IMG/VR virus record: IMGVR_UViG_3300022223_000005 | Coordinates: 1-52,919 of that record | DNA from: a virus | Taxonomy: Duplodnaviria; Caudoviricetes | Strand: one strand, 5' to 3' | Length of the DNA stretch: 52,919 bases | Shown: positions 1 to 52,919 of the stretch, in pieces | How the letters are laid out: each line of letters begins with the position of its first letter | Position numbering within the stretch: the first letter of the stretch is position 1 | Translations under genes and position numbers: made by a program | The notes under the pieces: generated by a model | The model's input: the letters and a program-made list of their open reading frames with translations, nothing else | Databases searched by the model: none | What the model was told of the DNA's origin: nothing

Positions 1-631
1 GTATATGCTTGTAATTATGTAATTTGATATGAATCCAGATACAGATAAGCACAATAGACAAAGAATAATTAAGTTAAATTCTTGCGTATGTTCTTCTGCA
101 ATTGATATCATAGATATTCCAACTACACAAAATGCCATAGAAAAAGCTATAACACTAGTTAAAAATATTTTGAATAATTTTGTTATTTCAGTTTCCATTT
201 TTTTATTTGTTAAATCGTTTAGTCATTTCTATTTTACTATTGGTTATTGAAAGAGTATCTATCCAACATACAAGGGTAGCACTCATTACTATTGCTCATT
301 GATTCCTTTGAACATTGTTGATGTGTACAATTCGTATTTGTTGGGAACGATATTTTATGCTGCATCTTTGTTGTTTTTATTATTCACTAAATCTTCGTGT
401 CTTTGAATCAATGTGTTATATTCAAAAACATTTCCATTAGAATCTATTACATGTACCCAGTTTTTCATTATTTTGTTTTTTTTAAAAAAAAGGGGCGACT
501 AAGGAAACTAATAACCTAATGAACCGCCCCATGCTAATAACCAATGATAGGTGTTTATCACCTAATCAAATTTACACAAAAAAACAGTTTCATACAAGTT
601 ATACGTGTATATGTATGCATATTGTTAAAAC

Positions 632-1330
632 TTAATTAGTATTAGCCTTTTTTAGCCTGTTTTCTTCCCAGTTATCAACAGTTTTTTTTATGCTTTTTGA
701 TTGCGCGTCGTCTTTTATGCGTTCACAATAGTCTTTGGCTATTTTTCCAACATGCGAGTAACCCCATGAAATGCTTTTTCCAACCATTACGCCTATTCTA
801 CCTTTATGCGTAAATCCTAAGTTCAATAGTTTTTCGACCTCTTTAACTATCTTATCTGAAGGAACTCCAATTTTCTTCTGGTAGTCTCCAATAGTATTCC
901 TATTTTCTGGATGGTCCTTCATTTGCTTTATGCTTAGTTTAGATTGATTTGTCCATTTCCAATTAGTATAATGCAGATTACTGTGATTACCATCTTTAGG
1001 TGTGAGTTTATTGTAATTTTTTTCCTTTTGTTTTTCAGTTCTTTTAATGAACGCTAAACCCATTGCTTTATGGTTATATACTGTTTTGTTAAATGAATTA
1101 CCATCTTCCGGGTTCATACAAGCCAATGATACGAAATGATGAGGTTCTTTTTTTGACTGTCTAGCATTTAATATTTTACCTTCAACATGTCTTTCTACCT
1201 CAACGCCTCCACGTACATATTTGGATGTTCTTGTTACTGACCTAATTCTACCATGGTCACTAACTTCATAAAAGGAGTGAAAAGGTTCTTCTAGTGGCAT
1301 TTTTTTCCATTTTTCGTTAATGTAGTTCAT
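632..1330 (-). CDS. NUMOD4/HNH-like homing-endonuclease-type protein
   Basis: N-terminal EKWKKMP..YEVSDHGRIRS resembles NUMOD4; degenerate HNH-like KDGNHSNLHYTNWKW. Confidence 0.7.
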   Translation of the reverse strand: MNYINEKWKKMPLEEPFHSFYEVSDHGRIRSVTRTSKYVRGGVEVERHVEGKILNARQSKKEPHHFVSLACMNPEDGNSFNKTVYNHKAMGLAFIKRTEKQKEKNYNKLTPKDGNHSNLHYTNWKWTNQSKLSIKQMKDHPENRNTIGDYQKKIGVPSDKIVKEVEKLLNLGFTHKGRIGVMVGKSISWGYSHVGKIAKDYCERIKDDAQSKSIKKTVDNWEENRLKKANTN

Positions 1331-1362
1331 ATATTTTATTTTTGGTTTAACTTGTTCTATTT

Positions 1363-1761
1363 TTAGAATAATTCTGTTTGTGTTCCGGATTCGTCTGTTT
1401 TAAATGTTATCGTTTCTCCTGGTACTGTGACGTATTTTTGGCCATTATATGTTATTAATTGACCATTATAACCACGTTCACGCCTATTAAGTTGAACCTC
1501 TATTAAACATTGATCATAACTAACTGGCTTTATTTCACCTTTGTATTCATCAAGAAAAATTATTTTTTTGGCGCTACACGATATGGTCCCATCGTAGAAA
1601 CTTGCGGTATATCCAGTAATCACATACCTGATATTTTTGTGTGTAACTATTTCTTTAACGGTATTTCTTTGTAGCTCTTTTACACTTGATAATTTGGCGA
1701 AATTGTCTAGTATTGGCCTTGGCACTATTATATCCATGTTTTTTTGTTTAACGTCTTGCAC
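1363..1761 (-). CDS. hypothetical protein
   Basis: 132 aa ORF coupled to the upstream ATPase gene. Confidence 0.55.
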   Translation of the reverse strand: MQDVKQKNMDIIVPRPILDNFAKLSSVKELQRNTVKEIVTHKNIRYVITGYTASFYDGTISCSAKKIIFLDEYKGEIKPVSYDQCLIEVQLNRRERGYNGQLITYNGQKYVTVPGETITFKTDESGTQTELF

Positions 1762-2692
1762 TTTTCCCTTTTAATTCTATTATGTTGTAGTTTCCAAAAA
1801 CTCTATCATATACACGATAATCATATCTGAAATTCATTTCATATATTGACCGCTCCAATGTTAAAAAACTCACTTCATTAGAGTTTCCACTTTTGTCTTT
1901 TTCCCTCATTAAATTCATTGATAAGTGGGTTTTTTTATTTCTGTCGGCTCTATGAGTAAGAACATCTAAAAATATATTTTTTGTTCCAAAATGATTTGAA
2001 TCAGTTTCACTCATTAAATCATCTATATATAATTGCTTTCTTTCATAAAGTTCATTTAATGGGTTTTTACCTCCATTTCTCCTATACTCTTCATGGCTTT
2101 TAACAATTTGATTTGAATTGCATTTGTTTATTTCGAATTGGTCTATCAATTCATTTAGGTTTTCTGGTATAGATTTTTTTTGTTCCTTTATGAACATAGA
2201 GAAAGCATATATTAAAGACTCAAATATTGAAGTTTTTCCTGAGCCACATCCACCAATTGAAAGAGTTCCTTTGTCAAAACTAGGCTCAGATAGGTCTTTT
2301 CTTAGTAGAGGGCTTTTGAAAAATCTTTCATCTTTTAAAAAGTAAAAAATCAATGTGTAAATATATTGCTTAGGTTCATCTGTATTTGAAAAAATGTTTT
2401 TCTCATTGAACCTAACTTTATTTAAAAAAAGATATGATTGTAAAAAATCATGATATACTGATTTATAATTTACATTTATTTTTTTTGAAAGAAAATCATT
2501 TACAATTATTTCAGGGTCATTTTTTCTGGACTCGATAGTTTTTAACCTCAACTTTTCACATTGATCATCCCATTTTTTTAATTTTTCATCAAATTCATTA
2601 CAAAATAAAATATCTTTTTCTTCACCTCTTTTTTTTCTCATTTCATAGGTTTGAGGTTTTCTAGGTTTTTTACCAACTATGTTTTCATTCAT
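1748..2692 (-). CDS. P-loop ATPase, DnaC/IstB-like helicase loader
   Basis: Walker A GGCGSGKT, Walker B LYIDDL, C-terminal ELKGKSARR; lies downstream of the replication initiator. Confidence 0.75.
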   Translation of the reverse strand: MNENIVGKKPRKPQTYEMRKKRGEEKDILFCNEFDEKLKKWDDQCEKLRLKTIESRKNDPEIIVNDFLSKKINVNYKSVYHDFLQSYLFLNKVRFNEKNIFSNTDEPKQYIYTLIFYFLKDERFFKSPLLRKDLSEPSFDKGTLSIGGCGSGKTSIFESLIYAFSMFIKEQKKSIPENLNELIDQFEINKCNSNQIVKSHEEYRRNGGKNPLNELYERKQLYIDDLMSETDSNHFGTKNIFLDVLTHRADRNKKTHLSMNLMREKDKSGNSNEVSFLTLERSIYEMNFRYDYRVYDRVFGNYNIIELKGKSARR

Positions 2693-2869
2693 TATTTCAG
2701 AAAATTTTTGTGGTATAGATGTTTTTTTTTTGCATTTTCATTTATTTGTTTTAAGAAGATTTAAGAGCTTTTAAATAATATATAGTACACTTGCATTAAA
2801 ATTGTTTTTTAACTGATAAGGATGCGTAATAATGACTTAAAACAATATGTTTAAGCTTATTTATTTGAT

Positions 2870-3706
2870 TCATCTTGATCCAGTATAAGTTTTATGTACA
2901 TGATCATGTTTTTTATGATCATTTTTTTTATTTGGTGATTTGATCCAATTTGCGTTCAATCTTTCAAGTCTTGCAAACAAAATTTTTGTTTCAAATTTTA
3001 TTTCTTCAGTAATGCATATAGAATTGAAATTAATCTTGAAAACTTCAAAATTCTCAAAACTTGATTTATTTTTAATTTCAAAAGTTTCAATTCTAGATGG
3101 GCTTTCTTTTTTTAAAAAATCATAAGCCTCTAAATCTTCTTTTAAAAAAACATCTTTTTTACTTGTGTTTTTTTCTTTTGTTTCTTTTTTTAAAAGAATA
3201 TCACTATCACTATCACTAACACTATCACTAACACTATCACTAACACTTACACTTACGGTATGATTCGTATCAGTTCGTATACCATCGTATACGGTCGTAT
3301 CATTTTGCGTACCATCGTATACGGTCGTATCATTTTGCGTACCATCGTATACGGTCGTATCATTTTGCGTACCATCGTATACGGTCGTATCATCTTTTGT
3401 ACCATCGTATACGATTGTATCATCTTGTGTATTTTTTAGTTCGATAGAATTTTTCTTTTCCCATCGTTTTTTTATGTTTTTTCTGTTTTGCTCTTTTTTA
3501 GCCTCCCATTTTTTCAAATCCCTTTTTAATGTTTCCATTATTGAAGGGAATACAAATCTTATTACATCTTCATCGCTTTTAGGGTCAATGTCGTTTACAT
3601 ATTTCAATATGTGTTTTATTAATACACCTGCCTCTGAATCTGTTAAATTGTCAAATGTGCTCATCCAATCGCAATAAGCTGTAAATGATTTTTTTCCTTC
3701 TGCCAT
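2870..3706 (-). CDS. phage replication initiator (DUF6291-like N-terminus)
   Basis: MAEGKKSFTAYCDW..LTDSEAGVLIKHI N-terminus, internal tandem repeats, low-complexity VSDS linker. Confidence 0.7.
   Translation of the reverse strand: MAEGKKSFTAYCDWMSTFDNLTDSEAGVLIKHILKYVNDIDPKSDEDVIRFVFPSIMETLKRDLKKWEAKKEQNRKNIKKRWEKKNSIELKNTQDDTIVYDGTKDDTTVYDGTQNDTTVYDGTQNDTTVYDGTQNDTTVYDGIRTDTNHTVSVSVSDSVSDSVSDSDSDILLKKETKEKNTSKKDVFLKEDLEAYDFLKKESPSRIETFEIKNKSSFENFEVFKINFNSICITEEIKFETKILFARLERLNANWIKSPNKKNDHKKHDHVHKTYTGSR
3281..3430. repeat. five 30-bp tandem repeats, candidate origin iterons
   Basis: ACCATCGTATACGGTCGTATCATTTTGCGT-type units starting at 3281, 3311, 3341, 3371, 3401, each with a CGTATACG palindrome. 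Confidence 0.8.
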
Positions 3707-3941
3707 CTGTTTTACTATTAATTATTAATTTGTCTTAGGGAGACTTTTTGTTAAAATTATGTGTTTACATTAAAAAGTTTGTTTTGCTATTATAACTTAC
3801 TCATTAAGTAAAAACAATGGCGCAAATTTAATTGTTATTCATTTATCAGCCAAATTATTCGTGCAATATTTTACAATTTAATATTTTATTTTTAATAACC
3901 AGTAATATTTGTTAGATTTGTATCGAATAAAAAATACTATA

Positions 3942-4277
3942 ATGAGCAAACCCTTAGAAAAACAAAGAGTATTAAGAATAAAGGAGATATTACAAAATAA
4001 AAAAATGAATACAACCCAGTTAGCTAAATTAATGGGGGTTTCTGACGCTTCTTTATCTGTAATGAATAGCGAAAAAACATGGCCTAAACGTGACACGTTG
4101 TTAAAAATAGCTTCTGTATTAGATGTTGATGTAAGAGATTTGTTTTTTCCAACTAAAGATGAAGCCCCTATGAATGGTTTTGTTCAGTTTAACGATAAGA
4201 TATATACAATAAGAGATATGAAAGACCTTGAAATTCTTAATAATGATGTTTTTTCAAGCTATATAAAAACAAAATAA
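3942..4277 (+). CDS. XRE-family HTH transcriptional regulator
   Basis: LRIKEIL..TTQLAKLMGVS..LLKIASVLDVDVRDLF; preceded by TAGATTTG promoter motif; ATG 3942 preferred over the ORF-track start. Confidence 0.85.
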   Translation: MSKPLEKQRVLRIKEILQNKKMNTTQLAKLMGVSDASLSVMNSEKTWPKRDTLLKIASVLDVDVRDLFFPTKDEAPMNGFVQFNDKIYTIRDMKDLEILNNDVFSSYIKTK

Positions 4278-4284
4278 ATTTAAT

Positions 4285-4611
4285 ATGAATAATGAAAAAA
4301 GTGAATTAAGAATAAAAGAGATTTTAAAGCAAAAGCAAATAACATCTATTGAGCTTGCATATAATTTAGATGTAAACATAAATACAATTTACAGCATATC
4401 TAATGGCGAAACTATTCCAAGTGATGATTTATTACATAAAATCGCTAAAGCTTTAAAAGTGCCTTTAAAAAAACTATACAAAGGCTATAAATCTGAAAAA
4501 GTAATAGGTTATCTCGAATTTGAAGGTGAAGTGTATAAGATAAAAAATAAAAAAGATGTATATGATGCTTTGGAACATATTGATTCAGTAGGCACCAAAA
4601 CAATTGCATAA
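4285..4611 (+). CDS. XRE-family HTH regulator (tandem paralog)
   Basis: LRIKEILKQKQITSIELAYNLDV..LHKIAKAL; shares the C-terminal G(F/Y)x(Q/E)F..(I/V)Y.I motif with the previous gene. Confidence 0.85.
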   Translation: MNNEKSELRIKEILKQKQITSIELAYNLDVNINTIYSISNGETIPSDDLLHKIAKALKVPLKKLYKGYKSEKVIGYLEFEGEVYKIKNKKDVYDALEHIDSVGTKTIA

Positions 4612-4714
4612 TTAATGTTATATTAATTGTTGATTTTTCGTTGCAACGAAAATCAACGTTCGTTGAATTTACGTTGAACTCTTGTTGCAACGACTTTAAT
4701 ATTTATGACTGATC

Positions 4715-4748
4715 AAAAAAGTGAACTAACTAAAGTTCACTTTTTTTT
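4715..4748. terminator. bidirectional intrinsic terminator
   Basis: AAAAAAGTGAACT-aactaa-AGTTCACTTTTTT between convergent genes. Confidence 0.75.
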
Positions 4749-4753
4749 GATTA

Positions 4754-5137
4754 TTAAATAAATATCAAAGATTTAGAATATGATATAGTCAATTCTAATA
4801 AATTAACATCCTGAACTACTATTTCATTTATTTTTTCGTTTGAAATTTGATCTATTATTATTTGTAATCTGTTTTTAATGTTTTTGTCGGTGTCCATCAA
4901 TCCTAAGACAGTTTTTTTAGCATGTAATGCCGTGGCGTGGTCCCTATCATAGACCGCGCCTGCTGATATTGATGTGTAGTTGTTAAGCATCAATAAGTAC
5001 ATTATTATTTGCCTAGGGAAACAGATAGCCCTTTTTCTGGACTTAGTGTATAAAAGTTCAGGAGTAATATTGTAATTATCACATACTATTTTTTCAATTA
5101 TGTTTACCATTTTTTGTCTTTTTATTCTCGTTTTCAA
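4754..5137 (-). CDS. DnaA C-terminal (domain IV)-like HTH protein
   Basis: KSRKRAICFPRQIIMYL..RDHATALHA matches the DnaA domain IV signature. Confidence 0.8.
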   Translation of the reverse strand: MKTRIKRQKMVNIIEKIVCDNYNITPELLYTKSRKRAICFPRQIIMYLLMLNNYTSISAGAVYDRDHATALHAKKTVLGLMDTDKNIKNRLQIIIDQISNEKINEIVVQDVNLLELTISYSKSLIFI

Positions 5138-5264
5138 TAAAGTTTATAAAATCCTTAAAGTTTAGGGAACTTAAAAAGGCTGTTTTGTGAACCGTAATGA
5201 TGCCATTCATCGTTACGGTTGTTTTTTTTCCATCTATTACTATTAAAAGATTTGTGTTTACCAT

Positions 5265-7367
5265 TTAGATTTCTTTGTAAAATCCTTGAAACCTTACCAG
5301 TCCATGGTATTCTGGTGAGCTTATAAGGCCATCACCTTTGCCTCCCAATGTTTCGGCACCACCTTGATCAAGAACTACCTTTGAATCTATCTCACGGGAA
5401 ACCCTAAAGCATATTTGAACTGGAAAATTAACCTTTGCATCACCAGATATTACTTTTACAGATGCTCGTTGTGTTGCTGCTATTACTCTAAATCCTAACG
5501 ATCGCCCTTTTTGAAGTATCATTTTCAAATTTTCTTCCAAAGACTTTTTTCGACCAACCGTTTGAAGTTTCATTTTGGGTTTAGGTGGTCCTAAATCTCC
5601 TTTTTTCTGTGCATAAAAACCAACCTCCACCATTTCTTTTACGTCTAATTCACGCCCCTTTTTTGATGAGTCCAAAGCGTCTGCAAATTCATCGAAAACA
5701 ATAAATGTTTTCTTTGTACGTCCAGTCTTTGTTAGTAATTGCATTTGTTCAACTAGTTTTTCCATCTCAATCTCAATCTTATCAATATCTCTTATAACTC
5801 TTACAATGCCCTGGCACTTGGTGTTAAATTCATTTTTAGGATCAAATATTATTATTTCGTCATAATCTAACAACTTCGCATATTCTATTGTTGAATTTAT
5901 CATAACCGATTTTCCTGATCCAGTGGACCCACATACTAATGCGTGAGCTGTTGCCGGATTTTCAACATCAAAATAAACAACATTATTGAAGTTGTCCATT
6001 CCTATAGGAATTTTACCATCAATCAAATACTTCGGGTCGTAACTCAATACCTTATCGTTTTTCTTTCCACATTCCAAATGAATATACGACTTCCCATCAT
6101 ATACTTTCAATTGTGTGTCTATTCTTATGCTTGAAACGTCTAGCGCGCTTGCAATGTCTAATTTGTATTTAAAGATTTTATTCAAGGTAGTACCTGCTGA
6201 TACACTCAAAAGAAATGCATCACTTGAATAACCCTCGAAAAAGTGTTCAACCTTCACCACCAATCCTAGTGAGCGTAATATATGTTCTATTTTTTCAGTT
6301 TTGTTCATGTCTTTATTTGTTAGATCGTATAAAATAAATTCAGATGCATTTTTTCTGAATGTCTTTATAATTTTGGGGTTAATGGATGCCGTTGATGCAT
6401 CACGTATTTTTTTTAATCTTCTCGAGATGATATCTTTTTTAGATTCATCAACATTGAATTCATCAATTTCTGCAATCATTGTTTTGGACCAAAAAGCATG
6501 CATATGTTCCTTGCTTACAAACGTGTCATTTTCATTCATTAAATACACGTAATCTGGATTCGAAACGGCTTCGATCATGCGTTTTAATGGCTCGTATAAC
6601 ATTGCTTCGTATAACTTTACAGTGTCATTGTCCATTGGCATTTTAAAGCAATTCAATTGAGGTGATCCATCTCTATTTTTTGAATACTTGTTTTCAATAA
6701 ACCAAACCTCATCAGCTATTATGTTCATTTTAGCTTCCAAAACCTTGTAATAAGTTATGGCTTGTTTTCCAATTGACAAAGCCAATTCCTTTTCATCGGA
6801 AAAACAATTTTTTGACTTATGATCAATTATTATCGTTTTTCCTTCTGAAGTTTTTGCTATTAAATCAATTTTAGCATGACAAGGCAATGGAATGTCAACA
6901 CCGTTTATTTGAAGAAACTCATTAAAATAGTCCTCAACCGATATGACTTCAACAATATCATATACAGAAATGTCATTTATAAAGTTTTCTAACAACTTTG
7001 AAACTATTGAAGATGCTTTTATTTGGCATTCTGATATTGTCTTTGTTGTTTTTTGAAGCTTCCAGATATTTGCCTTAACATTGTCAATGTATTCAAATGC
7101 TATTTTCTCCAAGTCAACTAGGTCAAGTGTTAAGTTATCCTTTTTGTTTATAAAATACCTTTCCAAAGCTGCATGATATGCGTTACCCGCAACCGTTGAT
7201 GAACTTGATTTCGATCTTTCATTGTAGATATAGTTCATTTCAAAAGCTTTTTCATTTCTGGCAAAAGACATTACTTTTGAATAACTCCAACTATTTACAA
7301 GAAAGTTAGAATATAGCTCGTCATATTCTGACGAGCTTAAATTTGAATATTCGTGTATGTGTTTCAT
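5265..7367 (-). CDS. PD-(D/E)XK nuclease fused to an FtsK/SpoIIIE ATPase
   Basis: N-terminal SWSYS..GNAYH..KIDLI..IIDHKS; C-terminal HALVCGSTGSGKS, FDEFAD, AATQR, GAETLGGKGDG. Confidence 0.85.
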   Translation of the reverse strand: MKHIHEYSNLSSSEYDELYSNFLVNSWSYSKVMSFARNEKAFEMNYIYNERSKSSSSTVAGNAYHAALERYFINKKDNLTLDLVDLEKIAFEYIDNVKANIWKLQKTTKTISECQIKASSIVSKLLENFINDISVYDIVEVISVEDYFNEFLQINGVDIPLPCHAKIDLIAKTSEGKTIIIDHKSKNCFSDEKELALSIGKQAITYYKVLEAKMNIIADEVWFIENKYSKNRDGSPQLNCFKMPMDNDTVKLYEAMLYEPLKRMIEAVSNPDYVYLMNENDTFVSKEHMHAFWSKTMIAEIDEFNVDESKKDIISRRLKKIRDASTASINPKIIKTFRKNASEFILYDLTNKDMNKTEKIEHILRSLGLVVKVEHFFEGYSSDAFLLSVSAGTTLNKIFKYKLDIASALDVSSIRIDTQLKVYDGKSYIHLECGKKNDKVLSYDPKYLIDGKIPIGMDNFNNVVYFDVENPATAHALVCGSTGSGKSVMINSTIEYAKLLDYDEIIIFDPKNEFNTKCQGIVRVIRDIDKIEIEMEKLVEQMQLLTKTGRTKKTFIVFDEFADALDSSKKGRELDVKEMVEVGFYAQKKGDLGPPKPKMKLQTVGRKKSLEENLKMILQKGRSLGFRVIAATQRASVKVISGDAKVNFPVQICFRVSREIDSKVVLDQGGAETLGGKGDGLISSPEYHGLVRFQGFYKEI

Positions 7368-8047
7368 TATGGTAGGTTTTCAATTTTATCTTTCATAGTC
7401 TTTTTTTTATCTTCAACAGTTTGAGGTTTAACCTCAATTACCTCCAAATCACTTGCATCACCATCCCCAATTTCACACCCTGTTATAGTGTTAAATAGCC
7501 AAGCTCTTGCCTTTCTTGTTGCTTTTCCTATTACCGCATCAGTTCCCATTAATTTGTTAACTTTTATAGGTATATCCATTGACGACTTATTTTTGTTGCC
7601 TCCATCTATTGACCATTGTATGTCCATAACAATTGCTGCACTAGTACTTTCGCTGTTTATCCTTGGAAGATTTGGAACTATGTTGTACCAAAGCCCTTTC
7701 TGCTTTGATAACAGGTGCTTAAATCCTTCTTTTGTTATGTAGCATTGACCCTTTATGATGTTGAATTGATTACCAACAGGCTCAACACCTGTCAATACAG
7801 CTTCAATAAGACAGTTTTTAACAATATCTAAGCTGTAACCTCCATCTTTGTCCCTGTCTGTCTTAAAGCCAAGCTTATTTCCTTGTAAATCCATAATAGG
7901 TTTCATGTAATTGTCGTTTAACAACGTTTTTAATTCACCTACGGCCTGAGCAACCACATAAGCCTTTTTAAATCCGTGTATAGCATCATCACCTATTACA
8001 GATAATACTTGATCGTCTAGTTTCTTAATAATTTGATTTTCTTTCAT
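7367..8047 (-). CDS. putative ssDNA-annealing recombinase (RecT-like)
   Basis: Coupled to the exonuclease gene; CLIEAVLTGVEPVGNQFNII..KATRKARAW. Confidence 0.5.
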   Translation of the reverse strand: MKENQIIKKLDDQVLSVIGDDAIHGFKKAYVVAQAVGELKTLLNDNYMKPIMDLQGNKLGFKTDRDKDGGYSLDIVKNCLIEAVLTGVEPVGNQFNIIKGQCYITKEGFKHLLSKQKGLWYNIVPNLPRINSESTSAAIVMDIQWSIDGGNKNKSSMDIPIKVNKLMGTDAVIGKATRKARAWLFNTITGCEIGDGDASDLEVIEVKPQTVEDKKKTMKDKIENLP

Positions 8048-8080
8048 TGTGTTATTTTTAGTTTTTAAATTTCATTATTA

Positions 8081-8141
8081 TATTAGTATTTTTTATATAT
8101 TTGTAATCTCGAAAAGAGATAACCAATCTTTCGATTTTTTT
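8081..8141 (+). promoter_or_regulatory. promoter and 5' hairpin module of omegaRNA cassette 1
   Basis: TATATTTG (-7 element) at 8096-8103, then hairpin TCGAAAAGAGAT..ATCTTTCGA; 61 nt identical to 46672-46732. Confidence 0.7.
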
Positions 8142-8142
8142 A

Positions 8143-8259
8143 AACATTTTGGTTCGGGCAGAGCCAATGTTCGTTAACGTGGTGCATTAGCACGAGCGTT
8201 GAGCAAGAATCCCCTAGTCTTTAGATGTGGGAGTGTCAATTCTACAGGTATTGTAATCA
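8143..8259 (+). ncRNA. stand-alone TnpB omegaRNA/reRNA copy 1 (guide about TTCTACAGGTATTGTAATCA)
   Basis: 8143-8212 identical to 26327-26396 at the tnpB 3' end; right-end hairpin and GTGTCAA ending at 8239; no IS left end or tnpB nearby. Confidence 0.8.
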
Positions 8260-8270
8260 TATCTATTTTT

Positions 8271-8606
8271 TTAAGAGGTTATTAATGATAATTGATGAAT
8301 CCTATCTTCAATAGTAAATGCGTTTTCATTATTCGAATTTGTTTCATCTTCTATTATTTCGACCTCATCAAATATCATCTGAGTGAACTTGCTTTTCAAT
8401 TGGTCCGAAAGTTCGATAGCATTCATACTTGAAAGACTTATAAATTCATCTACGATCAATTCACAAGATGCTTCGAAGTCTATATGAAAAGATATGTGAT
8501 AATCTTCAGTTGTGGAAGACATACCCACTAATGATAATGATTGTCCTGAATCGCATTTTAATTGACTTGTAAGCTTAGAAAGCTTTGTTTGTTTAATTGG
8601 TGGCAT
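8271..8606 (-). CDS. hypothetical protein
   Basis: 111 aa ORF with a TATATTTG promoter on the minus strand at 8638-8645. Confidence 0.55.
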   Translation of the reverse strand: MPPIKQTKLSKLTSQLKCDSGQSLSLVGMSSTTEDYHISFHIDFEASCELIVDEFISLSSMNAIELSDQLKSKFTQMIFDEVEIIEDETNSNNENAFTIEDRIHQLSLITS

Positions 8607-8898
8607 ACAATTATTTATTATGTTGTTATTGACAATGCAAATATATGAATATTTTTGAATAATATTGCTGTTTTCAGTAATATTTTTAAGTCTATTCTTT
8701 ATTTATAATCTTTCTAAATAAGTGATTGCATCAAATTAAAGATAGTAAAAAATATTTAATACACAGTGTAATAGGTAGGAAACCGTTGTTTTACTTGGAA
8801 TTGCAAACTATACTAAAAACTTTTTTAACTAAAATACGGTAAACCATAACCGAGTTACGGAAAATAGTTGTATGTTTGCATTGAACAAATAATATACA

Positions 8899-9138
8899 AT
8901 GGAAAAAATCGATCAAATTATTGTAAACTTATTAGCAACCGGAATGACTCAAAAAGAAGTTGCTGAACATTTCAAATCAAAAAACATACTCCCTTCAAGT
9001 GTGTCCATAATTGAAAAAAGAATGAAAAAAATAAAAAAGAATTTTCACGCTAAAACATCAATTCAACTTGGCGTAACACTTGTAAGATTGGGCTACATAT
9101 ATAAAAGCCCAGGGCGTGCATTAAAAATGAGACCATAA
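8899..9138 (+). CDS. LuxR-like HTH protein
   Basis: LLATGMTQKEVAEHF..SIIEKRMKKIKKNFHAKT; preceded by TATGTTTG. Confidence 0.7.
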   Translation: MEKIDQIIVNLLATGMTQKEVAEHFKSKNILPSSVSIIEKRMKKIKKNFHAKTSIQLGVTLVRLGYIYKSPGRALKMRP

Positions 9139-9177
9139 TTATAATAACAGCTATATTAATCGTTAACAACAATTAAA

Positions 9178-9453
9178 ATGATAACCAAAAAACAATTACA
9201 AATACAAAAAATGCATTCAGGATCACAGAAGATGCTTGATACATTGAAAGAACTTAGTTTGTCAGAGAATATAAATTTTGATGAATCATTAAAGATAAAA
9301 GACGCCATTGAAGCTTCAACATTGGATGTTAATTGCAAAATCATCGATAAATCAATTAATGTGATGGAAGCACTAAAAAGGTCAATGGGTGTTAATTTTT
9401 TAGATGAACAAATTGCCTTAGAAATAATAGTAAACACATTTAAGAACAATTAA
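9178..9453 (+). CDS. hypothetical protein
   Basis: ORF in the rightward early operon. Confidence 0.55.
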   Translation: MITKKQLQIQKMHSGSQKMLDTLKELSLSENINFDESLKIKDAIEASTLDVNCKIIDKSINVMEALKRSMGVNFLDEQIALEIIVNTFKNN

Positions 9454-9462
9454 AATAAAAAA

Positions 9463-9738
9463 ATGCCACAAAAAATAACAAAACAAATAGAGGTTAACAA
9501 CCAAAAATCCATAATAACAATAACAAAAACGAATCAAATTCAATTAAATGGTAAATCATTTTATAATGTTAACGTTCGTGGATTCGAAGGATGCAAATAT
9601 AAGTCTGATTATTCTGGCCACATCCTAAATCAAGATTTGTTGACCATTGCCGAATCTGACTTTGAACAATGGGCATTATTTCATAATGAATTAAGTGATG
9701 AAGAAAATCTATTGATGTCAAACGGATATTCGATTTAA
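9463..9738 (+). CDS. hypothetical protein
   Basis: ORF in the rightward early operon. Confidence 0.55.
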   Translation: MPQKITKQIEVNNQKSIITITKTNQIQLNGKSFYNVNVRGFEGCKYKSDYSGHILNQDLLTIAESDFEQWALFHNELSDEENLLMSNGYSI

Positions 9739-9770
9739 ATCACATAAAACAACTAATAAAAATAGAACCA

Positions 9771-10346
9771 ATGAATAAAATCCCTACATTAATTCTAATG
9801 ATAATTACATTGTCATTAAGCTCACAAACAACATTTGAAAAATTAAACCCATTTATATCTATCGGTGTTGATCCTAAAATGGCTACAAATGGTCCCGGAC
9901 ACGATTGGGGTAATTCACCTTCATTAGACTATGAAGTTAGAATAGGTTACTATCCAACAAATGAAAATAACATACGTATATGGCACGCATATAAGTCTCA
10001 TAAACGCATAGGCTTTCAGAAATGGACCTATTTGGCTGTCGATAAGAAATTGCAGGTGTTTAGTTGGATGAATCTATATGGAGGCTTAGAGATGTCTGGA
10101 ATAACTCGTAGAAGCTTTACGTATCACTACACAAAACCAAATGATTATTTGAAGTACACTACAAACCCATTGCTTTTTGGTGGGAATTTAGAAGTGCAAA
10201 TAACACCAAGCAAAAGCCGTTTTTCTATTGGACTAAAATGGGCTATGTATCAATCTGAAGATATATTGAAAAAACACAAGAAAGTTAGAAAAGATTTTAC
10301 GATGTCTATTTGTTTTCATTTGTTCAAGCAAAATTTACAAAACTAA
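9771..10346 (+). CDS. exported protein, possible small outer-membrane beta-barrel
   Basis: Signal peptide MNKIPTLILMIITLSLSSQ; alternating strands such as NLYGGLEMS, FGGNLEVQI, FSIGLKW. Confidence 0.5.
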   Translation: MNKIPTLILMIITLSLSSQTTFEKLNPFISIGVDPKMATNGPGHDWGNSPSLDYEVRIGYYPTNENNIRIWHAYKSHKRIGFQKWTYLAVDKKLQVFSWMNLYGGLEMSGITRRSFTYHYTKPNDYLKYTTNPLLFGGNLEVQITPSKSRFSIGLKWAMYQSEDILKKHKKVRKDFTMSICFHLFKQNLQN

Positions 10347-10369
10347 TTCAAAATACAAATACAAATATT

Positions 10370-10627
10370 ATGATTTTAAAAGACGAAAAATTAGGAAATT
10401 ACGAAGTACACCACGATGGTAATAATTATGCTGTGGTAGAAAAAACAGGTTTAAATAAAAAAGGTGAAGAAGTTTTTAAGACACACGCATATTGTTCATC
10501 TATGGCCAATGCACTTAATAGAATAGCTAAAATGCATACCGAAGGTAAAGGGGATACTTATGACTTAAAAACGTATGTTGAAGCGATAACCCGCGCAAAT
10601 GAACGAATAGAATCAGTACTGCATTAA
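10370..10627 (+). CDS. hypothetical protein
   Basis: MILKDEK start after an A-rich leader. Confidence 0.55.
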   Translation: MILKDEKLGNYEVHHDGNNYAVVEKTGLNKKGEEVFKTHAYCSSMANALNRIAKMHTEGKGDTYDLKTYVEAITRANERIESVLH

Positions 10628-10981
10628 TATCTGTATTTATTTTCTCTTGTTTAGTAACCGAGTTTACAACATAAGAAACGACATAAAACAATGTTTCTAG
10701 GCTTAAATCTAAGCAAGTGAATGTAAACCAAAAATTAATCAATAATAAAAAACAGTAGTTATGAAAGCAACAATCAATGAACACGGAAAATTAAGTGTTC
10801 AAGCTGAAACACCCTTGGAATCATATGCATTAGATAGATGGGCTGAGGATAACTTTTTTCTGAAAGAAGAAGGAATTACAAAAACTGAGAATATAATCAT
10901 TAACGTAGGATTTAAATAAAACTGTAGGTAAAATAGCGAGCCTATATTAAATCGCTTAATAATAAATCAATAATATTTAAA

Positions 10982-11344
10982 ATGAAAGAAGCAAACGAAA
11001 CAGTAGGAACAGCAAAACAATTAGTGCCTTTTGGAGAAGCTATTCAAGCCTTAAAACAAGGCAAAAGAGTTCAGCGTCAAGGTTGGAACGGTAAAGGTCT
11101 GTTTATATTTATGCAAGTACCCAGTGTAGTGGCAGGACATATTATACCAAAAATGACTTCCTTACCTCAATCTGTAAAGGATGAATTCGAGAAGAGGAGA
11201 AAAAAATTATCACAAAAAGATCAATCTAATTTTTTTATAAAATACCAAAATCAATTAGTAATGGTTTACCCAGACAACAACATCTATGGATGGGTAGCTA
11301 GTCCAAGTGATGTTTTAGAAAACGATTGGGTTGTATTAGACTAA
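10982..11344 (+). CDS. DUF2829 / Thoeris anti-defence Tad2-like protein
   Basis: FGEAIQALKQGKRVQRQGWNGKGLFIF and GWVASPSDVLENDW, hallmark DUF2829 motifs. Confidence 0.75.
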   Translation: MKEANETVGTAKQLVPFGEAIQALKQGKRVQRQGWNGKGLFIFMQVPSVVAGHIIPKMTSLPQSVKDEFEKRRKKLSQKDQSNFFIKYQNQLVMVYPDNNIYGWVASPSDVLENDWVVLD

Positions 11345-11346
11345 CC

Positions 11347-11372
11347 GAATGCCCTTCGGGGCGTTCATTTTA
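11347..11372 (+). terminator. hairpin/terminator with UUCG loop
   Basis: GAATGCCC-TTCG-GGGCGTTC followed by ATTTT, right after the stop codon. Confidence 0.55.
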
Positions 11373-11381
11373 ATTGTAGTT

Positions 11382-11582
11382 ATGAAAGAATCAAAAGAAA
11401 ATGGTTGGGTAATAGTAAATGAAGATGGAACCATCTATGATTTTACTTTCTGCAGAACTAGAACTGATGCACAAAGTAAATGGGTAGCACTTTGGACTAA
11501 ACCAGACAATTGGAGAGCGCATTATAGAAAAGGAATGAGGTGCGTAAGAGCAAACCAGATAACACAAATACAGCAGAAATAA
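11382..11582 (+). CDS. hypothetical protein
   Basis: MKESKENGW start; stop overlaps the next ATG (TAATG). Confidence 0.5.
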   Translation: MKESKENGWVIVNEDGTIYDFTFCRTRTDAQSKWVALWTKPDNWRAHYRKGMRCVRANQITQIQQK

Positions 11583-11935
11583 TGAGCACACCATTTTCAT
11601 ATGTTGAGAACGAAAAGATTGATTTAAGCAATCAAAAACATCGTGACGAAATAATTAAGAGAAACAAGAATTTAGAAAAAATATGCTCTCAAAAACATTA
11701 TTTGGAGGATATGACTGTACATGTTAGTGCTCAATTTGATATTGATTGTCCTAAATGTGGTTCTATAATAACTGGGGAAACAGACATTGAAGTACAGTTT
11801 GGTACAGAATCAGATATAGCAGATCATTTTGGTGATTTAAGATGTCGTAATTGTGACTTTGGATATTTCAAATTATTAAACCTTCATCAAAACGAATGGA
11901 TGGCAGGTTGCAAACCGAAAACAAATGACAACTAA
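11582..11935 (+). CDS. zinc-ribbon protein
   Basis: CPKCG and CRNCD motifs. Confidence 0.55.
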   Translation: MSTPFSYVENEKIDLSNQKHRDEIIKRNKNLEKICSQKHYLEDMTVHVSAQFDIDCPKCGSIITGETDIEVQFGTESDIADHFGDLRCRNCDFGYFKLLNLHQNEWMAGCKPKTNDN

Positions 11936-11975
11936 AAACAGTAGGTATTGAGGTGCCTAAACAAAACAACAAATC

Positions 11976-12497
11976 ATGGAAGAAATAAAATATAGTATTA
12001 AAAAAACGACAGTTGAAAGTTATAAAGTTAGATGTGACAGTTTTTATTGGGCAGATATTACAATTGATGCAGATGGTAAAATGGGAAGAATACAGATTGT
12101 ATCAGATTTTGGAAGCTGGCAAAATTATTGGGGTGCCTGCGGTTGTTCATTTAAAGAATTTTTACAGAAAATAAATATTGATTATGCGGCAGACAAGTTT
12201 GGCGCTCATAAATGGTTTGATTTAGACCGAACTATTATTTCATTAAAAGAAAGAATCAATGATTACACTGATGATAAAGAGGATTTATTAAAAGAATTAG
12301 AAAGTTTGGAAAGCTCTTCGGGTAAAGATGAATTTATTCACATCATGCATAATTGCGATGAGATAATGAAAATGGAGAATTATTATCCAGATATGATTTA
12401 CTCAATAGAACCAGGTTTTAAAAGATTTTGGAAAGAGGTATGGCCAGTATTCACGAATCAGTTATCAAAAGAATTAGAACAGTCAATTAAACAATAG
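11976..12497 (+). CDS. hypothetical protein
   Basis: 173 aa ORF in operon. Confidence 0.6.
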   Translation: MEEIKYSIKKTTVESYKVRCDSFYWADITIDADGKMGRIQIVSDFGSWQNYWGACGCSFKEFLQKINIDYAADKFGAHKWFDLDRTIISLKERINDYTDDKEDLLKELESLESSSGKDEFIHIMHNCDEIMKMENYYPDMIYSIEPGFKRFWKEVWPVFTNQLSKELEQSIKQ

Positions 12498-12500
12498 ATA

Positions 12501-13331
12501 ATGTGGATTGTACCAAAAAACATATTGAACAACAAAGAATACTATCTTTTTGCTACGGGTACGGAGGTCTCGAAAGAGGAATTTCAGAAATCATTCCCAC
12601 AAGAACTGTCGCTTATGTGGAGATCGAAGCCTTTCAAAACTTCAACCTGGTATCAGCGATGGAATCGGGTATGGTGGATAAAGCACCTATTTGGACGAAT
12701 CTTAAAACCTTCGATGCAAAACCGTTTCATAACAGAATACACGGAATCGTTGGGGGTTATCCGTGCCAAGGGGAAAGCCACGCAGGTAAAAGAGAGTTGT
12801 GGAACGATGAGCGATTCCTTTGGCCTTATATTGAAAAGGCTATCATCGCAACAAACCCTTTTTGGTGCTTCTTCGAAAACGTCTCTGGACACCTTACGGG
12901 ATCTTTCCCCTACATTCTTGACAGCTTACGATCTTTGGGTTACACAGTTGAAGCAGGATTGTTTACAGCGGATGAAGTTGGCGCGCCACACGAGAGAAAA
13001 CGGGTCTTTATACTCGCGATGGGCGACACCCAGGGCGTTTTGTTACAAAGATTCGGATCACGATCGAGGGAAAAGCAATTTAGGGGAGCAAGTAATGAAC
13101 TTTCCGACTCCATCTGCAAGAGATTACAAGGGGGCGAGTTTTGGAGCAAAAGGAAGGGATTGCCTAGATTTTGCTGTAGAAGTAAACAAAACAAAACATT
13201 ATGGCCAGCTAAACGAGGGCAATCACAATACGAATGGGAAGCTTATAGAACGGTTGAACCCGGAGTGGGCTGCACAGTTAATGGGTACAACTTTCGAACA
13301 GAGCTTTTACGCCAGTATGGCAACGGAGTAG
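12501..13331 (+). CDS. alternate-frame methyltransferase partner (beta-like chain carrying TRD-type motifs and motif IX)
   Basis: 276 codons open; WATPRA, FPTPSARDYKG and RLNPEWAAQLMG are typical of phage C5-MTase variable region and motif IX. Confidence 0.7.
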   Translation: MWIVPKNILNNKEYYLFATGTEVSKEEFQKSFPQELSLMWRSKPFKTSTWYQRWNRVWWIKHLFGRILKPSMQNRFITEYTESLGVIRAKGKATQVKESCGTMSDSFGLILKRLSSQQTLFGASSKTSLDTLRDLSPTFLTAYDLWVTQLKQDCLQRMKLARHTRENGSLYSRWATPRAFCYKDSDHDRGKSNLGEQVMNFPTPSARDYKGASFGAKGRDCLDFAVEVNKTKHYGQLNEGNHNTNGKLIERLNPEWAAQLMGTTFEQSFYASMATE

Positions 13332-13393
13332 TAAGTCAAACCGCAGCATTGGCCTTTGAAACATTATTAGATAAAATGACATTAAAACAGTAG
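12503..13393 (+). CDS. C5 cytosine DNA methyltransferase, catalytic (alpha-like) chain
   Basis: Motif I SFCYGYGG, IV GGYPCQ, VI FENV, VIII PHERKRVF, X RQYGNGV; no motif IX evident in this frame. Confidence 0.85.
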   Translation: MDCTKKHIEQQRILSFCYGYGGLERGISEIIPTRTVAYVEIEAFQNFNLVSAMESGMVDKAPIWTNLKTFDAKPFHNRIHGIVGGYPCQGESHAGKRELWNDERFLWPYIEKAIIATNPFWCFFENVSGHLTGSFPYILDSLRSLGYTVEAGLFTADEVGAPHERKRVFILAMGDTQGVLLQRFGSRSREKQFRGASNELSDSICKRLQGGEFWSKRKGLPRFCCRSKQNKTLWPAKRGQSQYEWEAYRTVEPGVGCTVNGYNFRTELLRQYGNGVVSQTAALAFETLLDKMTLKQ

Positions 13394-13394
13394 T

Positions 13395-13730
13395 ATGATG
13401 AATCAGTGTATAGATAGAGAACTAAAAGGCGGATATAATTCTCCTATTTGGAAAAAACAATGCCAATCAACTTTTAAAACTTTGCAAAAAAGCATCTGTA
13501 CTGATTGTGCTAAAGGAGTGCCGAACAATTTTTCAATAATGAGTGATGCTATGGCTATTGATTCTCAAGATCAAACTTCAGCATCTGCAAACATTAATGA
13601 TATTATTGATTGGATTGAGTGGGATGATGAAAAGAAAAAATTTTTATCAATATTCAGAAATAAGGTTGAATGCTCAGAATGTGGAAACCAGATAAAAGGC
13701 AAAGTAGTATTTAACGGATATAATAATTAA
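13395..13730 (+). CDS. Cys-motif hypothetical protein
   Basis: CTDC and CSECG. Confidence 0.5.
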   Translation: MMNQCIDRELKGGYNSPIWKKQCQSTFKTLQKSICTDCAKGVPNNFSIMSDAMAIDSQDQTSASANINDIIDWIEWDDEKKKFLSIFRNKVECSECGNQIKGKVVFNGYNN

Positions 13731-13797
13731 ACAGTAGTTATTTTAATTAGCATAGCAAGAAGCTATATTTTAAGAAGATATTTTAATAAAAAAACAA

Positions 13798-14142
13798 ATG
13801 GAAAATAGAAAAATAAAATTTAGATTTTGGGATAAAGACCTTAAAAAAATGTGTAATAGAAAACCTGCACATAATGATTTTAATCATAAAAATATAATTC
13901 CTTTGGAGTTTACGGGTTTTAAAGATAAAAACGGAATTGAAATATATGAAGGTGATATTTTAAGTGATTGGACTGAAACAGATGAAGGTCTTTTAGAGTC
14001 TAAAATGCAAGTTTTTTGGAACTCTCAAACAGGAAGTTGGCATTTAGATAATAGTAGTAAGCAAGATATGACGTATTCAGTTGACTTATGGCTTGAATTA
14101 AATGACTTTGAATATGAGGTTAAGGGAAATGTTTATAAATAA
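13798..14142 (+). CDS. YopX-family protein
   Basis: RKIKFRFWD..FTGFKDKNGIEIYEGDIL..EVKGNVY. Confidence 0.9.
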   Translation: MENRKIKFRFWDKDLKKMCNRKPAHNDFNHKNIIPLEFTGFKDKNGIEIYEGDILSDWTETDEGLLESKMQVFWNSQTGSWHLDNSSKQDMTYSVDLWLELNDFEYEVKGNVYK

Positions 14143-14427
14143 AATACATTATAATGAGCGAATTCAATAAAAAACAATACGAAGTAGCATTCCAATACAT
14201 TCACCTATGCATTGAAAAGGAAATAATTCCAGATTTGGAAATAGTAAAAAGAATAGATTATGCTACCACTGAAAATGAACTTAAATCAATTGGTAGAGAA
14301 TTGGCAAGTGAAAAATAAATTAAATATCTTTAAAAAACATTTACTGATTTCAGTAATTAGTTGTATATTTGAACCAAAATAGAACATTAACAATTTGAAC
14401 GATGGCGATCATTAAACGCAAACAATC

Positions 14428-14724
14428 ATGAAAAAAATAAAAATAGCATTAGCCGCATTGATCATTTCAATATCATCTTGTAGCACTGATGATGATGCAA
14501 CAAACGAAAACCAAATGATTGACATCACACAAGATGTTGAGGGCAAAAAACTAATAACAACCGTAACAATATTAATTTTTCAATCTGATGGTTGTCGTTA
14601 TGAGTCAGAAATAGACATCAATACAAATCAATCAATATGGATTTCTGCAACTCCATATGATTGTCCAATCTATGGAGGTAATTCAGATATCGATATAATG
14701 GAAAACGATGGTAGCACTGATTAA
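14428..14724 (+). CDS. lipoprotein
   Basis: MKKIKIALAALIISISSC followed by acidic STDDD (Bacteroidota-type lipoprotein signal); own promoter TATATTTG at 14364. Confidence 0.7.
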   Translation: MKKIKIALAALIISISSCSTDDDATNENQMIDITQDVEGKKLITTVTILIFQSDGCRYESEIDINTNQSIWISATPYDCPIYGGNSDIDIMENDGSTD

Positions 14725-14743
14725 TTTAAGATACAAAGTAAAC

Positions 14744-15730
14744 ATGAAAACATACACAGGAAATTTAGTCATAACAAAAGAAAATTATAATAATTTTAAA
14801 GAACTTGTAGAAGTTTCTGGTTCCATCGACGTTAGGGAGAACGCAACACTGACAGCGCCTAAGTTGGAGAAGTCTGGTTACATCTACGTTATGAAGAACG
14901 CAACACTGACAGCGCCTAAGTTGGAGAAGTCTGGTTCCATCGACGTTAGGGAGAACGCAACACTGACAGCGCCTAAGTTGGAGAAGTCTGGTTACATCGA
15001 CGTTAGGGAGAACGCAACACTGACAGCGCCTAAGTTGGAGAAGTCTGGTTACATCTACGTTAGGGAGAACGCAACACTGACAGCGCCTAAGTTGGAGAAG
15101 TCTGGTTACATCTACGTTATGAAGAACGCAACACTGACAGCGCCTAAGTTGGAGAAGTCTGGTTACATCGACGTTAGGGAGAACGCAACACTGACAGCGC
15201 CTAAGTTGGAGAAGTCTGGTTACATCTACGTTATGAAGAACGCAACACTGACAGCGCCTAATTTGGAAATTAAAAGTAACGTTGCCAAGATAAACGACAA
15301 GAAATACAGAGTAATACATAACGATGGAATTGCATTCTTTGTCGAAAGAAGCAGGACAACGAAAGGTATGAATATCCATTATGGTATAATGAGTATCAGT
15401 TGTTCCGAATTAGAAATAACAAGCAAAGAGGCTTTTGTAGTGGATAAGGACGGGTTCAGTGCGCACGCAGAAACCTTGAAGGAGGCCATTGTCGAATTGA
15501 ACTTCAAAATAGTTGCAGAGAAATTAAAGAACGACCCGATACACGAAAACACATTGATTACGGACAACTACTACAGATCTGTAACTGGAGCTTGCAAATT
15601 AGGAATAAAACAATGGAGGGAACAAAACAACATAACCTCTGAGGAAATAACAGCAAAGGAATTGCTTCCAATTCTTGAAAAAACAAAAGCGTACGGACTA
15701 AACAGATTCAAAAAGCTAATTGAATTTTAA
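14744..15730 (+). CDS. 20-aa repeat (beta-solenoid-like) protein
   Basis: About 7.5 copies of SG(S/Y)I(D/Y)V(RE/MK)NATLTAPKLEK; C-terminal YRSVTGACKLG domain. Confidence 0.75.
   Translation: MKTYTGNLVITKENYNNFKELVEVSGSIDVRENATLTAPKLEKSGYIYVMKNATLTAPKLEKSGSIDVRENATLTAPKLEKSGYIDVRENATLTAPKLEKSGYIYVRENATLTAPKLEKSGYIYVMKNATLTAPKLEKSGYIDVRENATLTAPKLEKSGYIYVMKNATLTAPNLEIKSNVAKINDKKYRVIHNDGIAFFVERSRTTKGMNIHYGIMSISCSELEITSKEAFVVDKDGFSAHAETLKEAIVELNFKIVAEKLKNDPIHENTLITDNYYRSVTGACKLGIKQWREQNNITSEEITAKELLPILEKTKAYGLNRFKKLIEF
14814..15266. repeat. 60-bp tandem repeat, about 7.5 units
   Basis: Near-identical units varying at three positions. Confidence 0.9.
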
Positions 15731-15761
15731 CAATTATCACGTTTTTTTTTAATTTAAAGAC

Positions 15762-15798
15762 TTGACACTACCAAAATATTTAGGTGGGGGAGTGTCAA
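15762..15798. mobile_element. 37-bp palindromic IS-end minielement (degenerate RE/RE)
   Basis: TTGACACT-ACCAAAATATTTAGGTGGGGG-AGTGTCAA, right half identical to the IS right end. Confidence 0.75.
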
Positions 15799-15978
15799 GG
15801 CTTTTTTAATCTATTTTCATCAAACAAATCCAAAGTAAATTCATTTAGTGAGAACTCTAATATTGATTTTGATGTTTCTAATTTTTTAATAGACTTCTTT
15901 GATTGAATTATATTTGGCTCGCATTTCTCTAAACTAATTCCGTGTATTAATGTACTGCAGTCTGTTTTAACCATTATT

Positions 15979-16485
15979 TTATTTTTTTGACTCTATTCTG
16001 TAAATGAAATTGCTTTTGTCCTTTGAGCCTTTCGAACTCCCAAAAAAATATTGAAATATTCCTGTTAGACCTGTACCAACTACAACCCCTAGAATGAAGT
16101 TTACAACGTCCCTGTTTTCCTTTGGTATTTCAACAAAGAACAATAGTATAACTACTGAAGCGGAAAACACAAATACACCAATAGCTAAGTAATAAACAAA
16201 TCTCTTGCTAAACTTATCCTCTTGCTGCAATGCCACCTTTTGCATATCCCTTGCATCGGCAATGTCCTTGTAATCCATTTCAATATGCTTGAAAAGTAGT
16301 TCTTTGTCAATAGGATCAATTGTTTTGTCTTTTTCAATCTCTATTTTCAATTCATCCAGGTTAACAGCATCCAAAGCCATATTTAATAGATGTGGTGCAA
16401 TTTTTTTACCACTTTTAGCCAACCACCTCAACGCATTTCCAACATTAGTGCCTTTGCCTCCATTTTTAATTTTCTTGTCGTTCAT
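15979..16485 (-). CDS. holin-like membrane protein
   Basis: DIADARDMQ motif, two hydrophobic helices, C-terminal YFFGSSKGSKDK; in the lysis module. Confidence 0.7.
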   Translation of the reverse strand: MNDKKIKNGGKGTNVGNALRWLAKSGKKIAPHLLNMALDAVNLDELKIEIEKDKTIDPIDKELLFKHIEMDYKDIADARDMQKVALQQEDKFSKRFVYYLAIGVFVFSASVVILLFFVEIPKENRDVVNFILGVVVGTGLTGIFQYFFGSSKGSKDKSNFIYRIESKK

Positions 16486-16539
16486 AATTATGTTATTTAG
16501 TGTTATTGCTAGGTTTTACGGTTTTTCCCGTAATCGTTT

Positions 16540-16863
16540 TTAATCTGTTTTTTTTTCTAGCTGAATATCATTTTGAATTTCAAGGGCTTCCAATTCCTCT
16601 AACTTCTTTTTATTTTCAATTTTTATCGATTCGTTAAGAAGGTCCTTTTCCTTTTCTGTCTTTTTGTTCATTTTGTAGGTATGCAATCCTTTTAATATTA
16701 ATATAGCTAGACCAACTGCACCGACACCTGTGGTTATAGTACTGTCTATGTTCTCAAATATGTCGCCTTTGGTAACAAATGAGAAAATTCGAACTATACT
16801 AATACTCCAGAAACTTATCATAAACGCATCAATGGAGTCATACAAAAATTTTATTGTGTTCAT
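16540..16863 (-). CDS. membrane protein with coiled-coil tail (lysis module)
   Basis: Two hydrophobic segments and a charged C-terminus. Confidence 0.55.
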   Translation of the reverse strand: MNTIKFLYDSIDAFMISFWSISIVRIFSFVTKGDIFENIDSTITTGVGAVGLAILILKGLHTYKMNKKTEKEKDLLNESIKIENKKKLEELEALEIQNDIQLEKKTD

Positions 16864-17249
16864 CGACTCCTTTTTTTATATATTTCATAAAATACAACTA
16901 ATAAAACAGCAATAAATATCTTGACTAAACCAAATTTTTGTTTAGCAAATAAAGCTAAATGCATTATATCAAGTACAGATATAATCATGATCAATCTTGT
17001 AACCTTTTTATCTAAACCCTTATTGTAATGCATACAATATGCCAATATGAAGAAATTTATTACAATTGAATAATGGATAGCTGCAAAATCAATACGGGTA
17101 CATCTTTTAATAAATATTCCTAATTCAATTTCTTTTGGATTCTTATAAAATAATTTAGGGACCAATGATATAACATAGGTCCCTAAAATAATTCCGTTTT
17201 TTAGTTTATAATGGCCCATTTGGATCATCTGTTTCAGGTAGTTCACCAC
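16860..17249 (-). CDS. multi-pass membrane protein
   Basis: About four hydrophobic segments; start uncertain. Confidence 0.5.
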   Translation of the reverse strand: MVNYLKQMIQMGHYKLKNGIILGTYVISLVPKLFYKNPKEIELGIFIKRCTRIDFAAIHYSIVINFFILAYCMHYNKGLDKKVTRLIMIISVLDIMHLALFAKQKFGLVKIFIAVLLVVFYEIYKKRSR

Positions 17250-17379
17250 CTATTTCAGCTTTTCCTTCGTCTCCATCAGTGCTAGTGTCGGCATTATCTT
17301 TGTTTACTGTTTCTGCATTTTCATTTTTTGCATTTTCATTTTCTTGATTTACTGTTTTTTCGTCTTTGTTTTCTGACAT
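17206..17379 (-). CDS. small acidic protein (57 aa, not in the ORF track)
   Basis: MSENKDEKTVNQENEN..ETDDPNGPL; starts 12 nt after the endolysin stop. Confidence 0.5.
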   Translation of the reverse strand: MSENKDEKTVNQENENAKNENAETVNKDNADTSTDGDEGKAEIGGELPETDDPNGPL

Positions 17380-17391
17380 TTTATATAAAGT

Positions 17392-17826
17392 TTAATTAAT
17401 ATTCAATTCTCTAGGCCTTCTGTAATCTAATAATCTATATTTAGGGTATGACGTTATGTTTACTCTGTTAGATTGGTTTCCGCCAAGTATGTAAACGTGT
17501 TTTTCTGTTTCTTTTATAAAGAACCCCACGTGACCTTTCCAACTATTTGGTTTGTCACGCCATAATACAACAATATCTCCCTTTCTAGGGGTTTCTATTG
17601 AGTCTCCAACATTAAGCCAACTTCTAGCATTCAACTTGTTTGATGTTTCCACATTAGCTTTCATACAAACCCAATTAACAAAAGCGCTGCACCATGGAGT
17701 TTCATCATTTTGTATATTTTTGAAGCCTATTTCATTGAAAAATGAAACTACCCTTGAATTGTGTTTTGCCCCTGGAATTTCCCTTACATCATATTGATCC
17801 AAGGCTATATCAATTATTTTTTGCAT
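17392..17826 (-). CDS. endolysin, TIGR02594/CHAP-like peptidoglycan hydrolase
   Basis: DETPWCSAFVNW, ARSWL, GHVGFF, LGGNQSN. Confidence 0.9.
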   Translation of the reverse strand: MQKIIDIALDQYDVREIPGAKHNSRVVSFFNEIGFKNIQNDETPWCSAFVNWVCMKANVETSNKLNARSWLNVGDSIETPRKGDIVVLWRDKPNSWKGHVGFFIKETEKHVYILGGNQSNRVNITSYPKYRLLDYRRPRELNIN

Positions 17827-17921
17827 ATCTATTTTTTAAGATTCAAATATATATTTAAAATTAAAAAAGAAAATTAATGAATTCATTATTTAATTAATTT
17901 TCTTTCAACAAATGATTAACA

Positions 17922-20900
17922 CTATATACCCGTAACTACCCAACAAAAATCACTCACATTAGAATAACCTGTTAAATCCAATGCTGTAAACACCACTTTT
18001 GATGAAGAAAATACATTAAAGTTATTACTGCTTATATTTCCAACTGAAACATCATCAACCATAAATTTTTGTGTTGAAAAAGAATCAAATGTTACATTAG
18101 AACCACTATTAAAATTAAATACAGTGAAAGTTTCCCCCACTTGTATTTGAGAGCCAGTTGGGTTTGATGAAACTATTTCAGGTAAATCAATAGTCCCTGC
18201 ACCAACTCCGATCATATAAATTTTTCTACCACTCCACCCCACAACATCTGTTGTTGTTAATGTTGGAAATGTTGTATCGTAATGTATAGCTGATTGTATT
18301 AAAGCCCAATTTCCTTCCTCTAATACCTGTCGCCCACCTGTTCCATCTGATTCTGTTCCGACTTTAATACCATCATTTGATGTTGTAACATCTCCAAGAT
18401 GTGGAACAGCTAACCTTTTTGAATTACCTGAGCTTTCAACCGTAAATATATCGCTTCCATCAGTTGGATTTGACTCTGCTCTTAATCCAATACCTGTAGC
18501 TCTACGTTCAAAAGTATAATTGTTTTGGCTCGTATCTTCCAGTGTCAAATTTGATTTGTATAATGCCGCACCAGTAACATAAAGTGATCCATACACATCA
18601 AGAGTATTTACCGGCTCAACATCTAAACCTATAGCTAAATCACCAACAATATTACCATTACCTTTAACTTCTAAAGCTCCAAGTATATCATGGTTATTTG
18701 CCGTGGTAACTATTCCTGTGGTGCCATTTACTTCAAACATATTAAGACCAAGGCTATTTTCGATAATAAAACCTTTGTCAGAATCATTTTCAATACGAAT
18801 CCTAACAGCTTCACCACTAAAACTTCTACCATCCGAAGCTTTGGTGCTTTCTGGACCATTCGTATTACCCTGTGTAGCCCTATATAATGCCCAATTAGAG
18901 TCAGTCAAGCTATTGCTTATCCTATAGTCTAGTCCAGAGAATTTTCTAACTGACGATATGTCTCTTGCAGCCATATCCCCATCACTAAACGCAAATATAT
19001 CACCATTAACATGCAGCGCTGTTCCTACTTTTTTAACCTCGACAATATCATCGCCTATTTCTAGTATAGATGTTAATGCTGTATTATCTGGATCGTTACC
19101 AGAAAGGAACTTTATCTTTTCACCATCATTTTCATCTATAATTATAGATTTCACATAATTATTTTCTGAATTTTTAGCAGCCATCAAAACTATGTTATTA
19201 AGGTTTGATGTTCTTTGTCCTACAAATAATGGTGTTGTTCCATCCCCATTAGATATTGTTATCGGGTTTGTAATAGTTCCCCCATTAAATGATCCACCTG
19301 CATTAGCGTCTACGTAAGCTTTTATTGTTGGCGTATCAATTAAAGTTCCTGAAGCTGAATTAATATCAGTTAAAATATTAGAGGTGTCTAGAACAGAATT
19401 ACTGTTTTGAGTTATGGAATTTGGAACCCCTAAATTTCCATTGTGAAAAAATTCAAATGTGCTTATGACTGCATTTGAATCATCAAGTGCCAATAGGTCT
19501 AGTTTAGAGCCAGAACCTGCTCTTAGTTTATATGTGTTTTCATTTACTGGAGCGCCAGTGTTTTTAAATATAACGGAGCCATGCCCTGTCGTTCCATTTG
19601 TTAGTTCTAGATTTATATTGCTAGATATTTTTGGCATCTTACTTGCTAAATCCGTAGTCGTATTTGATGGCGTATTCACTATTTTGGAAAGTTGAGCATC
19701 TGTCACGTAGTTCTTATCTGTAGACGCTGCAATATCGTTAGTTGTTGCTGTAACATCAAGAACTTCATTTCCATTTTTAGTTATACTGTTAGAAGCGACA
19801 TAACTAGTCGCGGTTATAGTGCCAGAAACTTCTAATTTAGTTGCAGGGTCTTCTGTACCAATACCTACCCTGCCACCTGCTTTAATTGTTAATCTGTTTG
19901 CGACTCCTACTTGCAAAATACCTAAATCGTTGTTGTCTGTATTTCGTAAGTCAAACCTCCAAGCCCCTGTTCCGTCATTCTTTTTAAACTCCAACATTCT
20001 ATTATCAGAAGTTGGTGCCTGTAGGTTCAAAGCATTGTGAGTGCTTGTTGTTGTTCCGAATGCTGCTTGAGTGCCTAGTAAGTCACCAGTAAATGTGGCT
20101 CCAGTAAGATTTGCCTTATTAGACAACTCTGATATGGTATTAGAAGGCAGGTTGTCTACTTTATCTTTGTCTGATTGTATATAATCTAATGTAGACAATC
20201 CTTTTCCGACTACAATGTCAACTTTGTTTGATAATTCTGAATTTGTATCATTTGGCAAGTTTGAATATTTAGTGTCGCTTGCATCTAGTACATTGTTCCC
20301 ATTTTGAATTATCTGACTAGGAAATTCAGTATTTCCATTATCAGCGTGAAAAGTCCATCTATTTGTGACTACATCTGAATCACTTCTTGACTCTATATCC
20401 ATAGTGCCATCACTTCTACCAATTATTACAAAGTCTTTTTGGTCTGTTGGTGAATTACTATTTCTTATCTTCAATGTTCCGCTTCCAGTCCCAGGATTTT
20501 CTATTGTCACATTAACGCCACTTGATGATACGGGTAATTTATCAGACAATGAAGTGTTAACATTCAAAGGTAAATTACCTATTTTGGTTTGTTCTGCATC
20601 TGTGACATAATTCCTATCTGTGCTAGGTGGTATATCAGATGTAGTGGAACTTATAGATAGCTTTGAAGATAACTCTGATATGGTATTCGTTGGTGTGTTA
20701 TCCACTTTATTCTTATCCGCAGTTGTGTATTGTTCTGCAACAGAATGGTATAAAGCAGCTATTTCTGTAGCTGTCAACTGATTAACTGTATTACTACTCG
20801 TTAGTATATGTGTTTCTGCAGACCCACTATGCCAATGTATGCGTAGTTGCACCCAATCTACTCCAGAAACGGTAACTCCTGCATCATCTGTAAAGTTAAA

Positions 20901-21443
20901 TGCTGTAGAGTTAAATATAAATGTTAAATTAGGCGTGTCTGATTCAGTCCAAACCTTATTATTGTAATCTGTTAAAGTATCAAATTCAAAATTTTGAACT
21001 CCATTCACATGGGAGTCTATGTACGAAATAATTGCTTCTATTGTAGCAAGTTTATTGTTTGCATTTAACGTATTATCATTAAAAGAATTGACAATAGCAT
21101 TTATTGATGCAGTACTATTCAATAATAAATTACCATCTTGTGTTATTTTAAATAACTCATTATCATTTATATCCCCTATTTTAAAAGGAATATCTAAAAC
21201 ATCATCAATGGTTATGGATAATCCATTATTCATACTTGCAGGCTTATTCCCTGTTATTGCACTGTTATTAATAGTCAGAACATCATTTCCAATAGATGTG
21301 AGTCCATCACTGATCTTTATTTGCGTAGACCCAGTGCCGTCTTGTAATTCAAGTTCAGCCCCATCAGGAGCTTGAACTTCTGTGTTCCCAGTAGTTTCAT
21401 CTATAGAACTGCTTGGAATATTACTACTTAAAATTATTGCCAT
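17922..21443 (-). CDS. long tail fibre / receptor-binding protein
   Basis: 1173 aa, S/T/N/G-rich; GRVGIGTEDPATKLEVSG fibre motif; internal STD(R/K)NYVTDA and NTISELS repeats. Confidence 0.75.
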   Translation of the reverse strand: MAIILSSNIPSSSIDETTGNTEVQAPDGAELELQDGTGSTQIKISDGLTSIGNDVLTINNSAITGNKPASMNNGLSITIDDVLDIPFKIGDINDNELFKITQDGNLLLNSTASINAIVNSFNDNTLNANNKLATIEAIISYIDSHVNGVQNFEFDTLTDYNNKVWTESDTPNLTFIFNSTAFNFTDDAGVTVSGVDWVQLRIHWHSGSAETHILTSSNTVNQLTATEIAALYHSVAEQYTTADKNKVDNTPTNTISELSSKLSISSTTSDIPPSTDRNYVTDAEQTKIGNLPLNVNTSLSDKLPVSSSGVNVTIENPGTGSGTLKIRNSNSPTDQKDFVIIGRSDGTMDIESRSDSDVVTNRWTFHADNGNTEFPSQIIQNGNNVLDASDTKYSNLPNDTNSELSNKVDIVVGKGLSTLDYIQSDKDKVDNLPSNTISELSNKANLTGATFTGDLLGTQAAFGTTTSTHNALNLQAPTSDNRMLEFKKNDGTGAWRFDLRNTDNNDLGILQVGVANRLTIKAGGRVGIGTEDPATKLEVSGTITATSYVASNSITKNGNEVLDVTATTNDIAASTDKNYVTDAQLSKIVNTPSNTTTDLASKMPKISSNINLELTNGTTGHGSVIFKNTGAPVNENTYKLRAGSGSKLDLLALDDSNAVISTFEFFHNGNLGVPNSITQNSNSVLDTSNILTDINSASGTLIDTPTIKAYVDANAGGSFNGGTITNPITISNGDGTTPLFVGQRTSNLNNIVLMAAKNSENNYVKSIIIDENDGEKIKFLSGNDPDNTALTSILEIGDDIVEVKKVGTALHVNGDIFAFSDGDMAARDISSVRKFSGLDYRISNSLTDSNWALYRATQGNTNGPESTKASDGRSFSGEAVRIRIENDSDKGFIIENSLGLNMFEVNGTTGIVTTANNHDILGALEVKGNGNIVGDLAIGLDVEPVNTLDVYGSLYVTGAALYKSNLTLEDTSQNNYTFERRATGIGLRAESNPTDGSDIFTVESSGNSKRLAVPHLGDVTTSNDGIKVGTESDGTGGRQVLEEGNWALIQSAIHYDTTFPTLTTTDVVGWSGRKIYMIGVGAGTIDLPEIVSSNPTGSQIQVGETFTVFNFNSGSNVTFDSFSTQKFMVDDVSVGNISSNNFNVFSSSKVVFTALDLTGYSNVSDFCWVVTGI

Positions 21444-21456
21444 AATGTTTTTATTT

Positions 21457-22131
21457 TTAAGGTCTTACACTTATTACATAATATTTCCATGTAGAACCAT
21501 TGTAATACATCTCTATAACTGCATTATTTACGTCTATCAACAATGTATCGTCAACACTGCTTTCTATACTGTCACCACTTGGTACGTCTATAGTTATAGC
21601 ATTAGTTCCGCAATTTCCAAAACTGTCATATACTAAAAAATTAGTTCCTTCAGTTGGCGAACTCGGACAGGTTATTGTGATAGCAGATGCAGTTGTGTCT
21701 ACAAATACTTTCTTATTCCCTGTTGCTGTAGTTGAAACGGAAACAGGCATAACCGTGAATCCCCCACTGTCGTCTGACAATGCCCAGTTTGATCCATTGA
21801 ATTTAATTATTTGACCTGTAGACGGACTCCCCACCTCTAATGATGTGCCGCTTAATGAGTTTACTGTGAGACCAGACGCCTGACTACCTGACACATCACC
21901 TGTAAAATTACTATCTTCATTTAGAAGTGTAGTTAATATCATTTGTCCGCTTGAGTACCTCCAACCCAATCCATCCGCATATCCAGTTGAAGGAATTGAT
22001 ATGTTTTGAACTTTTGTCACTGTGGGATTCGGTAGAGAACCAGATAAATCTCCACCTAATGTAGTATCGGTTGTAACACCGCCCTGATTTTCTAATGAAT
22101 TCGTGATTTCTTGCGCTAAATTGATTGCCAT
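21457..22131 (-). CDS. tail fibre-associated protein
   Basis: GGDLSGSLPNPTV repeats; C-terminal VDTTASAITIT.P..YNGSTW domain. Confidence 0.65.
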   Translation of the reverse strand: MAINLAQEITNSLENQGGVTTDTTLGGDLSGSLPNPTVTKVQNISIPSTGYADGLGWRYSSGQMILTTLLNEDSNFTGDVSGSQASGLTVNSLSGTSLEVGSPSTGQIIKFNGSNWALSDDSGGFTVMPVSVSTTATGNKKVFVDTTASAITITCPSSPTEGTNFLVYDSFGNCGTNAITIDVPSGDSIESSVDDTLLIDVNNAVIEMYYNGSTWKYYVISVRP

Positions 22132-22162
22132 TGTATTTTATTTATTAATTAATATTTGCATT

Positions 22163-24625
22163 TTAAAAAGTGTCATAGAATCTCCATGTCCCCCCGTCAT
22201 ATATAAATTGCATTTTTATAGATTGATTCAAAACCACTTCTGTGTCTGATACTTGTGTACCATCTTTTCTTTGAAAAACAAAAGAATTAGTAGTGTCTAT
22301 GAATGTCAATGTATTGGAACCTATTAGATTTAATTGATTTAAACCTACAATATCATTGTTTATAGCATCTTGTGGCATTAAAACCAACGCATCTGAACCG
22401 TTTAATGCTATACTTAAATTGGTGTTTACCTCTGCTTGGAATGTACCTTCTGAAGCCAATACCCCAATATCTCTTTGTATGTATGCTAATTCAGTCATAT
22501 GCCCTGTTTGCCCCGTTACAGATAAGTAAAATTCATTAGCAGGATTTGGAGAACCCATCATATTTATTTCATCACCAAGTATTTCAAGTGTAAAATCTTC
22601 ATCTCCAACAACCCTAACTTGAGAAGGTTTAAGGTCTATTTCCCAGTCCTGTACACCTCCTAAATTAGTATCGTATGTAAAATTTAATCCATCTATTTCA
22701 GTTTCCCATGATGCTTTTGTGGGTAAATACTTGTAAGTTACTGTAGATAAGATTTTTGTAAATCTCATCCTAATATTAGTCATATCTCCAAATACTCTTA
22801 ATTTAATTTTATTTACTTGTCCTGTAAATGGGGTATTTATAATTAAACTATTTTGTAATTGTGTTATTTGAGTAGATTCATTTGATTGTATTACAACCTC
22901 AGATTCCGATCCTTCTAATACTTCAAAGCTAGGTCTTTGACTCCCTGTAGTGCTGTTAAATTTTGAAGTAAGTATAGAGGATTGTTGCCCAGTGTCCATA
23001 TCTAATATAGATAATCCTCCTGATACTTCAGAAAGTTTTGCTATATCTCCAAAATTAATAGATGCAGATTCAACAGTGAACCCAGTAGGAGCTAATAAAG
23101 AACCATCTTGTAATTTTCTTATTCCTGAGTTTTCAAAAATTAAACCATTTGCAGATTTAATAGGTATTTGATTAGCTGATACAGAACTTAAATCTTCTTT
23201 ATTACTGTTATGCCAAAATGTTTTTGTTATAGTACCTGCTTGAGCTTGAGAGTCAACCAGTTCAACAGTAGATTCTATATACTCATACCTGAATTTTAAA
23301 GTTCCCCCTAATTGTAGTTTTGAACCTCCTGTAATTGTTCTTACATCTAAGTTTATACCTCCCATCAGAGTAGTTGTGTGAGTTGCATCTGCACTGCTCA
23401 CATCTAGAGGTGGGAACATTTCAACCCTTGAGGTATTTGGCCCCGAAAAAGTTATACTTGCATTTGCATTTAGACTTAGAAGATGGTTTTCATTACCAGT
23501 ATCAATGAATGTTGTTGTTCCGACGCAGTTTATAGTAACTGAATCCATTACAACAGTATTAGTAAGTATTGCAATTTTATTATCACCGCTATTTATATTA
23601 GCCTCTATCGCGTTCTTTACATCTGCTGCATTATCAATAAAAAATACATTATTTGGTATCGATGGAGACGTTGATGTATTATCCCAATACTCATTTATAA
23701 AATCCCCTGAATTAGAGGTAACAAAATTTACTGACTGAGATTTCTCATATCTCAACTCTACATTATTTAGATTTAATGTATTTATGAATTTGATATGCCG
23801 TGCATATATAATAGCGGCATTGTTTGAAACAAGGGTAAATGTGTCTGAACTATTATTGTTGTCACCTTCAAGGTTTGCATATATCTGAATAACATTACCA
23901 CCGTTTATAGTCCAAGATTCACCATCTGTTAAAAATAATTCCCCAAAATGACCACCTGCATCTCCCCAGCCAAGTATAGTTGCATCACCAACCATAGTTA
24001 TGGTATTTGTAGTCAATGCTATCCTATTCACCAAGACTATAATGCTTGGTGAATCTAGTGTTGATGATTCTAATGCTGATATTAATTGAGCTTCATTACT
24101 TGCATAGCGCCAGTTATCTGGGCTAGAATCACCTTTTTCGCCTTTTATTAAAGGGGTTGCATCTATCCATTTTGTAGCATCTACTGTAGTTGGATCACTT
24201 TCACCGGTCCATAGATACCAAATATTAGGAGTACCTGATACTTGTGCAACCGTAGTGTCTTTAACTAAATCGCCAAGGTTAGCTGCAGCCCATGTATTTC
24301 TAGCTGTATTATCTGTAAATGGGACAGTTGATGAATCTGGAATTAAAAACCCTGCACCGCTACCTCCCGATGCCGAATTAAAACCCGTGTTGTCATACAT
24401 CCAATCCTCAAACACTTGTGTACTTGAAAATGGTTGATCATTTTCATCCCTTAAATCTGAAAATTTAATTTTTAAAGGAGACTTAATTTGACTTCCAAAA
24501 AGTATAGAATAAACATTGTTATCTACTTTTTTTAACTTAGTTGCAATTAAAAATTCATTGTCTGTTTCTCCTTTATATTCAAGAAAAAAACTATTTCCAC
24601 GTATGTAAACCTTAACTATAGACAT
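22163..24625 (-). CDS. tail fibre/spike-like protein
   Basis: 820 aa beta-rich; short collagen-like KGEKGD; C-terminal YDGGTWRF. Confidence 0.6.
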   Translation of the reverse strand: MSIVKVYIRGNSFFLEYKGETDNEFLIATKLKKVDNNVYSILFGSQIKSPLKIKFSDLRDENDQPFSSTQVFEDWMYDNTGFNSASGGSGAGFLIPDSSTVPFTDNTARNTWAAANLGDLVKDTTVAQVSGTPNIWYLWTGESDPTTVDATKWIDATPLIKGEKGDSSPDNWRYASNEAQLISALESSTLDSPSIIVLVNRIALTTNTITMVGDATILGWGDAGGHFGELFLTDGESWTINGGNVIQIYANLEGDNNNSSDTFTLVSNNAAIIYARHIKFINTLNLNNVELRYEKSQSVNFVTSNSGDFINEYWDNTSTSPSIPNNVFFIDNAADVKNAIEANINSGDNKIAILTNTVVMDSVTINCVGTTTFIDTGNENHLLSLNANASITFSGPNTSRVEMFPPLDVSSADATHTTTLMGGINLDVRTITGGSKLQLGGTLKFRYEYIESTVELVDSQAQAGTITKTFWHNSNKEDLSSVSANQIPIKSANGLIFENSGIRKLQDGSLLAPTGFTVESASINFGDIAKLSEVSGGLSILDMDTGQQSSILTSKFNSTTGSQRPSFEVLEGSESEVVIQSNESTQITQLQNSLIINTPFTGQVNKIKLRVFGDMTNIRMRFTKILSTVTYKYLPTKASWETEIDGLNFTYDTNLGGVQDWEIDLKPSQVRVVGDEDFTLEILGDEINMMGSPNPANEFYLSVTGQTGHMTELAYIQRDIGVLASEGTFQAEVNTNLSIALNGSDALVLMPQDAINNDIVGLNQLNLIGSNTLTFIDTTNSFVFQRKDGTQVSDTEVVLNQSIKMQFIYDGGTWRFYDTF

Positions 24626-24691
24626 ATTATAATATTTTTTAAGTAAATACTATTTCTATGTTCAAATTATTGGTGGCTAATTTTATAAAAC

Positions 24692-24729
24692 TTCAGGCAT
24701 CTATGCTAATATACGATTAATTTTAATTT
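24692..24729. repeat. 38-bp direct repeat (copy 1), putative duplicated leftward promoter
   Basis: TTCAGGCATCTATGCTAATATACGATTAATTTTAATTT identical to 27245-27282. Confidence 0.85.
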
Positions 24730-24775
24730 TTGACACTCCCCCACCTAAAGACTTGGGGATAAAAGAATGACACGT

Positions 24776-25186
24776 CTACTTAGGTCTATTTTGTTGTTCA
24801 ATGTACTTTTTAACGACGTCAAGTGTAGCACCTCCAACGCTTCCAGCGAAGTAACTAGGAGACCACAGCGCGCCTTTGTAAAAACTACTTGAAAGACTTG
24901 GATAGTTTTGCTTTAAACGCCTAGAGGTAACACCCTTAATTGCATTTACTAGTTTTGAAACAGATACTTTTGGAGGATAGTCGATCAGTAGGTGTATGTG
25001 GTCACCCTCACCATTGAACTCTTTTAACACGCAATCTTTTTGCTCGCAAATAACTCGTGTTACATCTTCAATGTACTGTAAATGAATAGATTTAAGAACG
25101 TTGCTTCTATATTTTGTGACGAACACTAAGTGTACGTGCATTAAAAAAACGCAATTTCTTCCCTTTCTGATTTGTTTGTTTAACAT
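24776..25186 (-). CDS. tnpA: IS200/IS605 HUH Y1 transposase
   Basis: HLVFVTKYR, DHIHLL (HUH), KGVTSR, LWSPSYF, KYIEQQ catalytic Tyr. Confidence 0.97.
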   Translation of the reverse strand: MLNKQIRKGRNCVFLMHVHLVFVTKYRSNVLKSIHLQYIEDVTRVICEQKDCVLKEFNGEGDHIHLLIDYPPKVSVSKLVNAIKGVTSRRLKQNYPSLSSSFYKGALWSPSYFAGSVGGATLDVVKKYIEQQNRPK

Positions 25187-25189
25187 TAA

Positions 25190-26374
25190 TTGTATAATTT
25201 AGACCCATTAATTAAAAGCGTGAATTTAATAATAAAATCATATAAATACAAGTTAAAGACCAATAATACTCAGTATGAAATACTGAATAATTGGATCAAT
25301 ACTTGTCGTGCGGTGTACAATCTATCTTTGGAAACTAAGATAGAGGCGTACAAAACTAGGCAGGTATCTCTTAGTAAGTATGATTTAATGAAACAACTCC
25401 CTGAATTAAGGAATGAATTTGAATGGATCAAGGACGTTCCATCACAGTCTATGCAAAATGTAGTCGAACGCCTTGATGCTGCTTACAAGAAGTTTTTTAA
25501 AGGAGGCGGTTTTCCTAAATTCTCAAAGAAAGGAGCATACAAATCCATTCTGTTCAAACAAGGTGTAAAATACAGTAAAACACACGTAACATTTCCTAAG
25601 ATTGGCAAAATAAGATTCTTCAATTCTAAAAACATACCAAATGGATCAAAGATAAAAACAGCAATAGTAAGAAAAGAAGTAGATGGATTCTACATTAGTA
25701 TAGTAGTAGAGCAGATTACAGAAAAAAAACATTTCAATCCAAAAAGTGATAACCAAGCTGTAGGAATTGATATGGGTGTAAGTAAGTTCTATTCGCTTTC
25801 TACTGGAGATTCAAAAGAGAACCCAAGGGTATTGAAGTCATTTGAAAAAGAAATGAGAATTGCTCAAAGGTCACTTTCTAGGAAGGTGAAAAAATCAAAC
25901 AACTGGTACAAGCAACTTAAAAAAGTACAAAAGATTCATCTTAAAATAGGTCGTGTTAGAAAAGACTTTAGCCAAAAAGCAAGTACGGAACTAATAAGTA
26001 GTTTTAGCAAAATAGCCGTTGAAGATTTGAAGCTTAAGAATATGACAAAATCATCAAAGGGCGATTCAGAAAACCATGGTAAAATGGTCAAGCAAAAATC
26101 TGGGTTGAACCGTGTGATTTTAGATGTTGGTATAGGTGAGTTCTTTAGACAACTAGACTACAAGTCCAAATGGTACGGAAGGGAGTTTGTAAAGGTAGAC
26201 CCAAAATACACCTCTCAAACTTGCAGTGATTGCTCTCACAAGTCAAAACAAAACAGGAAAACACAATCAAAATTTGAGTGTGTAAACTGTGGTCACAAAG
26301 AAAATGCGGATATAAATGCCGCGAAAAACATTTTGGTTCGGGCAGAGCCAATGTTCGTTAACGTGGTGCATTAG
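25190..26374 (+). CDS. tnpB: RNA-guided endonuclease TnpB
   Basis: RuvC I GIDMG, RuvC II VEDL, zinc finger CSDC..CVNCG, RuvC III NADINAAKNI; all three acidic residues present; the true start may be GTG 25220. Confidence 0.97.
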   Translation: MYNLDPLIKSVNLIIKSYKYKLKTNNTQYEILNNWINTCRAVYNLSLETKIEAYKTRQVSLSKYDLMKQLPELRNEFEWIKDVPSQSMQNVVERLDAAYKKFFKGGGFPKFSKKGAYKSILFKQGVKYSKTHVTFPKIGKIRFFNSKNIPNGSKIKTAIVRKEVDGFYISIVVEQITEKKHFNPKSDNQAVGIDMGVSKFYSLSTGDSKENPRVLKSFEKEMRIAQRSLSRKVKKSNNWYKQLKKVQKIHLKIGRVRKDFSQKASTELISSFSKIAVEDLKLKNMTKSSKGDSENHGKMVKQKSGLNRVILDVGIGEFFRQLDYKSKWYGREFVKVDPKYTSQTCSDCSHKSKQNRKTQSKFECVNCGHKENADINAAKNILVRAEPMFVNVVH

Positions 26375-26443
26375 CACGAGCGTTGAGCAAGAATCCCCCA
26401 GTCTTTAGGTGGGGGAGTGTCAAAAAATTTCTTCAAATTCTAA
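26327..26443 (+). ncRNA. native omegaRNA/reRNA (guide about AAAATTTCTTCAAATTCTAA)
   Basis: Overlaps the tnpB 3' end and right end; stems TTGGTTC/GAGCCAA, TGC/GCA, CCCCC/GGGGG; 5' boundary inferred from the copies. Confidence 0.8.
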
Positions 26444-27208
26444 TACTAATGTAGCTGAAAATATAGAAGCAGCTACATTGTTATTATTAAATACGATTCT
26501 TAATTCGTTTGACTTATCAATTATTATATCTGAAAACAATTCATCATCTTCAAATTCACTTAAAGCACCGTTAACATTTGGTGTTTTTAATCCTATTGTT
26601 TTTCTAGCTATTATTTTTGGATTTAAAACAGTATTCCCAAATGGCGTTTTCCATTCAGATTTGAATACAACTAAATCTATTTCCGGTGAACCTGATGCGT
26701 TTGTCCACCCTCTAAATGTAGCACTTTTTATTTTACACTTAAAACTAACAACCTGTGTAATACCTTGAATAGTGTGATCTGAAAAATCATTGTCAGGTGT
26801 TAAATTCGCGTTATTTGGCGAGTAAGTATAATTATTTAAGTTGGCCGAAATACTAGATAATGATTGCCATATAGTTGATCCTGATGATCCTCCAGAAACT
26901 ACAAAAACAATTCTTTCAGTCCTTTTTGATGGTGAAACGTCAAAAAAAAACGGATAATTCAATTCTTTCAACCTGGTAACTAAATCCAAAGCAGTTGTAA
27001 ATGTTTCTTCTGCTGATGATCCTGTTTCATCAACTACTATAATGTTTGCAAGTGAATCACGTATATTGTCGCTTCCTGTTGGCTCGGTTAACTCAAAATC
27101 ATCCCCATCCATCCTGAAGTGGCCTTTAGACAATATTATGGTTTCACCTGAACTATTTATATGCGCCCAAATGTTAGATATGTTCTTTTTAATTATTTTT
27201 GTTGACAT
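26420..27208 (-). CDS. hypothetical virion-associated protein
   Basis: In the tail region; its TGA stop is supplied by the IS right end. Confidence 0.6.
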   Translation of the reverse strand: MSTKIIKKNISNIWAHINSSGETIILSKGHFRMDGDDFELTEPTGSDNIRDSLANIIVVDETGSSAEETFTTALDLVTRLKELNYPFFFDVSPSKRTERIVFVVSGGSSGSTIWQSLSSISANLNNYTYSPNNANLTPDNDFSDHTIQGITQVVSFKCKIKSATFRGWTNASGSPEIDLVVFKSEWKTPFGNTVLNPKIIARKTIGLKTPNVNGALSEFEDDELFSDIIIDKSNELRIVFNNNNVAASIFSATLVLEFEEIF

Positions 27209-27244
27209 GTTTATATGTGTTCAAATAAGCACAATGCGCAATAA

Positions 27245-27282
27245 TTCAGGCATCTATGCTAATATACGATTAATTTTAATTT
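27245..27282. repeat. 38-bp direct repeat (copy 2)
   Basis: Identical to 24692-24729. Confidence 0.85.
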
Positions 27283-27302
27283 GTAATGATTATAAATTAT
27301 TA

Positions 27303-27992
27303 TTAAGCTGAAAAATCAATAAGCAAAATTGTTTTCTGTGTATTTGAGTTTTTAACAGTCAATAATACATCTCCTTTTTCGTAAACAACTCCATCGATTG
27401 TTCCAGAATCAAATGCATTCCATATTTTTGACGTATTGTTTTTAACATCTGTTATGTTTTTTTGCAATATAACAGAACTATCATAATTGAAAACTGGAGG
27501 TGCTTCTTGATTTCGCTCTTTATTGTATATCATCATTCCATCAAACAGAACGGCTGTTGTATCAGCCAATTCGAATGTAAACGTGATTACATCACCTTTT
27601 ACTAAATCCATTTCAAAATCACTTAAATACCTCAACCAAACATCTTCTGTAGATACTGAATATGCTTGCGTGGAAATTAATGCTGTATTTTTAAATATGT
27701 TTATGTTTCCTGTAGCGTGACCAGATGATGTTTTTCTAATGTAGCAAGAAAAACCATATTTACCAGGATTGTCTATAGTTGTTGATTGATCTGTATTTGT
27801 AACAACTAAATTTGTCACCCCAGAAGTCTTTTCAATTCTCAAACAGCTATCACCAAAATAACTGATGTTTGAATCAAGTGAAGCCGTTCCTGTACCTGAT
27901 GTAACACTAAATGTTTCATTGTGATTAAAATACAATATTGGATCAATCACATTTTCCGAATAATTTTTTCCGTTTCTATTTATTTGTATCAT
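27303..27992 (-). CDS. tail protein with carbohydrate-binding-like beta-sandwich
   Basis: SYFGDSCLRI..YGFSCYIR..W.RY..FDGMMI pattern resembles CBM4/9-like folds. Confidence 0.5.
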   Translation of the reverse strand: MIQINRNGKNYSENVIDPILYFNHNETFSVTSGTGTASLDSNISYFGDSCLRIEKTSGVTNLVVTNTDQSTTIDNPGKYGFSCYIRKTSSGHATGNINIFKNTALISTQAYSVSTEDVWLRYLSDFEMDLVKGDVITFTFELADTTAVLFDGMMIYNKERNQEAPPVFNYDSSVILQKNITDVKNNTSKIWNAFDSGTIDGVVYEKGDVLLTVKNSNTQKTILLIDFSA

Positions 27993-28024
27993 ATCTATAA
28001 TGTTTATGCTTCCTTCTATTGGAA

Positions 28025-28507
28025 TTAATTTTCTACGTTGTATTTGATTTGAAATGTTATTTTCTCATTGTTAAGCAAGTTTGAAGCTCCTAAAAAAGTT
28101 GTGGCTCCAATTCTAAATATATTTATTGTAGATGTTTCCCCTATAGAGGCACTATTTATGGTTATGGTTCCAGTAGTAGAATAAGATGAATCTGCTGATA
28201 TTTCAAACTCACTATTTGTTACTGTTGCAAATGATGATAATCCCCCCTGTTGAGACAGTACCCAACCGCTAATCAAAACAGTTCGTCCTTGTTTTGTTAT
28301 CTCCAATCTGTATTCGCAAGAAACACCTGGAACTAATGTTAAAACATTTGTTGTTAAATGAGTATCAATTATAACATCAGGATAAATCTGTTCCAAGATG
28401 CTATGTTGCTCCGTGTTTAAAACCTCTCTATGCTCAACGGCCGTTATATTGCTTGCGTCTGCAAGATTTGTGTTTTGATATGTTGATATTTCTGTTTTAG
28501 TAGACAT
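28025..28507 (-). CDS. putative tail protein
   Basis: Position in the tail operon. Confidence 0.55.
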   Translation of the reverse strand: MSTKTEISTYQNTNLADASNITAVEHREVLNTEQHSILEQIYPDVIIDTHLTTNVLTLVPGVSCEYRLEITKQGRTVLISGWVLSQQGGLSSFATVTNSEFEISADSSYSTTGTITINSASIGETSTINIFRIGATTFLGASNLLNNEKITFQIKYNVEN

Positions 28508-28518
28508 TTTAATTTGTA

Positions 28519-29688
28519 TTATGTTAAATAATTATCGCTATAATCTGCTGACGAGTAGTCAGGTAACTGTATTGATATTTGCCAAGTTGTTGTATCATTA
28601 ACTCCTTGGAATGTTTGACCTGATACGCTGCTGATAAGATCAGCACTAATATGAAGGTAATAAACACCATTAGAAAATATTTCTGCTGTTAATCCAGGTA
28701 TGTCAAGTCTATTTCCTGAAACGCTCATATCTGAAGGGTTAAAAGTAGACCGTAATACATTTGCTTGATTGTATAATTTTATAGTACCAGTTGAATTTAG
28801 AACTATGTTTTCACTGAATAGAACCTTTCCATCTGGTGGAACTGATAAAATGGTATATGTACCTTCTGGAAAATATTGTGTTACTACCAAAGGTAAAAAC
28901 AATTGATTTTCAAATGCGAATTTTTGTGTATCATCTCTATTTAAAAACATTTCTGCCTCAAAATCATTTGCTGTAGCTTCTGGTTCACCAAACTCTATCG
29001 GTGTACTACTATATGCCCTTATGTTATTTACATATAATTCTGTTGAGGTTATTGTATCTTCAAGCCTATCCTGAGTGAATTCATCGAAATATTCTAATAT
29101 GTATCTACTCTTTCTTTTCTTTATATTCCTTGTAGAAACAGTTCTGTTTGTGCTTATTTCGTGGTATTCATCCCTTTCACTTTCGTTTATTCTGTTTTTA
29201 TACCAAAATCTTAATCGTATAGATTGGTAGTAATCAGATCGACTATATTGTGTGCCGTATAAATCACCCTTATTTTTATAGTCTAATCTAGTTGTGAATT
29301 CTTTTTCATACGATGTTGTCATAAAAAAATTAGTCCACCAAGTATCGTTGTTTACTGTGTTCCTAAATCTTAAACTTACAATGTTTGATGGAAAGTCATT
29401 TTCATTTATGAACTCCCAAGTTATTTGATTGATTCCATTTGAATCTGTAAACTCTAATATTTTAATGTATGAAGTGACATTAACCAATTCATTTCCGCAT
29501 TCATCTACAAGGAAAACATCATATGAATCATTAAAAACTATATCTGTTTCGCTGTTTGATATTTGCAAATATGTTTCACCCGGACATAATTGTATCGCCC
29601 CAAATGAAAGTATGGATGCTTGTGCATTTTCATTTACAGAAATCGCTTCGCTAAATGTATCTTTTAATCTTAAAAAACTATTATCCAT
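28519..29688 (-). CDS. putative tail protein with C-terminal Ig-like domain
   Basis: C-terminal FSENIV..GTIKLY..YYLHISADLI..W resembles bacterial Ig-like (Big_5-type) domains. Confidence 0.55.
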   Translation of the reverse strand: MDNSFLRLKDTFSEAISVNENAQASILSFGAIQLCPGETYLQISNSETDIVFNDSYDVFLVDECGNELVNVTSYIKILEFTDSNGINQITWEFINENDFPSNIVSLRFRNTVNNDTWWTNFFMTTSYEKEFTTRLDYKNKGDLYGTQYSRSDYYQSIRLRFWYKNRINESERDEYHEISTNRTVSTRNIKKRKSRYILEYFDEFTQDRLEDTITSTELYVNNIRAYSSTPIEFGEPEATANDFEAEMFLNRDDTQKFAFENQLFLPLVVTQYFPEGTYTILSVPPDGKVLFSENIVLNSTGTIKLYNQANVLRSTFNPSDMSVSGNRLDIPGLTAEIFSNGVYYLHISADLISSVSGQTFQGVNDTTTWQISIQLPDYSSADYSDNYLT

Positions 29689-32354
29689 TATAATGTTTCA
29701 ATTGCTGTTACTAAATCAACTATGTTTTCGTATTTAACCCCATTGACGCTAACCCTATCATATCTTAATCTATTAGCCAAAGGTAATGTGTTTTGGTCAA
29801 AAATTTGAATATAATTGTCCTTTGCGTTGTATTCGATGTAATCTATTATATTTTCATCATATCCAACTTCATTAATGAATAAAACACCGCTTGATGAGGT
29901 TATTCTTAACGTGTCTGATTCATGTCTTATTTCACCAACTATTTCCATGGTATTTTTAGCCCATGTGAAATCTGATTTTTGAGGGTGTATTTTTAGAACT
30001 CTTTTATAATTGTCAACTACCCTAACAAATCCGCGAATTGATTTTAATTTATCTCGATATGAAATATATTGTGAGAAATCACAAATTATGTTTGTGGTTA
30101 CTATTTTTGGAGACAATATTGCATCATCTAATTTATCTTGTGTTATGTCTGCATTTTCCTTTATCAAGTCGCCACTTTGAAATTGCGTTTCCAATTCACC
30201 ATCGTTTTTAAAATACGTATTCTTTATGATTCCACCTTTATAAAGTGTTGAGGTTTTCAAATACGACCCCCAATGGTCAATAATGTTTCTTTTAGGGGTG
30301 TATAATAGGTTTCCAAACTCATTAGGTCTAGTTATACCTGTAATTGAATTAAAGCCCTCATTTGTCCTTATTACGTAATTTACATTTGTGTATTGAAAAG
30401 TTATTTCAGTATATACATTTGAAGCCGAAAATGTACCACCTTGCAATATCATAATGTTGTTTGAAATCTCTAATACTTCATATTGACCTGCATTACCAGT
30501 ATTTACTATATTTATTGTTGATCCAACACCAAAACCAAGCAATGAGAAGTTAAATGAACCATCGTTAAGTAAATTCAAATTACCATCCAATATTAGATGA
30601 GTCAAAGACCTTTTTAATGTGCCTGTAGCCATTGGTGAAAGGCTTACAACGTCGTTTATAAAAACATTATCATCTTGTGTTAAAGACGTTTCATTTTCTC
30701 TAATGGCTTTGTCAATTGTTGTTTGTAAAAAAAATGGATCCCGGATGAAAGGTAAATTTATTTCTTTTTTGTTCTCAACATTTTTGTTTTTGTTCAACCA
30801 TTCCGTTTCGGTGTGAACGGCATCAATTGTGTTTCCATCGTCCTTGTCTTGGTTAAACTTAGAATATTTTAGCCTAAATTCATTTATGGCAAATCTTTCA
30901 TTAGATGTTTTTTCAAACGAATCCGTAGGCGGCATTTCAAATGATGCTATTTCGTTATTAGTATAGAAATCTTCGTATTTACCAACGAAAACAGTCCTTT
31001 CGGATGTGTTTACATTTGTATCTGTTTCATAATCTGAGTTGAATTCCTGTAACTGGCTCGCAATGTCTTTCCAGTTCAAAACAAATTTATTGTTTTTACC
31101 ACGGATCATGTTACCACTGTATATAAAATTGTCATACCATTCACCACCTAGATCAAATCTTGGTGCCGATAAATTAAACTCTTGGTTTATACTGCTTGTA
31201 ACCTGTGTCATTCCGTCTATAAGTCTAACACAAGGAACAACTATATCAATAGACGAACGTGTTGCCGTTACCTCAACCTCAATGTTTTCCAATATTGTTT
31301 CAACGGAATAGTTTGCTAGACTCCCAGGTGATGAACTGCTAAATGTTGCTGTTGATTCGTGTTGGAAATATATGTACAACCTGTTTCCACTTGTTATTTC
31401 ATCCAATTCAAGTGAAAATGAGGTTGGCAAATCTTCTTGTACTTCTCCTTCAGAAAAATCATAGTTTTTTTCATATAAAATGTGCGTTTCTGTTATTGAT
31501 CCAACGTTTGTACCAATCTTAACGACTAATCTAATGGACCCCGATCCACTTGTAACTACATCACTAAAAAAATCTGTTATGTTTTGTTCGGTGTAACCTT
31601 CAACGTTTTTTATCTGTATCGATATATCATTGATATTATTTTCGGCCTCAATAAATGTGAATGTCTCTATGTTTGGATTTCCTGTAGCCAAACTCAATCC
31701 AGCTAATTGAGATATAAAAGAAAGCGTGTTTTGAACACCATAATTATTTGTATTGTTGGCTGTGTTCAATCCGGTGTTAAATGTTGTGCCGCTGCTTATG
31801 GTCCTAGAAAATCCACGGGCTTCATTTATGCTATTCCACGTACTTAATTGAAAAACTGGTTTTCCTTTGATTAAAACATTTTGTGTTTGAACTGGAGAAA
31901 TGTCTTGATCATCTAAATCCTTATCACTAAAAACATCAACCTTTGTGTCTATTCGCCTTTTAAGAGCTGCCTGTGAAGTGTCCTGTATGATCTTGCAGGT
32001 GAAATGGAGATAATCATCTGTTATTGCCGTTTTAAAGTCTATTTCACCAACCACATAAAAAATATCTCCCTCTTTTAGAATATACTCAACATTTGATTCT
32101 GAACCTCTCACATCATTGTATTCAATTAACTTTTCAAAATGGAATCCATATAAATTGCATGTGTTGGTAAATACAAAATCAATCTCATCACCGGCAAAAC
32201 TTTCATCCCTTCCATATCCTTTATCTCTTTGATTTAAAAGGAAATTTGCCCCATCAAACCCAATAGGCACATCGATCTGGACCAATCCCGTTTCATCATC
32301 TTTAAAATTAAGATAATGCTGCAATGTACCTATATTTAGTGGCTCTGTGTTCAT
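29688..32354 (-). CDS. tail tip/hub structural protein
   Basis: 888 aa, immediately downstream of the tape measure gene. Confidence 0.6.
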   Translation of the reverse strand: MNTEPLNIGTLQHYLNFKDDETGLVQIDVPIGFDGANFLLNQRDKGYGRDESFAGDEIDFVFTNTCNLYGFHFEKLIEYNDVRGSESNVEYILKEGDIFYVVGEIDFKTAITDDYLHFTCKIIQDTSQAALKRRIDTKVDVFSDKDLDDQDISPVQTQNVLIKGKPVFQLSTWNSINEARGFSRTISSGTTFNTGLNTANNTNNYGVQNTLSFISQLAGLSLATGNPNIETFTFIEAENNINDISIQIKNVEGYTEQNITDFFSDVVTSGSGSIRLVVKIGTNVGSITETHILYEKNYDFSEGEVQEDLPTSFSLELDEITSGNRLYIYFQHESTATFSSSSPGSLANYSVETILENIEVEVTATRSSIDIVVPCVRLIDGMTQVTSSINQEFNLSAPRFDLGGEWYDNFIYSGNMIRGKNNKFVLNWKDIASQLQEFNSDYETDTNVNTSERTVFVGKYEDFYTNNEIASFEMPPTDSFEKTSNERFAINEFRLKYSKFNQDKDDGNTIDAVHTETEWLNKNKNVENKKEINLPFIRDPFFLQTTIDKAIRENETSLTQDDNVFINDVVSLSPMATGTLKRSLTHLILDGNLNLLNDGSFNFSLLGFGVGSTINIVNTGNAGQYEVLEISNNIMILQGGTFSASNVYTEITFQYTNVNYVIRTNEGFNSITGITRPNEFGNLLYTPKRNIIDHWGSYLKTSTLYKGGIIKNTYFKNDGELETQFQSGDLIKENADITQDKLDDAILSPKIVTTNIICDFSQYISYRDKLKSIRGFVRVVDNYKRVLKIHPQKSDFTWAKNTMEIVGEIRHESDTLRITSSSGVLFINEVGYDENIIDYIEYNAKDNYIQIFDQNTLPLANRLRYDRVSVNGVKYENIVDLVTAIETL

Positions 32355-35300
32355 TATACGCTTTTGCTTGTTATGGTGAATCTATTATTTAAAATTTGTG
32401 TTCTTGTATTCTTTTTTGTTTGGAACTTTCTATACCCTTTTTCATCAAATATTATTTGACCACCTTTGCTAGTTCCTATGGCATTTTCTATCCTCTTGGC
32501 GTGGTTTGATAAATCGTTTTTAGTTATTCCATTGTTATTAATATGAATGTCTGGCTTTTGAGACTCCCTAAATACACCATTAAAATTAAGCATTTTATCA
32601 AGCTCTCTTTCAAACTCATTTTCATTTTTAAATACGTCCGTTCCTTTAGGCAAATTATAAAGCGTGTCTTTACTTGGTGTTTTAAATACATTTCCATCCG
32701 GAGTTCTTACTATTTCTGATACACCACCATCACCAAGTATGGCCTGACCTCCTTCAAAGTTTCTTACACCATCTTTAAATTGTGGGATTTGTTGCGCTGC
32801 TATCAAAGCTGTTTTAGCTGCACCAATTATTCCAACGGTAATAGATAATGGAATATTTCCAGTAGACAAAGCTTTGGTAACGGCTACGGCTGTATTTATA
32901 ATTGATGATGATATTGCCGTGGCTTTTTCTGTTTTAGCCTGTTTAGTTAATAATTGCGCTCTCCTTTCTTGAAACTGTCTTTCGATTTCTTCACGTGCTG
33001 CCTTTGTTTCTTCTGTGTTTGCAATTCCTGACAATTGAAGCGCCTTTTCTTTTTCAAGTAGATTTATTTGACCTTCTATTTGTTTTCTTTGGAACTCTGC
33101 AACGCTTGAAAATATTTCTGTTGCTAATTGCCCAAATGACTTAGCGGCCTCACCTACGTTTTCAAAACCATTGACTATACCATTAAAAATAGTCCCCAAG
33201 TTTTCACCACTAACACCCAATATGTTTCCAATACTGGAAAATGCATCTTGTATCTCTGCTTTAACTCTTTCAAGTCTAGCCTTTTCATCTTCCTCATCCA
33301 ATCGTCTTTCTTCTATTAGAATGCTATTTAATTTACTTCTAAGTTTAGAAAGTTCACTTTCTAATTCGGCTTTTTTATCAACTGTAATAGCGAATGCCAT
33401 TAGTTCATCTGAAAGAAATTTTATTTGTGATTGAAGTTGTTTTTTAAATTCTTTGTTTCTAAGCTTGGTGACTTCTCTATCAATTTCTTCCGTCTTTTTA
33501 CCACGATCCAATAACGATTCGATTAAAATGTTTTCAGCTTTTTTAACTTCATTGTTTTGCTTTGCTTGAAAACTTTTGAAATCTGAAACTCTTTTATTGT
33601 AATCGCTCAATAATATTTCAGCTCTTTCTTTTATCGCTGTTTCTTCGAGTTGTTTCCTTTTAAAATTAAATTCCTCTTGTATTTTTATTATTTTTTTGGT
33701 TCTTTTTCCAGCTAATCGTACAGCTTCTTTTTCTTCTAAATCCAACAATTCAAGCCTTTTGCCTAGTGATAGAGTGTGATTTAGATTTCTATTAAATAAT
33801 ATTTCATTTTCATCTTTAGACGAATCAGTTGTGATTTTTATTATCCTTTCTAGCCTTGATTTTTCTAAATTGAAAATGTCTTTATTTAATTTTTTTTGAG
33901 CGTCTACGGCTTCATTATTAGTTTTCTTGTTTAATGATCTTAATAGCTTCAATCTTATTTTTTCTAACTCTACAATCAAAGTTTTTTCGGCCTCAGTTCT
34001 TACCGAATGACTTTTGTCTATTTGTGATTGCTCTGACAACGTGAATTCCTGAGACTCTGGAGGTGTTGGCTGTACTGTTGTTTGACCTTTTGCTAAAGCC
34101 TCTAAATCTCTATAGTATTGATCCCATAGAGCTTTGTTATTAGAAAGTTTTTCATTGAGTGTTTTCACAGATTTTTCGCTTTCTACCTTCTCAATCTCTT
34201 CAACTTCGCTAAACAATGTAGCAGTTCCATCTTTTTGATCCTTTATGTTCTGATTTATTAACTCTAATTTTTTAGCATTTGCCTTTTTTTCATTGTCTAT
34301 TTCTTCATCAATTGCTCTTAATTGTTCATTTACTTTGGCTAAAGTATTTTTAACTATTGCTTCAGTAGCTAAATCTGCATTTCTTTTTAGATCGATAAAA
34401 GCCTGAGACGTTTCCTTTACTCCATCTCTGAATGCTAGAAATATGCCTATACCTGCCGCAATTGCTCCAATCAATAAACCTGCTGGATTTGCTTTTGTAG
34501 CTACATTAAACAATTTCATTGCTGTAGTTGCCTTTCCGATTCCACCTGCTAAAGCAATTTTAGCTATTCTCAAACCTACTATTATAGCTGAATAAGCTCT
34601 AGTAACTAGGCTGACACCCAATACAACTGCTTTATATATTAGAAATGCCTTACCTACTTTTATTATGGTATTTAATATAGTAGATAGGTTTTTTGCTAAA
34701 AAGGCAATAGTATCTTTCAATGTTAATGATGCACCATTTGAATCATCCATTGACAACACAAATCCTTCCCATGCTGATGTAATCAATTTTATGGACCCAT
34801 CAAGTGTATCAAGTTCTTTTTTGGCCATTCCTTCTGCAGTTCCTGCAGCTTTCTGCAGGGCTTCATCTAGTTCATTTGTTTGGTCTATATTTTCAGCCAA
34901 AATAGCAGAAGAAACGGCCGCTCTTTTTCCAAATTCATCATTTGCTGATGTTAATTTATCTTGACTCTTTTTTATTTTTTCTAGTATTTGCTCATAGTTA
35001 AGACCCTGTGAAGCACTCTCAATGAATATATTTCTTAATGCTGTCGATGAGGTCGAAACGTCAATACCCGAATCGGATAATTTCCCCATCAATGCCACTA
35101 ACTTAGTAAATGGAATACCTGCCGCATTTGCCGCACCTGCTACAATTGGAATACCGGTTTCTAATTTAGAAAAGTTCAATGCGCTTTTAGCCGTTGACAA
35201 TGAAAGTATATCAATTATCTTTGGCGCATCACTAGCACTTAGATCATCAAAAGTATTTACAACCGCACCAACTAAACCGGCTGTTTGGCCTAGCTCTGAG

Positions 35301-36235
35301 TTCATGGCGATAGAACCCTGTATGGTTGCTTCGGTAAGTTCGATTATTTGTTGTTGTGAGAATCCAAGACGCGCATATTCAATCTGCAGACCTGTGACTT
35401 CTGACGCTGTTTTTACGGTTTCCGATCCAAGACGCGCAGATTCTTCTCTTAATTCTTTTGTTTCTGATTTAGATTTCTGAAGAACTCCGGCAAGTGTAGC
35501 GTTTTGTTTTTCATAATCACGCATTACACCAATAGCGTTTCGCATTACTTGAACAAATAAGAACGCACCGCCAACTAGTTCAAGAGCCGACGCAAATTGC
35601 CTGGCCGCCCCTGCAGCTGCGATTAAACCTTTTGGATAGTTCCCGACATTCCTTTGGAATCGCCCTATTGACTTATCAGCTTTTAAAACCGCATTTTGAT
35701 ACCTATTAAAATCCTTTGTGGACCTTTTAAGTTCAATCTGCTCACTTTTAGACAATGCACTTCCTTGCGCTTTCTTTGCGTTTAAACTTTGAACTGATGC
35801 TCCGGCTTGATTCATCCTTACAACTAGTTTTTGATACTCAGTTGTCATTTTGGACGTTAAAATAGCGTCTTGTTTTTGAGCTTTGTTTAATGCTGCTAAT
35901 TCAATACGCAACTTGTTAAGCTCTTTAGCTTCTTTGCTAGTTGCTTTTTCTAGTTTTGCCTTTGTAGATTGTAAAAGCTTATTTATACGTTGTTCTTCTT
36001 TTAAATTTGCAACATATTGTTTATGAGTTCCATTTACTTTTGCAAGAGCTTCCTCATATTCCTTCTGAACTGTTTTAAGCTGCTCTAATGACTTTAAGTA
36101 GTCACTTGGTAGTTTCTGGTTGTTTTTATTAAACTCCTTTAGCTCATCGACTGTTTTGGAAATCTCCTTTGTTAAGTTTTTCCATGTCTCAGTTATTTTT
36201 TTTACCTGTCCTCCACCATCTAAATTATTCGACAT
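32354..36235 (-). CDS. tail tape measure protein
   Basis: 1293 aa helical; TP901-type core (TASEVTGLQIEYARLGFS..LDTLDGSIK..SAWEG). Confidence 0.92.
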   Translation of the reverse strand: MSNNLDGGGQVKKITETWKNLTKEISKTVDELKEFNKNNQKLPSDYLKSLEQLKTVQKEYEEALAKVNGTHKQYVANLKEEQRINKLLQSTKAKLEKATSKEAKELNKLRIELAALNKAQKQDAILTSKMTTEYQKLVVRMNQAGASVQSLNAKKAQGSALSKSEQIELKRSTKDFNRYQNAVLKADKSIGRFQRNVGNYPKGLIAAAGAARQFASALELVGGAFLFVQVMRNAIGVMRDYEKQNATLAGVLQKSKSETKELREESARLGSETVKTASEVTGLQIEYARLGFSQQQIIELTEATIQGSIAMNSELGQTAGLVGAVVNTFDDLSASDAPKIIDILSLSTAKSALNFSKLETGIPIVAGAANAAGIPFTKLVALMGKLSDSGIDVSTSSTALRNIFIESASQGLNYEQILEKIKKSQDKLTSANDEFGKRAAVSSAILAENIDQTNELDEALQKAAGTAEGMAKKELDTLDGSIKLITSAWEGFVLSMDDSNGASLTLKDTIAFLAKNLSTILNTIIKVGKAFLIYKAVVLGVSLVTRAYSAIIVGLRIAKIALAGGIGKATTAMKLFNVATKANPAGLLIGAIAAGIGIFLAFRDGVKETSQAFIDLKRNADLATEAIVKNTLAKVNEQLRAIDEEIDNEKKANAKKLELINQNIKDQKDGTATLFSEVEEIEKVESEKSVKTLNEKLSNNKALWDQYYRDLEALAKGQTTVQPTPPESQEFTLSEQSQIDKSHSVRTEAEKTLIVELEKIRLKLLRSLNKKTNNEAVDAQKKLNKDIFNLEKSRLERIIKITTDSSKDENEILFNRNLNHTLSLGKRLELLDLEEKEAVRLAGKRTKKIIKIQEEFNFKRKQLEETAIKERAEILLSDYNKRVSDFKSFQAKQNNEVKKAENILIESLLDRGKKTEEIDREVTKLRNKEFKKQLQSQIKFLSDELMAFAITVDKKAELESELSKLRSKLNSILIEERRLDEEDEKARLERVKAEIQDAFSSIGNILGVSGENLGTIFNGIVNGFENVGEAAKSFGQLATEIFSSVAEFQRKQIEGQINLLEKEKALQLSGIANTEETKAAREEIERQFQERRAQLLTKQAKTEKATAISSSIINTAVAVTKALSTGNIPLSITVGIIGAAKTALIAAQQIPQFKDGVRNFEGGQAILGDGGVSEIVRTPDGNVFKTPSKDTLYNLPKGTDVFKNENEFERELDKMLNFNGVFRESQKPDIHINNNGITKNDLSNHAKRIENAIGTSKGGQIIFDEKGYRKFQTKKNTRTQILNNRFTITSKSV

Positions 36236-36243
36236 AATGAGTT

Positions 36244-36927
36244 TTAATTATTTTGTTTAGAGTTCAATTGTTTAATCTTCTCTTTGTATTGCTTTTCATA
36301 TGAGATATATTGCAACATATTCATTTTAATTGGCATTGACCTATCCAATGTTAGCTCAATGTCTGCCACTACATCATAATATAGCTGTAAGTCATTTTCT
36401 TTTTCATCTTCTTCTTCCTTGAATAGAATCTTGTACTTTGTTTCGAGTCCTCCCTTTACATTTTCAACGATGTTTATATTTCTTTTAAGAGAATACGACG
36501 ATTTTAAATTAATGTTTGTATGTATTTTCTTCAATGAAATAGCGAAACTTTTAACGGCATCTTTTACAACTTCATTTGGTAGATACTTTTTATCACTTTC
36601 AAGAACTTTCATAAGGTCCTGTATTTCCTGAATCTTTTTTATCTGAAGTAAAAGAATAACGCTTTTCTTCTTTTTTTTAAGGTCCATTTTAAATTTTCCA
36701 TCATCTACTCTATTGAAATATTCATCATACAACGAATACCAAGCCATTTTCAACTCATCTAAATCCGTTTCATTGTAATCAAGTACTTTTTCATCAACAT
36801 TGTTTTTATCTAACAATCTATGATCTCCATTGAATTTAACTTTATGAAACAATACCGAGTCGATTTCTATTAGACTAGTATATGGATTAACCTTTGAATT
36901 CTTGGATTGAAAAATATTCTGCCCCAT
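36244..36927 (-). CDS. hypothetical protein (tail assembly chaperone position)
   Basis: Directly upstream of the tape measure gene. Confidence 0.5.
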   Translation of the reverse strand: MGQNIFQSKNSKVNPYTSLIEIDSVLFHKVKFNGDHRLLDKNNVDEKVLDYNETDLDELKMAWYSLYDEYFNRVDDGKFKMDLKKKKKSVILLLQIKKIQEIQDLMKVLESDKKYLPNEVVKDAVKSFAISLKKIHTNINLKSSYSLKRNINIVENVKGGLETKYKILFKEEEDEKENDLQLYYDVVADIELTLDRSMPIKMNMLQYISYEKQYKEKIKQLNSKQNN

Positions 36928-37120
36928 TTTTAAAATTTGGTTTTATTGATTCTTTGAATATTATTTCAAAGCTTTTTTGTTCAACTATTTTTATGGGTCC
37001 ATTCTCATACAATCTATACACATATGACACAAACCCCTTTTCTTTATACAAATTCATGTAATATTTTATTACATTCTGTTCCGATTTGCTAACAGTACCG
37101 CATGGAATACAAGCGCTCAT
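36887..37120 (-). CDS. hypothetical protein
   Basis: 77 aa ORF in the tail operon. Confidence 0.5.
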   Translation of the reverse strand: MSACIPCGTVSKSEQNVIKYYMNLYKEKGFVSYVYRLYENGPIKIVEQKSFEIIFKESIKPNFKNGAEYFSIQEFKG

Positions 37121-37293
37121 AGTTTTATAACATCTACTTTAACAGCTATTTTGCGTACATTGTACTCAAAAATAAACCACTCGTTTGCAGTAAATTCTTT
37201 AGTGCCTCCATCTCCATATGTAACTATTACCTTTGAAATGGTCTTTTCATAATTATGTAATTCTGATATAGGTCTTGACATTTTTTCTATTTT

Positions 37294-37743
37294 TTAAAAT
37301 CCAACAAAGTCAAATAATCTTTTATGGATCATTCCGCCTGCTATGCTCAATACTTCTGCTTTTTCAAAGTCCGTTAACCCAAATACGTCCAAACCGTATT
37401 TTTGAGCTATTAAAGTCGCTTTTTCATCATCTGAAAATATAGTAAAAAGACTACCTGTCAAATGATTTATAACCAATTCATCTTGTAAGTTTCCAGTGTC
37501 AACCAAATCCACATTTCCTTTTGCCGATGGGTTAGAACTTATTTTTTCCTGTTGGTATGAAAAACTGGAATATTCACCAATTATTTCGCCATTAGGTCTT
37601 AATCCTAGTTTCCACCTGTCACGAACTTTTTTTACTATCTGGTTTTGATTCTTTTCTAGTTCCTCTTTCAGCATGTTTTGGACTAGTTGTGTGTTTATCG
37701 TCTTTAGTTTTGCCTGTATTTTTAACAGTTGGTTTAAATCCAT
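37294..37743 (-). CDS. putative neck/tail completion protein
   Basis: VDLVDTGNLQDE motif typical of phage morphogenesis proteins. Confidence 0.55.
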   Translation of the reverse strand: MDLNQLLKIQAKLKTINTQLVQNMLKEELEKNQNQIVKKVRDRWKLGLRPNGEIIGEYSSFSYQQEKISSNPSAKGNVDLVDTGNLQDELVINHLTGSLFTIFSDDEKATLIAQKYGLDVFGLTDFEKAEVLSIAGGMIHKRLFDFVGF

Positions 37744-37894
37744 TTTTTAATAATTCTTTATGAATTGTTTCCCTAGCGTTTGGTTTCTGAAAAAACTCTG
37801 GTGTTTTAAGTGCTGCATTCATCAATGTTTCGTAACTCAATGTTTCCAAAGCTTCTTTTCTGCATCCTACTCCGCAAATATTTATTGTTTCCAT
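37619..37894 (-). CDS. hypothetical protein
   Basis: Starts right after the terminator; overlaps the next gene by 125 nt. Confidence 0.45.
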   Translation of the reverse strand: METINICGVGCRKEALETLSYETLMNAALKTPEFFQKPNARETIHKELLKNGFKPTVKNTGKTKDDKHTTSPKHAERGTRKESKPDSKKSS

Positions 37895-37906
37895 ATTTTT
37901 TATATA

Positions 37907-37937
37907 AAAAAAGCCTGCCTAATTTAGACAGGCTTTT
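37907..37937 (-). terminator. intrinsic terminator after the major tail gene
   Basis: AAAAAAGCCTG..CAGGCTTTT inverted repeat. Confidence 0.7.
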
Positions 37938-37958
37938 ATATTGAATTAATGTTTTGTA

Positions 37959-38900
37959 TTAGGCTACTGTTGATAATGGAGCCGAACCCTTATAGAATTG
38001 ACCTGATGCGTTAACCGCAGCCGAATAACTGTTTGTTACATCTCCAAGAGATGGCTGAATGGTATCACCTACAACCAAGGCTGTATCTAATGTGAAATCA
38101 TATGAATTGGTTTCCGCATTGTACGCAACTGTATTGATAGTTGTCGCTGATGCCTGAACACCTCCAAGAAACCAATTGTTAGCATCTGTCATGCCTAGAA
38201 CATTAACGGACCCATTACAATCATTTACAGCCTTTACGCTAAATGTTGTGGCTGCTGTTGGTGCCGTGCTATAAGATAGTTTAGCATTAAGCACACCATC
38301 TATTTGTGTAGCGTCATATCCTAGCTCATCCCATGTATAAAATGTACCTCTTGTATTGTATTCAAGGGCATTTTTAAACTGAAACATTATGGATGTCTTT
38401 GATGAATCTGTTCCCTTTTTCTCGGTGAATGTTTCAATGTTGAAATCACCGCAATCGAAACCACCAATTTTAGTCTGTCCAATGTCATAAGTAAATAGCA
38501 TACCTGCTTCATACTTTATAACAACGTCCCATCTATTGAAACCCCTTTTGTCAAATGCGTTTGTATGGAAGCAATACCCGTTTACAAAATCAAATTGAAA
38601 CTCAGGCAAACCAAGTAAATTTGTTTTTTTAACCCCCCTGTCACTTGTTTCTGCTCCATTTGCCGGGGTCAAATTGTCAAACATAAATGAGTCATTGAAA
38701 TTGTAAATTGTACCGCCCTGAATAAATCCTTTGTATTCATCTTCAGTTGGAAGTGTTCCGGACGCTATGTTTAATGACCATCTTTTTGGATATAAGTCAA
38801 AGCCTACTGGCTCACCTCTTTCCTTCGTACAGTCTCCAACGCCCATACCTCTAATAGTATCTGATTCACAGTCACCTTGTTGATTTAATATAATTGCCAT
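37959..38900 (-). CDS. putative major tail protein
   Basis: 313 aa, position, followed by terminator, T/A-rich C-terminal extension. Confidence 0.6.
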   Translation of the reverse strand: MAIILNQQGDCESDTIRGMGVGDCTKERGEPVGFDLYPKRWSLNIASGTLPTEDEYKGFIQGGTIYNFNDSFMFDNLTPANGAETSDRGVKKTNLLGLPEFQFDFVNGYCFHTNAFDKRGFNRWDVVIKYEAGMLFTYDIGQTKIGGFDCGDFNIETFTEKKGTDSSKTSIMFQFKNALEYNTRGTFYTWDELGYDATQIDGVLNAKLSYSTAPTAATTFSVKAVNDCNGSVNVLGMTDANNWFLGGVQASATTINTVAYNAETNSYDFTLDTALVVGDTIQPSLGDVTNSYSAAVNASGQFYKGSAPLSTVA

Positions 38901-38913
38901 TTTTTTAGTGTTT

Positions 38914-39459
38914 TTAAGTTATACATTCTGTTTTTATTCTTATTCTCAATTTAATTGACCTAGCGTCAACATAATCTGTTATTACGCTTTTTTCAGACTT
39001 CTCACGACCTACTTTATTAAAATCTTTTTCAGCCGTTGAACTGGTACTTTCTAACAATCCAAAATTTGGAATATCAGTATATTCATACCGATCTTTTTTA
39101 CTTTCAGTCATTTCTTGAATGTATGGTGATTTATTCAATTCATAAACCATTTTTTCATACACTGGTTGAATTACTTTAGTAAAGTTTTGAAACGTTCTTT
39201 CGCCACTTAACCAATTAGGATTCGTATTTGTCAAAATAACAATAGTAGTATCACATTCTTTATATCCATTATAATCCTTAACTGGATTTGTGACATAAAA
39301 AATCAAAGGGAATTTATCTGCTGATACTCTATCGCATTCAGCGATGAACTTATCAAGCATATCCTGATTTCCACCTGTAGTTTGTACATTGTATGTCTTT
39401 CCATCTACATCAATGGTCATTCCAGTAAACAAAGTCTTTAATGATGCTGCTATAATCAA
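38914..39459 (-). CDS. putative tail terminator/completion protein
   Basis: Position between head-tail connector and major tail gene. Confidence 0.5.
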   Translation of the reverse strand: MIIAASLKTLFTGMTIDVDGKTYNVQTTGGNQDMLDKFIAECDRVSADKFPLIFYVTNPVKDYNGYKECDTTIVILTNTNPNWLSGERTFQNFTKVIQPVYEKMVYELNKSPYIQEMTESKKDRYEYTDIPNFGLLESTSSTAEKDFNKVGREKSEKSVITDYVDARSIKLRIRIKTECIT

Positions 39460-40031
39460 AATCCTAATAAATTTTCATATTCATATTCTGTTTTATCTGC
39501 ATTTTCAAAATCTGATTTGAAATGATCCAAGTAAGTCAATAGACTAACATAGCTTTTGCATTCATCGGATTGGTATTGGTCCAAAAACTCATTGTAAACA
39601 CGAATATATTTTCTGTTTGTGTTTGCTACCTCTGAATCTATTGATTTTCCAATTACCTCTCCAATTCCTGATAAGCGTGTACGCTTTGGGTCGATCCATT
39701 GAGAATAGACGAATTTAGCAAGTAATGATTCTTTTGATGTGCCTTGTGTGTATATCAACCCTCTCCAAGTATATGACTTTGATTCAAAAGTATATTTAGT
39801 ACCATTTACTACATTTAGCCATTTTTGAGGTGCTGTAGGGCTTAAAACCCCATCTTTGATGTTACTGTCAAGATCATCAAATAAATCATTGCCAAACGCG
39901 TCCTGTAAAAATACACGAACCTGTTCATCAATCCATAATTCAGTTACATTCAATCCGCCTGAAATATCTCTTTCAGTTGAGTTTGGTATAATTAAATCCT
40001 TGTTGAAATAAGTTTCGTCTATTATATACAT
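39456..40031 (-). CDS. putative head-tail connector
   Basis: MYIIDETYF start; position downstream of the capsid gene. Confidence 0.55.
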   Translation of the reverse strand: MYIIDETYFNKDLIIPNSTERDISGGLNVTELWIDEQVRVFLQDAFGNDLFDDLDSNIKDGVLSPTAPQKWLNVVNGTKYTFESKSYTWRGLIYTQGTSKESLLAKFVYSQWIDPKRTRLSGIGEVIGKSIDSEVANTNRKYIRVYNEFLDQYQSDECKSYVSLLTYLDHFKSDFENADKTEYEYENLLGF

Positions 40032-40487
40032 CTATTTGTTATTTTTAGGTTTTGGGCCTCTTTTCTTAGGCTTAACATCTTCCACAACCTTTTTAGGTTT
40101 ATTTGGTTCAACTGGATCGATTGGATCGATTGGATCGATTGGATCGATTGGATCGATTGGATTAACTGGATCAACTGCATCGATTGTATTAATAGCTTCA
40201 ACCGGGTCTATTGGCTCAACTTCAACGTTAATTTCAGTTGATTTTTTCAACTCTTCCAATTCGCCTTTAACTTTTAACGGTTCTTCTTGTGATGTGTCCA
40301 ATTGCCCTTTTAAAACAGGGTAATCTTTTACGATTTCATTTATTTCTTGTGACAACTCAGATTCATCAACCTCAATGTCGCCTTTAATAAATGTGCATTT
40401 CAATCCATATCTGGAAATCATCAACCTCATACGAGTATTGATGATTTCCAGTTTATCTTCTCTACCTTCAAAAATTAACTTTCCCAT
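40032..40487 (-). CDS. hypothetical protein with DPI repeats
   Basis: 9-bp GGATCGATT tandem repeat at about 40114-40160; basic KKRGPKPK tail. Confidence 0.6.
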   Translation of the reverse strand: MGKLIFEGREDKLEIINTRMRLMISRYGLKCTFIKGDIEVDESELSQEINEIVKDYPVLKGQLDTSQEEPLKVKGELEELKKSTEINVEVEPIDPVEAINTIDAVDPVNPIDPIDPIDPIDPIDPVEPNKPKKVVEDVKPKKRGPKPKNNK

Positions 40488-42052
40488 TATACCGCTATTG
40501 CTGGAATTGCTGTATCAAAATTACCTGTAACAAACATATATTTGTTATAAATAGGAAATAATACTTCTTCCTGTATAATGGCCTCAACTGTATTAGTCAA
40601 TTTTTCAGCCGTACTTTCAGAAAATTCAAGTGTTAACTCAGTAAATTGCCCAAGTGCTGCAGCCATAGCCCAATCCCCAACTGCAAATCTTCCTGAAGGC
40701 ATTGCAGTAGTCTCTACCACTGGAATCCCTGAAATAGATAAAACACCATTTTCAAGTCTGGTGACATCGATGTAATGCTCATCATTTCCTTTCAATGTCT
40801 CGATCTTTGTAGCATCAACTGGATTCAAAACAATACCAGTTGCCGTATGCTCCTGAACTGTAACCAATGTTTTTGCCACTTTCAAAACATCTATTTCCTG
40901 AGCGCTTGCAATTGAATCTTTAAATGGGCTTGAAACTGTAAAAGTTATTGCCCCGGTTGCTGTTGCTGTAAATGCTTGATCAATCAAAATCTGCTTTGGA
41001 CCTACGACAACAGCCTCAAACTCTGCGTTATAACCTGCTGTTGGTGAGTTTGCAAATGTTATTTTATCACCATTTTGAATTCTTTGATCTGCAGAAAAAT
41101 TAACGAGTGTTTTTGCTCCTGAATCATATGTTTCAATGGATGATACGGAACCAGGCGCGCCAACAACTGCCGTATTTATTAAAGTAGTAAAATCCTGTGC
41201 TACTTTAAATATTCCCTCAACATTATCACCTTGACCATCACCATGTAAAAACTGGAAATCTTCAAAATAACGAACTAATGATGGCAATTTTTGAGTCAAG
41301 TGACCTAAAACGAAGCTTCTGGATTTTAGCATTCTCTTAGAAAGCTTAACATGTGTCCCTATTCTTTTAACGTCCACCTGCTTTTCCCTCATTTTAAAAG
41401 CGCTTTCTGTTAGCTCTCCATTCTCACCTATGGTCGTCACACTTCTATCCCAGTCATAAACCTCTGTAAACGCCAAAAAAGGTAGATCCGCAGGCTGAAC
41501 AGTCAAAAGATCACGTATATTCAAACGAGTTGTTTGAGGCTCGTCTACAACTCTAGAATCCCTAGATGTAATAAATACACGACTATTCCCCGTGTAATCA
41601 TCGGTAATTGAAACAGTTTTCAAGTTGAAACTTGCTTTCTTCTTTCCGTTTGATTCTACGAAATCCTTAAATTCCTCAGTGTCCAATATTGCCTCAACTT
41701 CGCTTTTAAAAGATGCGGAAGAACCTTGAACGCCTCCACCTTCTTCAAGCTTTGTGATTTTCGCACCTTGATCCTTTATGATTTGCTCATATTTCTCAAT
41801 AAAATCGTTGTATTTCTTGGCGTCTAATTCTTTTAAGCTGTCTGTTAATTCTTTGATTTTTTCGTCAAACATAGCTTTATCTATCATTCCGGCTTTTAAT
41901 TCAGCACCAAGACTTTTAAATTCATCTCTAATAGACTTTAGTTTGTTCTCATTGTACTCTGATTGGTATTTTGCCAAATCTTCAACGGACAAGGATTTAA
42001 TGGTTTCATCGGTGAAACCTTTTGTTTTTAGATATTCGTGAAATGGATTCAT
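40487..42052 (-). CDS. major capsid protein (HK97 fold with delta domain)
   Basis: Coiled-coil N-terminus; LNIRDLL, FLHGDGQGDNVEGI, VLNPVDA..LK, ISGIPVVETTAMP..VGDW. Confidence 0.9.
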   Translation of the reverse strand: MNPFHEYLKTKGFTDETIKSLSVEDLAKYQSEYNENKLKSIRDEFKSLGAELKAGMIDKAMFDEKIKELTDSLKELDAKKYNDFIEKYEQIIKDQGAKITKLEEGGGVQGSSASFKSEVEAILDTEEFKDFVESNGKKKASFNLKTVSITDDYTGNSRVFITSRDSRVVDEPQTTRLNIRDLLTVQPADLPFLAFTEVYDWDRSVTTIGENGELTESAFKMREKQVDVKRIGTHVKLSKRMLKSRSFVLGHLTQKLPSLVRYFEDFQFLHGDGQGDNVEGIFKVAQDFTTLINTAVVGAPGSVSSIETYDSGAKTLVNFSADQRIQNGDKITFANSPTAGYNAEFEAVVVGPKQILIDQAFTATATGAITFTVSSPFKDSIASAQEIDVLKVAKTLVTVQEHTATGIVLNPVDATKIETLKGNDEHYIDVTRLENGVLSISGIPVVETTAMPSGRFAVGDWAMAAALGQFTELTLEFSESTAEKLTNTVEAIIQEEVLFPIYNKYMFVTGNFDTAIPAIAV

Positions 42053-42059
42053 TTTTGTT

Positions 42060-42932
42060 TTAATTTAGATTTAGTAAATATTTTTGTTTGTCTTCAAGTG
42101 CTTTTTTAGCGGCTTGTTTGTTTTTATCTTCAAGTGCTTTTATAGCGGCTTGATCTATTTCATTTTTATTTTGTGGCTCTGGTTCAATCTGTCCAGTAGT
42201 ACTATTACTTCCAAAAAGAACAAGAGAGCTTTCACTTGTGTTCTTTGCTTCTTTTACTATCCAGAAATAACTTATTTCGCCATTAGCATCCTCATATTCA
42301 TCTTTATTAGATATTTCTGAAATGTATCTATCAAAATTGGCCTTTAACTCCTTATCTTCTTCTAAAATACTATTCATTGCAAATTCAATGATAACATACT
42401 GCATTCTCACACTAGCTTCAATAGCATAGTCATTATCTAGAAAATCTTTAGCCAAAGGATTCATTTTATCTTTTCTTATTTTGTAAATCAAAGCCTCAGT
42501 ATTTCCTTGGTAAGATTTTCCCAATAATGAAAAAGGAATTTCAGATACAAACATGTCCACATCTTCTTTTTTTGCTAATGTAGTAACTAGGCTTAAAACG
42601 TGTGTATCAACCAAATAGTTTTTAAACCTTCTTTCCTTACTTGTTTTGTTCCATATGCCTTTTACGTGCAAATCTCTATGACTGTCTAGTATTCCAGTGG
42701 TATTAACTACTATGTAATAGTAATTATCATCTTCAAAATCTTGTTTACAAGGGTGATTTGAATTAATCTTTGAAGCATCCAAACATTTTGCTTTTACGCT
42801 TGAATCCTTTTCAACTGATTTTTGTATCAAAGACTTTTTTAAACCTATAATATCTTTAAAAGACTTTCGTAAGGCACTAAACATTGATTGTTTTGTTTCA
42901 AAGCTTTTATCTAATTCCTTGCAGTATATCAT
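42060..42932 (-). CDS. putative prohead protease
   Basis: Between portal and capsid; LDSHRD, H, EASV and ESSLVLFGSN motifs. Confidence 0.65.
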   Translation of the reverse strand: MIYCKELDKSFETKQSMFSALRKSFKDIIGLKKSLIQKSVEKDSSVKAKCLDASKINSNHPCKQDFEDDNYYYIVVNTTGILDSHRDLHVKGIWNKTSKERRFKNYLVDTHVLSLVTTLAKKEDVDMFVSEIPFSLLGKSYQGNTEALIYKIRKDKMNPLAKDFLDNDYAIEASVRMQYVIIEFAMNSILEEDKELKANFDRYISEISNKDEYEDANGEISYFWIVKEAKNTSESSLVLFGSNSTTGQIEPEPQNKNEIDQAAIKALEDKNKQAAKKALEDKQKYLLNLN

Positions 42933-43046
42933 TTTAAAACGTCTTTAGAACCCGTTATGGATTTTATTTTTTTGTCAATTTCTTTTTTCAACTCAGGTTT
43001 TCGGCTCGCAACGTCCTTCATCTGTTTAATTTTCGGATTATTTTCA

Positions 43047-44453
43047 CTAATTGTTTTCATTGTCATTTGTGTTTTGTCTTGATGCGCTTGTCTGTTTGTT
43101 TATTGCCATAAGTTGTTCCGGTGACAAATCCCATATATGAAGCTCACCTATTTCATCATTGTTTTCTAGATCCATACATGAAAGAACATAATTATAGTTA
43201 ACCGCACCCATTCTAAAAGCTTTTTCTGCTGCTTCAATGCTTATTTTCTTTGTTTCAGATGTTTCTTTCTTGTTTTTCTGAAGAACCTCAACATGATCAA
43301 ATGATCCAACAAGTCTTATCCCGTGTTCTTCTAATCTTAAAAACTTATTTAATGCTTCATCATCTGCTTCTGATTCAGGAATTATAGTCGAATCATATAG
43401 TCTTTTTTCTGCTGCTGATGCGTTTTCAAAAGTTGCACCTGTTACATATTGCTTAACTAATAATTCAGGAACTCCATATGCAGTTGCTACAGTTATGGCA
43501 TTTGCTTCTATTTCTTCAAAAAGTTTTAATTCATCGACATTAAATCCTGTCTTTTGATACTCCATTGGCTGTCTAGAAAGAAAAAATGAGTGTTGATCAT
43601 CTTTCATTCCATATTTTCTGAAATCCTTTTGTGTTTGTTTAACCTCTTCTTTTGTCATTGGAATGTTTCCAACTGCCGGATCAGTTTTTTTAGCGCTCAA
43701 CATTCCTGTTGGACCTCTACGATGTATTAAGATATTTCTGCTTTCATACGCCCCTTGAATATTTGAAATAGGGCGCTGTAATGCAACAAGTTTGGATTCT
43801 CCAAGAACAAAAGACGAATTTAAATCAAGATTTGTTTCTGAGTTTTTAAGAATAAACTCAGAATTTATTTTGTTTATATCTCCATTTATAGCTGTGAATT
43901 GGTATTCTGAAATAATTTCACTTGTTGAGGTTGCTGTCAACCATTTTCCAGTTAAAACAACTGCAATTTTATCTGGGTGTAACGTGTTTAAAGCTAAAAT
44001 ATCTTTATAATCGAAAAACTTTTCGAAACCAGAAGGAAATGAAGCATATTGAAATGAATTACCAAATACATAGTAATTTATTTTGTTTTGCTTCAAGTAC
44101 TTCTTTCCGGAACCTTGTAATGGATTTGGGCTATTTATTAATCTTTTCAACGCCCCTCTATCTTTGTCATAGTCTCTTAACAGTACTTTCTCGCCTGTTT
44201 CTAGGTCCTCAACAAAATATTTCTTATTTGAATATGCCGTAGCTTTTATATCGATTATAGCCTGTACTATTGGGTTTGTTCTAAATACTTTTAGCAAATA
44301 ACGATCTGTTGAGACTTTTGTATAAACAGGTACTCCAGACGCTATAAATGTATTTGCCGCAAAAGAATAAGGCAAATTAGTTTCAAAGTCTGTTTCTATA
44401 GGCGCTTTAACAGTGTCTTTGCTTTTATTAGTAAAAAAATCTCTAAAACCCAT
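43047..44453 (-). CDS. portal protein
   Basis: FGNSF, GESKL, AYGVPELL, ATFENA; HK97-like portal. Confidence 0.9.
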   Translation of the reverse strand: MGFRDFFTNKSKDTVKAPIETDFETNLPYSFAANTFIASGVPVYTKVSTDRYLLKVFRTNPIVQAIIDIKATAYSNKKYFVEDLETGEKVLLRDYDKDRGALKRLINSPNPLQGSGKKYLKQNKINYYVFGNSFQYASFPSGFEKFFDYKDILALNTLHPDKIAVVLTGKWLTATSTSEIISEYQFTAINGDINKINSEFILKNSETNLDLNSSFVLGESKLVALQRPISNIQGAYESRNILIHRRGPTGMLSAKKTDPAVGNIPMTKEEVKQTQKDFRKYGMKDDQHSFFLSRQPMEYQKTGFNVDELKLFEEIEANAITVATAYGVPELLVKQYVTGATFENASAAEKRLYDSTIIPESEADDEALNKFLRLEEHGIRLVGSFDHVEVLQKNKKETSETKKISIEAAEKAFRMGAVNYNYVLSCMDLENNDEIGELHIWDLSPEQLMAINKQTSASRQNTNDNENN

Positions 44454-44935
44454 GTTTTTTTGATTAAAAAAAATCGTTATATTTTCAAATATAGGTATTT
44501 ATAATTATTTATATTTATTATAAATAGCGTTTTAGAGTGGAATTTTGTATTATTGCTGTGTGGGACTCTCTGAAATGTCGCAATAAATAAAGTCAGAAGC
44601 TTGGCATAGTACTAAAAACCAACGCCATAACATCGTTATAATGTTATGGCGTTTTTTGTTTGAATACCATTAATAATTTAATTAACAATCTATTAATAGT
44701 GTTTTAATTTGTATTTTTTTAGTGTGTTTATGTATTATGTTTAATAGTCTATTTCTTTATTTTTTAAATGGGATTATTCTATTGACCCTGTGCAATTCCT
44801 TCATCCATTGTATATGATTTACAGCGAAATCAATTAAATCAATTGGTTTTTTGTCTTTAACCCTTCTGAAGCACTCAATTTCAACTATCAAAATTAAATA
44901 TATGAGTTTTATTTTGTGCTGTTTTTCTTCGATTG

Positions 44936-45292
44936 TCATTTGGAAAGTATGGTTATTATCTTAAAATCTTGTACTACAATTACATTTTTACCAAATTTAA
45001 ATTTTCCATATCCTCCTAGATCAACTATTAACCTGGTTAAATCTTCTGTTAATATTTGTTTTTTTATTAAATCCAAGTCAAAATCAAGTATTCTATCGAA
45101 ATATCTTACAAAAGCATGATCTGTAATTTCAATCTGGTCTTTGCCATTCAATATTCTTTCCTGTCTTTTTAGTTTTTTGAGTACATTCCTAGATTTAATG
45201 TACTCTTTATGTGCTGAAACGTGTTTTATTTTATTTATGTCTTTTTCAATTTCTGCATTTTCTATTTTTTTGTTCAAATTTTTTAAATTCAT
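44936..45292 (-). CDS. hypothetical protein with TDHAxxRY motif
   Basis: Coiled coil plus ITDHAFVRY..IITIL (possibly RelE/DUF4258-like). Confidence 0.55.
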   Translation of the reverse strand: MNLKNLNKKIENAEIEKDINKIKHVSAHKEYIKSRNVLKKLKRQERILNGKDQIEITDHAFVRYFDRILDFDLDLIKKQILTEDLTRLIVDLGGYGKFKFGKNVIVVQDFKIITILSK

Positions 45293-45353
45293 TTTTGTTT
45301 TTTTTCGTTAAAATTTTCGTTGGCCTTTTGTATTGCTGCTTTTCTTGCTTCTT

Positions 45354-45390
45354 TTGACACTCCCCCACCTAAAGACTGGGGGAGTGTCAA
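45354..45390. mobile_element. 37-bp palindromic IS-end minielement (RE/RE)
   Basis: TTGACACTCCCCCA-CCTAAAGAC-TGGGGGAGTGTCAA with 14-bp perfect arms. Confidence 0.85.
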
Positions 45391-45430
45391 AGATTTTACG
45401 CACTTGTATATATATTGGAGTTAGCTGCAA

Positions 45431-45799
45431 TTAATTTTTTACGATTTCGCATTCCATAAGTCCGTCATAATTTGCTAACCTTTCGCTTAAAAATCCCCCA
45501 ATACTTTCCCATACATCATCAGTCCATCCCTCTTTCAAAATGGTTCTAAATTCATAGAAAGTATCAAAGTCCGTGTCTTGTATAAAAAAGCATCCAGAAT
45601 TTAGTAATAGTTTGCCTTTTCCGTTTACTTCTAAATCAAAGTACTTGTCTTTAAAGTAAGAGTCACCAAAGTAGGCTACAAAAAAACCATTTTGAACCCT
45701 TGCTATCTTCCAATCAAAGTCATTTTCATCTTGGTACGTATGGCATTCTTGGTATTGTTCCGTATTGGGAAATTTTTCGATGGGCATTGAGTATATCAT
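45431..45799 (-). CDS. hypothetical protein (cassette-like)
   Basis: 122 aa; bounded by GTTAGCTG/CAGCTAAC. Confidence 0.6.
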   Translation of the reverse strand: MIYSMPIEKFPNTEQYQECHTYQDENDFDWKIARVQNGFFVAYFGDSYFKDKYFDLEVNGKGKLLLNSGCFFIQDTDFDTFYEFRTILKEGWTDDVWESIGGFLSERLANYDGLMECEIVKN

Positions 45800-45921
45800 A
45801 ATAAAAAAATTAACAGTTCGCTTCGACAGCTAACAATGTGTATAAAAAATATCCTAATTAAGTTTTGTAATAAAAGGCTCGTTACTTAACCGAAGAAAAA
45901 CAAAAAGCCTTCAACACGTGC

Positions 45922-46173
45922 TTACTCTTGCTTAATAAAAACCGTTTTAGTCATATCTAACCAGACTGGTGGTTGTGTATTTCCAGAGTTTATACCTAGC
46001 CATAATTTTCCGTGAAACAAGAATTTAAGTCTTTTCCAAAATGGAACAGTCCATAAAGAAATGCATTCGCCATTTTCAGACCTATACACCCATAAACTTC
46101 CACATTCTTCATCTGACATAGATGCAGGTTTTTTTAATTCAATGTGGGCTTCTTCAAAATGTAATGGTTTCAT
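45922..46173 (-). CDS. hypothetical phage protein
   Basis: ECGSLWV..CISLW..RLKFLFHGKLWL..QPPV. Confidence 0.65.
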   Translation of the reverse strand: MKPLHFEEAHIELKKPASMSDEECGSLWVYRSENGECISLWTVPFWKRLKFLFHGKLWLGINSGNTQPPVWLDMTKTVFIKQE

Positions 46174-46175
46174 AA

Positions 46176-46424
46176 TTAGTTTTGTTTGTGAGTTTCGTTC
46201 ATAAAAAATTGTCCTACTTGAGTAATCATATTATCAAGAGTTTTAAATGCTTCATCGTCAGATAATGCAGAAATGTCATTTTGTAAAAGCATTAATAATT
46301 GTCCAAAAGCACCGTAAAAAACTCTTTTAGTTTCAACTCTTTGTACTGTTGGCATTTTGCTTTCATCTAACTTCATTCTTTGTAAATAAAGTTTGTACTG
46401 GTTTTCAATGTTAAATTTGCTCAT
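46176..46424 (-). CDS. hypothetical protein
   Basis: MSKFNIENQY start. Confidence 0.55.
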   Translation of the reverse strand: MSKFNIENQYKLYLQRMKLDESKMPTVQRVETKRVFYGAFGQLLMLLQNDISALSDDEAFKTLDNMITQVGQFFMNETHKQN

Positions 46425-46484
46425 AATTGTAAATATTTGGCGAAGCCATTTGCCCACGCTCTTTTTTGTTTTTAGTTGTATTTA

Positions 46485-46529
46485 TTGACACTCCCCCACC
46501 TAAAGTGAGGGGGTTTTTCGAAGACGGTG
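46485..46529 (-). mobile_element. 45-bp single-hairpin LE/RE hybrid minielement (PATE-like)
   Basis: Minus strand TTAT|CACCGTCTTCGAAAAA-CCCCCTCACTTTAGGTGGGGG-AGTGTCAA. Confidence 0.85.
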
Positions 46530-46671
46530 ATAAGTTCGTTCTGTCTTGTTTTAATTTTTCAATCTTATGTTTTAATTCCATAGTTTTTGCATATTTAAAA
46601 CACAAATCTACAAATTTAAATTTGATTTTTTATTAATTTATAATAATTAAAGTCAAATGCAATCATAATTG

Positions 46672-46732
46672 TATTAGTATTTTTTATATATTTGTAATCT
46701 CGAAAAGAGATAACCAATCTTTCGATTTTTTT
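46672..46732 (+). promoter_or_regulatory. promoter and 5' hairpin module of omegaRNA cassette 2
   Basis: Identical to 8081-8141; TATATTTG at 46687-46694. Confidence 0.7.
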
Positions 46733-46733
46733 T

Positions 46734-46850
46734 AACATTTTGGTTCGGGCAGAGCCAATGTTCGTTAACGTGGTGCATTAGCACGAGCGTTGAGCAAGAA
46801 TCCACTAGTATTTAGATTGTGGAGTGTCAAATATTTGTACAATGATTGAT
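46734..46850 (+). ncRNA. stand-alone TnpB omegaRNA copy 2 (guide about ATATTTGTACAATGATTGAT)
   Basis: 46734-46803 identical to 26327-26396; variant hairpin and GTGTCAA ending at 46830. Confidence 0.8.
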
Positions 46851-47120
46851 AAAAACACACCATTATTAAGACTAAAAAAAATACTAAAAGAAAAAGGTAT
46901 TAAATCAGTGGACTTTGCTAAACAAATCGGAGTCACGGAAAACACTGTATCAAATATCAATAATGGGAAAACGTTGCCGAAAATTCAACTACTTGTCAAA
47001 ATTGCAAATGTGTTAAACGTTGATATTAGGGATTTGTTTAATCCTACAAAGAATGTAACGACTAAGGATTTAATTAATAAAGGTAAAAATATATTTAATC
47101 AACTGGAACAGAAAATATAA
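46842..47120 (+). CDS. XRE-family HTH regulator
   Basis: LRLKKILKEKGIKSVDFAKQIGVT..LVKIANVLNVDIRDLF; ATG at 46842. Confidence 0.85.
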   Translation: MIDKNTPLLRLKKILKEKGIKSVDFAKQIGVTENTVSNINNGKTLPKIQLLVKIANVLNVDIRDLFNPTKNVTTKDLINKGKNIFNQLEQKI

Positions 47121-47257
47121 TCCAAATAAGCGCAAAATATATTAATTTCTTCGTTTTTTGAAGTGGAATTGTTTGGGATGTTTGTTCTACTTTTTTTTCG
47201 ACTTTAGATTTAGAGTGTATTGTTGAAAATAATTAATATAGCTTATTTGGGTTCTTA

Positions 47258-47302
47258 AAAAAGCCGCTTGACATTTTAAAAATGTTTTAAGCGGCTTTTT
47301 TC
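47258..47302. terminator. bidirectional terminator
   Basis: AAAAAGCCGCTT..AAGCGGCTTTTTT between convergent genes. Confidence 0.75.
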
Positions 47303-47320
47303 ATCAACATAGGTATGTTT

Positions 47321-47860
47321 TTAGTTTTCAATTCCGTTAAATAGAAAGAAAAGTTTCATAGTTGCTTCAGTATCTCCCATCGCTCTATGCGGATTATTAT
47401 TTACTATTCCAAAATGATTAAGCAATACCGGTAATGAATTGCTAGATGTACCAATATCCATTTTCCTTGCAGATTCTAAAGTGCAATAGTATTGCTGAAA
47501 CACAAAAGGATAATCAAATGATCTTAGAAAATATTCAGTCCATTTTTTATCCATATTCAATACATTGTGACCAATTATACATCGTACATTATTGTCTAAA
47601 AGAATCTTTTGTATATCTCTTGCGGCCATATCTGCTTGTATGCCATTTTTTAATTGACTCATAGATATACCATTTACATTCATAGCTTTAACATTATACA
47701 CGACTGGTTTTCCATTAAAACGCGATATGTACGGCTTTATAAGAGCTTCATATCGTGTAACCTCTTTAAATTCACTATCCAATACTATAACTGCTATTTC
47801 ACACAATGCGTTTGTTTTAACATTAAACCCTCCAGTTTCGACATCTATTACTGCATACAT
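47321..47860 (-). CDS. DEDDh 3'-5' exonuclease (DnaQ-like)
   Basis: VIDVETGG, GHNV..D, HRAMGD; start MYAVID at 47860 (the ORF-track extension runs through the MITE). Confidence 0.9.
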   Translation of the reverse strand: MYAVIDVETGGFNVKTNALCEIAVIVLDSEFKEVTRYEALIKPYISRFNGKPVVYNVKAMNVNGISMSQLKNGIQADMAARDIQKILLDNNVRCIIGHNVLNMDKKWTEYFLRSFDYPFVFQQYYCTLESARKMDIGTSSNSLPVLLNHFGIVNNNPHRAMGDTEATMKLFFLFNGIEN

Positions 47861-47880
47861 ATTTTTTTGTTTTAGTTTAT

Positions 47881-48031
47881 CACCGTCTTCGAAAAACCCC
47901 CTCACTTCAGGAGGGGGATAAAAGAATGACATATTTAGTTTTGGTTCGGGCAGAACCAATGTTCGTTAACGTGGTGCATTAGCACGAGCGTTGGGCAAGA
48001 ATCCCCCAGTCTTTAGGTGGGGGAGTGTCAA
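47881..48031 (+). mobile_element. 151-bp non-autonomous IS200/IS605 derivative (left end plus omegaRNA/right end)
   Basis: TTAT|CACCGTCTTCGAAAAA-CCCCCTCACTTCAGGAGGGGG-ATAAAAGAATGACA joined to the scaffold and right end; ATAAAAGAATGACA is shared with 24759-24772. Confidence 0.88.
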
Positions 48032-48051
48032 GTTATTGAAATTATTTATTT
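47939..48051 (+). ncRNA. omegaRNA copy 3 (guide about GTTATTGAAATTATTTATTT)
   Basis: Scaffold with two substitutions (GAACCAA, TTGGGCAA), both compatible with base pairing. Confidence 0.65.
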
Positions 48052-48224
48052 TTTTCATCATCATTAACCATTTCAATGAAGTTAATGAAGAAAAACGATA
48101 ATATGGCCAGTATAACCATGGATATAACTGAGAATTTCCCTATGCTATAAGATGTTGCTGAAATTATAAATATTATCAAGCAAAATCTTACCAGGGCTAT
48201 TTTTATTAGTTTTTTGTTTTTCAT
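48042..48224 (-). CDS. small membrane protein
   Basis: Two hydrophobic segments. Confidence 0.45.
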   Translation of the reverse strand: MKNKKLIKIALVRFCLIIFIISATSYSIGKFSVISMVILAILSFFFINFIEMVNDDEKNK

Positions 48225-48363
48225 TTTATGTTAATTATGTTAAATTTTGACTACATTTAAACTCTATTTTTATTTTTGTTTGAAATATTTGGTGGCAACC
48301 TATTTTTTATTCAACAAAAATTATGTTCAAATTGAAAGAGGTGGATTTATGTTCACCTCTTTT

Positions 48364-48642
48364 TTATTTATGGTGTTTTAAGCATTCATCTTTACTATCA
48401 AATATCAACTCACTTCCTGAAAGATTCAAAGAAACACCCATGAGCATGGCTGTATTGTAAAACGCGTTTGATTCATTATTTAATAACATATGCCCGGCAC
48501 ATTGTAAAGAATGGTTCTTATGGCATACAAATGAATCTGAATTAACTATTTCTTTGATTCGTCTTTCTCCTAACCACCCTTTTAAAGAATCTTTTCTAAA
48601 TGGGCAATCTTTACACGGTTTTTTACAGTTTGGCAAATTCAT
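48364..48642 (-). CDS. Cys/His-rich phage protein
   Basis: KPCKDCPFRKD..FVCH..CAG. Confidence 0.65.
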   Translation of the reverse strand: MNLPNCKKPCKDCPFRKDSLKGWLGERRIKEIVNSDSFVCHKNHSLQCAGHMLLNNESNAFYNTAMLMGVSLNLSGSELIFDSKDECLKHHK

Positions 48643-48932
48643 TAAATCTTCTCTTTATAATTCTACAACCATTATTTTATTTTTTTGTTTAGAAGAAACA
48701 TATATGCCCCGGATATGACTACCCAAATAATAGTCAAAAAAACATTTTCCGTTGTATTTGCCATTATTAGGCTTCCGTAAAACCCTACAGATAGTGTTGT
48801 TTTATTTTCTTTCATCGTTGTTTAATAAATGTTTTATATATTTTCCTTTTCTTTTTAATAAAAAAGAGACTCACTAAGCTTGTGAGCCTCTTTGTAATTG
48901 CTCAATTTTAACGCAAATGAAAACGTTAAGCT

Positions 48933-49232
48933 TTACCTCTTTTTGTAAGACAAGTTAGATAATGTGTTACCATTTGGTGACAGAATGTAATAAACATAAT
49001 CCTTATTCAATACAATAATACTTCCACCTTCATCGGTTAACATACCGTAAGTTGATGATGATAAAGATGTAGAATCACTATCTAAATCGGCAACGTGATC
49101 TACATTGAAAGCTATCTTATAGGCTTCCCTGAACTCTTCATGATTGGTGTCTCTGTGAATGAATCGATAGCTTTTGCCTAAAAATCTGTTGCTCTCAACT
49201 CCTTTTTCGTTAAATTCTCTTAATGTGTACAT
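48933..49232 (-). CDS. hypothetical protein
   Basis: 99 aa; followed by a terminator-like hairpin at about 48861-48893. Confidence 0.6.
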   Translation of the reverse strand: MYTLREFNEKGVESNRFLGKSYRFIHRDTNHEEFREAYKIAFNVDHVADLDSDSTSLSSSTYGMLTDEGGSIIVLNKDYVYYILSPNGNTLSNLSYKKR

Positions 49233-49422
49233 AATGTTTGTGTGTATGTGTGTGTGCCTACTCTAGTTCATCTTTTCGGCTTTCGATGTTTGATTTATAT
49301 TTTATAGTACGTTATGTCTATGATTTTTGTTTGTTGCTTTCATTGGTGTATTGTTTATTAGTTGTGTGCAATATACAAATTAATAACACATAATCTACTA
49401 TAAATACAAGTTTAATTTGTAT

Positions 49423-51310
49423 TTACCACAAAGACTTTGCTAAGACAATATTTCTTATAGCTATTAGCGCATCTGGTTCTTTTCCATCTGGAACATCTAA
49501 AAAAGTTCCATCGTCTGCCTGCTTCCAGTTCCAAGAATTTAAAGCTTTGATGAGGTTTTCACTTGAATTGGTTACATGTATGTCATACGTCTTTGCTCTC
49601 TTTATTCCATCATCTACCATATTTTTGACGCCTCTTATTGAATATCCTTGACTTATAAGGTCCTTTAGTTCCAAAATTCCGTCATTGTTACCCACGATAA
49701 CTTGTTTTTTCTTGAATTTTATTTGCTTTAGCTTTTGAGCTAATGATATTTGAGTTGATCCCTTATGAGTTTCTGAAGAAAGAGTGTTATCAAATAGGAC
49801 CTCATCCAAATATAATTTGGACCCATCGACGAATGCATCCAAAAGACAGTAGTATTTAGGAGATTGCTTCAAGCTTATCCCGGAAACGATTCGTTTTGCT
49901 GTTTTTGGTATTTCTTGTACTGTATCGTAGTGGTAAATTGATGATTTTGATATTATAAATTCTTTTTCTATTGAGTAGCACGTCAAATCTATGTGTTCAT
50001 CGTGTTTTGCATTCGGGAACATTGCAATTTGATCCAAGAAACCTTCATTCCAAGGTCCTTCAACTAAACAGGCTCGACCACCTTCTATGTATGGCGATGC
50101 GCTTTTTGCTCTTTCAATTTTGCTCATACCAACAAAAGGTGTCTTTATTTCCGATACATTTAACATTGTAGAGTCTTTTAGAATCTGCTTTATAGATTTT
50201 CCAGACGCTTTAGGCTCAACATATATCATTTCTATATCTACACCCAAGGCTTTTATATAAGTTGGTATGAATTTTATAAGATCAGGCAACTCTAAGTACT
50301 TATCAATACTAGATAATATGTACATAATGCCTTTATACATACCTCTTACCTGTATTCCTGTAGGATCATTTGAATTATCTTTGGTATATGCTCCATCTAT
50401 CACCATATTCCACTTTATATTCGGGTTTAATACAGCTTTTTTTACTATTGGAAACCATGCTTTTTTCCATTCTCCACCTTCTTCCGGGCTAGGTATCTGC
50501 ATATACTGGCCCGAAAAGTTATATTTACTAGCGTTTCTTATAATTTGAAGATCATTGAAGCTATGTTTTTTAGGATATAAAGGCTCATTCTTATCGTTTA
50601 ATGCAGGTAGACATAAGTGCGTCCATTCTTCTCCACTGCCTCCATCCAAAAGGAATCCACTTAAATCTTCTTCGTGTAGCCTTTGCATTATAACTATAAT
50701 AGGGGTCTTTTCGTCATTTATACGACTCCTAATTGTTCCGTTATACCTATTGTTTACGGAGCTCCTTCTAACTTCACTAAGCGCATCATCTGGCTTTAAT
50801 GGATCATCAATAATTATGGCCCCACCAAACTCATCACTATCTGCTATACCTGCACCAAATCCAGTAATTGCACCACCTGAAGCAGTAGCATAAATTCCAC
50901 CACCAAATTCATTAAACCATTTCTTTTTACCCTGGGCATCTTTTTTAAGTTCCATTGGCCAAAGTGATTGATATGCATCGCTTTGAATGTATTCTTTTGT
51001 TTGACTTGAATTATCTAGGGCCAAATCATCTGAATATGATAAATGAATGAATTTAGAGCGTTTATATTTTGATAAACACCAACCTATAAATATTTTAATG
51101 GCTAATTCTGTTTTTCCGTATCTAAGGAGGCATGTTTATTATTAGTCTTGTTATTTCACCCCTTACAACCGCTTCAAGAGTAGATGCGATTTTTTCGAAA
51201 TGATGTGAAATATCGAATTTCCTGTTATGATTTTCTTTATATATGTAGCGCGCAAAGAATAATAATTCTTCTTCACACCTCAGCTTTATTATCTTTTGCT
51301 CGTTTGTCAT
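49423..51310 (-). CDS. terL: terminase large subunit, split by a +1 frameshift at about 51124
   Basis: Joined reading gives RLIINMPP-RYGKT (Walker A), then IIIDDP, IMQRLHEEDL, and nuclease residues in IDGAY..NDPT..HDEHID. Confidence 0.9.
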
Positions 51311-51807
51311 TAGTATTTTTTATCAAGTATTTTTTTGACTCGAATAGCTTCTTTTTCTGTTATTTCTGCTTCGATTTGGACCTCTTTTTGTTTGTTGTCC
51401 TTTTCGAAAAATCCGCTTTGCTTTGAAATTCTATCTTGTGCGGAATTATACCCAGAAGCTGAAATATATTTTATGGTCCTTTCTGCTGCTGTTATGCTTC
51501 TCGCGTCAGAATCCAAGTCTTTAAGAACTTCCAAAGATGCTTCATAAGTTCTAATAAGGTTTAAATCACGTTTTATAGATTCTTCAATGGTGTAAAGCTC
51601 TTTTTTCTGTACTTTATTTCTTAATTCAGACATTCTTATCCTGATATTATCCTTTTTAAGCATTACAGATGCTTTAACATATATTGTTGCGTCTTTCATA
51701 TTAGATACATTATAAGATGCTTTATATGCGTCTATATAGCTTTTCCCTTTCATCACTTCAATACAGAACTTTTCTTGTTTCGTTGTCAATTTAATTCCAT
51801 CATCCAT
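51310..51807 (-). CDS. terS: terminase small subunit
   Basis: KLTTKQEKFC..DAYKASY..ASVML; TAATG overlap with terL. Confidence 0.85.
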   Translation of the reverse strand: MDDGIKLTTKQEKFCIEVMKGKSYIDAYKASYNVSNMKDATIYVKASVMLKKDNIRIRMSELRNKVQKKELYTIEESIKRDLNLIRTYEASLEVLKDLDSDARSITAAERTIKYISASGYNSAQDRISKQSGFFEKDNKQKEVQIEAEITEKEAIRVKKILDKKY

Positions 51808-52017
51808 AGTTCATTGTTTTTGTTTTAATAGATTTTCAGTACTTGCATATATATTGGAGTTACATCCAATTAATTACTTCTCGTATTTGGTGTTTTGTCA
51901 AAGCTTTCATTATCTATTTTTTTGTTGTTAATTTTAATTATTCGTTTTACACCTGATGTGAACTACCCACATTTTGTTCTATATCTTCAAATTGGTTACA
52001 GCAATATTCAGTTTTTT

Positions 52018-52512
52018 TCATCTTGTTTGTTTAATTAGTGTGTATATTTCCAATCCAGATAATACCGTAATACCATTATACGAATTATAGCGCGGTGTTA
52101 TTACTTTCCCGTCCATCATTATGTATTTATGGCTTGAAGCGAGTATCTTAGCGACGTTGTGTATAGATTTTCTTACTGAAACTTCAAGCGACAAATTGTT
52201 GGTGAACCCAGAATGAGTAAGTATATAATTAAAATCGCACTCTACAGCGCGCTTCAATACCTGCTTTACGTCGTCTGTATAATCGCCTATAGTGTCGTTG
52301 GTCTTTTCACTCTTTTCGAATCCTGTACAATTTAAGTGCTTACTTATAGACTTAGCTAAATCAAGCGCCTCTTTCCTGTATCTGGAATCCAGAACGTCGT
52401 TGTCAGTGCCAACTGTATATGGCACACTTGCTAATTTGTATTTTTCTCCTCCCGCTGTACCTATTATGTTCCAAGCAGATTTTGTTTCACTGTGTTTAAT
52501 AGTTTTTTTCAT
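52018..52512 (-). CDS. hypothetical protein
   Basis: 164 aa ORF. Confidence 0.55.
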   Translation of the reverse strand: MKKTIKHSETKSAWNIIGTAGGEKYKLASVPYTVGTDNDVLDSRYRKEALDLAKSISKHLNCTGFEKSEKTNDTIGDYTDDVKQVLKRAVECDFNYILTHSGFTNNLSLEVSVRKSIHNVAKILASSHKYIMMDGKVITPRYNSYNGITVLSGLEIYTLIKQTR

Positions 52513-52656
52513 CTTGTTTCTTTTTTATTTTATTTATTTGACGAATTATAATGTATTTATGAATGAACATTATTACGCTATAAATTATATAAGCTACCCA
52601 AACAATAAAAATGAACATAGACCATTGAGCCTGAGTAATTCTAACCATTTGTAATT

Positions 52657-52860
52657 TTAGTATTCGTTTATATTGAAAACTGGATTATTTTCTCCTTTTG
52701 ATTTTAGGCCATTCACCCAAGCTTGGACCATTTGTTTTTCATTGAAATACTTACCTTTTGATCTTACTATTTCTTTTATTTTATAAAGAGCTTGTGCCAC
52801 TTCTTTTTCAGAAAATGTTGAGTAAAACTCTTGAGGCTGATTAACATGGTGCTTGTGCAT
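52657..52860 (-). CDS. hypothetical protein
   Basis: 67 aa ORF. Confidence 0.45.
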   Translation of the reverse strand: MHKHHVNQPQEFYSTFSEKEVAQALYKIKEIVRSKGKYFNEKQMVQAWVNGLKSKGENNPVFNINEY

Positions 52861-52919
52861 TATATATAGAGCTCTATTTATGGTTATTTCATCATCCTTT
52901 AAGCTTATTATGTATATGC

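Follow-up and report, generated by a model that had tools for sequence, protein, structure and literature searches.

Known systems

The IS200/IS605 elements and PATEs of G. stearothermophilus encode omegaRNA, and the omegaRNA of the protein-free copies is necessarily used in trans; features in common with the locus described here are a Y1 TnpA with TnpB, a TTAT-type target, a TCAA end and donor-joint guides (PMC10055086). The stand-alone omegaRNAs of OMEGA systems, which come without effector or transposase, act in trans and add targets without duplication of the system, and their role is given as unknown (PMC10691335). These RNAs are described as mobilised, whereas those discussed below appear fixed and lie in a phage; a further difference is that one of ours sits within the mRNA leader of a regulator and has a seed match to its own promoter. 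In phage marker exclusion and non-restorative transposon homing, homing endonucleases likewise cut the insertion-less allele of a co-infecting relative (PMC13565253), but here a single RNA-guided nuclease with separate RNAs would protect as many as four sites.

CreR/CreA works by repression of a promoter, which the effector, though competent as a nuclease, finds with a guide that matches only in part (PMC12737573); the same combination may hold here. Unlike that system, our locus has no CRISPR repeat or cas operon, and the promoter targeted, instead of driving the effector, serves the guide RNAs and an HTH gene. TldR proteins are reportedly phage-borne, TnpB-derived repressors that are nuclease-dead. 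The present protein, likewise TnpB-derived and carried by a phage, resembles them in that its guide can read a promoter, but it keeps both tnpA and its D-E-D triad, the inactivated RuvC of TldR being absent.

The window, by which we mean the whole stretch of 52,919 nucleotides analysed, carries two cassettes which, we estimate with a probability of about one half, began as IS605 insertion scars and have become stand-alone omegaRNA genes with guides directed against empty alleles. Stand-alone omegaRNAs are already known; what is new here is a 9-nt match of one guide (guide B) to the promoters of its own cassettes. At stake is how the single cis guide of a transposon became multiple independently expressed guides, the step from TnpB towards Cas12 and TldR, and also what stand-alone omegaRNAs do. 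The contig appears to show a traceable route, from insertion in a promoter through a rebuilt promoter and lost ends to a copied cassette. If the copies are silent, this is an ordinary IS-ridden phage.

The insertion sequence and its scaffold

The autonomous copy comprises the following features.

24730 to 24771, plus strand: rearranged IS left end, of which the 3′ half remains, joined at GGGGAT to an inverted right-end hairpin
24776 to 25186, minus strand: tnpA, Y1 (HUH) transposase (Pfam Y1_Tnp), divergent from tnpB
25190 to 26374, plus strand: tnpB, with RuvC D194/E278/D374 and zinc finger intact
25736 to 25759, plus strand: stretch inside tnpB that resembles the leader of the cassettes (25 alignment columns, 21 of them matches)
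26326 to 26423, plus strand: cis omegaRNA scaffold and IS right end

The preliminary description had recognised a single, catalytically intact tnpB, which is borne out by a D-E-D triad invariant in 17/17 aligned TnpB homologues. The product is 394 aa long from TTG, or 384 aa from GTG at 25220, and matches Pfam HTH_OrfB_IS605, OrfB_IS605 and Cas12f1-like_TNB. Judged by the triad it is a candidate nuclease, with putative RNA-guided cleavage beside the TAM; the TAM itself (TTAT) is deduced from the insertion target. TnpA possesses the HUH motifs and the catalytic Tyr. Divergent Y1 HUH tnpA and tnpB, insertion 3′ of a short target without duplication and a right end finishing in TCAA are all characteristic of the IS605 group. 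Unlike IS200/IS605 elements, this copy has lost its own left end (no canonical one occurs at 24730–24771), and because the TTAT site and the left guide have gone with it, the IS is predicted to be immobile. The gene tnpB is antisense to the surrounding operon.

Four copies of the right-end scaffold, ending in TCAA at 8239, 26423, 46830 and 48031 and each followed by a different 3′ flank, had been noted; sequence comparison and a covariance model confirm them (104–108 bits), the rest of the window yielding hairpin fragments only. The fold has covariation support, as double-sided changes, in 18/25 pairs, and a pseudoknot between a GGGCA loop and a TGTC tail is invariant in 9/9 rows, four of which come from the window. 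This is the structured right-end RNA with loop-tail pseudoknot typical of OMEGA. No Rfam family was assigned on the scaffolds. The TCAA of the cis scaffold doubles as the stop codon of a minus-strand gene (26420–27208).

Other remains of the same element are found elsewhere in the window.

47881 to 48031, plus strand: PATE-like mini-element of 151 nt, with a true left end after TTAT (47877 to 47880) and a scaffold
46485 to 46529, minus strand: 45-nt single-hairpin element, left-end start joined to right-end finish, after TTAT
45354 to 45390, no strand assigned: right-end/right-end palindrome, a recombination scar without scaffold
15762 to 15798, no strand assigned: eroded right-end/right-end palindrome, with five substitutions in one hairpin arm

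The mini-element, having left and right ends and no ORFs, is of the PATE type seen in G. stearothermophilus (PMC10055086); it carries two scaffold substitutions, intact hairpins and no exact −7 box. Four copies follow a TTAT, namely the two cassettes, the mini-element and the 45-nt element. The 45-nt element is missing from a related contig of sequencing run X3, and this empty allele, from one contig, supports TTAT as the insertion target. TTGAC was considered as a target and rejected, the TTGAC starts being inverted right ends. The 45-nt element, the two palindromes and the 9-nt promoter match of guide B go beyond the features first listed.

The stand-alone cassettes

Two of the four scaffolds belong to near-identical units with different guides.

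8072 to 8239, plus strand: cassette A, apparently copied from cassette B and lying antisense in an operon of the minus strand
8240 to 8255, plus strand: guide A, the local flank
46663 to 46830, plus strand: cassette B, comprising phage promoter, leader and scaffold (46733 to 46830)
46831 to 46846, plus strand: guide B, made up of the downstream half of a split promoter and, after it, the HTH gene's ATG (46842)
46842 to 47120, plus strand: XRE/Cro-C1 HTH regulator, 92 aa, in whose mRNA leader the scaffold now lies

Positions 8081–8239 and 46672–46830 are identical at 153 of 159 nt, and the alignment upholds the earlier view of them as twin copies without an IS left end. Their shared module (8082–8141 and 46673–46732) is identical at 60/60 positions and does contain the Bacteroidota −7 promoter ascribed to it, a perfect box TATATTTG at 8096 and 46687. 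Cassette B has TTAT at 46684–46687, the box at 46687–46694, a predicted +1 near 46699, a leader of 36 nt with alternative hairpins and a T7 run, and six substitutions in the right-end hairpin of its scaffold. Cassette A has TTAT at its left edge (8078–8081), the box at 8096–8103 and a scaffold (8142–8239) with three hairpin substitutions. Sigma-70 scans do not cover this −7-box type of promoter.

The module had been regarded as foreign to the IS. It is not wholly so, since 25 nt align to tnpB 25736–25759, a likeness whose score was reached by 12–55 of 2000 shuffles within the IS, and this part of tnpB is the probable source of the leader. No left-end motif occurs in either cassette, and the idea that the module is a decayed left end was rejected, the score of its alignment to the left end being reached by 939/2000 shuffles. 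The outcome named beforehand as refuting the idea, copies that are just decaying deletion remnants, is borne out in part: the leader looks like a relic of a tnpB deletion, although the promoter is phage-derived. Unlike PATEs, cassettes A and B lack a left end, their right-end hairpin is eroded and they have captured a phage promoter. Reads of run X1 support the junctions, but X1 is probably the window's own source sample and this support is therefore not independent.

Both left-end-less scaffolds (8.1 kb and 46.7 kb) retain the fold and pseudoknot, and, like stand-alone omegaRNAs elsewhere, they are full scaffolds apart from the effector gene in the same genome. The suggestion that the phage supplies guides in trans to one nuclease stands to this extent: two left-end-less scaffolds with their own promoter and an intact fold could supply them, with putative expression and loading. 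It is rather unlikely, in our estimation, that the cassettes are inert hitch-hikers. On that view rebuilding the promoter would have done no more than rescue the HTH gene, the scaffold would be left over in the leader, cassette A would be a chance duplicate and little functional TnpB-RNA complex would form. That reading draws on the many scars of the same IS in the contig, on the lack of an exact −7 box upstream of tnpB, and on the leader hairpin before the T7 run, which is weak (−5.0 kcal/mol, predicted) and might end transcription ahead of the scaffold. Against it, the promoter of cassette A is still perfect although no sense gene follows it, and the substitutions are not evenly spread: 7/7 fall inside the 23-nt right-end hairpin and none in the other 74 nt (p 4e-5), compared with four changes in 25 columns of the leader (p 0.003, a post hoc comparison). 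The mobile mini-element shows the opposite pattern, with two scaffold and no hairpin substitutions (Fisher 0.028). Specially preserved hairpin stems were rejected, and this falls on the side of inert copies: the mutated stems are kept no better than in random mutants (2869 and 2492 of 5000). Hairpin erosion is also seen in a scar without scaffold, and scaffold identity in the cassettes may therefore reflect youth.

Guide B and the HTH gene promoter

When the left flank of cassette B (TTAT) is joined to guide B, the pattern TAHHTTTG + 4 nt + ATG is restored, that is, a leaderless promoter of the HTH gene with the box at −12 to −5 (PMC6847099). The downstream half of this pattern fits just 5/105,838 window positions, and the same geometry is present at 2/19 related HTH genes versus 30/3326 ORFs (p 0.014). 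Insertion of an IS605 element after TTAT inside this promoter is well supported. Guide B, as the downstream half of a promoter, is then a donor-joint guide like that of any IS605 or PATE. A dispersed equivalent of a CRISPR array, as first suggested, is not supported; guide B is half of a native promoter, and the guides look like insertion-site flanks and not acquired spacers. The HTH gene was considered as a lysogeny repressor and rejected, since the window has HTH genes at 3909 and 4285 as well. Its product has no relative in the viral contigs searched.

The first nine nt of guide B recur after TTAT in the promoters of the two cassettes, covering both −7 boxes (2/1085 TTAT sites); a 9-nt match at any TTAT site is reached by 1685/104,728 positions. 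Cutting by TnpB needs ~12 bp (PMC10097598), and a 10-nt guide allowed binding without cutting by another TnpB in human cells (PMC13507860). As the only own-genome match of guide B is TTAT + 9 nt, TnpB could bind there and not cut. Such a partial match beside a TAM (here inferred) on a promoter is reminiscent of CreR. The guide B seed is A/T-rich.

By analogy with CreR, active TnpB may be kept mainly as an RNA-guided repressor, with guide B shutting the cassette promoters and leader-RNA loading consuming the start of the HTH mRNA. The match on both boxes would fit, as would the HTH start codon inside guide B and the canonical left end missing from IS and cassettes, and repression by partial match is known for Cas effectors (PMC12737573). 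We nevertheless judge such a circuit unlikely: the 9-nt match needs no selection, being accounted for by how the locus arose or by a consensus common to two promoters, the TnpB is nuclease-intact unlike TldR, guide A has no TTAT-adjacent match above 5 nt within the window and no such promoter match, and the arrangement is not conserved in the relatives searched (50 records).

Distribution and targets of the guides

The layout with extra cassettes was seen in one contig only, a point in favour of inert copies and against domestication. Neither tnpA, tnpB nor a close HTH was found at E 1e-4 in 98 related phage loci (1.41 Mb). Among 50 whole records drawn from these loci, all distant (capsid 41–66% identity), there was no TnpB or omegaRNA (0/50) and no conserved cassette with variable guides. 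Related phage TnpBs are accompanied by one RNA each (5/5), which likewise counts against domestication. The omegaRNA model gave no hit in 146 Bacteroidota genomes under strict filters (28 candidates scored per listed genome), and exact module and scaffold patterns were absent from the viral and the metagenome contigs. BLASTN against annotated phages returned one weak 38-nt match for the cassette and none for the cassette-flanking regions. Runs X2–X4 contain only a relative's 45.9–46.5 kb genes, without cassettes. Extra end-like matches occur in the surveyed flanks of 13/94 other TnpB loci, counted as a tally and not case by case, which again would suit inert copies. Searches for empty alleles of the two cassettes gave no match in 225 loci, and the guide B pattern gave none in metagenomes.

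Host DNA, competing phages and empty alleles had all been named as possible targets, and the evidence favours the last. It is very improbable that the cassettes form a CRISPR-like system with guides acquired against hosts or unrelated phages, even though they are twins with different guides. TTAT + 12 nt of each of three guides is present in 0/101 genomes, which speaks against host DNA. TTAT + 9 nt of guide B is found 29 times in 61 Bacteroidota genomes versus nine for a reversed control, but at most seven seed sites per genome are too few for host shut-off, which was rejected. TTAT + 16 nt of guide A recurs without mismatch once, in a viral contig of 121 kb that is unrelated; the match stops at guide position 16, and ~0.1–0.5 such matches are expected by chance (an estimate assuming tens of gigabases), so this 20-mer match is chance-level. 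No convincing target thus emerged from the genomes and viral contigs searched. Guide B is moreover contiguous native phage sequence, and there is no acquisition machinery besides TnpA.

Origin of the cassettes

In the reading that we prefer, insertion scars that became omegaRNA genes, the element would have inserted after TTAT within the leaderless promoter of the HTH gene. The promoter would then have been rebuilt 5′ of the element, and the element stripped of its left end, of tnpA and of almost the whole of tnpB, leaving a unit of promoter, short tnpB-like leader and scaffold. Another TTAT site, at 8.1 kb, may then have received a copy of this unit; the direction, from B to A, is deduced from the HTH-gene promoter that cassette A carries. 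Transcripts from the −7 box would be loaded on the single, now immobile TnpB with the local flank as guide, and TnpB would cut the empty allele in a co-infecting sibling phage, whereupon the scar spreads or the sibling is excluded. The cassette guides are thus probably aimed at related viruses without the scars. Guide B, binding at its own TTAT + 9 nt, may also damp both cassette promoters and the HTH gene.

More tentatively, and with rather low confidence, the locus could represent an active TnpB in early domestication, immobilised, with the cassette freed and copied, guide B feeding back on the cassette promoters and HTH gene, and sibling alleles still cut. If true, the length of the match would decide whether the one nuclease acts as weapon or as repressor.

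For the proposed rebuilding of the promoter and loss of the ends, a CAAT microhomology was also observed; it is consistent with an empty allele, cut by TnpB, having been repaired from the filled one.

TnpB and its omegaRNA scaffolds

The preliminary description had claimed an intact tnpB, four copies of the omegaRNA scaffold, all of which proved to be full, and twin cassettes that are 153/159 identical; all of this was borne out. A tnpA divergent from tnpB is present as well. The features discussed below are as follows.

8072-8239, plus strand: cassette A, comprising promoter, leader and scaffold but no left end of the insertion sequence (IS); followed by guide A (8240-8255)
15762 and 45354: two right-end palindromes
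24776-25186, minus strand: tnpA of the IS605-type element
25190-26374, plus strand: tnpB of the same element
26326-26423: cis scaffold of the element, followed by the IS guide
46485-46529: 45-nt single-hairpin element, preceded by TTAT
46663-46830, plus strand: cassette B, built like cassette A; followed by guide B (46831-46846)
47881-48031, plus strand: 151-nt PATE-like mini-element with the fourth scaffold copy, preceded by TTAT

A 60-nt module (8082-8141 and 46673-46732) is identical at 60/60 positions in the two cassettes and has a perfect -7 box in both. The scaffold RNA family is common to the window and five other phage TnpB loci (L035, L036, L037, L040 and L046), with double-sided changes in 18 of its 25 consensus pairs and wide variation in the terminal hairpin. 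All rows of the alignment (9/9) keep the GGGCA loop and the TGTC tail, in agreement with the loop-tail pseudoknot that ISDra2 is reported to form (PMC10097598). Each of the five related TnpBs has exactly one RNA per record (5/5), a count that tests extra copies only, because these TnpBs built the RNA model. No tnpA is found in their retrieved loci, and the five may represent an immobilised TnpB lineage carried by phages. In several of them the terminal hairpin is very short and the end reads TCAG. A -7 box lies 4 nt before the start of L037 tnpB, and likewise before that of a small gene preceding L036 tnpB.

Cassette B and the promoter of the HTH gene

Guide B opens with ATATTTG and includes the ATG of a 92-aa XRE HTH gene. 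Joined to guide B, the last T of the TTAT left of cassette B gives TAHHTTTG, four bases and ATG. The Flavobacterium -7 box is described as spanning -12 to -5 (PMC6847099, PMC9723704), which places +1 at the A of the ATG and makes this a leaderless promoter. The downstream half of the pattern fits just 5 of 105,838 window positions. The same geometry occurs at one of eight phage and one of eleven bacterial HTH matches versus 30 of 3326 ORFs (p 0.014), and visual inspection of loci L036 and L037 showed it there too. The joined halves, together with the geometry at related HTH genes, argue that the element inserted into the HTH gene's promoter.

Cassette B now has TTAT, the same 9 nt that open guide B, and a 36-nt leader. 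The best window-wide match of the leader lies inside tnpB (25736-25759; 21/25 columns), with a score equalled by 12-55 of 2000 shuffles within the IS and by 41-104 of 150 shuffles of the whole window; since the latter often reach it, an origin of the leader in the tnpB interior is suggestive only. CAAT is found at guide B positions 10-13 and at the start of the leader-like tnpB stretch, which would fit a cut empty allele having been repaired with the filled allele as template, the promoter being rebuilt 5′ of the element. Alternatively, the 9 nt after TTAT could be a second promoter with the same consensus rather than the rebuilt original.

Guide B matches TTAT plus 9 nt at 8093 and 46684, with no longer match elsewhere in the window, where no guide has a 12-nt match. 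ISDra2 TnpB is reported to require about 12 bp for cutting (PMC10097598), and with ISDge10 TnpB, which also uses TTAT, a 10-nt guide binds without cutting in human cells (PMC13507860). If TnpB with guide B sat on the -7 box, repression of the two cassettes and of the HTH gene would be predicted. A regulatory domestication of TnpB and the cassettes seems unlikely. We favor, at a probability of about 0.5, the reading that the cassettes are insertion scars that still supply a single TnpB with guides directed at empty alleles, a function predicted from sequence. Homing against co-infecting phages has been reviewed (PMC13565253).

Cassette A

Cassette A shares its promoter, upstream bases and two hairpin substitutions with cassette B; its left edge is TTAT, where cassette B has TTGT. 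The best reading is that B was copied to another insertion site, perhaps through one-ended action of TnpA or through recombination with an older right end. Cassette A lies antisense within an operon, with no sense gene downstream, and no match of guide A at any window TTAT exceeds 5 nt. A minus-strand ATG (8240-8260) begins a short frame, MITIPVE, which runs into the cassette and may have been the beginning of a gene that its insertion disrupted.

Targets, relatives and signs of selection

TTAT plus 12 nt of guide A, guide B or the IS guide was found in 0/101 Bacteroidota genomes each, a set that may not include the host. The single viral match of guide A falls in an ORF on an unrelated contig, stopping at guide position 16. 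Conserved cassettes with variable guides were not seen in 50 distantly related records (15 at least 90% complete), none of them a close relative; TnpB and scaffold RNA were likewise found in 0/50. A CRISPR-like system is very improbable.

All seven distinct substitutions of the two cassettes fall in the 23-nt right-end hairpin, leaving the remaining 74 nt unchanged (p 4e-5, for a region picked after inspection), whereas the mobile mini-element has the opposite distribution (two in the scaffold, none in the hairpin). Against selection on the cassettes, their stems fare no better than those of random mutants (2869 and 2492 of 5000). The 15762 palindrome, which has no scaffold, likewise has five hairpin changes. 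Loss of the hairpin may serve genome stability, and both copies may be recent. Two folds of nearly equal stability are available to the leader, one being a weak hairpin before T7, which makes read-through into the scaffold uncertain; the only -7 boxes upstream of tnpB have one mismatch. That the cassettes are inert is somewhat unlikely.

Stand-alone omegaRNAs acting in trans (PMC10691335), omegaRNA-encoding PATEs (PMC10055086), TnpB function with RNA supplied in trans (10.1101/2023.11.20.567912) and tnpB on phages (10.64898/2026.02.14.705889) are already reported, and Arc can repress IS605 promoters (10.64898/2026.09.24.754181). In the literature covered, mostly at title level, no report was found of TnpB RNAs that lack a left end and whose captured promoter is matched by their own guide. 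The feature is real and is a variant of the stand-alone omegaRNA, seen in one contig but with a clear history.

Other copies and repeats

The true left end of the IS is at 47881, directly after TTAT, within a 151-nt PATE-like element, whose AAAA guide fits TTAT by the IS608 pairing rule. One contig of a related phage (sequencing run X3) aligns as far as 46484 and then reads ATAA, which is the empty allele of the 45-nt element, with no duplication. At the start of the tnpA/tnpB copy, an inverted right end is joined to one half of a left end; similar end hairpins have probably recombined with one another, and the nuclease gene is probably immobile.

A 43-nt direct repeat (95%; 24687-24729 and 27240-27282), each copy upstream of a minus-strand gene, brackets the IS and a 262-aa gene (26420-27208); the paralogous repeat has TTAC, not TTAT, at the position of the inverted right end. 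A 46-nt repeat (85%; 45391-45436 and 51830-51875) adjoins the 45354 palindrome, and another block of similarity lies at 45242 and 51894; these are the starts of paralogous genes.

The phage and other window features

The record, a whole virus record of 52,919 nt, has 32.6% G+C and carries terminase, portal, major capsid and tape-measure genes. A host in the Bacteroidota is suggested by the named homologues, which come from Ekhidna, Microscilla and Tenacibaculum for TnpB and from Tenacibaculum for the gene at 7367-8047. Five window proteins that were looked up fall in clusters of one or two members only, so no close relative is available for comparison and every comparative test is limited.

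The DUF6291 protein (2870-3706) has internal 30-nt and 12-nt tandem repeats, and its gene appears to resemble a replication initiator with iterons. Two further HTH regulators (3909-4611) and a C5 cytosine methylase gene (12503-13393) are present. A 340-aa ORF (14708-15730), which matches MarR and winged-helix families weakly, is built on some 11 units of 57 nt in tandem, and a 9-nt tandem repeat (40094-40228) lies inside the ORF at 40032-40487. An Rfam DUF805b RNA (49255-49289, minus strand), above the gathering score, directly follows the terminase large subunit gene.

Follow-up and report, generated by a model that had tools for sequence, protein, structure and literature searches.

The window analysed here is a virus record of 52,919 bases, about half complete by the CheckV estimate, with a G+C content of 32.6% and with structural and replication genes that include portal, major head, terminase-like and DNA-polymerase-exonuclease genes. 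It contains a complete IS200/IS605 element, three further copies of the right end (RE) of this element, and hairpin tips related to it that stand alone (Table 1).

Table 1. Features of the IS200/IS605 element, its derivatives and their surroundings, in window coordinates
Feature	Position	Strand	Description
Cassette 1, 5' module	8072..8142	+	not IS-derived; TATATTTG 8096-8103; hairpin 8109-8134; T7 run 8135-8141
Cassette 1	8143..8239	+	scaffold 8143-8209 as native; hairpin 8210-8232; tail 8233-8239 unchanged
Cassette 1, guide position	8240..8259	+	flanking DNA; assigned by position only
Second solo palindrome	15762..15798		less perfect; between convergent genes
Complete IS200/IS605 element	24730-26423		carries tnpA and tnpB
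Native left end	24730..24773	+	inverted copy of right-end tip (TTGACAC + hairpin), then GGGGATAAAAGAATGACA
tnpA	24776..25186	-	Y1 (HUH) transposase, 136 aa; Pfam Y1_Tnp, E=4.6e-42
tnpB	25190..26374	+	RNA-guided nuclease; Pfam OrfB_IS605, Cas12f1-like_TNB, HTH_OrfB_IS605
Native 97-nt unit	26327..26423	+	stem A (loop GGGCA), stem B, hairpin 26394-26416, tail GTGTCAA
Solo perfect palindrome	45354..45390		TTGACACTCCCCCA..TGGGGGAGTGTCAA; right-end tip on both strands
Lone hairpin + GTGTCAA	46485..46533	-	no scaffold; inverted copy of flank + hairpin 47877-47918
Cassette 2, 5' module	46663..46733	+	TATATTTG at 46687-46694
Cassette 2	46734..46830	+	scaffold as native; hairpin 46801-46823, 6 changes; tail unchanged
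Cassette 2, guide position	46831..46850	+	overlaps start of regulator gene (ATG 46845)
XRE-type regulator gene	46845-47120		Pfam HTH_3; PHROG transcriptional regulator or repressor families
Fourth copy, PATE-like mini-element	47877..48031	+	left-end-like part + right end (about 93-97 nt, 47935-48031)

The predicted TnpA spans the whole Y1_Tnp profile (positions 1-121 of 121), with HIH and SPSYF motifs present in the translation. The TnpB domains include a zinc ribbon and an HTH, and the protein aligned to ISDra2 TnpB (8bf8) with E=2.3e-43. In this alignment a D, an E and a D of TnpB coincide with the RuvC motif positions of ISDra2 TnpB, which we take to be residues 191, 278 and 361. Judged by their sequences, both tnpA and tnpB look intact.

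The closest proteins to TnpB overall, encoded on ENA and Logan contigs, were 77-58% identical to it. Within genome_contigs the closest was 48% identical and came from a Francisella MAG, and the closest in viral_contigs were 27-55% identical over parts of the protein. Its closest named relatives belong to the Bacteroidota (Ekhidna, Microscilla and Tenacibaculum, at about 50-54% identity). The motif TAnnTTTG, which in flavobacteria forms the sigma-A box between -12 and -5 (PMC9723704), recurs in the spacers of the window, which hold 19 of its 91 occurrences and make up 12.7% of the window. Given these relatives and the recurrence of the box in spacers, the host is therefore probably a member of the Bacteroidota. 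Among 401 sampled Bacteroidota genomes, none contained a TnpB match at E<=1e-90, a result that concerns those sampled only.

The left end of the element is an inverted copy of the right-end tip, so that the element is bounded by 34-nt terminal inverted repeats (97% complementary), a layout that is not known from IS608. The left end also shares an 18-nt exact match with the left part of the mini-element (47877-47934), a match reached by none of 1000 shuffles. The native RE finishes with ..GAAT-CCCCCAGTCTTTAGGTGGGGG-AGTGTCAA at 26423. Right ends of relatives follow the same plan (GAAT, a CCCC..GGGG hairpin, AG, one or two bases and TGTCAA) in Francisella, Rickettsiaceae and Parabacteroides MAGs and in Aneurinibacillus, and with variation in a thaumarchaeal MAG; six right ends from Francisella, Rickettsiaceae, Parabacteroides and Aneurinibacillus genomes terminate in ATGTCAA.

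The last 97 nt as predicted guide-RNA scaffold and candidate TnpA site

The consensus fold of the 97-nt unit consists of stem A, stem B and the RE hairpin, with 28 predicted pairs; a search of Rfam with the unit returned no family at the gathering score or at E<=10. The GGGCA loop of stem A is invariant in relatives and its helix varies (GGUUC/GAGCC here, GAGGCA/UGUCUC in Parabacteroides, UCGUU/AACGA in Rickettsiaceae), a covariation that was read by eye, the gaps in the MAFFT alignment being inconsistent with the helices. The tail UGUCAA is invariant in relatives as well, and GGCA of the loop can pair with its UGUC. In the omega RNA of ISDra2, base pairing of positions -5 to -3 with a loop further upstream creates a pseudoknot, stem 4 lies between the tail and stem 2, and the WED domain of TnpB contacts stem 4 (PMC10097598). 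By analogy, a tail-loop pseudoknot would form in the 97-nt unit. By its position, at -30 to -8 from the guide, the RE hairpin is the putative equivalent of stem 4, and would thus be part of the RNA as well as a TnpA site.

In IS608, TnpA binds a subterminal palindrome whose foot is preceded on the 5' side by a 4-nt guide, and cleaves after TCAA (PMC3201880). The RE hairpin occupies the corresponding position: GAAT precedes the foot on the 5' side, and the element closes with TCAA. This agrees with the first-pass annotation of the window, which had called the hairpin TnpA-binding, but that label is incomplete, in that by position the hairpin would also be the stem next to the guide in the omega RNA.

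The scaffold overlaps the last 16 codons of tnpB, whose stop codon (26372-26374) lies inside it. Over stems A and B the TnpB C-terminus is unusually conserved: the end ..NVVH is found in 10 of the 12 next-best homologues (P0002-P0013), which are 58-77% identical overall. This conservation fits a second constraint imposed by the RNA. Just upstream of the 97 nt, the native copy has a hairpin GCGG..CCGC that carries G-C, T-A and C-G at one pair across three lineages. It is absent from the cassettes, whose IS-homologous part begins 6-8 nt ahead of stem A, and a cassette RNA may be incomplete without it.

Two cassettes share a 5' module and lack a left end

A 67-nt core was found four times in the window with no more than three mismatches, compared to none expected from 100 shuffles. 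The native copy and the two cassettes had been recognized as copies previously, and all three are present; the fourth, at 47935-48031, had been missed. All four copies lie in the same orientation and end with ..AGTGTCAA, and their flanks diverge from the next base on. The right border of the cassettes is the exact RE cleavage position, which suggests that the copy was made by a TnpA-type cut. Neither cassette has a recognizable left end, and no tnpB sequence lies upstream.

Instead, each cassette is preceded by a 71-nt module, 68 of whose positions are identical between the two. Comparison of this 5' module with either left end or with the 3' end of tnpB gave no significant similarity (against the left ends, 103/500 and 58/500 shuffles scored equally). 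Because the cassettes share this non-IS module and the same junction, we consider that the earlier proposal of a common ancestor holds, and that derivation of both from one ancestral fusion is supported by the sequence. The sample consists of two cassettes on one metagenomic contig.

The octamer TATATTTG in the module fits the TAnnTTTG -7 box of Bacteroidota and lies 39 nt before the scaffold in both cassettes. From its position, transcription is predicted to start near 8108 and 46699. TATATTTG occurs 11 times in the window, twice in the cassettes, and four of the other nine copies are found in spacers, at 25-64 nt ahead of a gene start. A sigma-70 promoter scan, which does not cover Bacteroidota promoters, gave nothing useful. 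A hairpin and T7 run between the box and the scaffold could stop transcription and count against a role of the cassettes as guide RNA genes. A search for RNA runs holding this stretch returned none; the sole run found is DNA, probably from the source sample.

Between the end of cassette 2 and the ATG of the XRE-type regulator gene, which runs in the same direction, lie 14 nt. This placement, together with the -7 box, would agree with a cis-acting promoter and leader module in which the IS-derived RNA serves as a 5' leader at cassette 2 and as an antisense RNA or insulator at cassette 1, with TnpB uninvolved. The situation of cassette 1, which lies antisense within the 223-nt spacer of a minus-strand gene pair, can be accommodated in the same way. 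However, cassette 1 has no downstream gene on its own strand, and a leader function gives no reason for a border at the RE cleavage site or for change in the hairpin only. We consider this explanation improbable.

A repeat of 97-168 nt with four occurrences in one metagenomic contig could also invite an assembly or sequencing artefact. We find this hardly credible. In a Logan assembly, record 7 (8185-9100) connects the variant hairpin of cassette 1 with the right flank and record 1 (7300-8110) connects the 5' module with the left flank, each with 0 differences, so that the contigs bridge into unique flanking DNA; these contigs are an independent assembly of the same reads, from the probable source run, and so bear on the assembly and do not represent a second sample. 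Read depth over the repeat is 3 to 3.4x that of the flanks, as real repeats would give in these same reads, and it contains a hint that the 5' module is present a third time.

Several searches were made for related loci. Using blastn with positions 8060-8260, we found no homologous DNA in GenBank phages. Exact-match scans, from which the window's own record may be excluded, returned no scaffold 30-mer or 5'-module 27-mer in viral_contigs and no scaffold 20-mer in metagenome_contigs. The covariance model (R1) had no match in phages found through neighbouring proteins (6 loci + 1). In two related phages (L022, L023) no comparable spacer was present upstream of the homologous gene; synteny with them is too loose for an empty-site call.

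The fourth copy presents the opposite pattern to the cassettes: its hairpin is intact and its scaffold is changed at columns 21 and 60 of the alignment described below (47955 and 47994). The predicted pairing survives both changes, U.G becoming U-A in one case and U-A becoming U.G in the other. Its left part comprises a hairpin CCCCCTC..GAGGGGG plus TAAAAGAATGACA. A target motif TTTAT, proposed from the comparison of TTTAT|CACCG at the left-end start of the mini-element with TTTAT|CAAACCG at the left end of a Francisella IS, was rejected as not significant (182/1000 shuffles equal).

The lone hairpin on the minus strand matches positions 47877-47918 of the mini-element over 42 nt with 95% complementarity. 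The distance from this left-end-like tip (46485) downstream to the 5' module of cassette 2 (46663) is 130 nt. The perfect palindrome has a predicted energy of -25 to -27 kcal/mol as RNA, and a similar palindrome was seen in a Francisella MAG with a related IS (L034).

Changes in the cassettes cluster in the right-end hairpin

In a 97-column alignment (A1), the native unit and both cassettes are identical over columns 1-70 and 88-97, and the tail AGTGTCAA (columns 90-97) is unchanged in both cassettes. Cassette 1 differs from the native unit at three columns, C73T (8215), G83A (8225) and G86T (8228), and cassette 2 at six, C71A (46804), C73T (46806), C77A (46810), G83A (46816), G85T (46818) and G87T (46820), with C73T and G83A common to both. 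The alignment therefore agrees with the first-pass annotation on the 70 invariant nucleotides, the numbers of hairpin differences, the two that are shared, the preserved end, and the confinement of all differences to the hairpin.

Counted as independent events, 7 of 7 changes fall inside the 23-column hairpin (columns 68-90). The probability of such clustering is 4.2e-5 under a uniform distribution across the 97 columns and 1.6e-4 when change is restricted to the 49 G/C sites, 14 of which are in the hairpin. It had been proposed, as a signature of domestication, that selection keeps the function of the RNA while recognition by the transposase is relaxed or lost. This interpretation is supported in part, by the common ancestry of the cassettes, their missing left end, the apparently intact TnpA and TnpB, the IS608-like position of the hairpin and the concentration of changes there; the data do not establish selection on RNA function, however, and "relaxed" misdescribes the change in recognition. 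Between the cassettes, the scaffold differs at 0/67 positions versus 3/71 in the non-IS 5' module (Fisher P=0.25); the invariance of the scaffold is statistically uninformative, and recency of the copies accounts for it equally well. The hairpin, with 5/23 differences, has changed faster than the 5' module (P=0.02) and faster than all other positions taken together (3/145; P=0.001). Since this exceeds what relaxation would give, the excess points to positive selection or a local mutation process.

The same annotation had described a compensatory pair in cassette 2. C71A and G87T do convert a C-G pair to A-U, but when six G/C-to-A/T changes are placed at random in this hairpin, 37.5% of the sets contain a compensatory pair (P=0.38). 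Predicted hairpin energies are -13.2 (native), -8.7 (cassette 1) and -5.7 kcal/mol (cassette 2) as RNA, and -7.5, -1.7 and -2.8 kcal/mol, respectively, as DNA. The native and fourth copies have a 7-bp stem of -7.5 kcal/mol as DNA; the cassettes keep GAAT and have a weaker stem. Random G/C-to-A/T mutants carrying equally many changes were at least as stable in 292/1000 (cassette 1) and 111/1000 (cassette 2) cases as RNA, and in 578/1000 and 74/1000 cases as DNA. The variant hairpins are thus no stabler than random mutants, and so give no sign that an RNA helix has been preserved.

The properties of the changes favour the main rival to the reading put forward below, namely that the cassettes are decaying orphan right ends, a duplicated spacer plus IS end without RNA function. 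Under this explanation, which we regard as unlikely though well worth weighing, the scaffold is unchanged since the copies are young, and the hairpin changed by local mutation or through selection against TnpA nicking alone. A mutational route would be provided by the G-run in an extruded hairpin. G-to-T and C-to-A changes are typical of oxidised guanine; 5 of the 7 events are G:C-to-T:A and all 7 remove G/C. The unexceptional stability of the hairpins, the chance-level compensatory pair and a scaffold no more conserved than the 5' module all agree with decay. So does variation elsewhere: a Rickettsiaceae MAG holds three copies of a related right end with three different 3' arms of the hairpin, and its two long copies otherwise differ by only 2 substitutions and one 8-nt insertion in about 190 nt. 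Variable hairpins may therefore be a general feature of this IS family.

Other observations weigh against simple decay. The sequence GGAGTGTCAA has nine exact copies in the window, and the full G-run (TGGGGG/CTGGGGG) precedes seven of them, the other two being the cassettes. Of the G's in the run, 3/10 are changed in the cassettes versus 0/35 in the seven intact copies (P=0.008, the sites being not independent), so that the run is not generally unstable. Two of the intact copies, the native and the fourth, have a left-end partner, and the other five lack GAAT 5' of the foot. Consequently, the only partnerless right ends with GAAT, hairpin and TCAA are the two mutated cassettes. In addition, the fusion point immediately precedes the first conserved omega RNA stem, a -7 box of the phage type lies at the same distance upstream in both cassettes, and the depth hint of a third 5' module would mean that the unit has been kept or spread.

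A different origin of the variant hairpins would be that they are normal right ends of a sister IS with another TnpA specificity, acquired by recombination. Interrupted G-run hairpins do occur in distant relatives (GGTGGG in Parabacteroides, L013; GGTGAGGG in Aneurinibacillus, L019). Nevertheless, the two cassettes differ from each other at five hairpin positions and so do not represent one sister form, and their scaffold is 100% that of the resident IS. We therefore regard a sister element as very improbable. A search for such an element with a degenerate pattern covering both hairpins and their inferred ancestor gave 0 matches in metagenome_contigs and 0 in viral_contigs; this blank is a weak one because the scans were exact-match and the same collections also gave no scaffold sequence of the resident IS.

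Proposed disarmed orphan ends, possible trans-acting guides and known systems

Our tentative preference, held at somewhat less than an even chance, is that the cassettes are orphan right ends disarmed against the phage's own intact TnpA, possibly doubling as trans-acting guide RNA genes. In this scheme, a phage spacer with a Bacteroidota-type promoter box would have been joined to the last 97 nt of the phage's IS200/IS605 element, leaving right ends that lack a left end while the phage still produces TnpA. As long as its cleavage signals are all present, an orphan end could be nicked by TnpA, and if paired with a same-strand left end elsewhere it could lead to excision of many kilobases of phage DNA. 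By reference to the mechanism of IS608, such risks would favour variants with a damaged hairpin, and seven independent G/C-to-A/T changes have accrued there and nowhere else; TnpA would presumably no longer act on the variant hairpins. The promoter box, the scaffold, the tail and a weakened stem are left, from which an RNA could still be made and taken up by the IS-encoded TnpB, thereby providing two extra guides in trans.

The guide role in particular is favoured by the promoter box, by a junction placed immediately ahead of stem A, by retention of the tail and by the intact tnpB. The weakened stem 4 and the missing upstream hairpin count against it, as does the outcome of target searches, which also agrees with decay: within the window the guides had only weak, chance-like matches (up to 3/16 or 5/20 mismatches), and neither 20-nt guide occurred as an exact 20-mer in viral_contigs, from which the window's own record may be excluded.

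A more ambitious version of the guide role is a phage multi-guide system, in which one nuclease-active TnpB would be served by several immobilised, promoter-driven guide RNA genes whose TnpA-binding hairpins have been wrecked. It is conceivable that such a system cuts co-infecting relatives that lack the cassette, as RNA-guided homing, or cuts host DNA. We judge this version rather doubtful. If it were true, it would represent a natural intermediate between the guide RNA of a selfish transposon and a CRISPR-like guide set serving its carrier.

Should the cassettes function as guide RNA genes, they would represent a transposon guide RNA uncoupled from transposition while the nuclease is still used, and the route would have been loss of the left end, gain of a promoter and disabling of the transposase hairpin. 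To our knowledge, such uncoupling has been assumed, and not documented, as a step in the evolution of host- or phage-owned RNA-guided systems from TnpB. As a natural experiment, the cassettes would also help to separate the bases of the shared hairpin that TnpA needs from those that TnpB needs. If they are only the disarmed orphan ends of our preferred reading, they would still illustrate, on a small scale, how selection acts against stray substrates of a transposase when a phage genome is compact.

The RE resembles that of IS608 in that GAAT corresponds to the 4-nt guide, a subterminal hairpin follows, and ..GTGTCAA lies 3' of the hairpin, and it differs in that TCAA is 3 nt from the foot, compared to 10 nt in IS608 (He et al. 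2011, PMC3201880). Like the ISDra2 omega RNA, the 97-nt unit would have a guide-adjacent stem (stem 4) and a short tail pseudoknotted to an upstream loop; its scaffold, whose structure is predicted, is 97 nt compared to 116 nt in ISDra2, and the 5' region of the ISDra2 omega RNA is dispensable (Nakagawa et al. 2023, PMC10097598). An omega RNA that spans the 3' end of tnpB and the RE describes the native copy, but not the cassettes.

PATEs are protein-less IS200/IS605 elements with an omega RNA, for which service by TnpB in trans has been envisaged (Meers et al., PMC10055086). The cassettes resemble them as protein-less IS605-type derivatives in which right end and scaffold are retained and which would depend on TnpB in trans. 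PATEs have left and right end hairpins and no protein gene, which is true of the fourth copy and not of the two cassettes (PMC10055086). The cassettes differ further from PATEs in their non-IS 5' module with a promoter box and in their mutated RE hairpin. Lacking a left end and with the RE hairpin altered, they are expected from sequence not to be mobilised by TnpA.

TldRs are domesticated, nuclease-dead relatives of TnpB without transposon ends, some of them on prophages (10.1101/2023.11.30.569447). The similarity to the cassettes is that a guide RNA scaffold is kept on a phage, outside a mobile context, with the function of the end lost. In contrast to the dead, adjacent nuclease of TldR systems, the TnpB described here keeps the RuvC D-E-D, is inside a complete IS and is remote from the cassettes, for which no target promoter was identified. 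In the literature searched, we found no description of stand-alone guide RNA genes of this kind; supplements lay outside that search and may bear on the point. The cassettes differ from both PATEs and TldRs in their lack of a left end, their foreign promoter module, their damaged TnpA hairpin and the presence, elsewhere in the same phage, of a putative live-nuclease partner.

Right-end copies and their hairpins

In a Rickettsiaceae MAG, a related right end is present in three copies (loci L029, L031 and L033), one of them an orphan end of 58 nt, with three distinct hairpin 3' arms: GGGGG, GGGAGGGGGG and GGAGGG.

A GCGG..CCGC hairpin lies within the tnpB codons for ADINAA of the native IS, the window's complete IS200/IS605 element. 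At the third pair of this hairpin, the window has G-C, Parabacteroides has C-G, and both Francisella and Rickettsiaceae have T-A. The hairpin may form an extra stem of the omega RNA, the TnpB guide RNA; it is absent from cassettes 1 and 2, the right-end copies that lack a left end and follow a shared 5' module.

Two solo palindromes, sited in spacers after genes, contain the right-end tip on both strands, and a palindrome structure of the same kind was seen in a Francisella MAG with a related IS (L034). Such palindromes may have arisen from right ends by folding back, or they may be elements resembling terminators. One copy of a 46-nt spacer repeat begins directly after a solo palindrome.

Read depth and other features

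In Logan contigs, a separate assembly of reads from the probable source run, read depth was compared around 8081-8212: the depth of the 5' module was 23 versus about 8 for the flanks, and the junction depth was 17 for the cassette 2 type versus 5.4 for the cassette 1 type. These depths hint at a third cassette beyond this half-complete record.

Of the Rfam families, only the DUF805b RNA motif reached its gathering score anywhere in the window, with a single match, and three tandem repeats run in frame within open reading frames.

Features of the window and their positions
Feature	Position	Detail
43-nt spacer repeat	24687-24729; 27240-27282	95% identity
Native IS terminal inverted repeats	24727-24760; 26393-26426	34 nt
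Edges of 1.5-kb block	46485-46516; 48000-48031	
GCGG..CCGC hairpin	26305-26321	
Solo palindromes	45354-45390; 15762-15798	
46-nt spacer repeat	45391-45436; 51830-51875	85% identity
DUF805b RNA motif	49255-49289	minus strand; 38.6 bits, threshold 35.6
In-frame tandem repeat	14759-15381	57 nt x 8 copies
In-frame tandem repeat	3235-3461	30 nt x 6 copies
In-frame tandem repeat	40094-40228	9 nt x 10 copies

Borders and tips of the native IS

One copy of the 43-nt spacer repeat lies directly left of the native IS, and the other is upstream of the next minus-strand gene. This repeat fixes the left border of the element at 24730. The native IS has terminal inverted repeats: read as the reverse complement, its left tip gives the tip of the right end. 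An inverted layout of the same kind is found at both edges of a 1.5-kb block containing cassette 2, an XRE regulator, a DnaQ-like exonuclease and the PATE-like mini-element. To our knowledge, such an inverted-repeat layout of the tips is not usual for IS200/IS605 elements.

Follow-up and report, generated by a model that had tools for sequence, protein, structure and literature searches.

IS608 of Helicobacter pylori is a described element against which the ends of a TnpA-dependent insertion sequence can be read. According to the account in PMC3201880, its TnpA cleaves on the top strand only and finds its sites via 4-nt guides located 5' of each hairpin. The left site, TTAC, lies 19 nt 5' of the hairpin, with an AAAG guide at the hairpin foot, and the right site is TCAA; mutation of the left guide abolishes the synaptic complex (PMC3201880). 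For the Geobacillus elements described in PMC10055086, excision requires both the cognate TAM and guide pairing. The same source gives the mobilization of gene-less elements in trans as the accepted view, and it describes PATEs as non-autonomous IS200/IS605 derivatives that are said to need TnpA and TnpB in trans. REPtrons, as portrayed in PMC3333891, consist of a Y1 transposase gene among REP/BIME hairpins and do not move as a unit, while the REPs themselves are thought to be mobilized in trans.

The window, that is, the whole stretch of DNA analysed here, is a linear IMG/VR record of 52,919 bases with 32.6% G+C, estimated by CheckV to be ~49% complete. PHROG matches identify a tailed phage, with a terminase, portal, major head protein, tape measure, tail proteins, repressor-like regulators and a DNA methyltransferase. 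The insertion sequence is located within a minus-strand run of tail-region genes. We found no relatives of the flanking 820-aa gene and two distant relatives only (~30% identity) of the flanking 262-aa gene; no related phage with an empty site was found by way of these genes. The locus comprises the following features:

22163-24625: left neighbour ORF of 820 aa, no family match
24687-24729, plus strand: phage intergenic segment adjoining LE', with a second copy at 27240-27282 (95% identity)
24730-24760, minus strand: inverted right-end copy (LE'), 30 of 31 bases being the reverse complement of the right end (RE) at 26393-26423
24755-24772, plus strand: retained inner part of the genuine left end (LE), GGGGATAAAAGAATGACA, identical to 47914-47931 of the mini element
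24776-25186, minus strand: tnpA, Y1 (HUH) transposase of 136 aa (Pfam Y1_Tnp, E 4.6e-42)
25190-26374, plus strand: tnpB, RNA-guided nuclease (Pfam OrfB_IS605, Cas12f1-like_TNB and HTH_OrfB_IS605; NCBIfam guided_TnpB, 314 bits)
26326-26423, plus strand: tnpB 3' end with the right end (presumed omega-RNA region), RE proper at 26393-26423
26420-27208, minus strand: right neighbour ORF of 262 aa, no family match

The phage segment next to LE' is one of the two copies of a 43-nt repeat, of which 33 nt are exact (24697-24729 = 27250-27282). The repeat stands upstream of two adjacent, unrelated tail-region genes and is probably a shared regulatory element. In the alignment, homology between the two copies stops exactly at the boundary of the IS element. 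At the other side of the element, the TGA stop of the minus-strand ORF 26420-27208 comes from the TCA of the terminal GTGTCAA of the RE (26420-26422), and the same holds for the minus-strand ORF 15795-15974 and a further RE unit (15795-15797). Further features elsewhere in the window (14759-15381, 3235-3461, 40094-40228 and 49255-49289) comprise tandem repeats with repeat units of 57, 30 and 9 nt, of which at least the first is within an ORF, and an Rfam DUF805b RNA motif on the minus strand (38.6 bits, gathering score 35.6).

The full-length element has the order LE, leftward tnpA, rightward tnpB and RE, the two genes being divergent and almost abutting. We take this order to be that of IS605. 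TnpA scores 143 bits with the NCBIfam transpos_IS200 profile (cutoff 55) and 25.4 bits with REP_Tyr_transpos (cutoff 80). Its alignment with solved Y1 transposases covers the whole protein, with the motifs DHIHL and SYF conserved; these correspond to the HUH and tyrosine motifs of the family as given in PMC3597680. Residues 16-382 of TnpB align to residues 5-369 of the solved TnpB (8bf8/8exa), and its GIDMG, AVEDLK and ADINAAKN are opposite GVDVG, GTEHLK and RDENAALN of that protein. These three motifs presumably carry the D, E and D of the RuvC domain. The tnpB ORF opens at a TTG (25190), and the alignment to the solved TnpB makes the GTG at 25220 the likely translation start. Both genes are apparently intact, as judged from their sequences. 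The tnpB stop codon (26372-26374) stands 49 nt before the RE terminus, and no Rfam family matched the presumed omega-RNA region. In a search of ~15 billion proteins, neither TnpA nor TnpB had a relative at 90% identity or above outside this phage.

The RE consists of GAAT, a hairpin with the arms TCCCCCA/TGGGGGA and a terminal GTGTCAA (hairpin -7.5 kcal/mol, z -2.5). In the full copy it reads ...GAATCCCCCAGTCTTTAGGTGGGGGAGTGTCAA, with its terminus at 26423. This boundary is firm, as all four aligned window copies of the tnpB 3' end with RE diverge right after GTGTCAA. A 24-mer of the RE, with up to three mismatches, has seven matches in the window and an expectation of 0.00 in 100 shuffles, which excludes chance. 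The genuine LE is laid out as TTAT, then 16 nt ending in AAAA, then a hairpin with the arms CCCCCTC/GAGGGGG, then ATAAAAGAATGACA. It occurs (TTAT followed by CACCGTC...hairpin) in two window copies, the mini and the micro element, each preceded by TTAT, a tetranucleotide found at 1.0% of positions per strand in the window. The units concerned are:

47877-48031, plus strand: TTAT (47877-47880) and a 151-nt gene-less mini element (47881-48031) with genuine LE and RE
46485-46529, minus strand: 45-nt micro element, preceded on the minus strand by TTAT at 46530-46533
45354-45390, no strand: 37-nt perfect palindrome, in which the RE hairpin is bordered by GTGTCAA and, opposite, by its mirrored form TTGACAC
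15762-15798, no strand: degenerate copy of the 37-nt palindrome

The mini element differs from the full copy at two positions in the 93 nt of the RE side and at none in the 18 nt of the inner LE, which makes it a recent derivative. The micro element has a single chimeric hairpin, formed in direct orientation by the left arm of the LE and the right arm of the RE (repeat pair of 42 nt, 95%). The palindrome at 45354-45390 folds at -16.8 kcal/mol (z -6.2), and its symmetry ends at the RE terminus. Both 37-nt palindromes have the same first 30 bases as LE'.

Altogether there are eight RE-derived units in 53 kb, including the single-hairpin units of 45 and 37 nt. Half of the eight, namely a palindrome, the micro and mini elements and a solo omega-RNA copy, lie within 2.7 kb (45354-48031), which suggests that units hop over short distances or that this region is permissive. 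Two copies of the tnpB 3' end with RE stand alone, devoid of a left end, at 8142-8239 and at 46734-46830 (plus strand). Upstream of both there are ~70 nt of shared non-IS sequence (8072-8141 = 46663-46733), which contain a TAnnTTTG-like motif as well as a hairpin with a T-run behind it. The terminal hairpin is degenerate in each of the two copies, which might represent guide RNAs that are expressed separately and have their own guides. The first 55 nt of a 5028-nt Logan contig match the RE (three differences), and the contig then runs into sequence outside the window, which indicates at least one further RE copy in the sample, perhaps located in the missing half of the phage.

The left boundary of the full-length copy departs from this layout. 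On the plus strand, 24730-24760 reads TTGACACTCCCCCACCTAAAGACTTGGGGAT, and its minus-strand reading is ATCCCCAAGTCTTTAGGTGGGGGAGTGTCAA. The initial annotation had described the outer left end as an inverted RE with one mismatch, and the base-by-base comparison bears this out: the sole mismatch is at 24754. Counting three matching flank bases (TTT/AAA), LE' and RE form a repeat pair of 34 nt (97%). Read on the minus strand, LE' ends at the RE cleavage site, adjoining phage DNA at 24729. It had further been stated that only the inner part of the genuine LE is kept at 24730-24772; this part is indeed identical to the mini element, over 18 bases instead of 14, the four extra identical bases being due to the GGGG(G)AT common to both parental hairpins. 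The genuine left end that the annotation had placed at 47877-47931 is also found there, with TTAT at 47877-47880 and the element start at 47881. In the window, GGGGATAAAAGAATGACA matches 24755-24772 and 47914-47931 only. Its first six bases at 24755-24772 overlap LE' and constitute a junction microhomology. The junction lies within GGGG(G)AT, which is present on the plus strand both in the inverted RE (...GACTGGGGGAT) and in the LE (...GGAGGGGGAT). The sequence GGGGGAT itself occurs on the plus strand in the mini LE only, while ATCCCCC is found at five window sites, including both intact REs.

The left end of the full copy thus lacks TTAT (target and cleavage site), the 16-nt spacer, which contains the AAAA guide, and most of the LE hairpin. 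Folded as ssDNA, the LE' hairpin reaches -3.5 kcal/mol (z -0.18), compared with -7.5 for the genuine LE and for the RE; the mismatch at 24754 accounts for the weakening. The 4 nt located 5' of the LE' hairpin are ACAC or CACT, not AAAA, and TTAT is absent at the right distance. On the minus strand LE' resembles an RE, but the four bases immediately 5' of its hairpin differ from GAAT, and no LE is nearby on that strand. The full copy is flanked by AATTT on the left and AAAAT on the right and is bounded by a 31-nt inverted repeat, and TTAT is absent at both flanks of 24730-26423 on either strand. A promoter scan retrieved a site (GTGTCA, 17 nt, TATATT) across the junction of LE' and phage on the minus strand; such promoter-like sites were no commoner in the window than in shuffles (6 found, mean 7.1).

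Several features of this lineage match IS608: a Y1 HUH TnpA together with TnpB, subterminal hairpins, an RE ending in TCAA and insertion 3' of a tetranucleotide, TTAT in the phage lineage versus TTAC in IS608. The guide and site are AAAA and TTAT in the phage versus AAAG and TTAC in IS608, so that the fourth position co-varies, and we infer by analogy that the IS608 guide/site pairing rule would apply to the phage element. The spacing is different, with 16 nt between the cut and the LE hairpin in the phage versus 19 in IS608, and the TCAA is separated from the RE hairpin by less than the 10 nt seen in IS608. The main difference lies in the full copy, which has a 31-nt inverted RE in place of its outer LE and, as a result, terminal inverted repeats that are absent from the family. 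The full copy has the Y1 TnpA and the accessory tnpB with a 3' end overlapping the right end that characterize IS200/IS605 elements. It lacks subterminal hairpins on the same strand with a left site 5' of the LE hairpin, which are present in the mini and micro elements and in the relatives, and it does not show insertion 3' of a tetranucleotide without target duplication or terminal inverted repeats. The lineage is a member of IS200/IS605 with IS608-like ends, and the full copy is a defective member. No paper combining an 'inverted right end' with IS605 and TnpA was found in the openly searchable literature.

The closest full relatives that we detected, three copies in a Francisella MAG, have a TnpB that is 48% identical over the best matching segment, and their length and divergent gene order are the same as those of the phage element. 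Two of them are 99.9% identical over 1685 nt, and the third has an intact tnpA. All three start with TTAT followed by CA..., in a layout alignable to the genuine LE of the phage (CA..CCGT..AAAA-hairpin-GATA.AAG..ACA in both). The single Francisella copy with a complete right side ends in GAAT-hairpin-AAGAATGTCAA, and two copies in Rickettsiaceae MAGs end alike. In metagenome contigs, we detected two single-hairpin elements of ~48 nt after TTAT (L023:462-540 and L028:1960-2020), whose last 20 bases are those of the phage RE and which stand in unrelated sequence contexts, suggesting that one-hairpin micro elements of the phage RE type are mobile. A Bacteroidota genome (G307) contains two non-autonomous elements of ~450-490 nt after TTAC (L067:1025-1518 and L069:1069-1518) that end in GAAT-hairpin-AGTGTCAA, i.e. 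the phage RE type in a G+C-rich host.

Nine left boundaries could be defined (those of the window's mini and micro elements, the three Francisella copies, L023, L028 and the two G307 elements). TTAT or TTAC precedes every one of them, and an inverted RE was seen at none, which indicates, for a sample that is small and largely distant, that an inverted end is not the norm of the family. Comparison with homologous IS copies had been proposed in the initial annotation as a check on its reading, and these relatives indeed do not have the inverted-end structure. The Francisella MAG also carries a 40-nt solo palindrome (L044:1501-1540), in which the RE hairpin of that genome has a mirror copy of its 3' tail at the 5' side; the pattern is present in one of 48 Francisellaceae genomes, namely the IS-bearing one. 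Wider searches retrieved little else. An RE 18-mer, a 26-mer of the omega-RNA region and an LE 21-mer had no matches in viral contigs, and blastn of the element against a phage collection gave two weak partial matches only (67-78% identity over 5-19% of the query). An RE 20-mer retrieved six short metagenome contigs that share the terminal hairpin only, with other tnpB genes and no inverted pair. A host search with the RE 18-mer (up to two mismatches) yielded 21 matches in 19 of 401 sampled Bacteroidota genomes, versus ~27 for the reversed control, and among nine of these match loci inspected, real REs were found in G307 only.

A mis-join during assembly, at the repeated RE sequence, was considered as a rival explanation. 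The RE is present 7-8 times in the window, and the 33-nt exact repeat adjoins the junction and breaks Logan contigs, which are built with k=31. However, a 1656-nt Logan contig spans 24700-26355 without any difference, crossing LE' at a depth of 10.4, similar to that of the flanks (9.7). The Logan contigs come from one public run, probably that of the source sample, so they are not independent data, but the assembler is independent. The junction repeats, of 23 and 18 nt, fall below the k commonly used in assembly, and the same TnpB is encoded on a record from a contig of nearly equal length (52811 nt) in another assembly. Among the loose ends of the contigs of the run, none joins a genuine LE to tnpA. 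Taken with its points in favour, this leaves an assembly artefact as a highly improbable explanation.

We favour, with moderate confidence, the reading that the full copy is a defective one, in which the remnant of an oppositely oriented RE was fused to the LE by a short-repeat deletion, leaving no usable left cleavage site and a possible supplier of TnpA and TnpB. A second element, whether full, mini or micro, would have inserted head-to-head on the minus strand. A deletion between two 7-nt direct repeats would then have removed everything in between, joining LE' to the inner LE. By a like deletion between the direct TGGGGGA repeats of an LE'...RE structure, the 37-nt palindrome would arise, and a loop-to-loop join would give the micro element. 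The retention of ATAAAAGAATGACA in both the mini element and the full copy implies an ancestor with a genuine LE beside the inverted tnpA. An arm that ends exactly at the RE cleavage site against phage DNA is what a real minus-strand insertion is expected to leave, and in all four cases (LE'/RE, the two window palindromes and the Francisella palindrome) the symmetry of the inverted arm ends 0-3 bases from the RE terminus. In the paralogue (27240-27282), TTAC immediately precedes the shared segment on the minus strand, which hints weakly at a former minus-strand target at the insertion site. The trace of the proposed second element amounts to 31 nt alone, and the mismatch at 24754, at the junction, is not explained by a clean repeat deletion.

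Three other routes were considered and set aside. A clean one-step insertion of 24730-26423 is unlikely, given that no TTAT is present at either flank on either strand. Fold-back synthesis starting at a TnpA nick in the RE would yield arms that mirror the inner rather than the outer sequence. Had an inverted element inserted into the minus-strand TTAT inside the LE, an inverted LE instead of an inverted RE would stand beside ATAAAAG.

It is rather unlikely that the arm arose without a second full insertion, either copied from the element's own RE by a replication strand switch or acquired when the IS interior recombined into a pre-existing 37-nt RE palindrome. The palindromes at 45354 and, in degenerate form, at 15762 share their first 30 bases with LE', a 40-nt analogue exists in the Francisella MAG, and LE' equals the element's own RE at 30 of 31 bases, with the flanking TTT/AAA matching as well. 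Yet a strand switch has no reason to halt exactly at the RE terminus, and three matching flank bases are meaningless in DNA of 67% A+T, while the palindromes are equally explicable as deletion products of LE'...RE through the direct TGGGGGA repeats. We regard as very unlikely a third reading, in which the inverted ends are functional, either as a REPtron-like anchored transposase locus that mobilizes hairpin-only units or as an element using an RE on each strand. An intact tnpA does stand between inverted hairpins, with eight RE-derived units in 53 kb, as REPtrons in PMC3333891 are Y1 transposase genes with bordering REP/BIME hairpins that are immobile as a unit; moreover, excision by TnpA means permanent loss unless countered, in the account of PMC10055086, so that an excision-proof master copy could be favoured. 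Against this, TnpA scores as IS200/IS605 and not as REP-associated, the inverted-end form is known from a single full-length copy and its arrangement from no relative, and the LE' hairpin carries a destabilizing mismatch and, on the minus strand, is not preceded by GAAT. A point against the favoured reading is that inverted RE arms are recurrent, being found in two window palindromes and one Francisella palindrome, and may reflect a specific recurring process rather than a one-off accident. That these arms are both recurrent and linked to TnpA, the phage representing an early step from an IS605-type element to a REPtron-like system, seems quite unlikely. The most economical view is that the inverted left end is a decay product of short-repeat deletion between hairpins.

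REPtrons are the known architecture nearest to the phage locus. As in REPtrons, the phage tnpA is bordered by hairpins, and a seemingly immobile unit is accompanied by small scattered hairpin units that are presumably mobilized in trans. In contrast to REPtrons, the locus has a TnpA of the IS200/IS605 clade, a tnpB and only a single hairpin at either side, and its host is a phage. As for REP/BIME-type flanking, one inverted hairpin stands on each side of the gene pair, and the density of RE units (eight in 53 kb) refers to a genome that is about half complete. As TnpA falls outside the REP-associated clade, with its score well below the REP_Tyr_transpos cutoff, the phage locus is not a REPtron and analogy alone stands. 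The mini (151 nt) and micro (45 nt) elements resemble PATEs in being gene-less with both cleavage sites, while the full copy is the opposite case, in which the genes are kept and an end is lost.

The initial annotation had reasoned that Y1 transposition needs left and right cleavage sites on the same strand, that this copy cannot excise normally, and that it is fixed and acts as a source of TnpA and TnpB in trans. The premise agrees with the top-strand specificity of IS608 TnpA as given in PMC3201880. Because the full copy has no TTAT, no AAAA guide and a weaker hairpin, and TnpA acts on one strand, its canonical top-strand excision appears unlikely by analogy with IS608, and the copy is classed as defective and probably immobile. 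Elements of the family excise as single-stranded circles and leave a scarless donor joint; the contigs of the run contain no joint across the element and no empty site, although rare events are beyond the reach of contigs. Since the stem is preserved in the reverse-complemented hairpin, LE' might still be bound by TnpA. The missing half of the phage could contain a copy with a proper LE. Since both ORFs are intact and end-competent mini and micro elements are present in the same genome, a role of the full copy as a source of TnpA and TnpB in trans for these elements is plausible from sequence.

Should the REPtron-like reading be true, the tnpA/tnpB locus of the phage, flanked by inverted hairpins, would be anchored and protected from excision, and it would serve mobile units of a single hairpin as well as stand-alone guide-RNA copies. 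The locus does not reveal a new kind of system; it is most simply an ordinary decay product of unusual shape. If the favoured reading, deletion between hairpins, is true, the full copy would be a natural autonomous IS200/IS605 copy made excision-proof by one lost end, beside end-competent gene-less derivatives in a phage. This would bear on a point of the TnpB literature, according to which elements tend to be lost through excision by TnpA and autonomous copies are described as unstable. The LE, LE', RE, chimeric hairpin and perfect palindromes together would also provide a simple substrate set for the left-end requirements of this class of TnpA.

Follow-up and report, generated by a model that had tools for sequence, protein, structure and literature searches.

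A nine-nucleotide match between an omegaRNA guide and the candidate promoter of its own cassette in a tailed phage, probably a footprint of insertion or recombination

Why should the guide of a putative TnpB omegaRNA gene begin with the same nine nucleotides that stand, next to a TAM-like tetranucleotide, over the candidate promoter of that very gene? The question arises in a whole IMG/VR virus record of 52,919 bp (hereafter the window; estimated to be ~49% complete, 32.6% G+C), whose tailed-phage PHROG matches include terminase, portal, major head protein, tape measure, tail fibres, replication genes and several XRE-type regulators. The initial annotation proposed that such a short match may allow binding without cleavage, and so negative autoregulation or repression of host and phage promoters, and named as a simpler alternative an old insertion into the promoter of an HTH gene. 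Our analysis indicates that the 9-mer match is probably a structural footprint, left in the HTH gene promoter by insertion or recombination, and not a selected target.

The window holds one IS200/IS605 element encoding TnpA and TnpB, which sits in the phage tail-fibre region. The tnpA gene (24776..25186, minus strand) encodes a Y1 HUH transposase (Pfam Y1_Tnp, 4.6e-42), and the product of tnpB (25190..26374, plus strand) carries the OrfB_IS605, zinc-ribbon Cas12f1-like_TNB and N-terminal HTH_OrfB domains (E-values 3.8e-27, 8.9e-25 and 2.9e-10, respectively). TnpB aligns with ISDra2 TnpB over residues 16-382 (E 2.3e-43), and its GIDMG, AVEDL and NADINAA motifs fall on GVDVG, GTEHL and DRDENAA with conserved D, E and D columns, which we take to be the RuvC catalytic residues. 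Residues D187 and D351 as given in PMC13507860 are in line with this identity of the columns. TnpB is intact and looks nuclease-competent. The organization recalls IS608-type members of the family, with divergent Y1 TnpA and TnpB, an omegaRNA lying over the tnpB 3' end, a right end in TCAA, a guide consisting of the DNA that flanks the right end, and a 4-nt left flank (TTAT here) with a corresponding 4-nt guide on the 5' side of the left-end hairpin. Unlike in those elements, an inverted right-end terminus has taken the place of the outer left end in the resident IS: the aberrant end (24730..24760, plus strand) is 97% complementary to 26393-26426 and has no TTAT flank, whereas the family pattern at this place is TTAT|CA...AAAA-hairpin. 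The resident IS is probably not excisable by TnpA.

The omegaRNA scaffold of the IS (26327-26423) extends over the 3' end of tnpB, and the element's right end closes at the TCAA in 26420-26423. A 53-nt core of this scaffold occurs in four copies (8149, 26333, 46740 and 47941), and an HMM of the 97-nt scaffold recovers four full copies in the window plus four relics of the right-end hairpin (45354-45385, 24730-24760, 46485-46518 and 15771-15798). The predicted fold comprises stem A, stem B and the right-end hairpin, followed by AGTGTCAA; no Rfam family matches the scaffold. A protein-guided scan of metagenomes and genomes yielded TnpB relatives with 40-48% identity, ten of which share this RNA layout, with covarying stem A, stem B and right-end hairpin. 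All four scaffolds of the window and those of the ten relatives close in ...GTCAA, and their flanks diverge immediately 3' of it, which places the start of the guide right after TCAA. Two proposals of the initial annotation are thereby borne out, namely the start of the guide after TCAA and, as far as overlap with tnpB and a layout common to ten relatives can indicate, the identity of the repeated RNA as the putative omegaRNA of TnpB. Seven relatives (L029, L030, L031, L040, L011, L016 and L014) carry an extra ~45-nt omegaRNA stem between two GAATC repeats. The window scaffold differs from those of its IS200/IS605 relatives in lacking this GAATC-flanked stem, as though lost through a deletion between the repeats, and the window element differs also in its location in a phage tail-fibre region.

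The tetranucleotide TTAT precedes the canonical left end in both cases present in the window, cassette 3 and the minus-strand relic at 46485-46536; their flanks are unrelated, and both read TTAT|CACCG..., that is, TTAT|CACCGTCTTCGAAAAA-hairpin. Among 13 related loci whose TnpA is 39-58% identical, 11 (10 distinct flanks) read TTAT|C[AC]A...AAAA-hairpin with divergent sequence upstream of TTAT, while the left ends of L038 and L012 depart from this pattern. In the case of IS608, an AAAG 5' of the hairpin foot is described as reading TTAC, the target and left cleavage site (PMC3201880), and the AAAA found here in the same place would fit TTAT by analogy with that rule. ISDge10 TnpB is reported to use TTAT as its TAM (PMC13507860). 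The assignment of TTAT as TAM of the window TnpB, also made in the initial annotation, is well supported by the sequence evidence of the two canonical left ends and the 11 of 13 related loci.

Two of the scaffold copies belong to a duplicated 168-nt unit made of a candidate promoter, 5' hairpins with a U-run and the 97-nt scaffold ending in TCAA. Cassette 2 (46663..46830, plus strand) is followed by guide 2 (46831..46850, plus strand), and cassette 1 (8072..8239, plus strand), which lies antisense between two minus-strand genes, by a guide of its own (8240-8259). The two cassettes are 95% identical and their homology stops exactly at the right-end TCAA; the guide lies outside the duplicated unit, and the cassettes share promoter and scaffold and differ in the guide. 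The unit opens ~24 nt upstream of the -7 box, 25 nt upstream of TTAT are common to both cassettes, and no TTAT adjoins the left boundary of the unit (8072/46663).

The 13-mer TTATATATTTGTA, composed of TTAT and ATATTTGTA, is present only at 8093-8105 and 46684-46696, on the plus strand, and a scan of the window with one mismatch allowed gave no further site. The 9-mer ATATTTGTA has four sites over both strands (8097, 46688 and 46831 on the plus strand, 10368 on the minus strand). In cassette 2, the TAM-like TTAT (46684..46687, plus strand) is followed by the upstream copy of the 9-mer (46688..46696, plus strand), and a second copy (46831-46839) directly abuts ...GAGTGTCAA (46822-46830) and so forms the first nine nucleotides of guide 2. 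These copies constitute a direct repeat whose starts are 143 nt apart, with the cassette body between them. The match between guide and upstream site breaks at base 10, with A at 46697 versus C at 46840. Guide 2 also runs into a gene, its positions 12-14 being the ATG of a Cro/CI-type HTH (XRE) gene 3' of cassette 2 (46842..47120, plus strand; Pfam HTH_3, 2.7e-13), which PHROG assigns to transcriptional regulator or repressor families. The two sites and the 9-nt limit of the match agree with what the initial annotation had described.

The matched site also covers, as that annotation had stated, a Bacteroidota-type -7 box. The octamer TATATTTG (46687..46694 and 8096-8103, plus strand) fits TAnnTTTG, which has been described as the -7 consensus of Bacteroidota (PMC7366714), and marks a candidate promoter for each cassette. 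As criterion for a sigma-A promoter we used TAnnTTTG at -7, a TTTG near -33 being optional; no TTTG stands at the expected ~20-nt spacing from the cassette -7 box, and the sole TTG, 13 nt upstream, is found in cassette 2 only. Transcription from this box is suggested by its sequence. A sigma-70 promoter and terminator scan, uninformative for this type of organism, gave stem A as its sole terminator-like call. The further claim that the motif is a general -7 consensus holds for the TAnnTTTG part and fails for the whole 13-mer, which is rare: in 101 genomes sampled from the phylum of a Parabacteroides MAG it has 38 sites in 23 genomes, and its reversed control 19 sites.

How unusual is the match? 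The raw count of the 13-mer is not significant (0.77 expected; at least two copies in 20 of 100 shuffles), and its two copies count as one event because both lie inside one duplicated unit. When mock guides were started at every window position, 1,715 of 105,820 (1.6%) shared their first 9 nt with some TTAT-adjacent site; the figures were 11/910 (1.2%) for starts after TCAA and 26/1,024 (2.5%) for starts of the form nnTTTG. The longest TTAT-adjacent prefix matches for the nine GAGTGTCAA ends of the window were 5, 5, 6, 7, 9, 6, 7, 5 and 7 nt. A 9-nt match anywhere in the window is only mildly unusual, at ~0.1 over nine ends. Its position, 143 nt upstream, over the -7 box of the same cassette and beside the TAM, is poorly explained by chance.

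It may be argued that the two 9-mers have no shared ancestry, each being the preferred -7 box plus two chance bases, and that the 168-nt unit brought its own promoter and landed at the first T of the HTH gene's TATATTTG box. In agreement, TATATTTG is the commonest -7 type in the window (four of six clean intergenic promoter candidates), a 7-nt TTAT-adjacent prefix matches by chance at three of the nine right-end termini, and, taking the shared boundary T as flank, ...GCAAT joined to ATATTTG itself gives TATATTTG. For such an origin the cassette box must be preceded by TTA and both boxes followed by TA, and the other intergenic TATATTTG boxes, which stand before four further genes, show neither feature (0/4 with TTA before, 0/4 with TA after); promoter consensus does not account for the match either. 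It also requires insertion exactly at T|ATATTTG, where the left flank is CAAT and the family flank TTAT. By a rough estimate the joint probability of these coincidences would be ~1e-4, and we regard independent consensus promoters as an unlikely origin, though one with a real share of plausibility.

We favor instead an insertion or recombination within the promoter of the HTH gene, which may be outlined as follows. The right end of cassette 2 would have been joined to the sequence after TTAT inside the -7 box of that promoter (TTAT|ATATTTGTAcaATG). Guide 2 would be ordinary right-end flank, the rest of the -7 region of the HTH gene split at TTAT|ATATTTG, and the overlap of guide 2 with the HTH start codon, as expected of flanking DNA, speaks in favor of this footprint. 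So do the TTAT directly before the first of the two repeat copies, the position of the guide outside the duplicated unit, and the frequency of TATATTTG among the clean intergenic -7 candidates (4 of 6). The upstream TTAT-ATATTTGTA would be a retained, or paralogous, copy of the HTH promoter, which would now drive the cassette. Loss of the 143-nt cassette body would recreate TTAT with a perfect 20-nt target of guide 2, and a deletion between the repeat starts would also leave the HTH start codon with a TATATTTG box 4 nt upstream. Such a vacant site would be cut by TnpB with omegaRNA 2, following canonical retention and homing logic. A vacant site is the configuration that TnpB has been reported to cut (Meers et al., PMC10055086). 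In this sequence we infer the order of events, the activity of the promoter, and the production and loading of the RNA.

The initial annotation had offered an old insertion at TTAT|ATATTTG as the simpler alternative. This proposal gives the best fit to the repeat geometry, and in its plain form it leaves the duplicated 9-mer and the shared 25 nt unexplained. Insertion of IS200/IS605 elements creates no target duplication. A TnpA-made target-site duplication is thus ruled out as the source of the second 9-mer, and an extra assumption is needed, be it promoter paralogy, a tandem promoter or a recombinational patch. A simple insertion at TTAT accounts neither for the 25-nt stretch shared upstream nor for a left boundary off TTAT, and this weighs against the footprint. 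Possible routes would be a tandem promoter, a recombinational patch between paralogous promoters together with a right junction made by TnpA, or secondary copying of the cassette along with its promoter. Paralogous promoters are plausible here, since the window contains other duplicated upstream modules: a 43-nt direct repeat (24687-24729 / 27240-27282, 95%), between whose copies lie the IS and the ORF 26420-27208, and a 46-nt repeat (45391-45436 / 51830-51875, 85%) upstream of two minus-strand genes. Both copies of the 43-nt repeat stand just upstream of minus-strand tail-region genes and look like paralogous promoter or leader modules. Of the 46-nt repeat, copy 45391-45436 directly adjoins the palindromic right-end relic 45354-45390, and copy 51830-51875 is preceded by TAAT, not TTAT.

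Exact-pattern scans with the cassette 5' segment and scaffold core gave nothing in viral or metagenome contigs, blastn of 46400-47200 matched no GenBank phage, and neither guide 1 nor guide 2 as 20-mers, nor the HTH protein, had a match in the viral contigs; among 5.8 billion proteins, the best match of the HTH protein has 63% identity over 74% of the query. These searches yielded neither a vacant allele nor a cassette-free relative, and hence no ancestral HTH promoter. For cassette 1, L021 and L022 encode homologues of 7367-8047 with 52-59% identity, and in L021 an upstream ORF abuts the homologue with no cassette-sized gap; this ORF is not homologous to the upstream gene of the window, and the arrangement is a weak hint that cassette 1 may have been inserted. 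The exonuclease turned up in a single relative, L027, which has no HTH gene. Contigs of one DNA run comprised only unitigs broken at repeats, none of them cassette-free, and constitute no evidence either way.

A different possibility is that cassettes 1 and 2 are decaying IS fragments devoid of RNA function, so that the match would be meaningless. Their left end is indeed missing and their right-end hairpins are mutated. The cassette-specific 5' segment (46697..46733 in cassette 2, plus strand) forms AT-rich hairpins followed by T8 (MFE -5.1 kcal/mol); within the window such a segment is confined to cassettes 1 and 2, and it shows no relation to tnpB or the canonical left end. This private segment meets the IS-derived scaffold at AACATTTTGG. 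The scaffold of cassette 2 (46734..46830, plus strand) contains stem A (46740-46758), stem B and the right-end hairpin (46802-46822), after which comes AGTGTCAA. With respect to the IS copy, cassette 1 has changed at three scaffold positions and cassette 2 at six, which amounts to seven distinct sites, and all seven fall within the 21-nt right-end hairpin (8211-8231 and 46802-46822) with none in the other 76 nt. Moreover, the changes of cassette 2 at scaffold positions 71 and 87 preserve a base pair, and the refolded stem has a shifted register. Decay would hardly concentrate seven sites in 21 nt and leave 76 nt without changes, keep that base pair, or maintain exact promoter-to-right-end boundaries in both copies; in addition cassette 3, an independent deletion derivative, preserves the same scaffold from TTTTGG onwards. 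We consider it improbable that these cassettes are dead sequence.

The confinement of divergence to the hairpin fits relaxed or reversed selection on recognition by TnpA, with the RNA being kept. The left-end hairpin is missing from cassettes 1 and 2, whose 5' part corresponds to neither left-end type, so they do not show the two hairpins that define a PATE or MITE, and TnpA probably cannot move them. We also considered them as canonical TnpA-mobile MITEs, and rejected this given the missing left-end hairpin and the left boundary off TTAT. Judged from the sequence, mobility of the system seems to be partly lost, with cassettes 1 and 2 apparently kept as guide-RNA genes.

Cassette 3 (47880..48031, plus strand) provides a comparison, as it consists of TTAT followed by a 148-nt PATE-like element with canonical left end, scaffold and right end. 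Recognition by TnpA would still be needed for cassette 3. Its right-end hairpin is unchanged with respect to the IS, and its scaffold differences, at positions 21 and 60, lie only outside the hairpin. The scaffold opens at the TTTTGG of stem A, 4 nt inside the junction of cassettes 1 and 2, and scaffold positions 1-4 precede the deletion junction. Because its left end is canonical and both subterminal ends are present, cassette 3 is PATE-like, unlike cassettes 1 and 2. PATE-like protein-less derivatives of IS200/IS605 elements are reported to encode omegaRNAs that are used in trans (Meers et al., PMC10055086). Cassette 3 is exactly of this kind, and every cassette of the window would rely on a TnpB encoded elsewhere; cassettes 1 and 2 differ from PATEs in the lack of a left-end hairpin, the promoter-like -7 box, the private 5' segment and the remodelled right-end hairpin. 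At 47860-47932 (minus strand), 20 nt separate the left end of cassette 3 from the likely start (MYAVIDVE...) of the exonuclease gene downstream, whose open frame this left end lengthens by 24 codons. Three other remnants were observed: a mini relic in which the outer half of a left end is joined to a right-end terminus (46485..46536, minus strand, with TTAT before it on its own strand), and two palindromic right-end relics (45354..45390 and 15762..15798). These palindromes of 37-52 nt are intergenic, at gene ends, and could serve as hairpin terminators.

The pattern of change described above, 7/7 sites in the hairpin and 0 in 76 nt, suggests that the cassettes have been kept as working RNA genes, and for this reason a function of the match deserves consideration next to the footprint. 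TnpB with omegaRNA 2 might bind TTAT-ATATTTGTA over the -7 boxes of both cassettes; a 9-bp R-loop would be too short to cut and would damp transcription of the omegaRNAs and, via read-through, that of the HTH gene. Strand, TAM and register are correct for this, the -7 box is covered in both cassettes, TnpB is intact, and the scaffold outside the right-end hairpin is unchanged. Published precedents can be cited by analogy. ISDra2 TnpB is reported to need ~12 bp of TAM-proximal pairing to cut (PMC10097598), so that a 9-bp site would escape cleavage; ISDge10 TnpB, whose TAM is TTAT, is described as engaging DNA without cleavage on a 10-nt guide (PMC13507860); and oppF-associated TldRs are reported to use 9-11-nt guides at promoter elements, with a seed of ~6 nt by ChIP-seq (bioRxiv 10.1101/2023.11.30.569447). 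Several features speak against it. The 9-bp hybrid is AT-rich, with one G:C pair in nine, and the activity of ISDge10 TnpB is reported to have risen with the GC content of the target (PMC13507860). The precedents involve truncated guides, or nuclease-dead proteins with conserved guides, while here D-E-D is kept; guide 2 is flanking DNA over a start codon, outside the conserved unit, and scans of viral and metagenome contigs found no relatives to show conservation of the guide. Broad repression of host promoters, as the initial annotation had envisaged, is unlikely because the 13-mer is rare in the genomes sampled. Altogether, regulation by the seed appears doubtful to us.

TldRs were found in phages. 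The window resembles the reported TldR systems (bioRxiv 10.1101/2023.11.30.569447) in a TAM plus ~9 nt over what are here candidate promoter elements, in the phage or prophage setting and in a guide-RNA gene that seems immobilised; it differs in that TnpB keeps its RuvC D-E-D, the guide, which differs between cassettes 1 and 2, seems neither conserved nor dedicated, and the target would be the cassette's own promoter, not a host gene. Membership of TnpB among the TldRs was rejected, as the catalytic triad D-E-D is present in a protein that would have to be nuclease-dead. ISDge10 TnpB, as described (PMC13507860), is alike in its TTAT TAM and in being a nuclease-competent protein that binds without cutting at ~10-nt pairing. 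Those experiments employed engineered truncated guides in human cells, unlike the full-length guide with mismatches from position 10 found here, and the target of the window is much more AT-rich.

A joint reading would combine several of these elements: an immobilised, nuclease-competent TnpB, two promoter-driven omegaRNA genes, and one RNA feeding back through its 9-nt match, its targets being the -7 box of both omegaRNA promoters and the Cro/CI-like gene behind cassette 2. We hold such feedback to have little likelihood as a whole. If true, it would constitute a natural dual-mode TnpB that cuts vacant alleles and represses seed-matched promoters, an intermediate towards TldR-type regulators. 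Likewise, if the seed match regulates, a nuclease-active TnpB would double as a natural repressor, which in the cited literature has so far only been engineered. If the match is a footprint, as we favor, the locus would provide a tidy natural case of the vacant-site logic of TnpB in a phage, and no new biology would be needed. Independently of this, cassettes 1 and 2, with a candidate promoter, no left end and a remodelled hairpin, beside an IS with a disabled left end, are what may be expected of an early domestication of TnpB and omegaRNA. It is these promoter-bearing cassettes without left end, and the restriction of their divergence to the hairpin, that most merit further study.

Two further observations concern other parts of the window. 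A DUF805b RNA motif of Rfam (49255-49289, minus strand; 38.6 bits against a gathering threshold of 35.6) lies just upstream of the minus-strand large terminase gene. Tandem repeats are found in or near ORFs at 14759-15381 (8x 57-nt), 3199-3461 (12-nt and 30-nt units) and 40094-40228 (~10x 9-nt).
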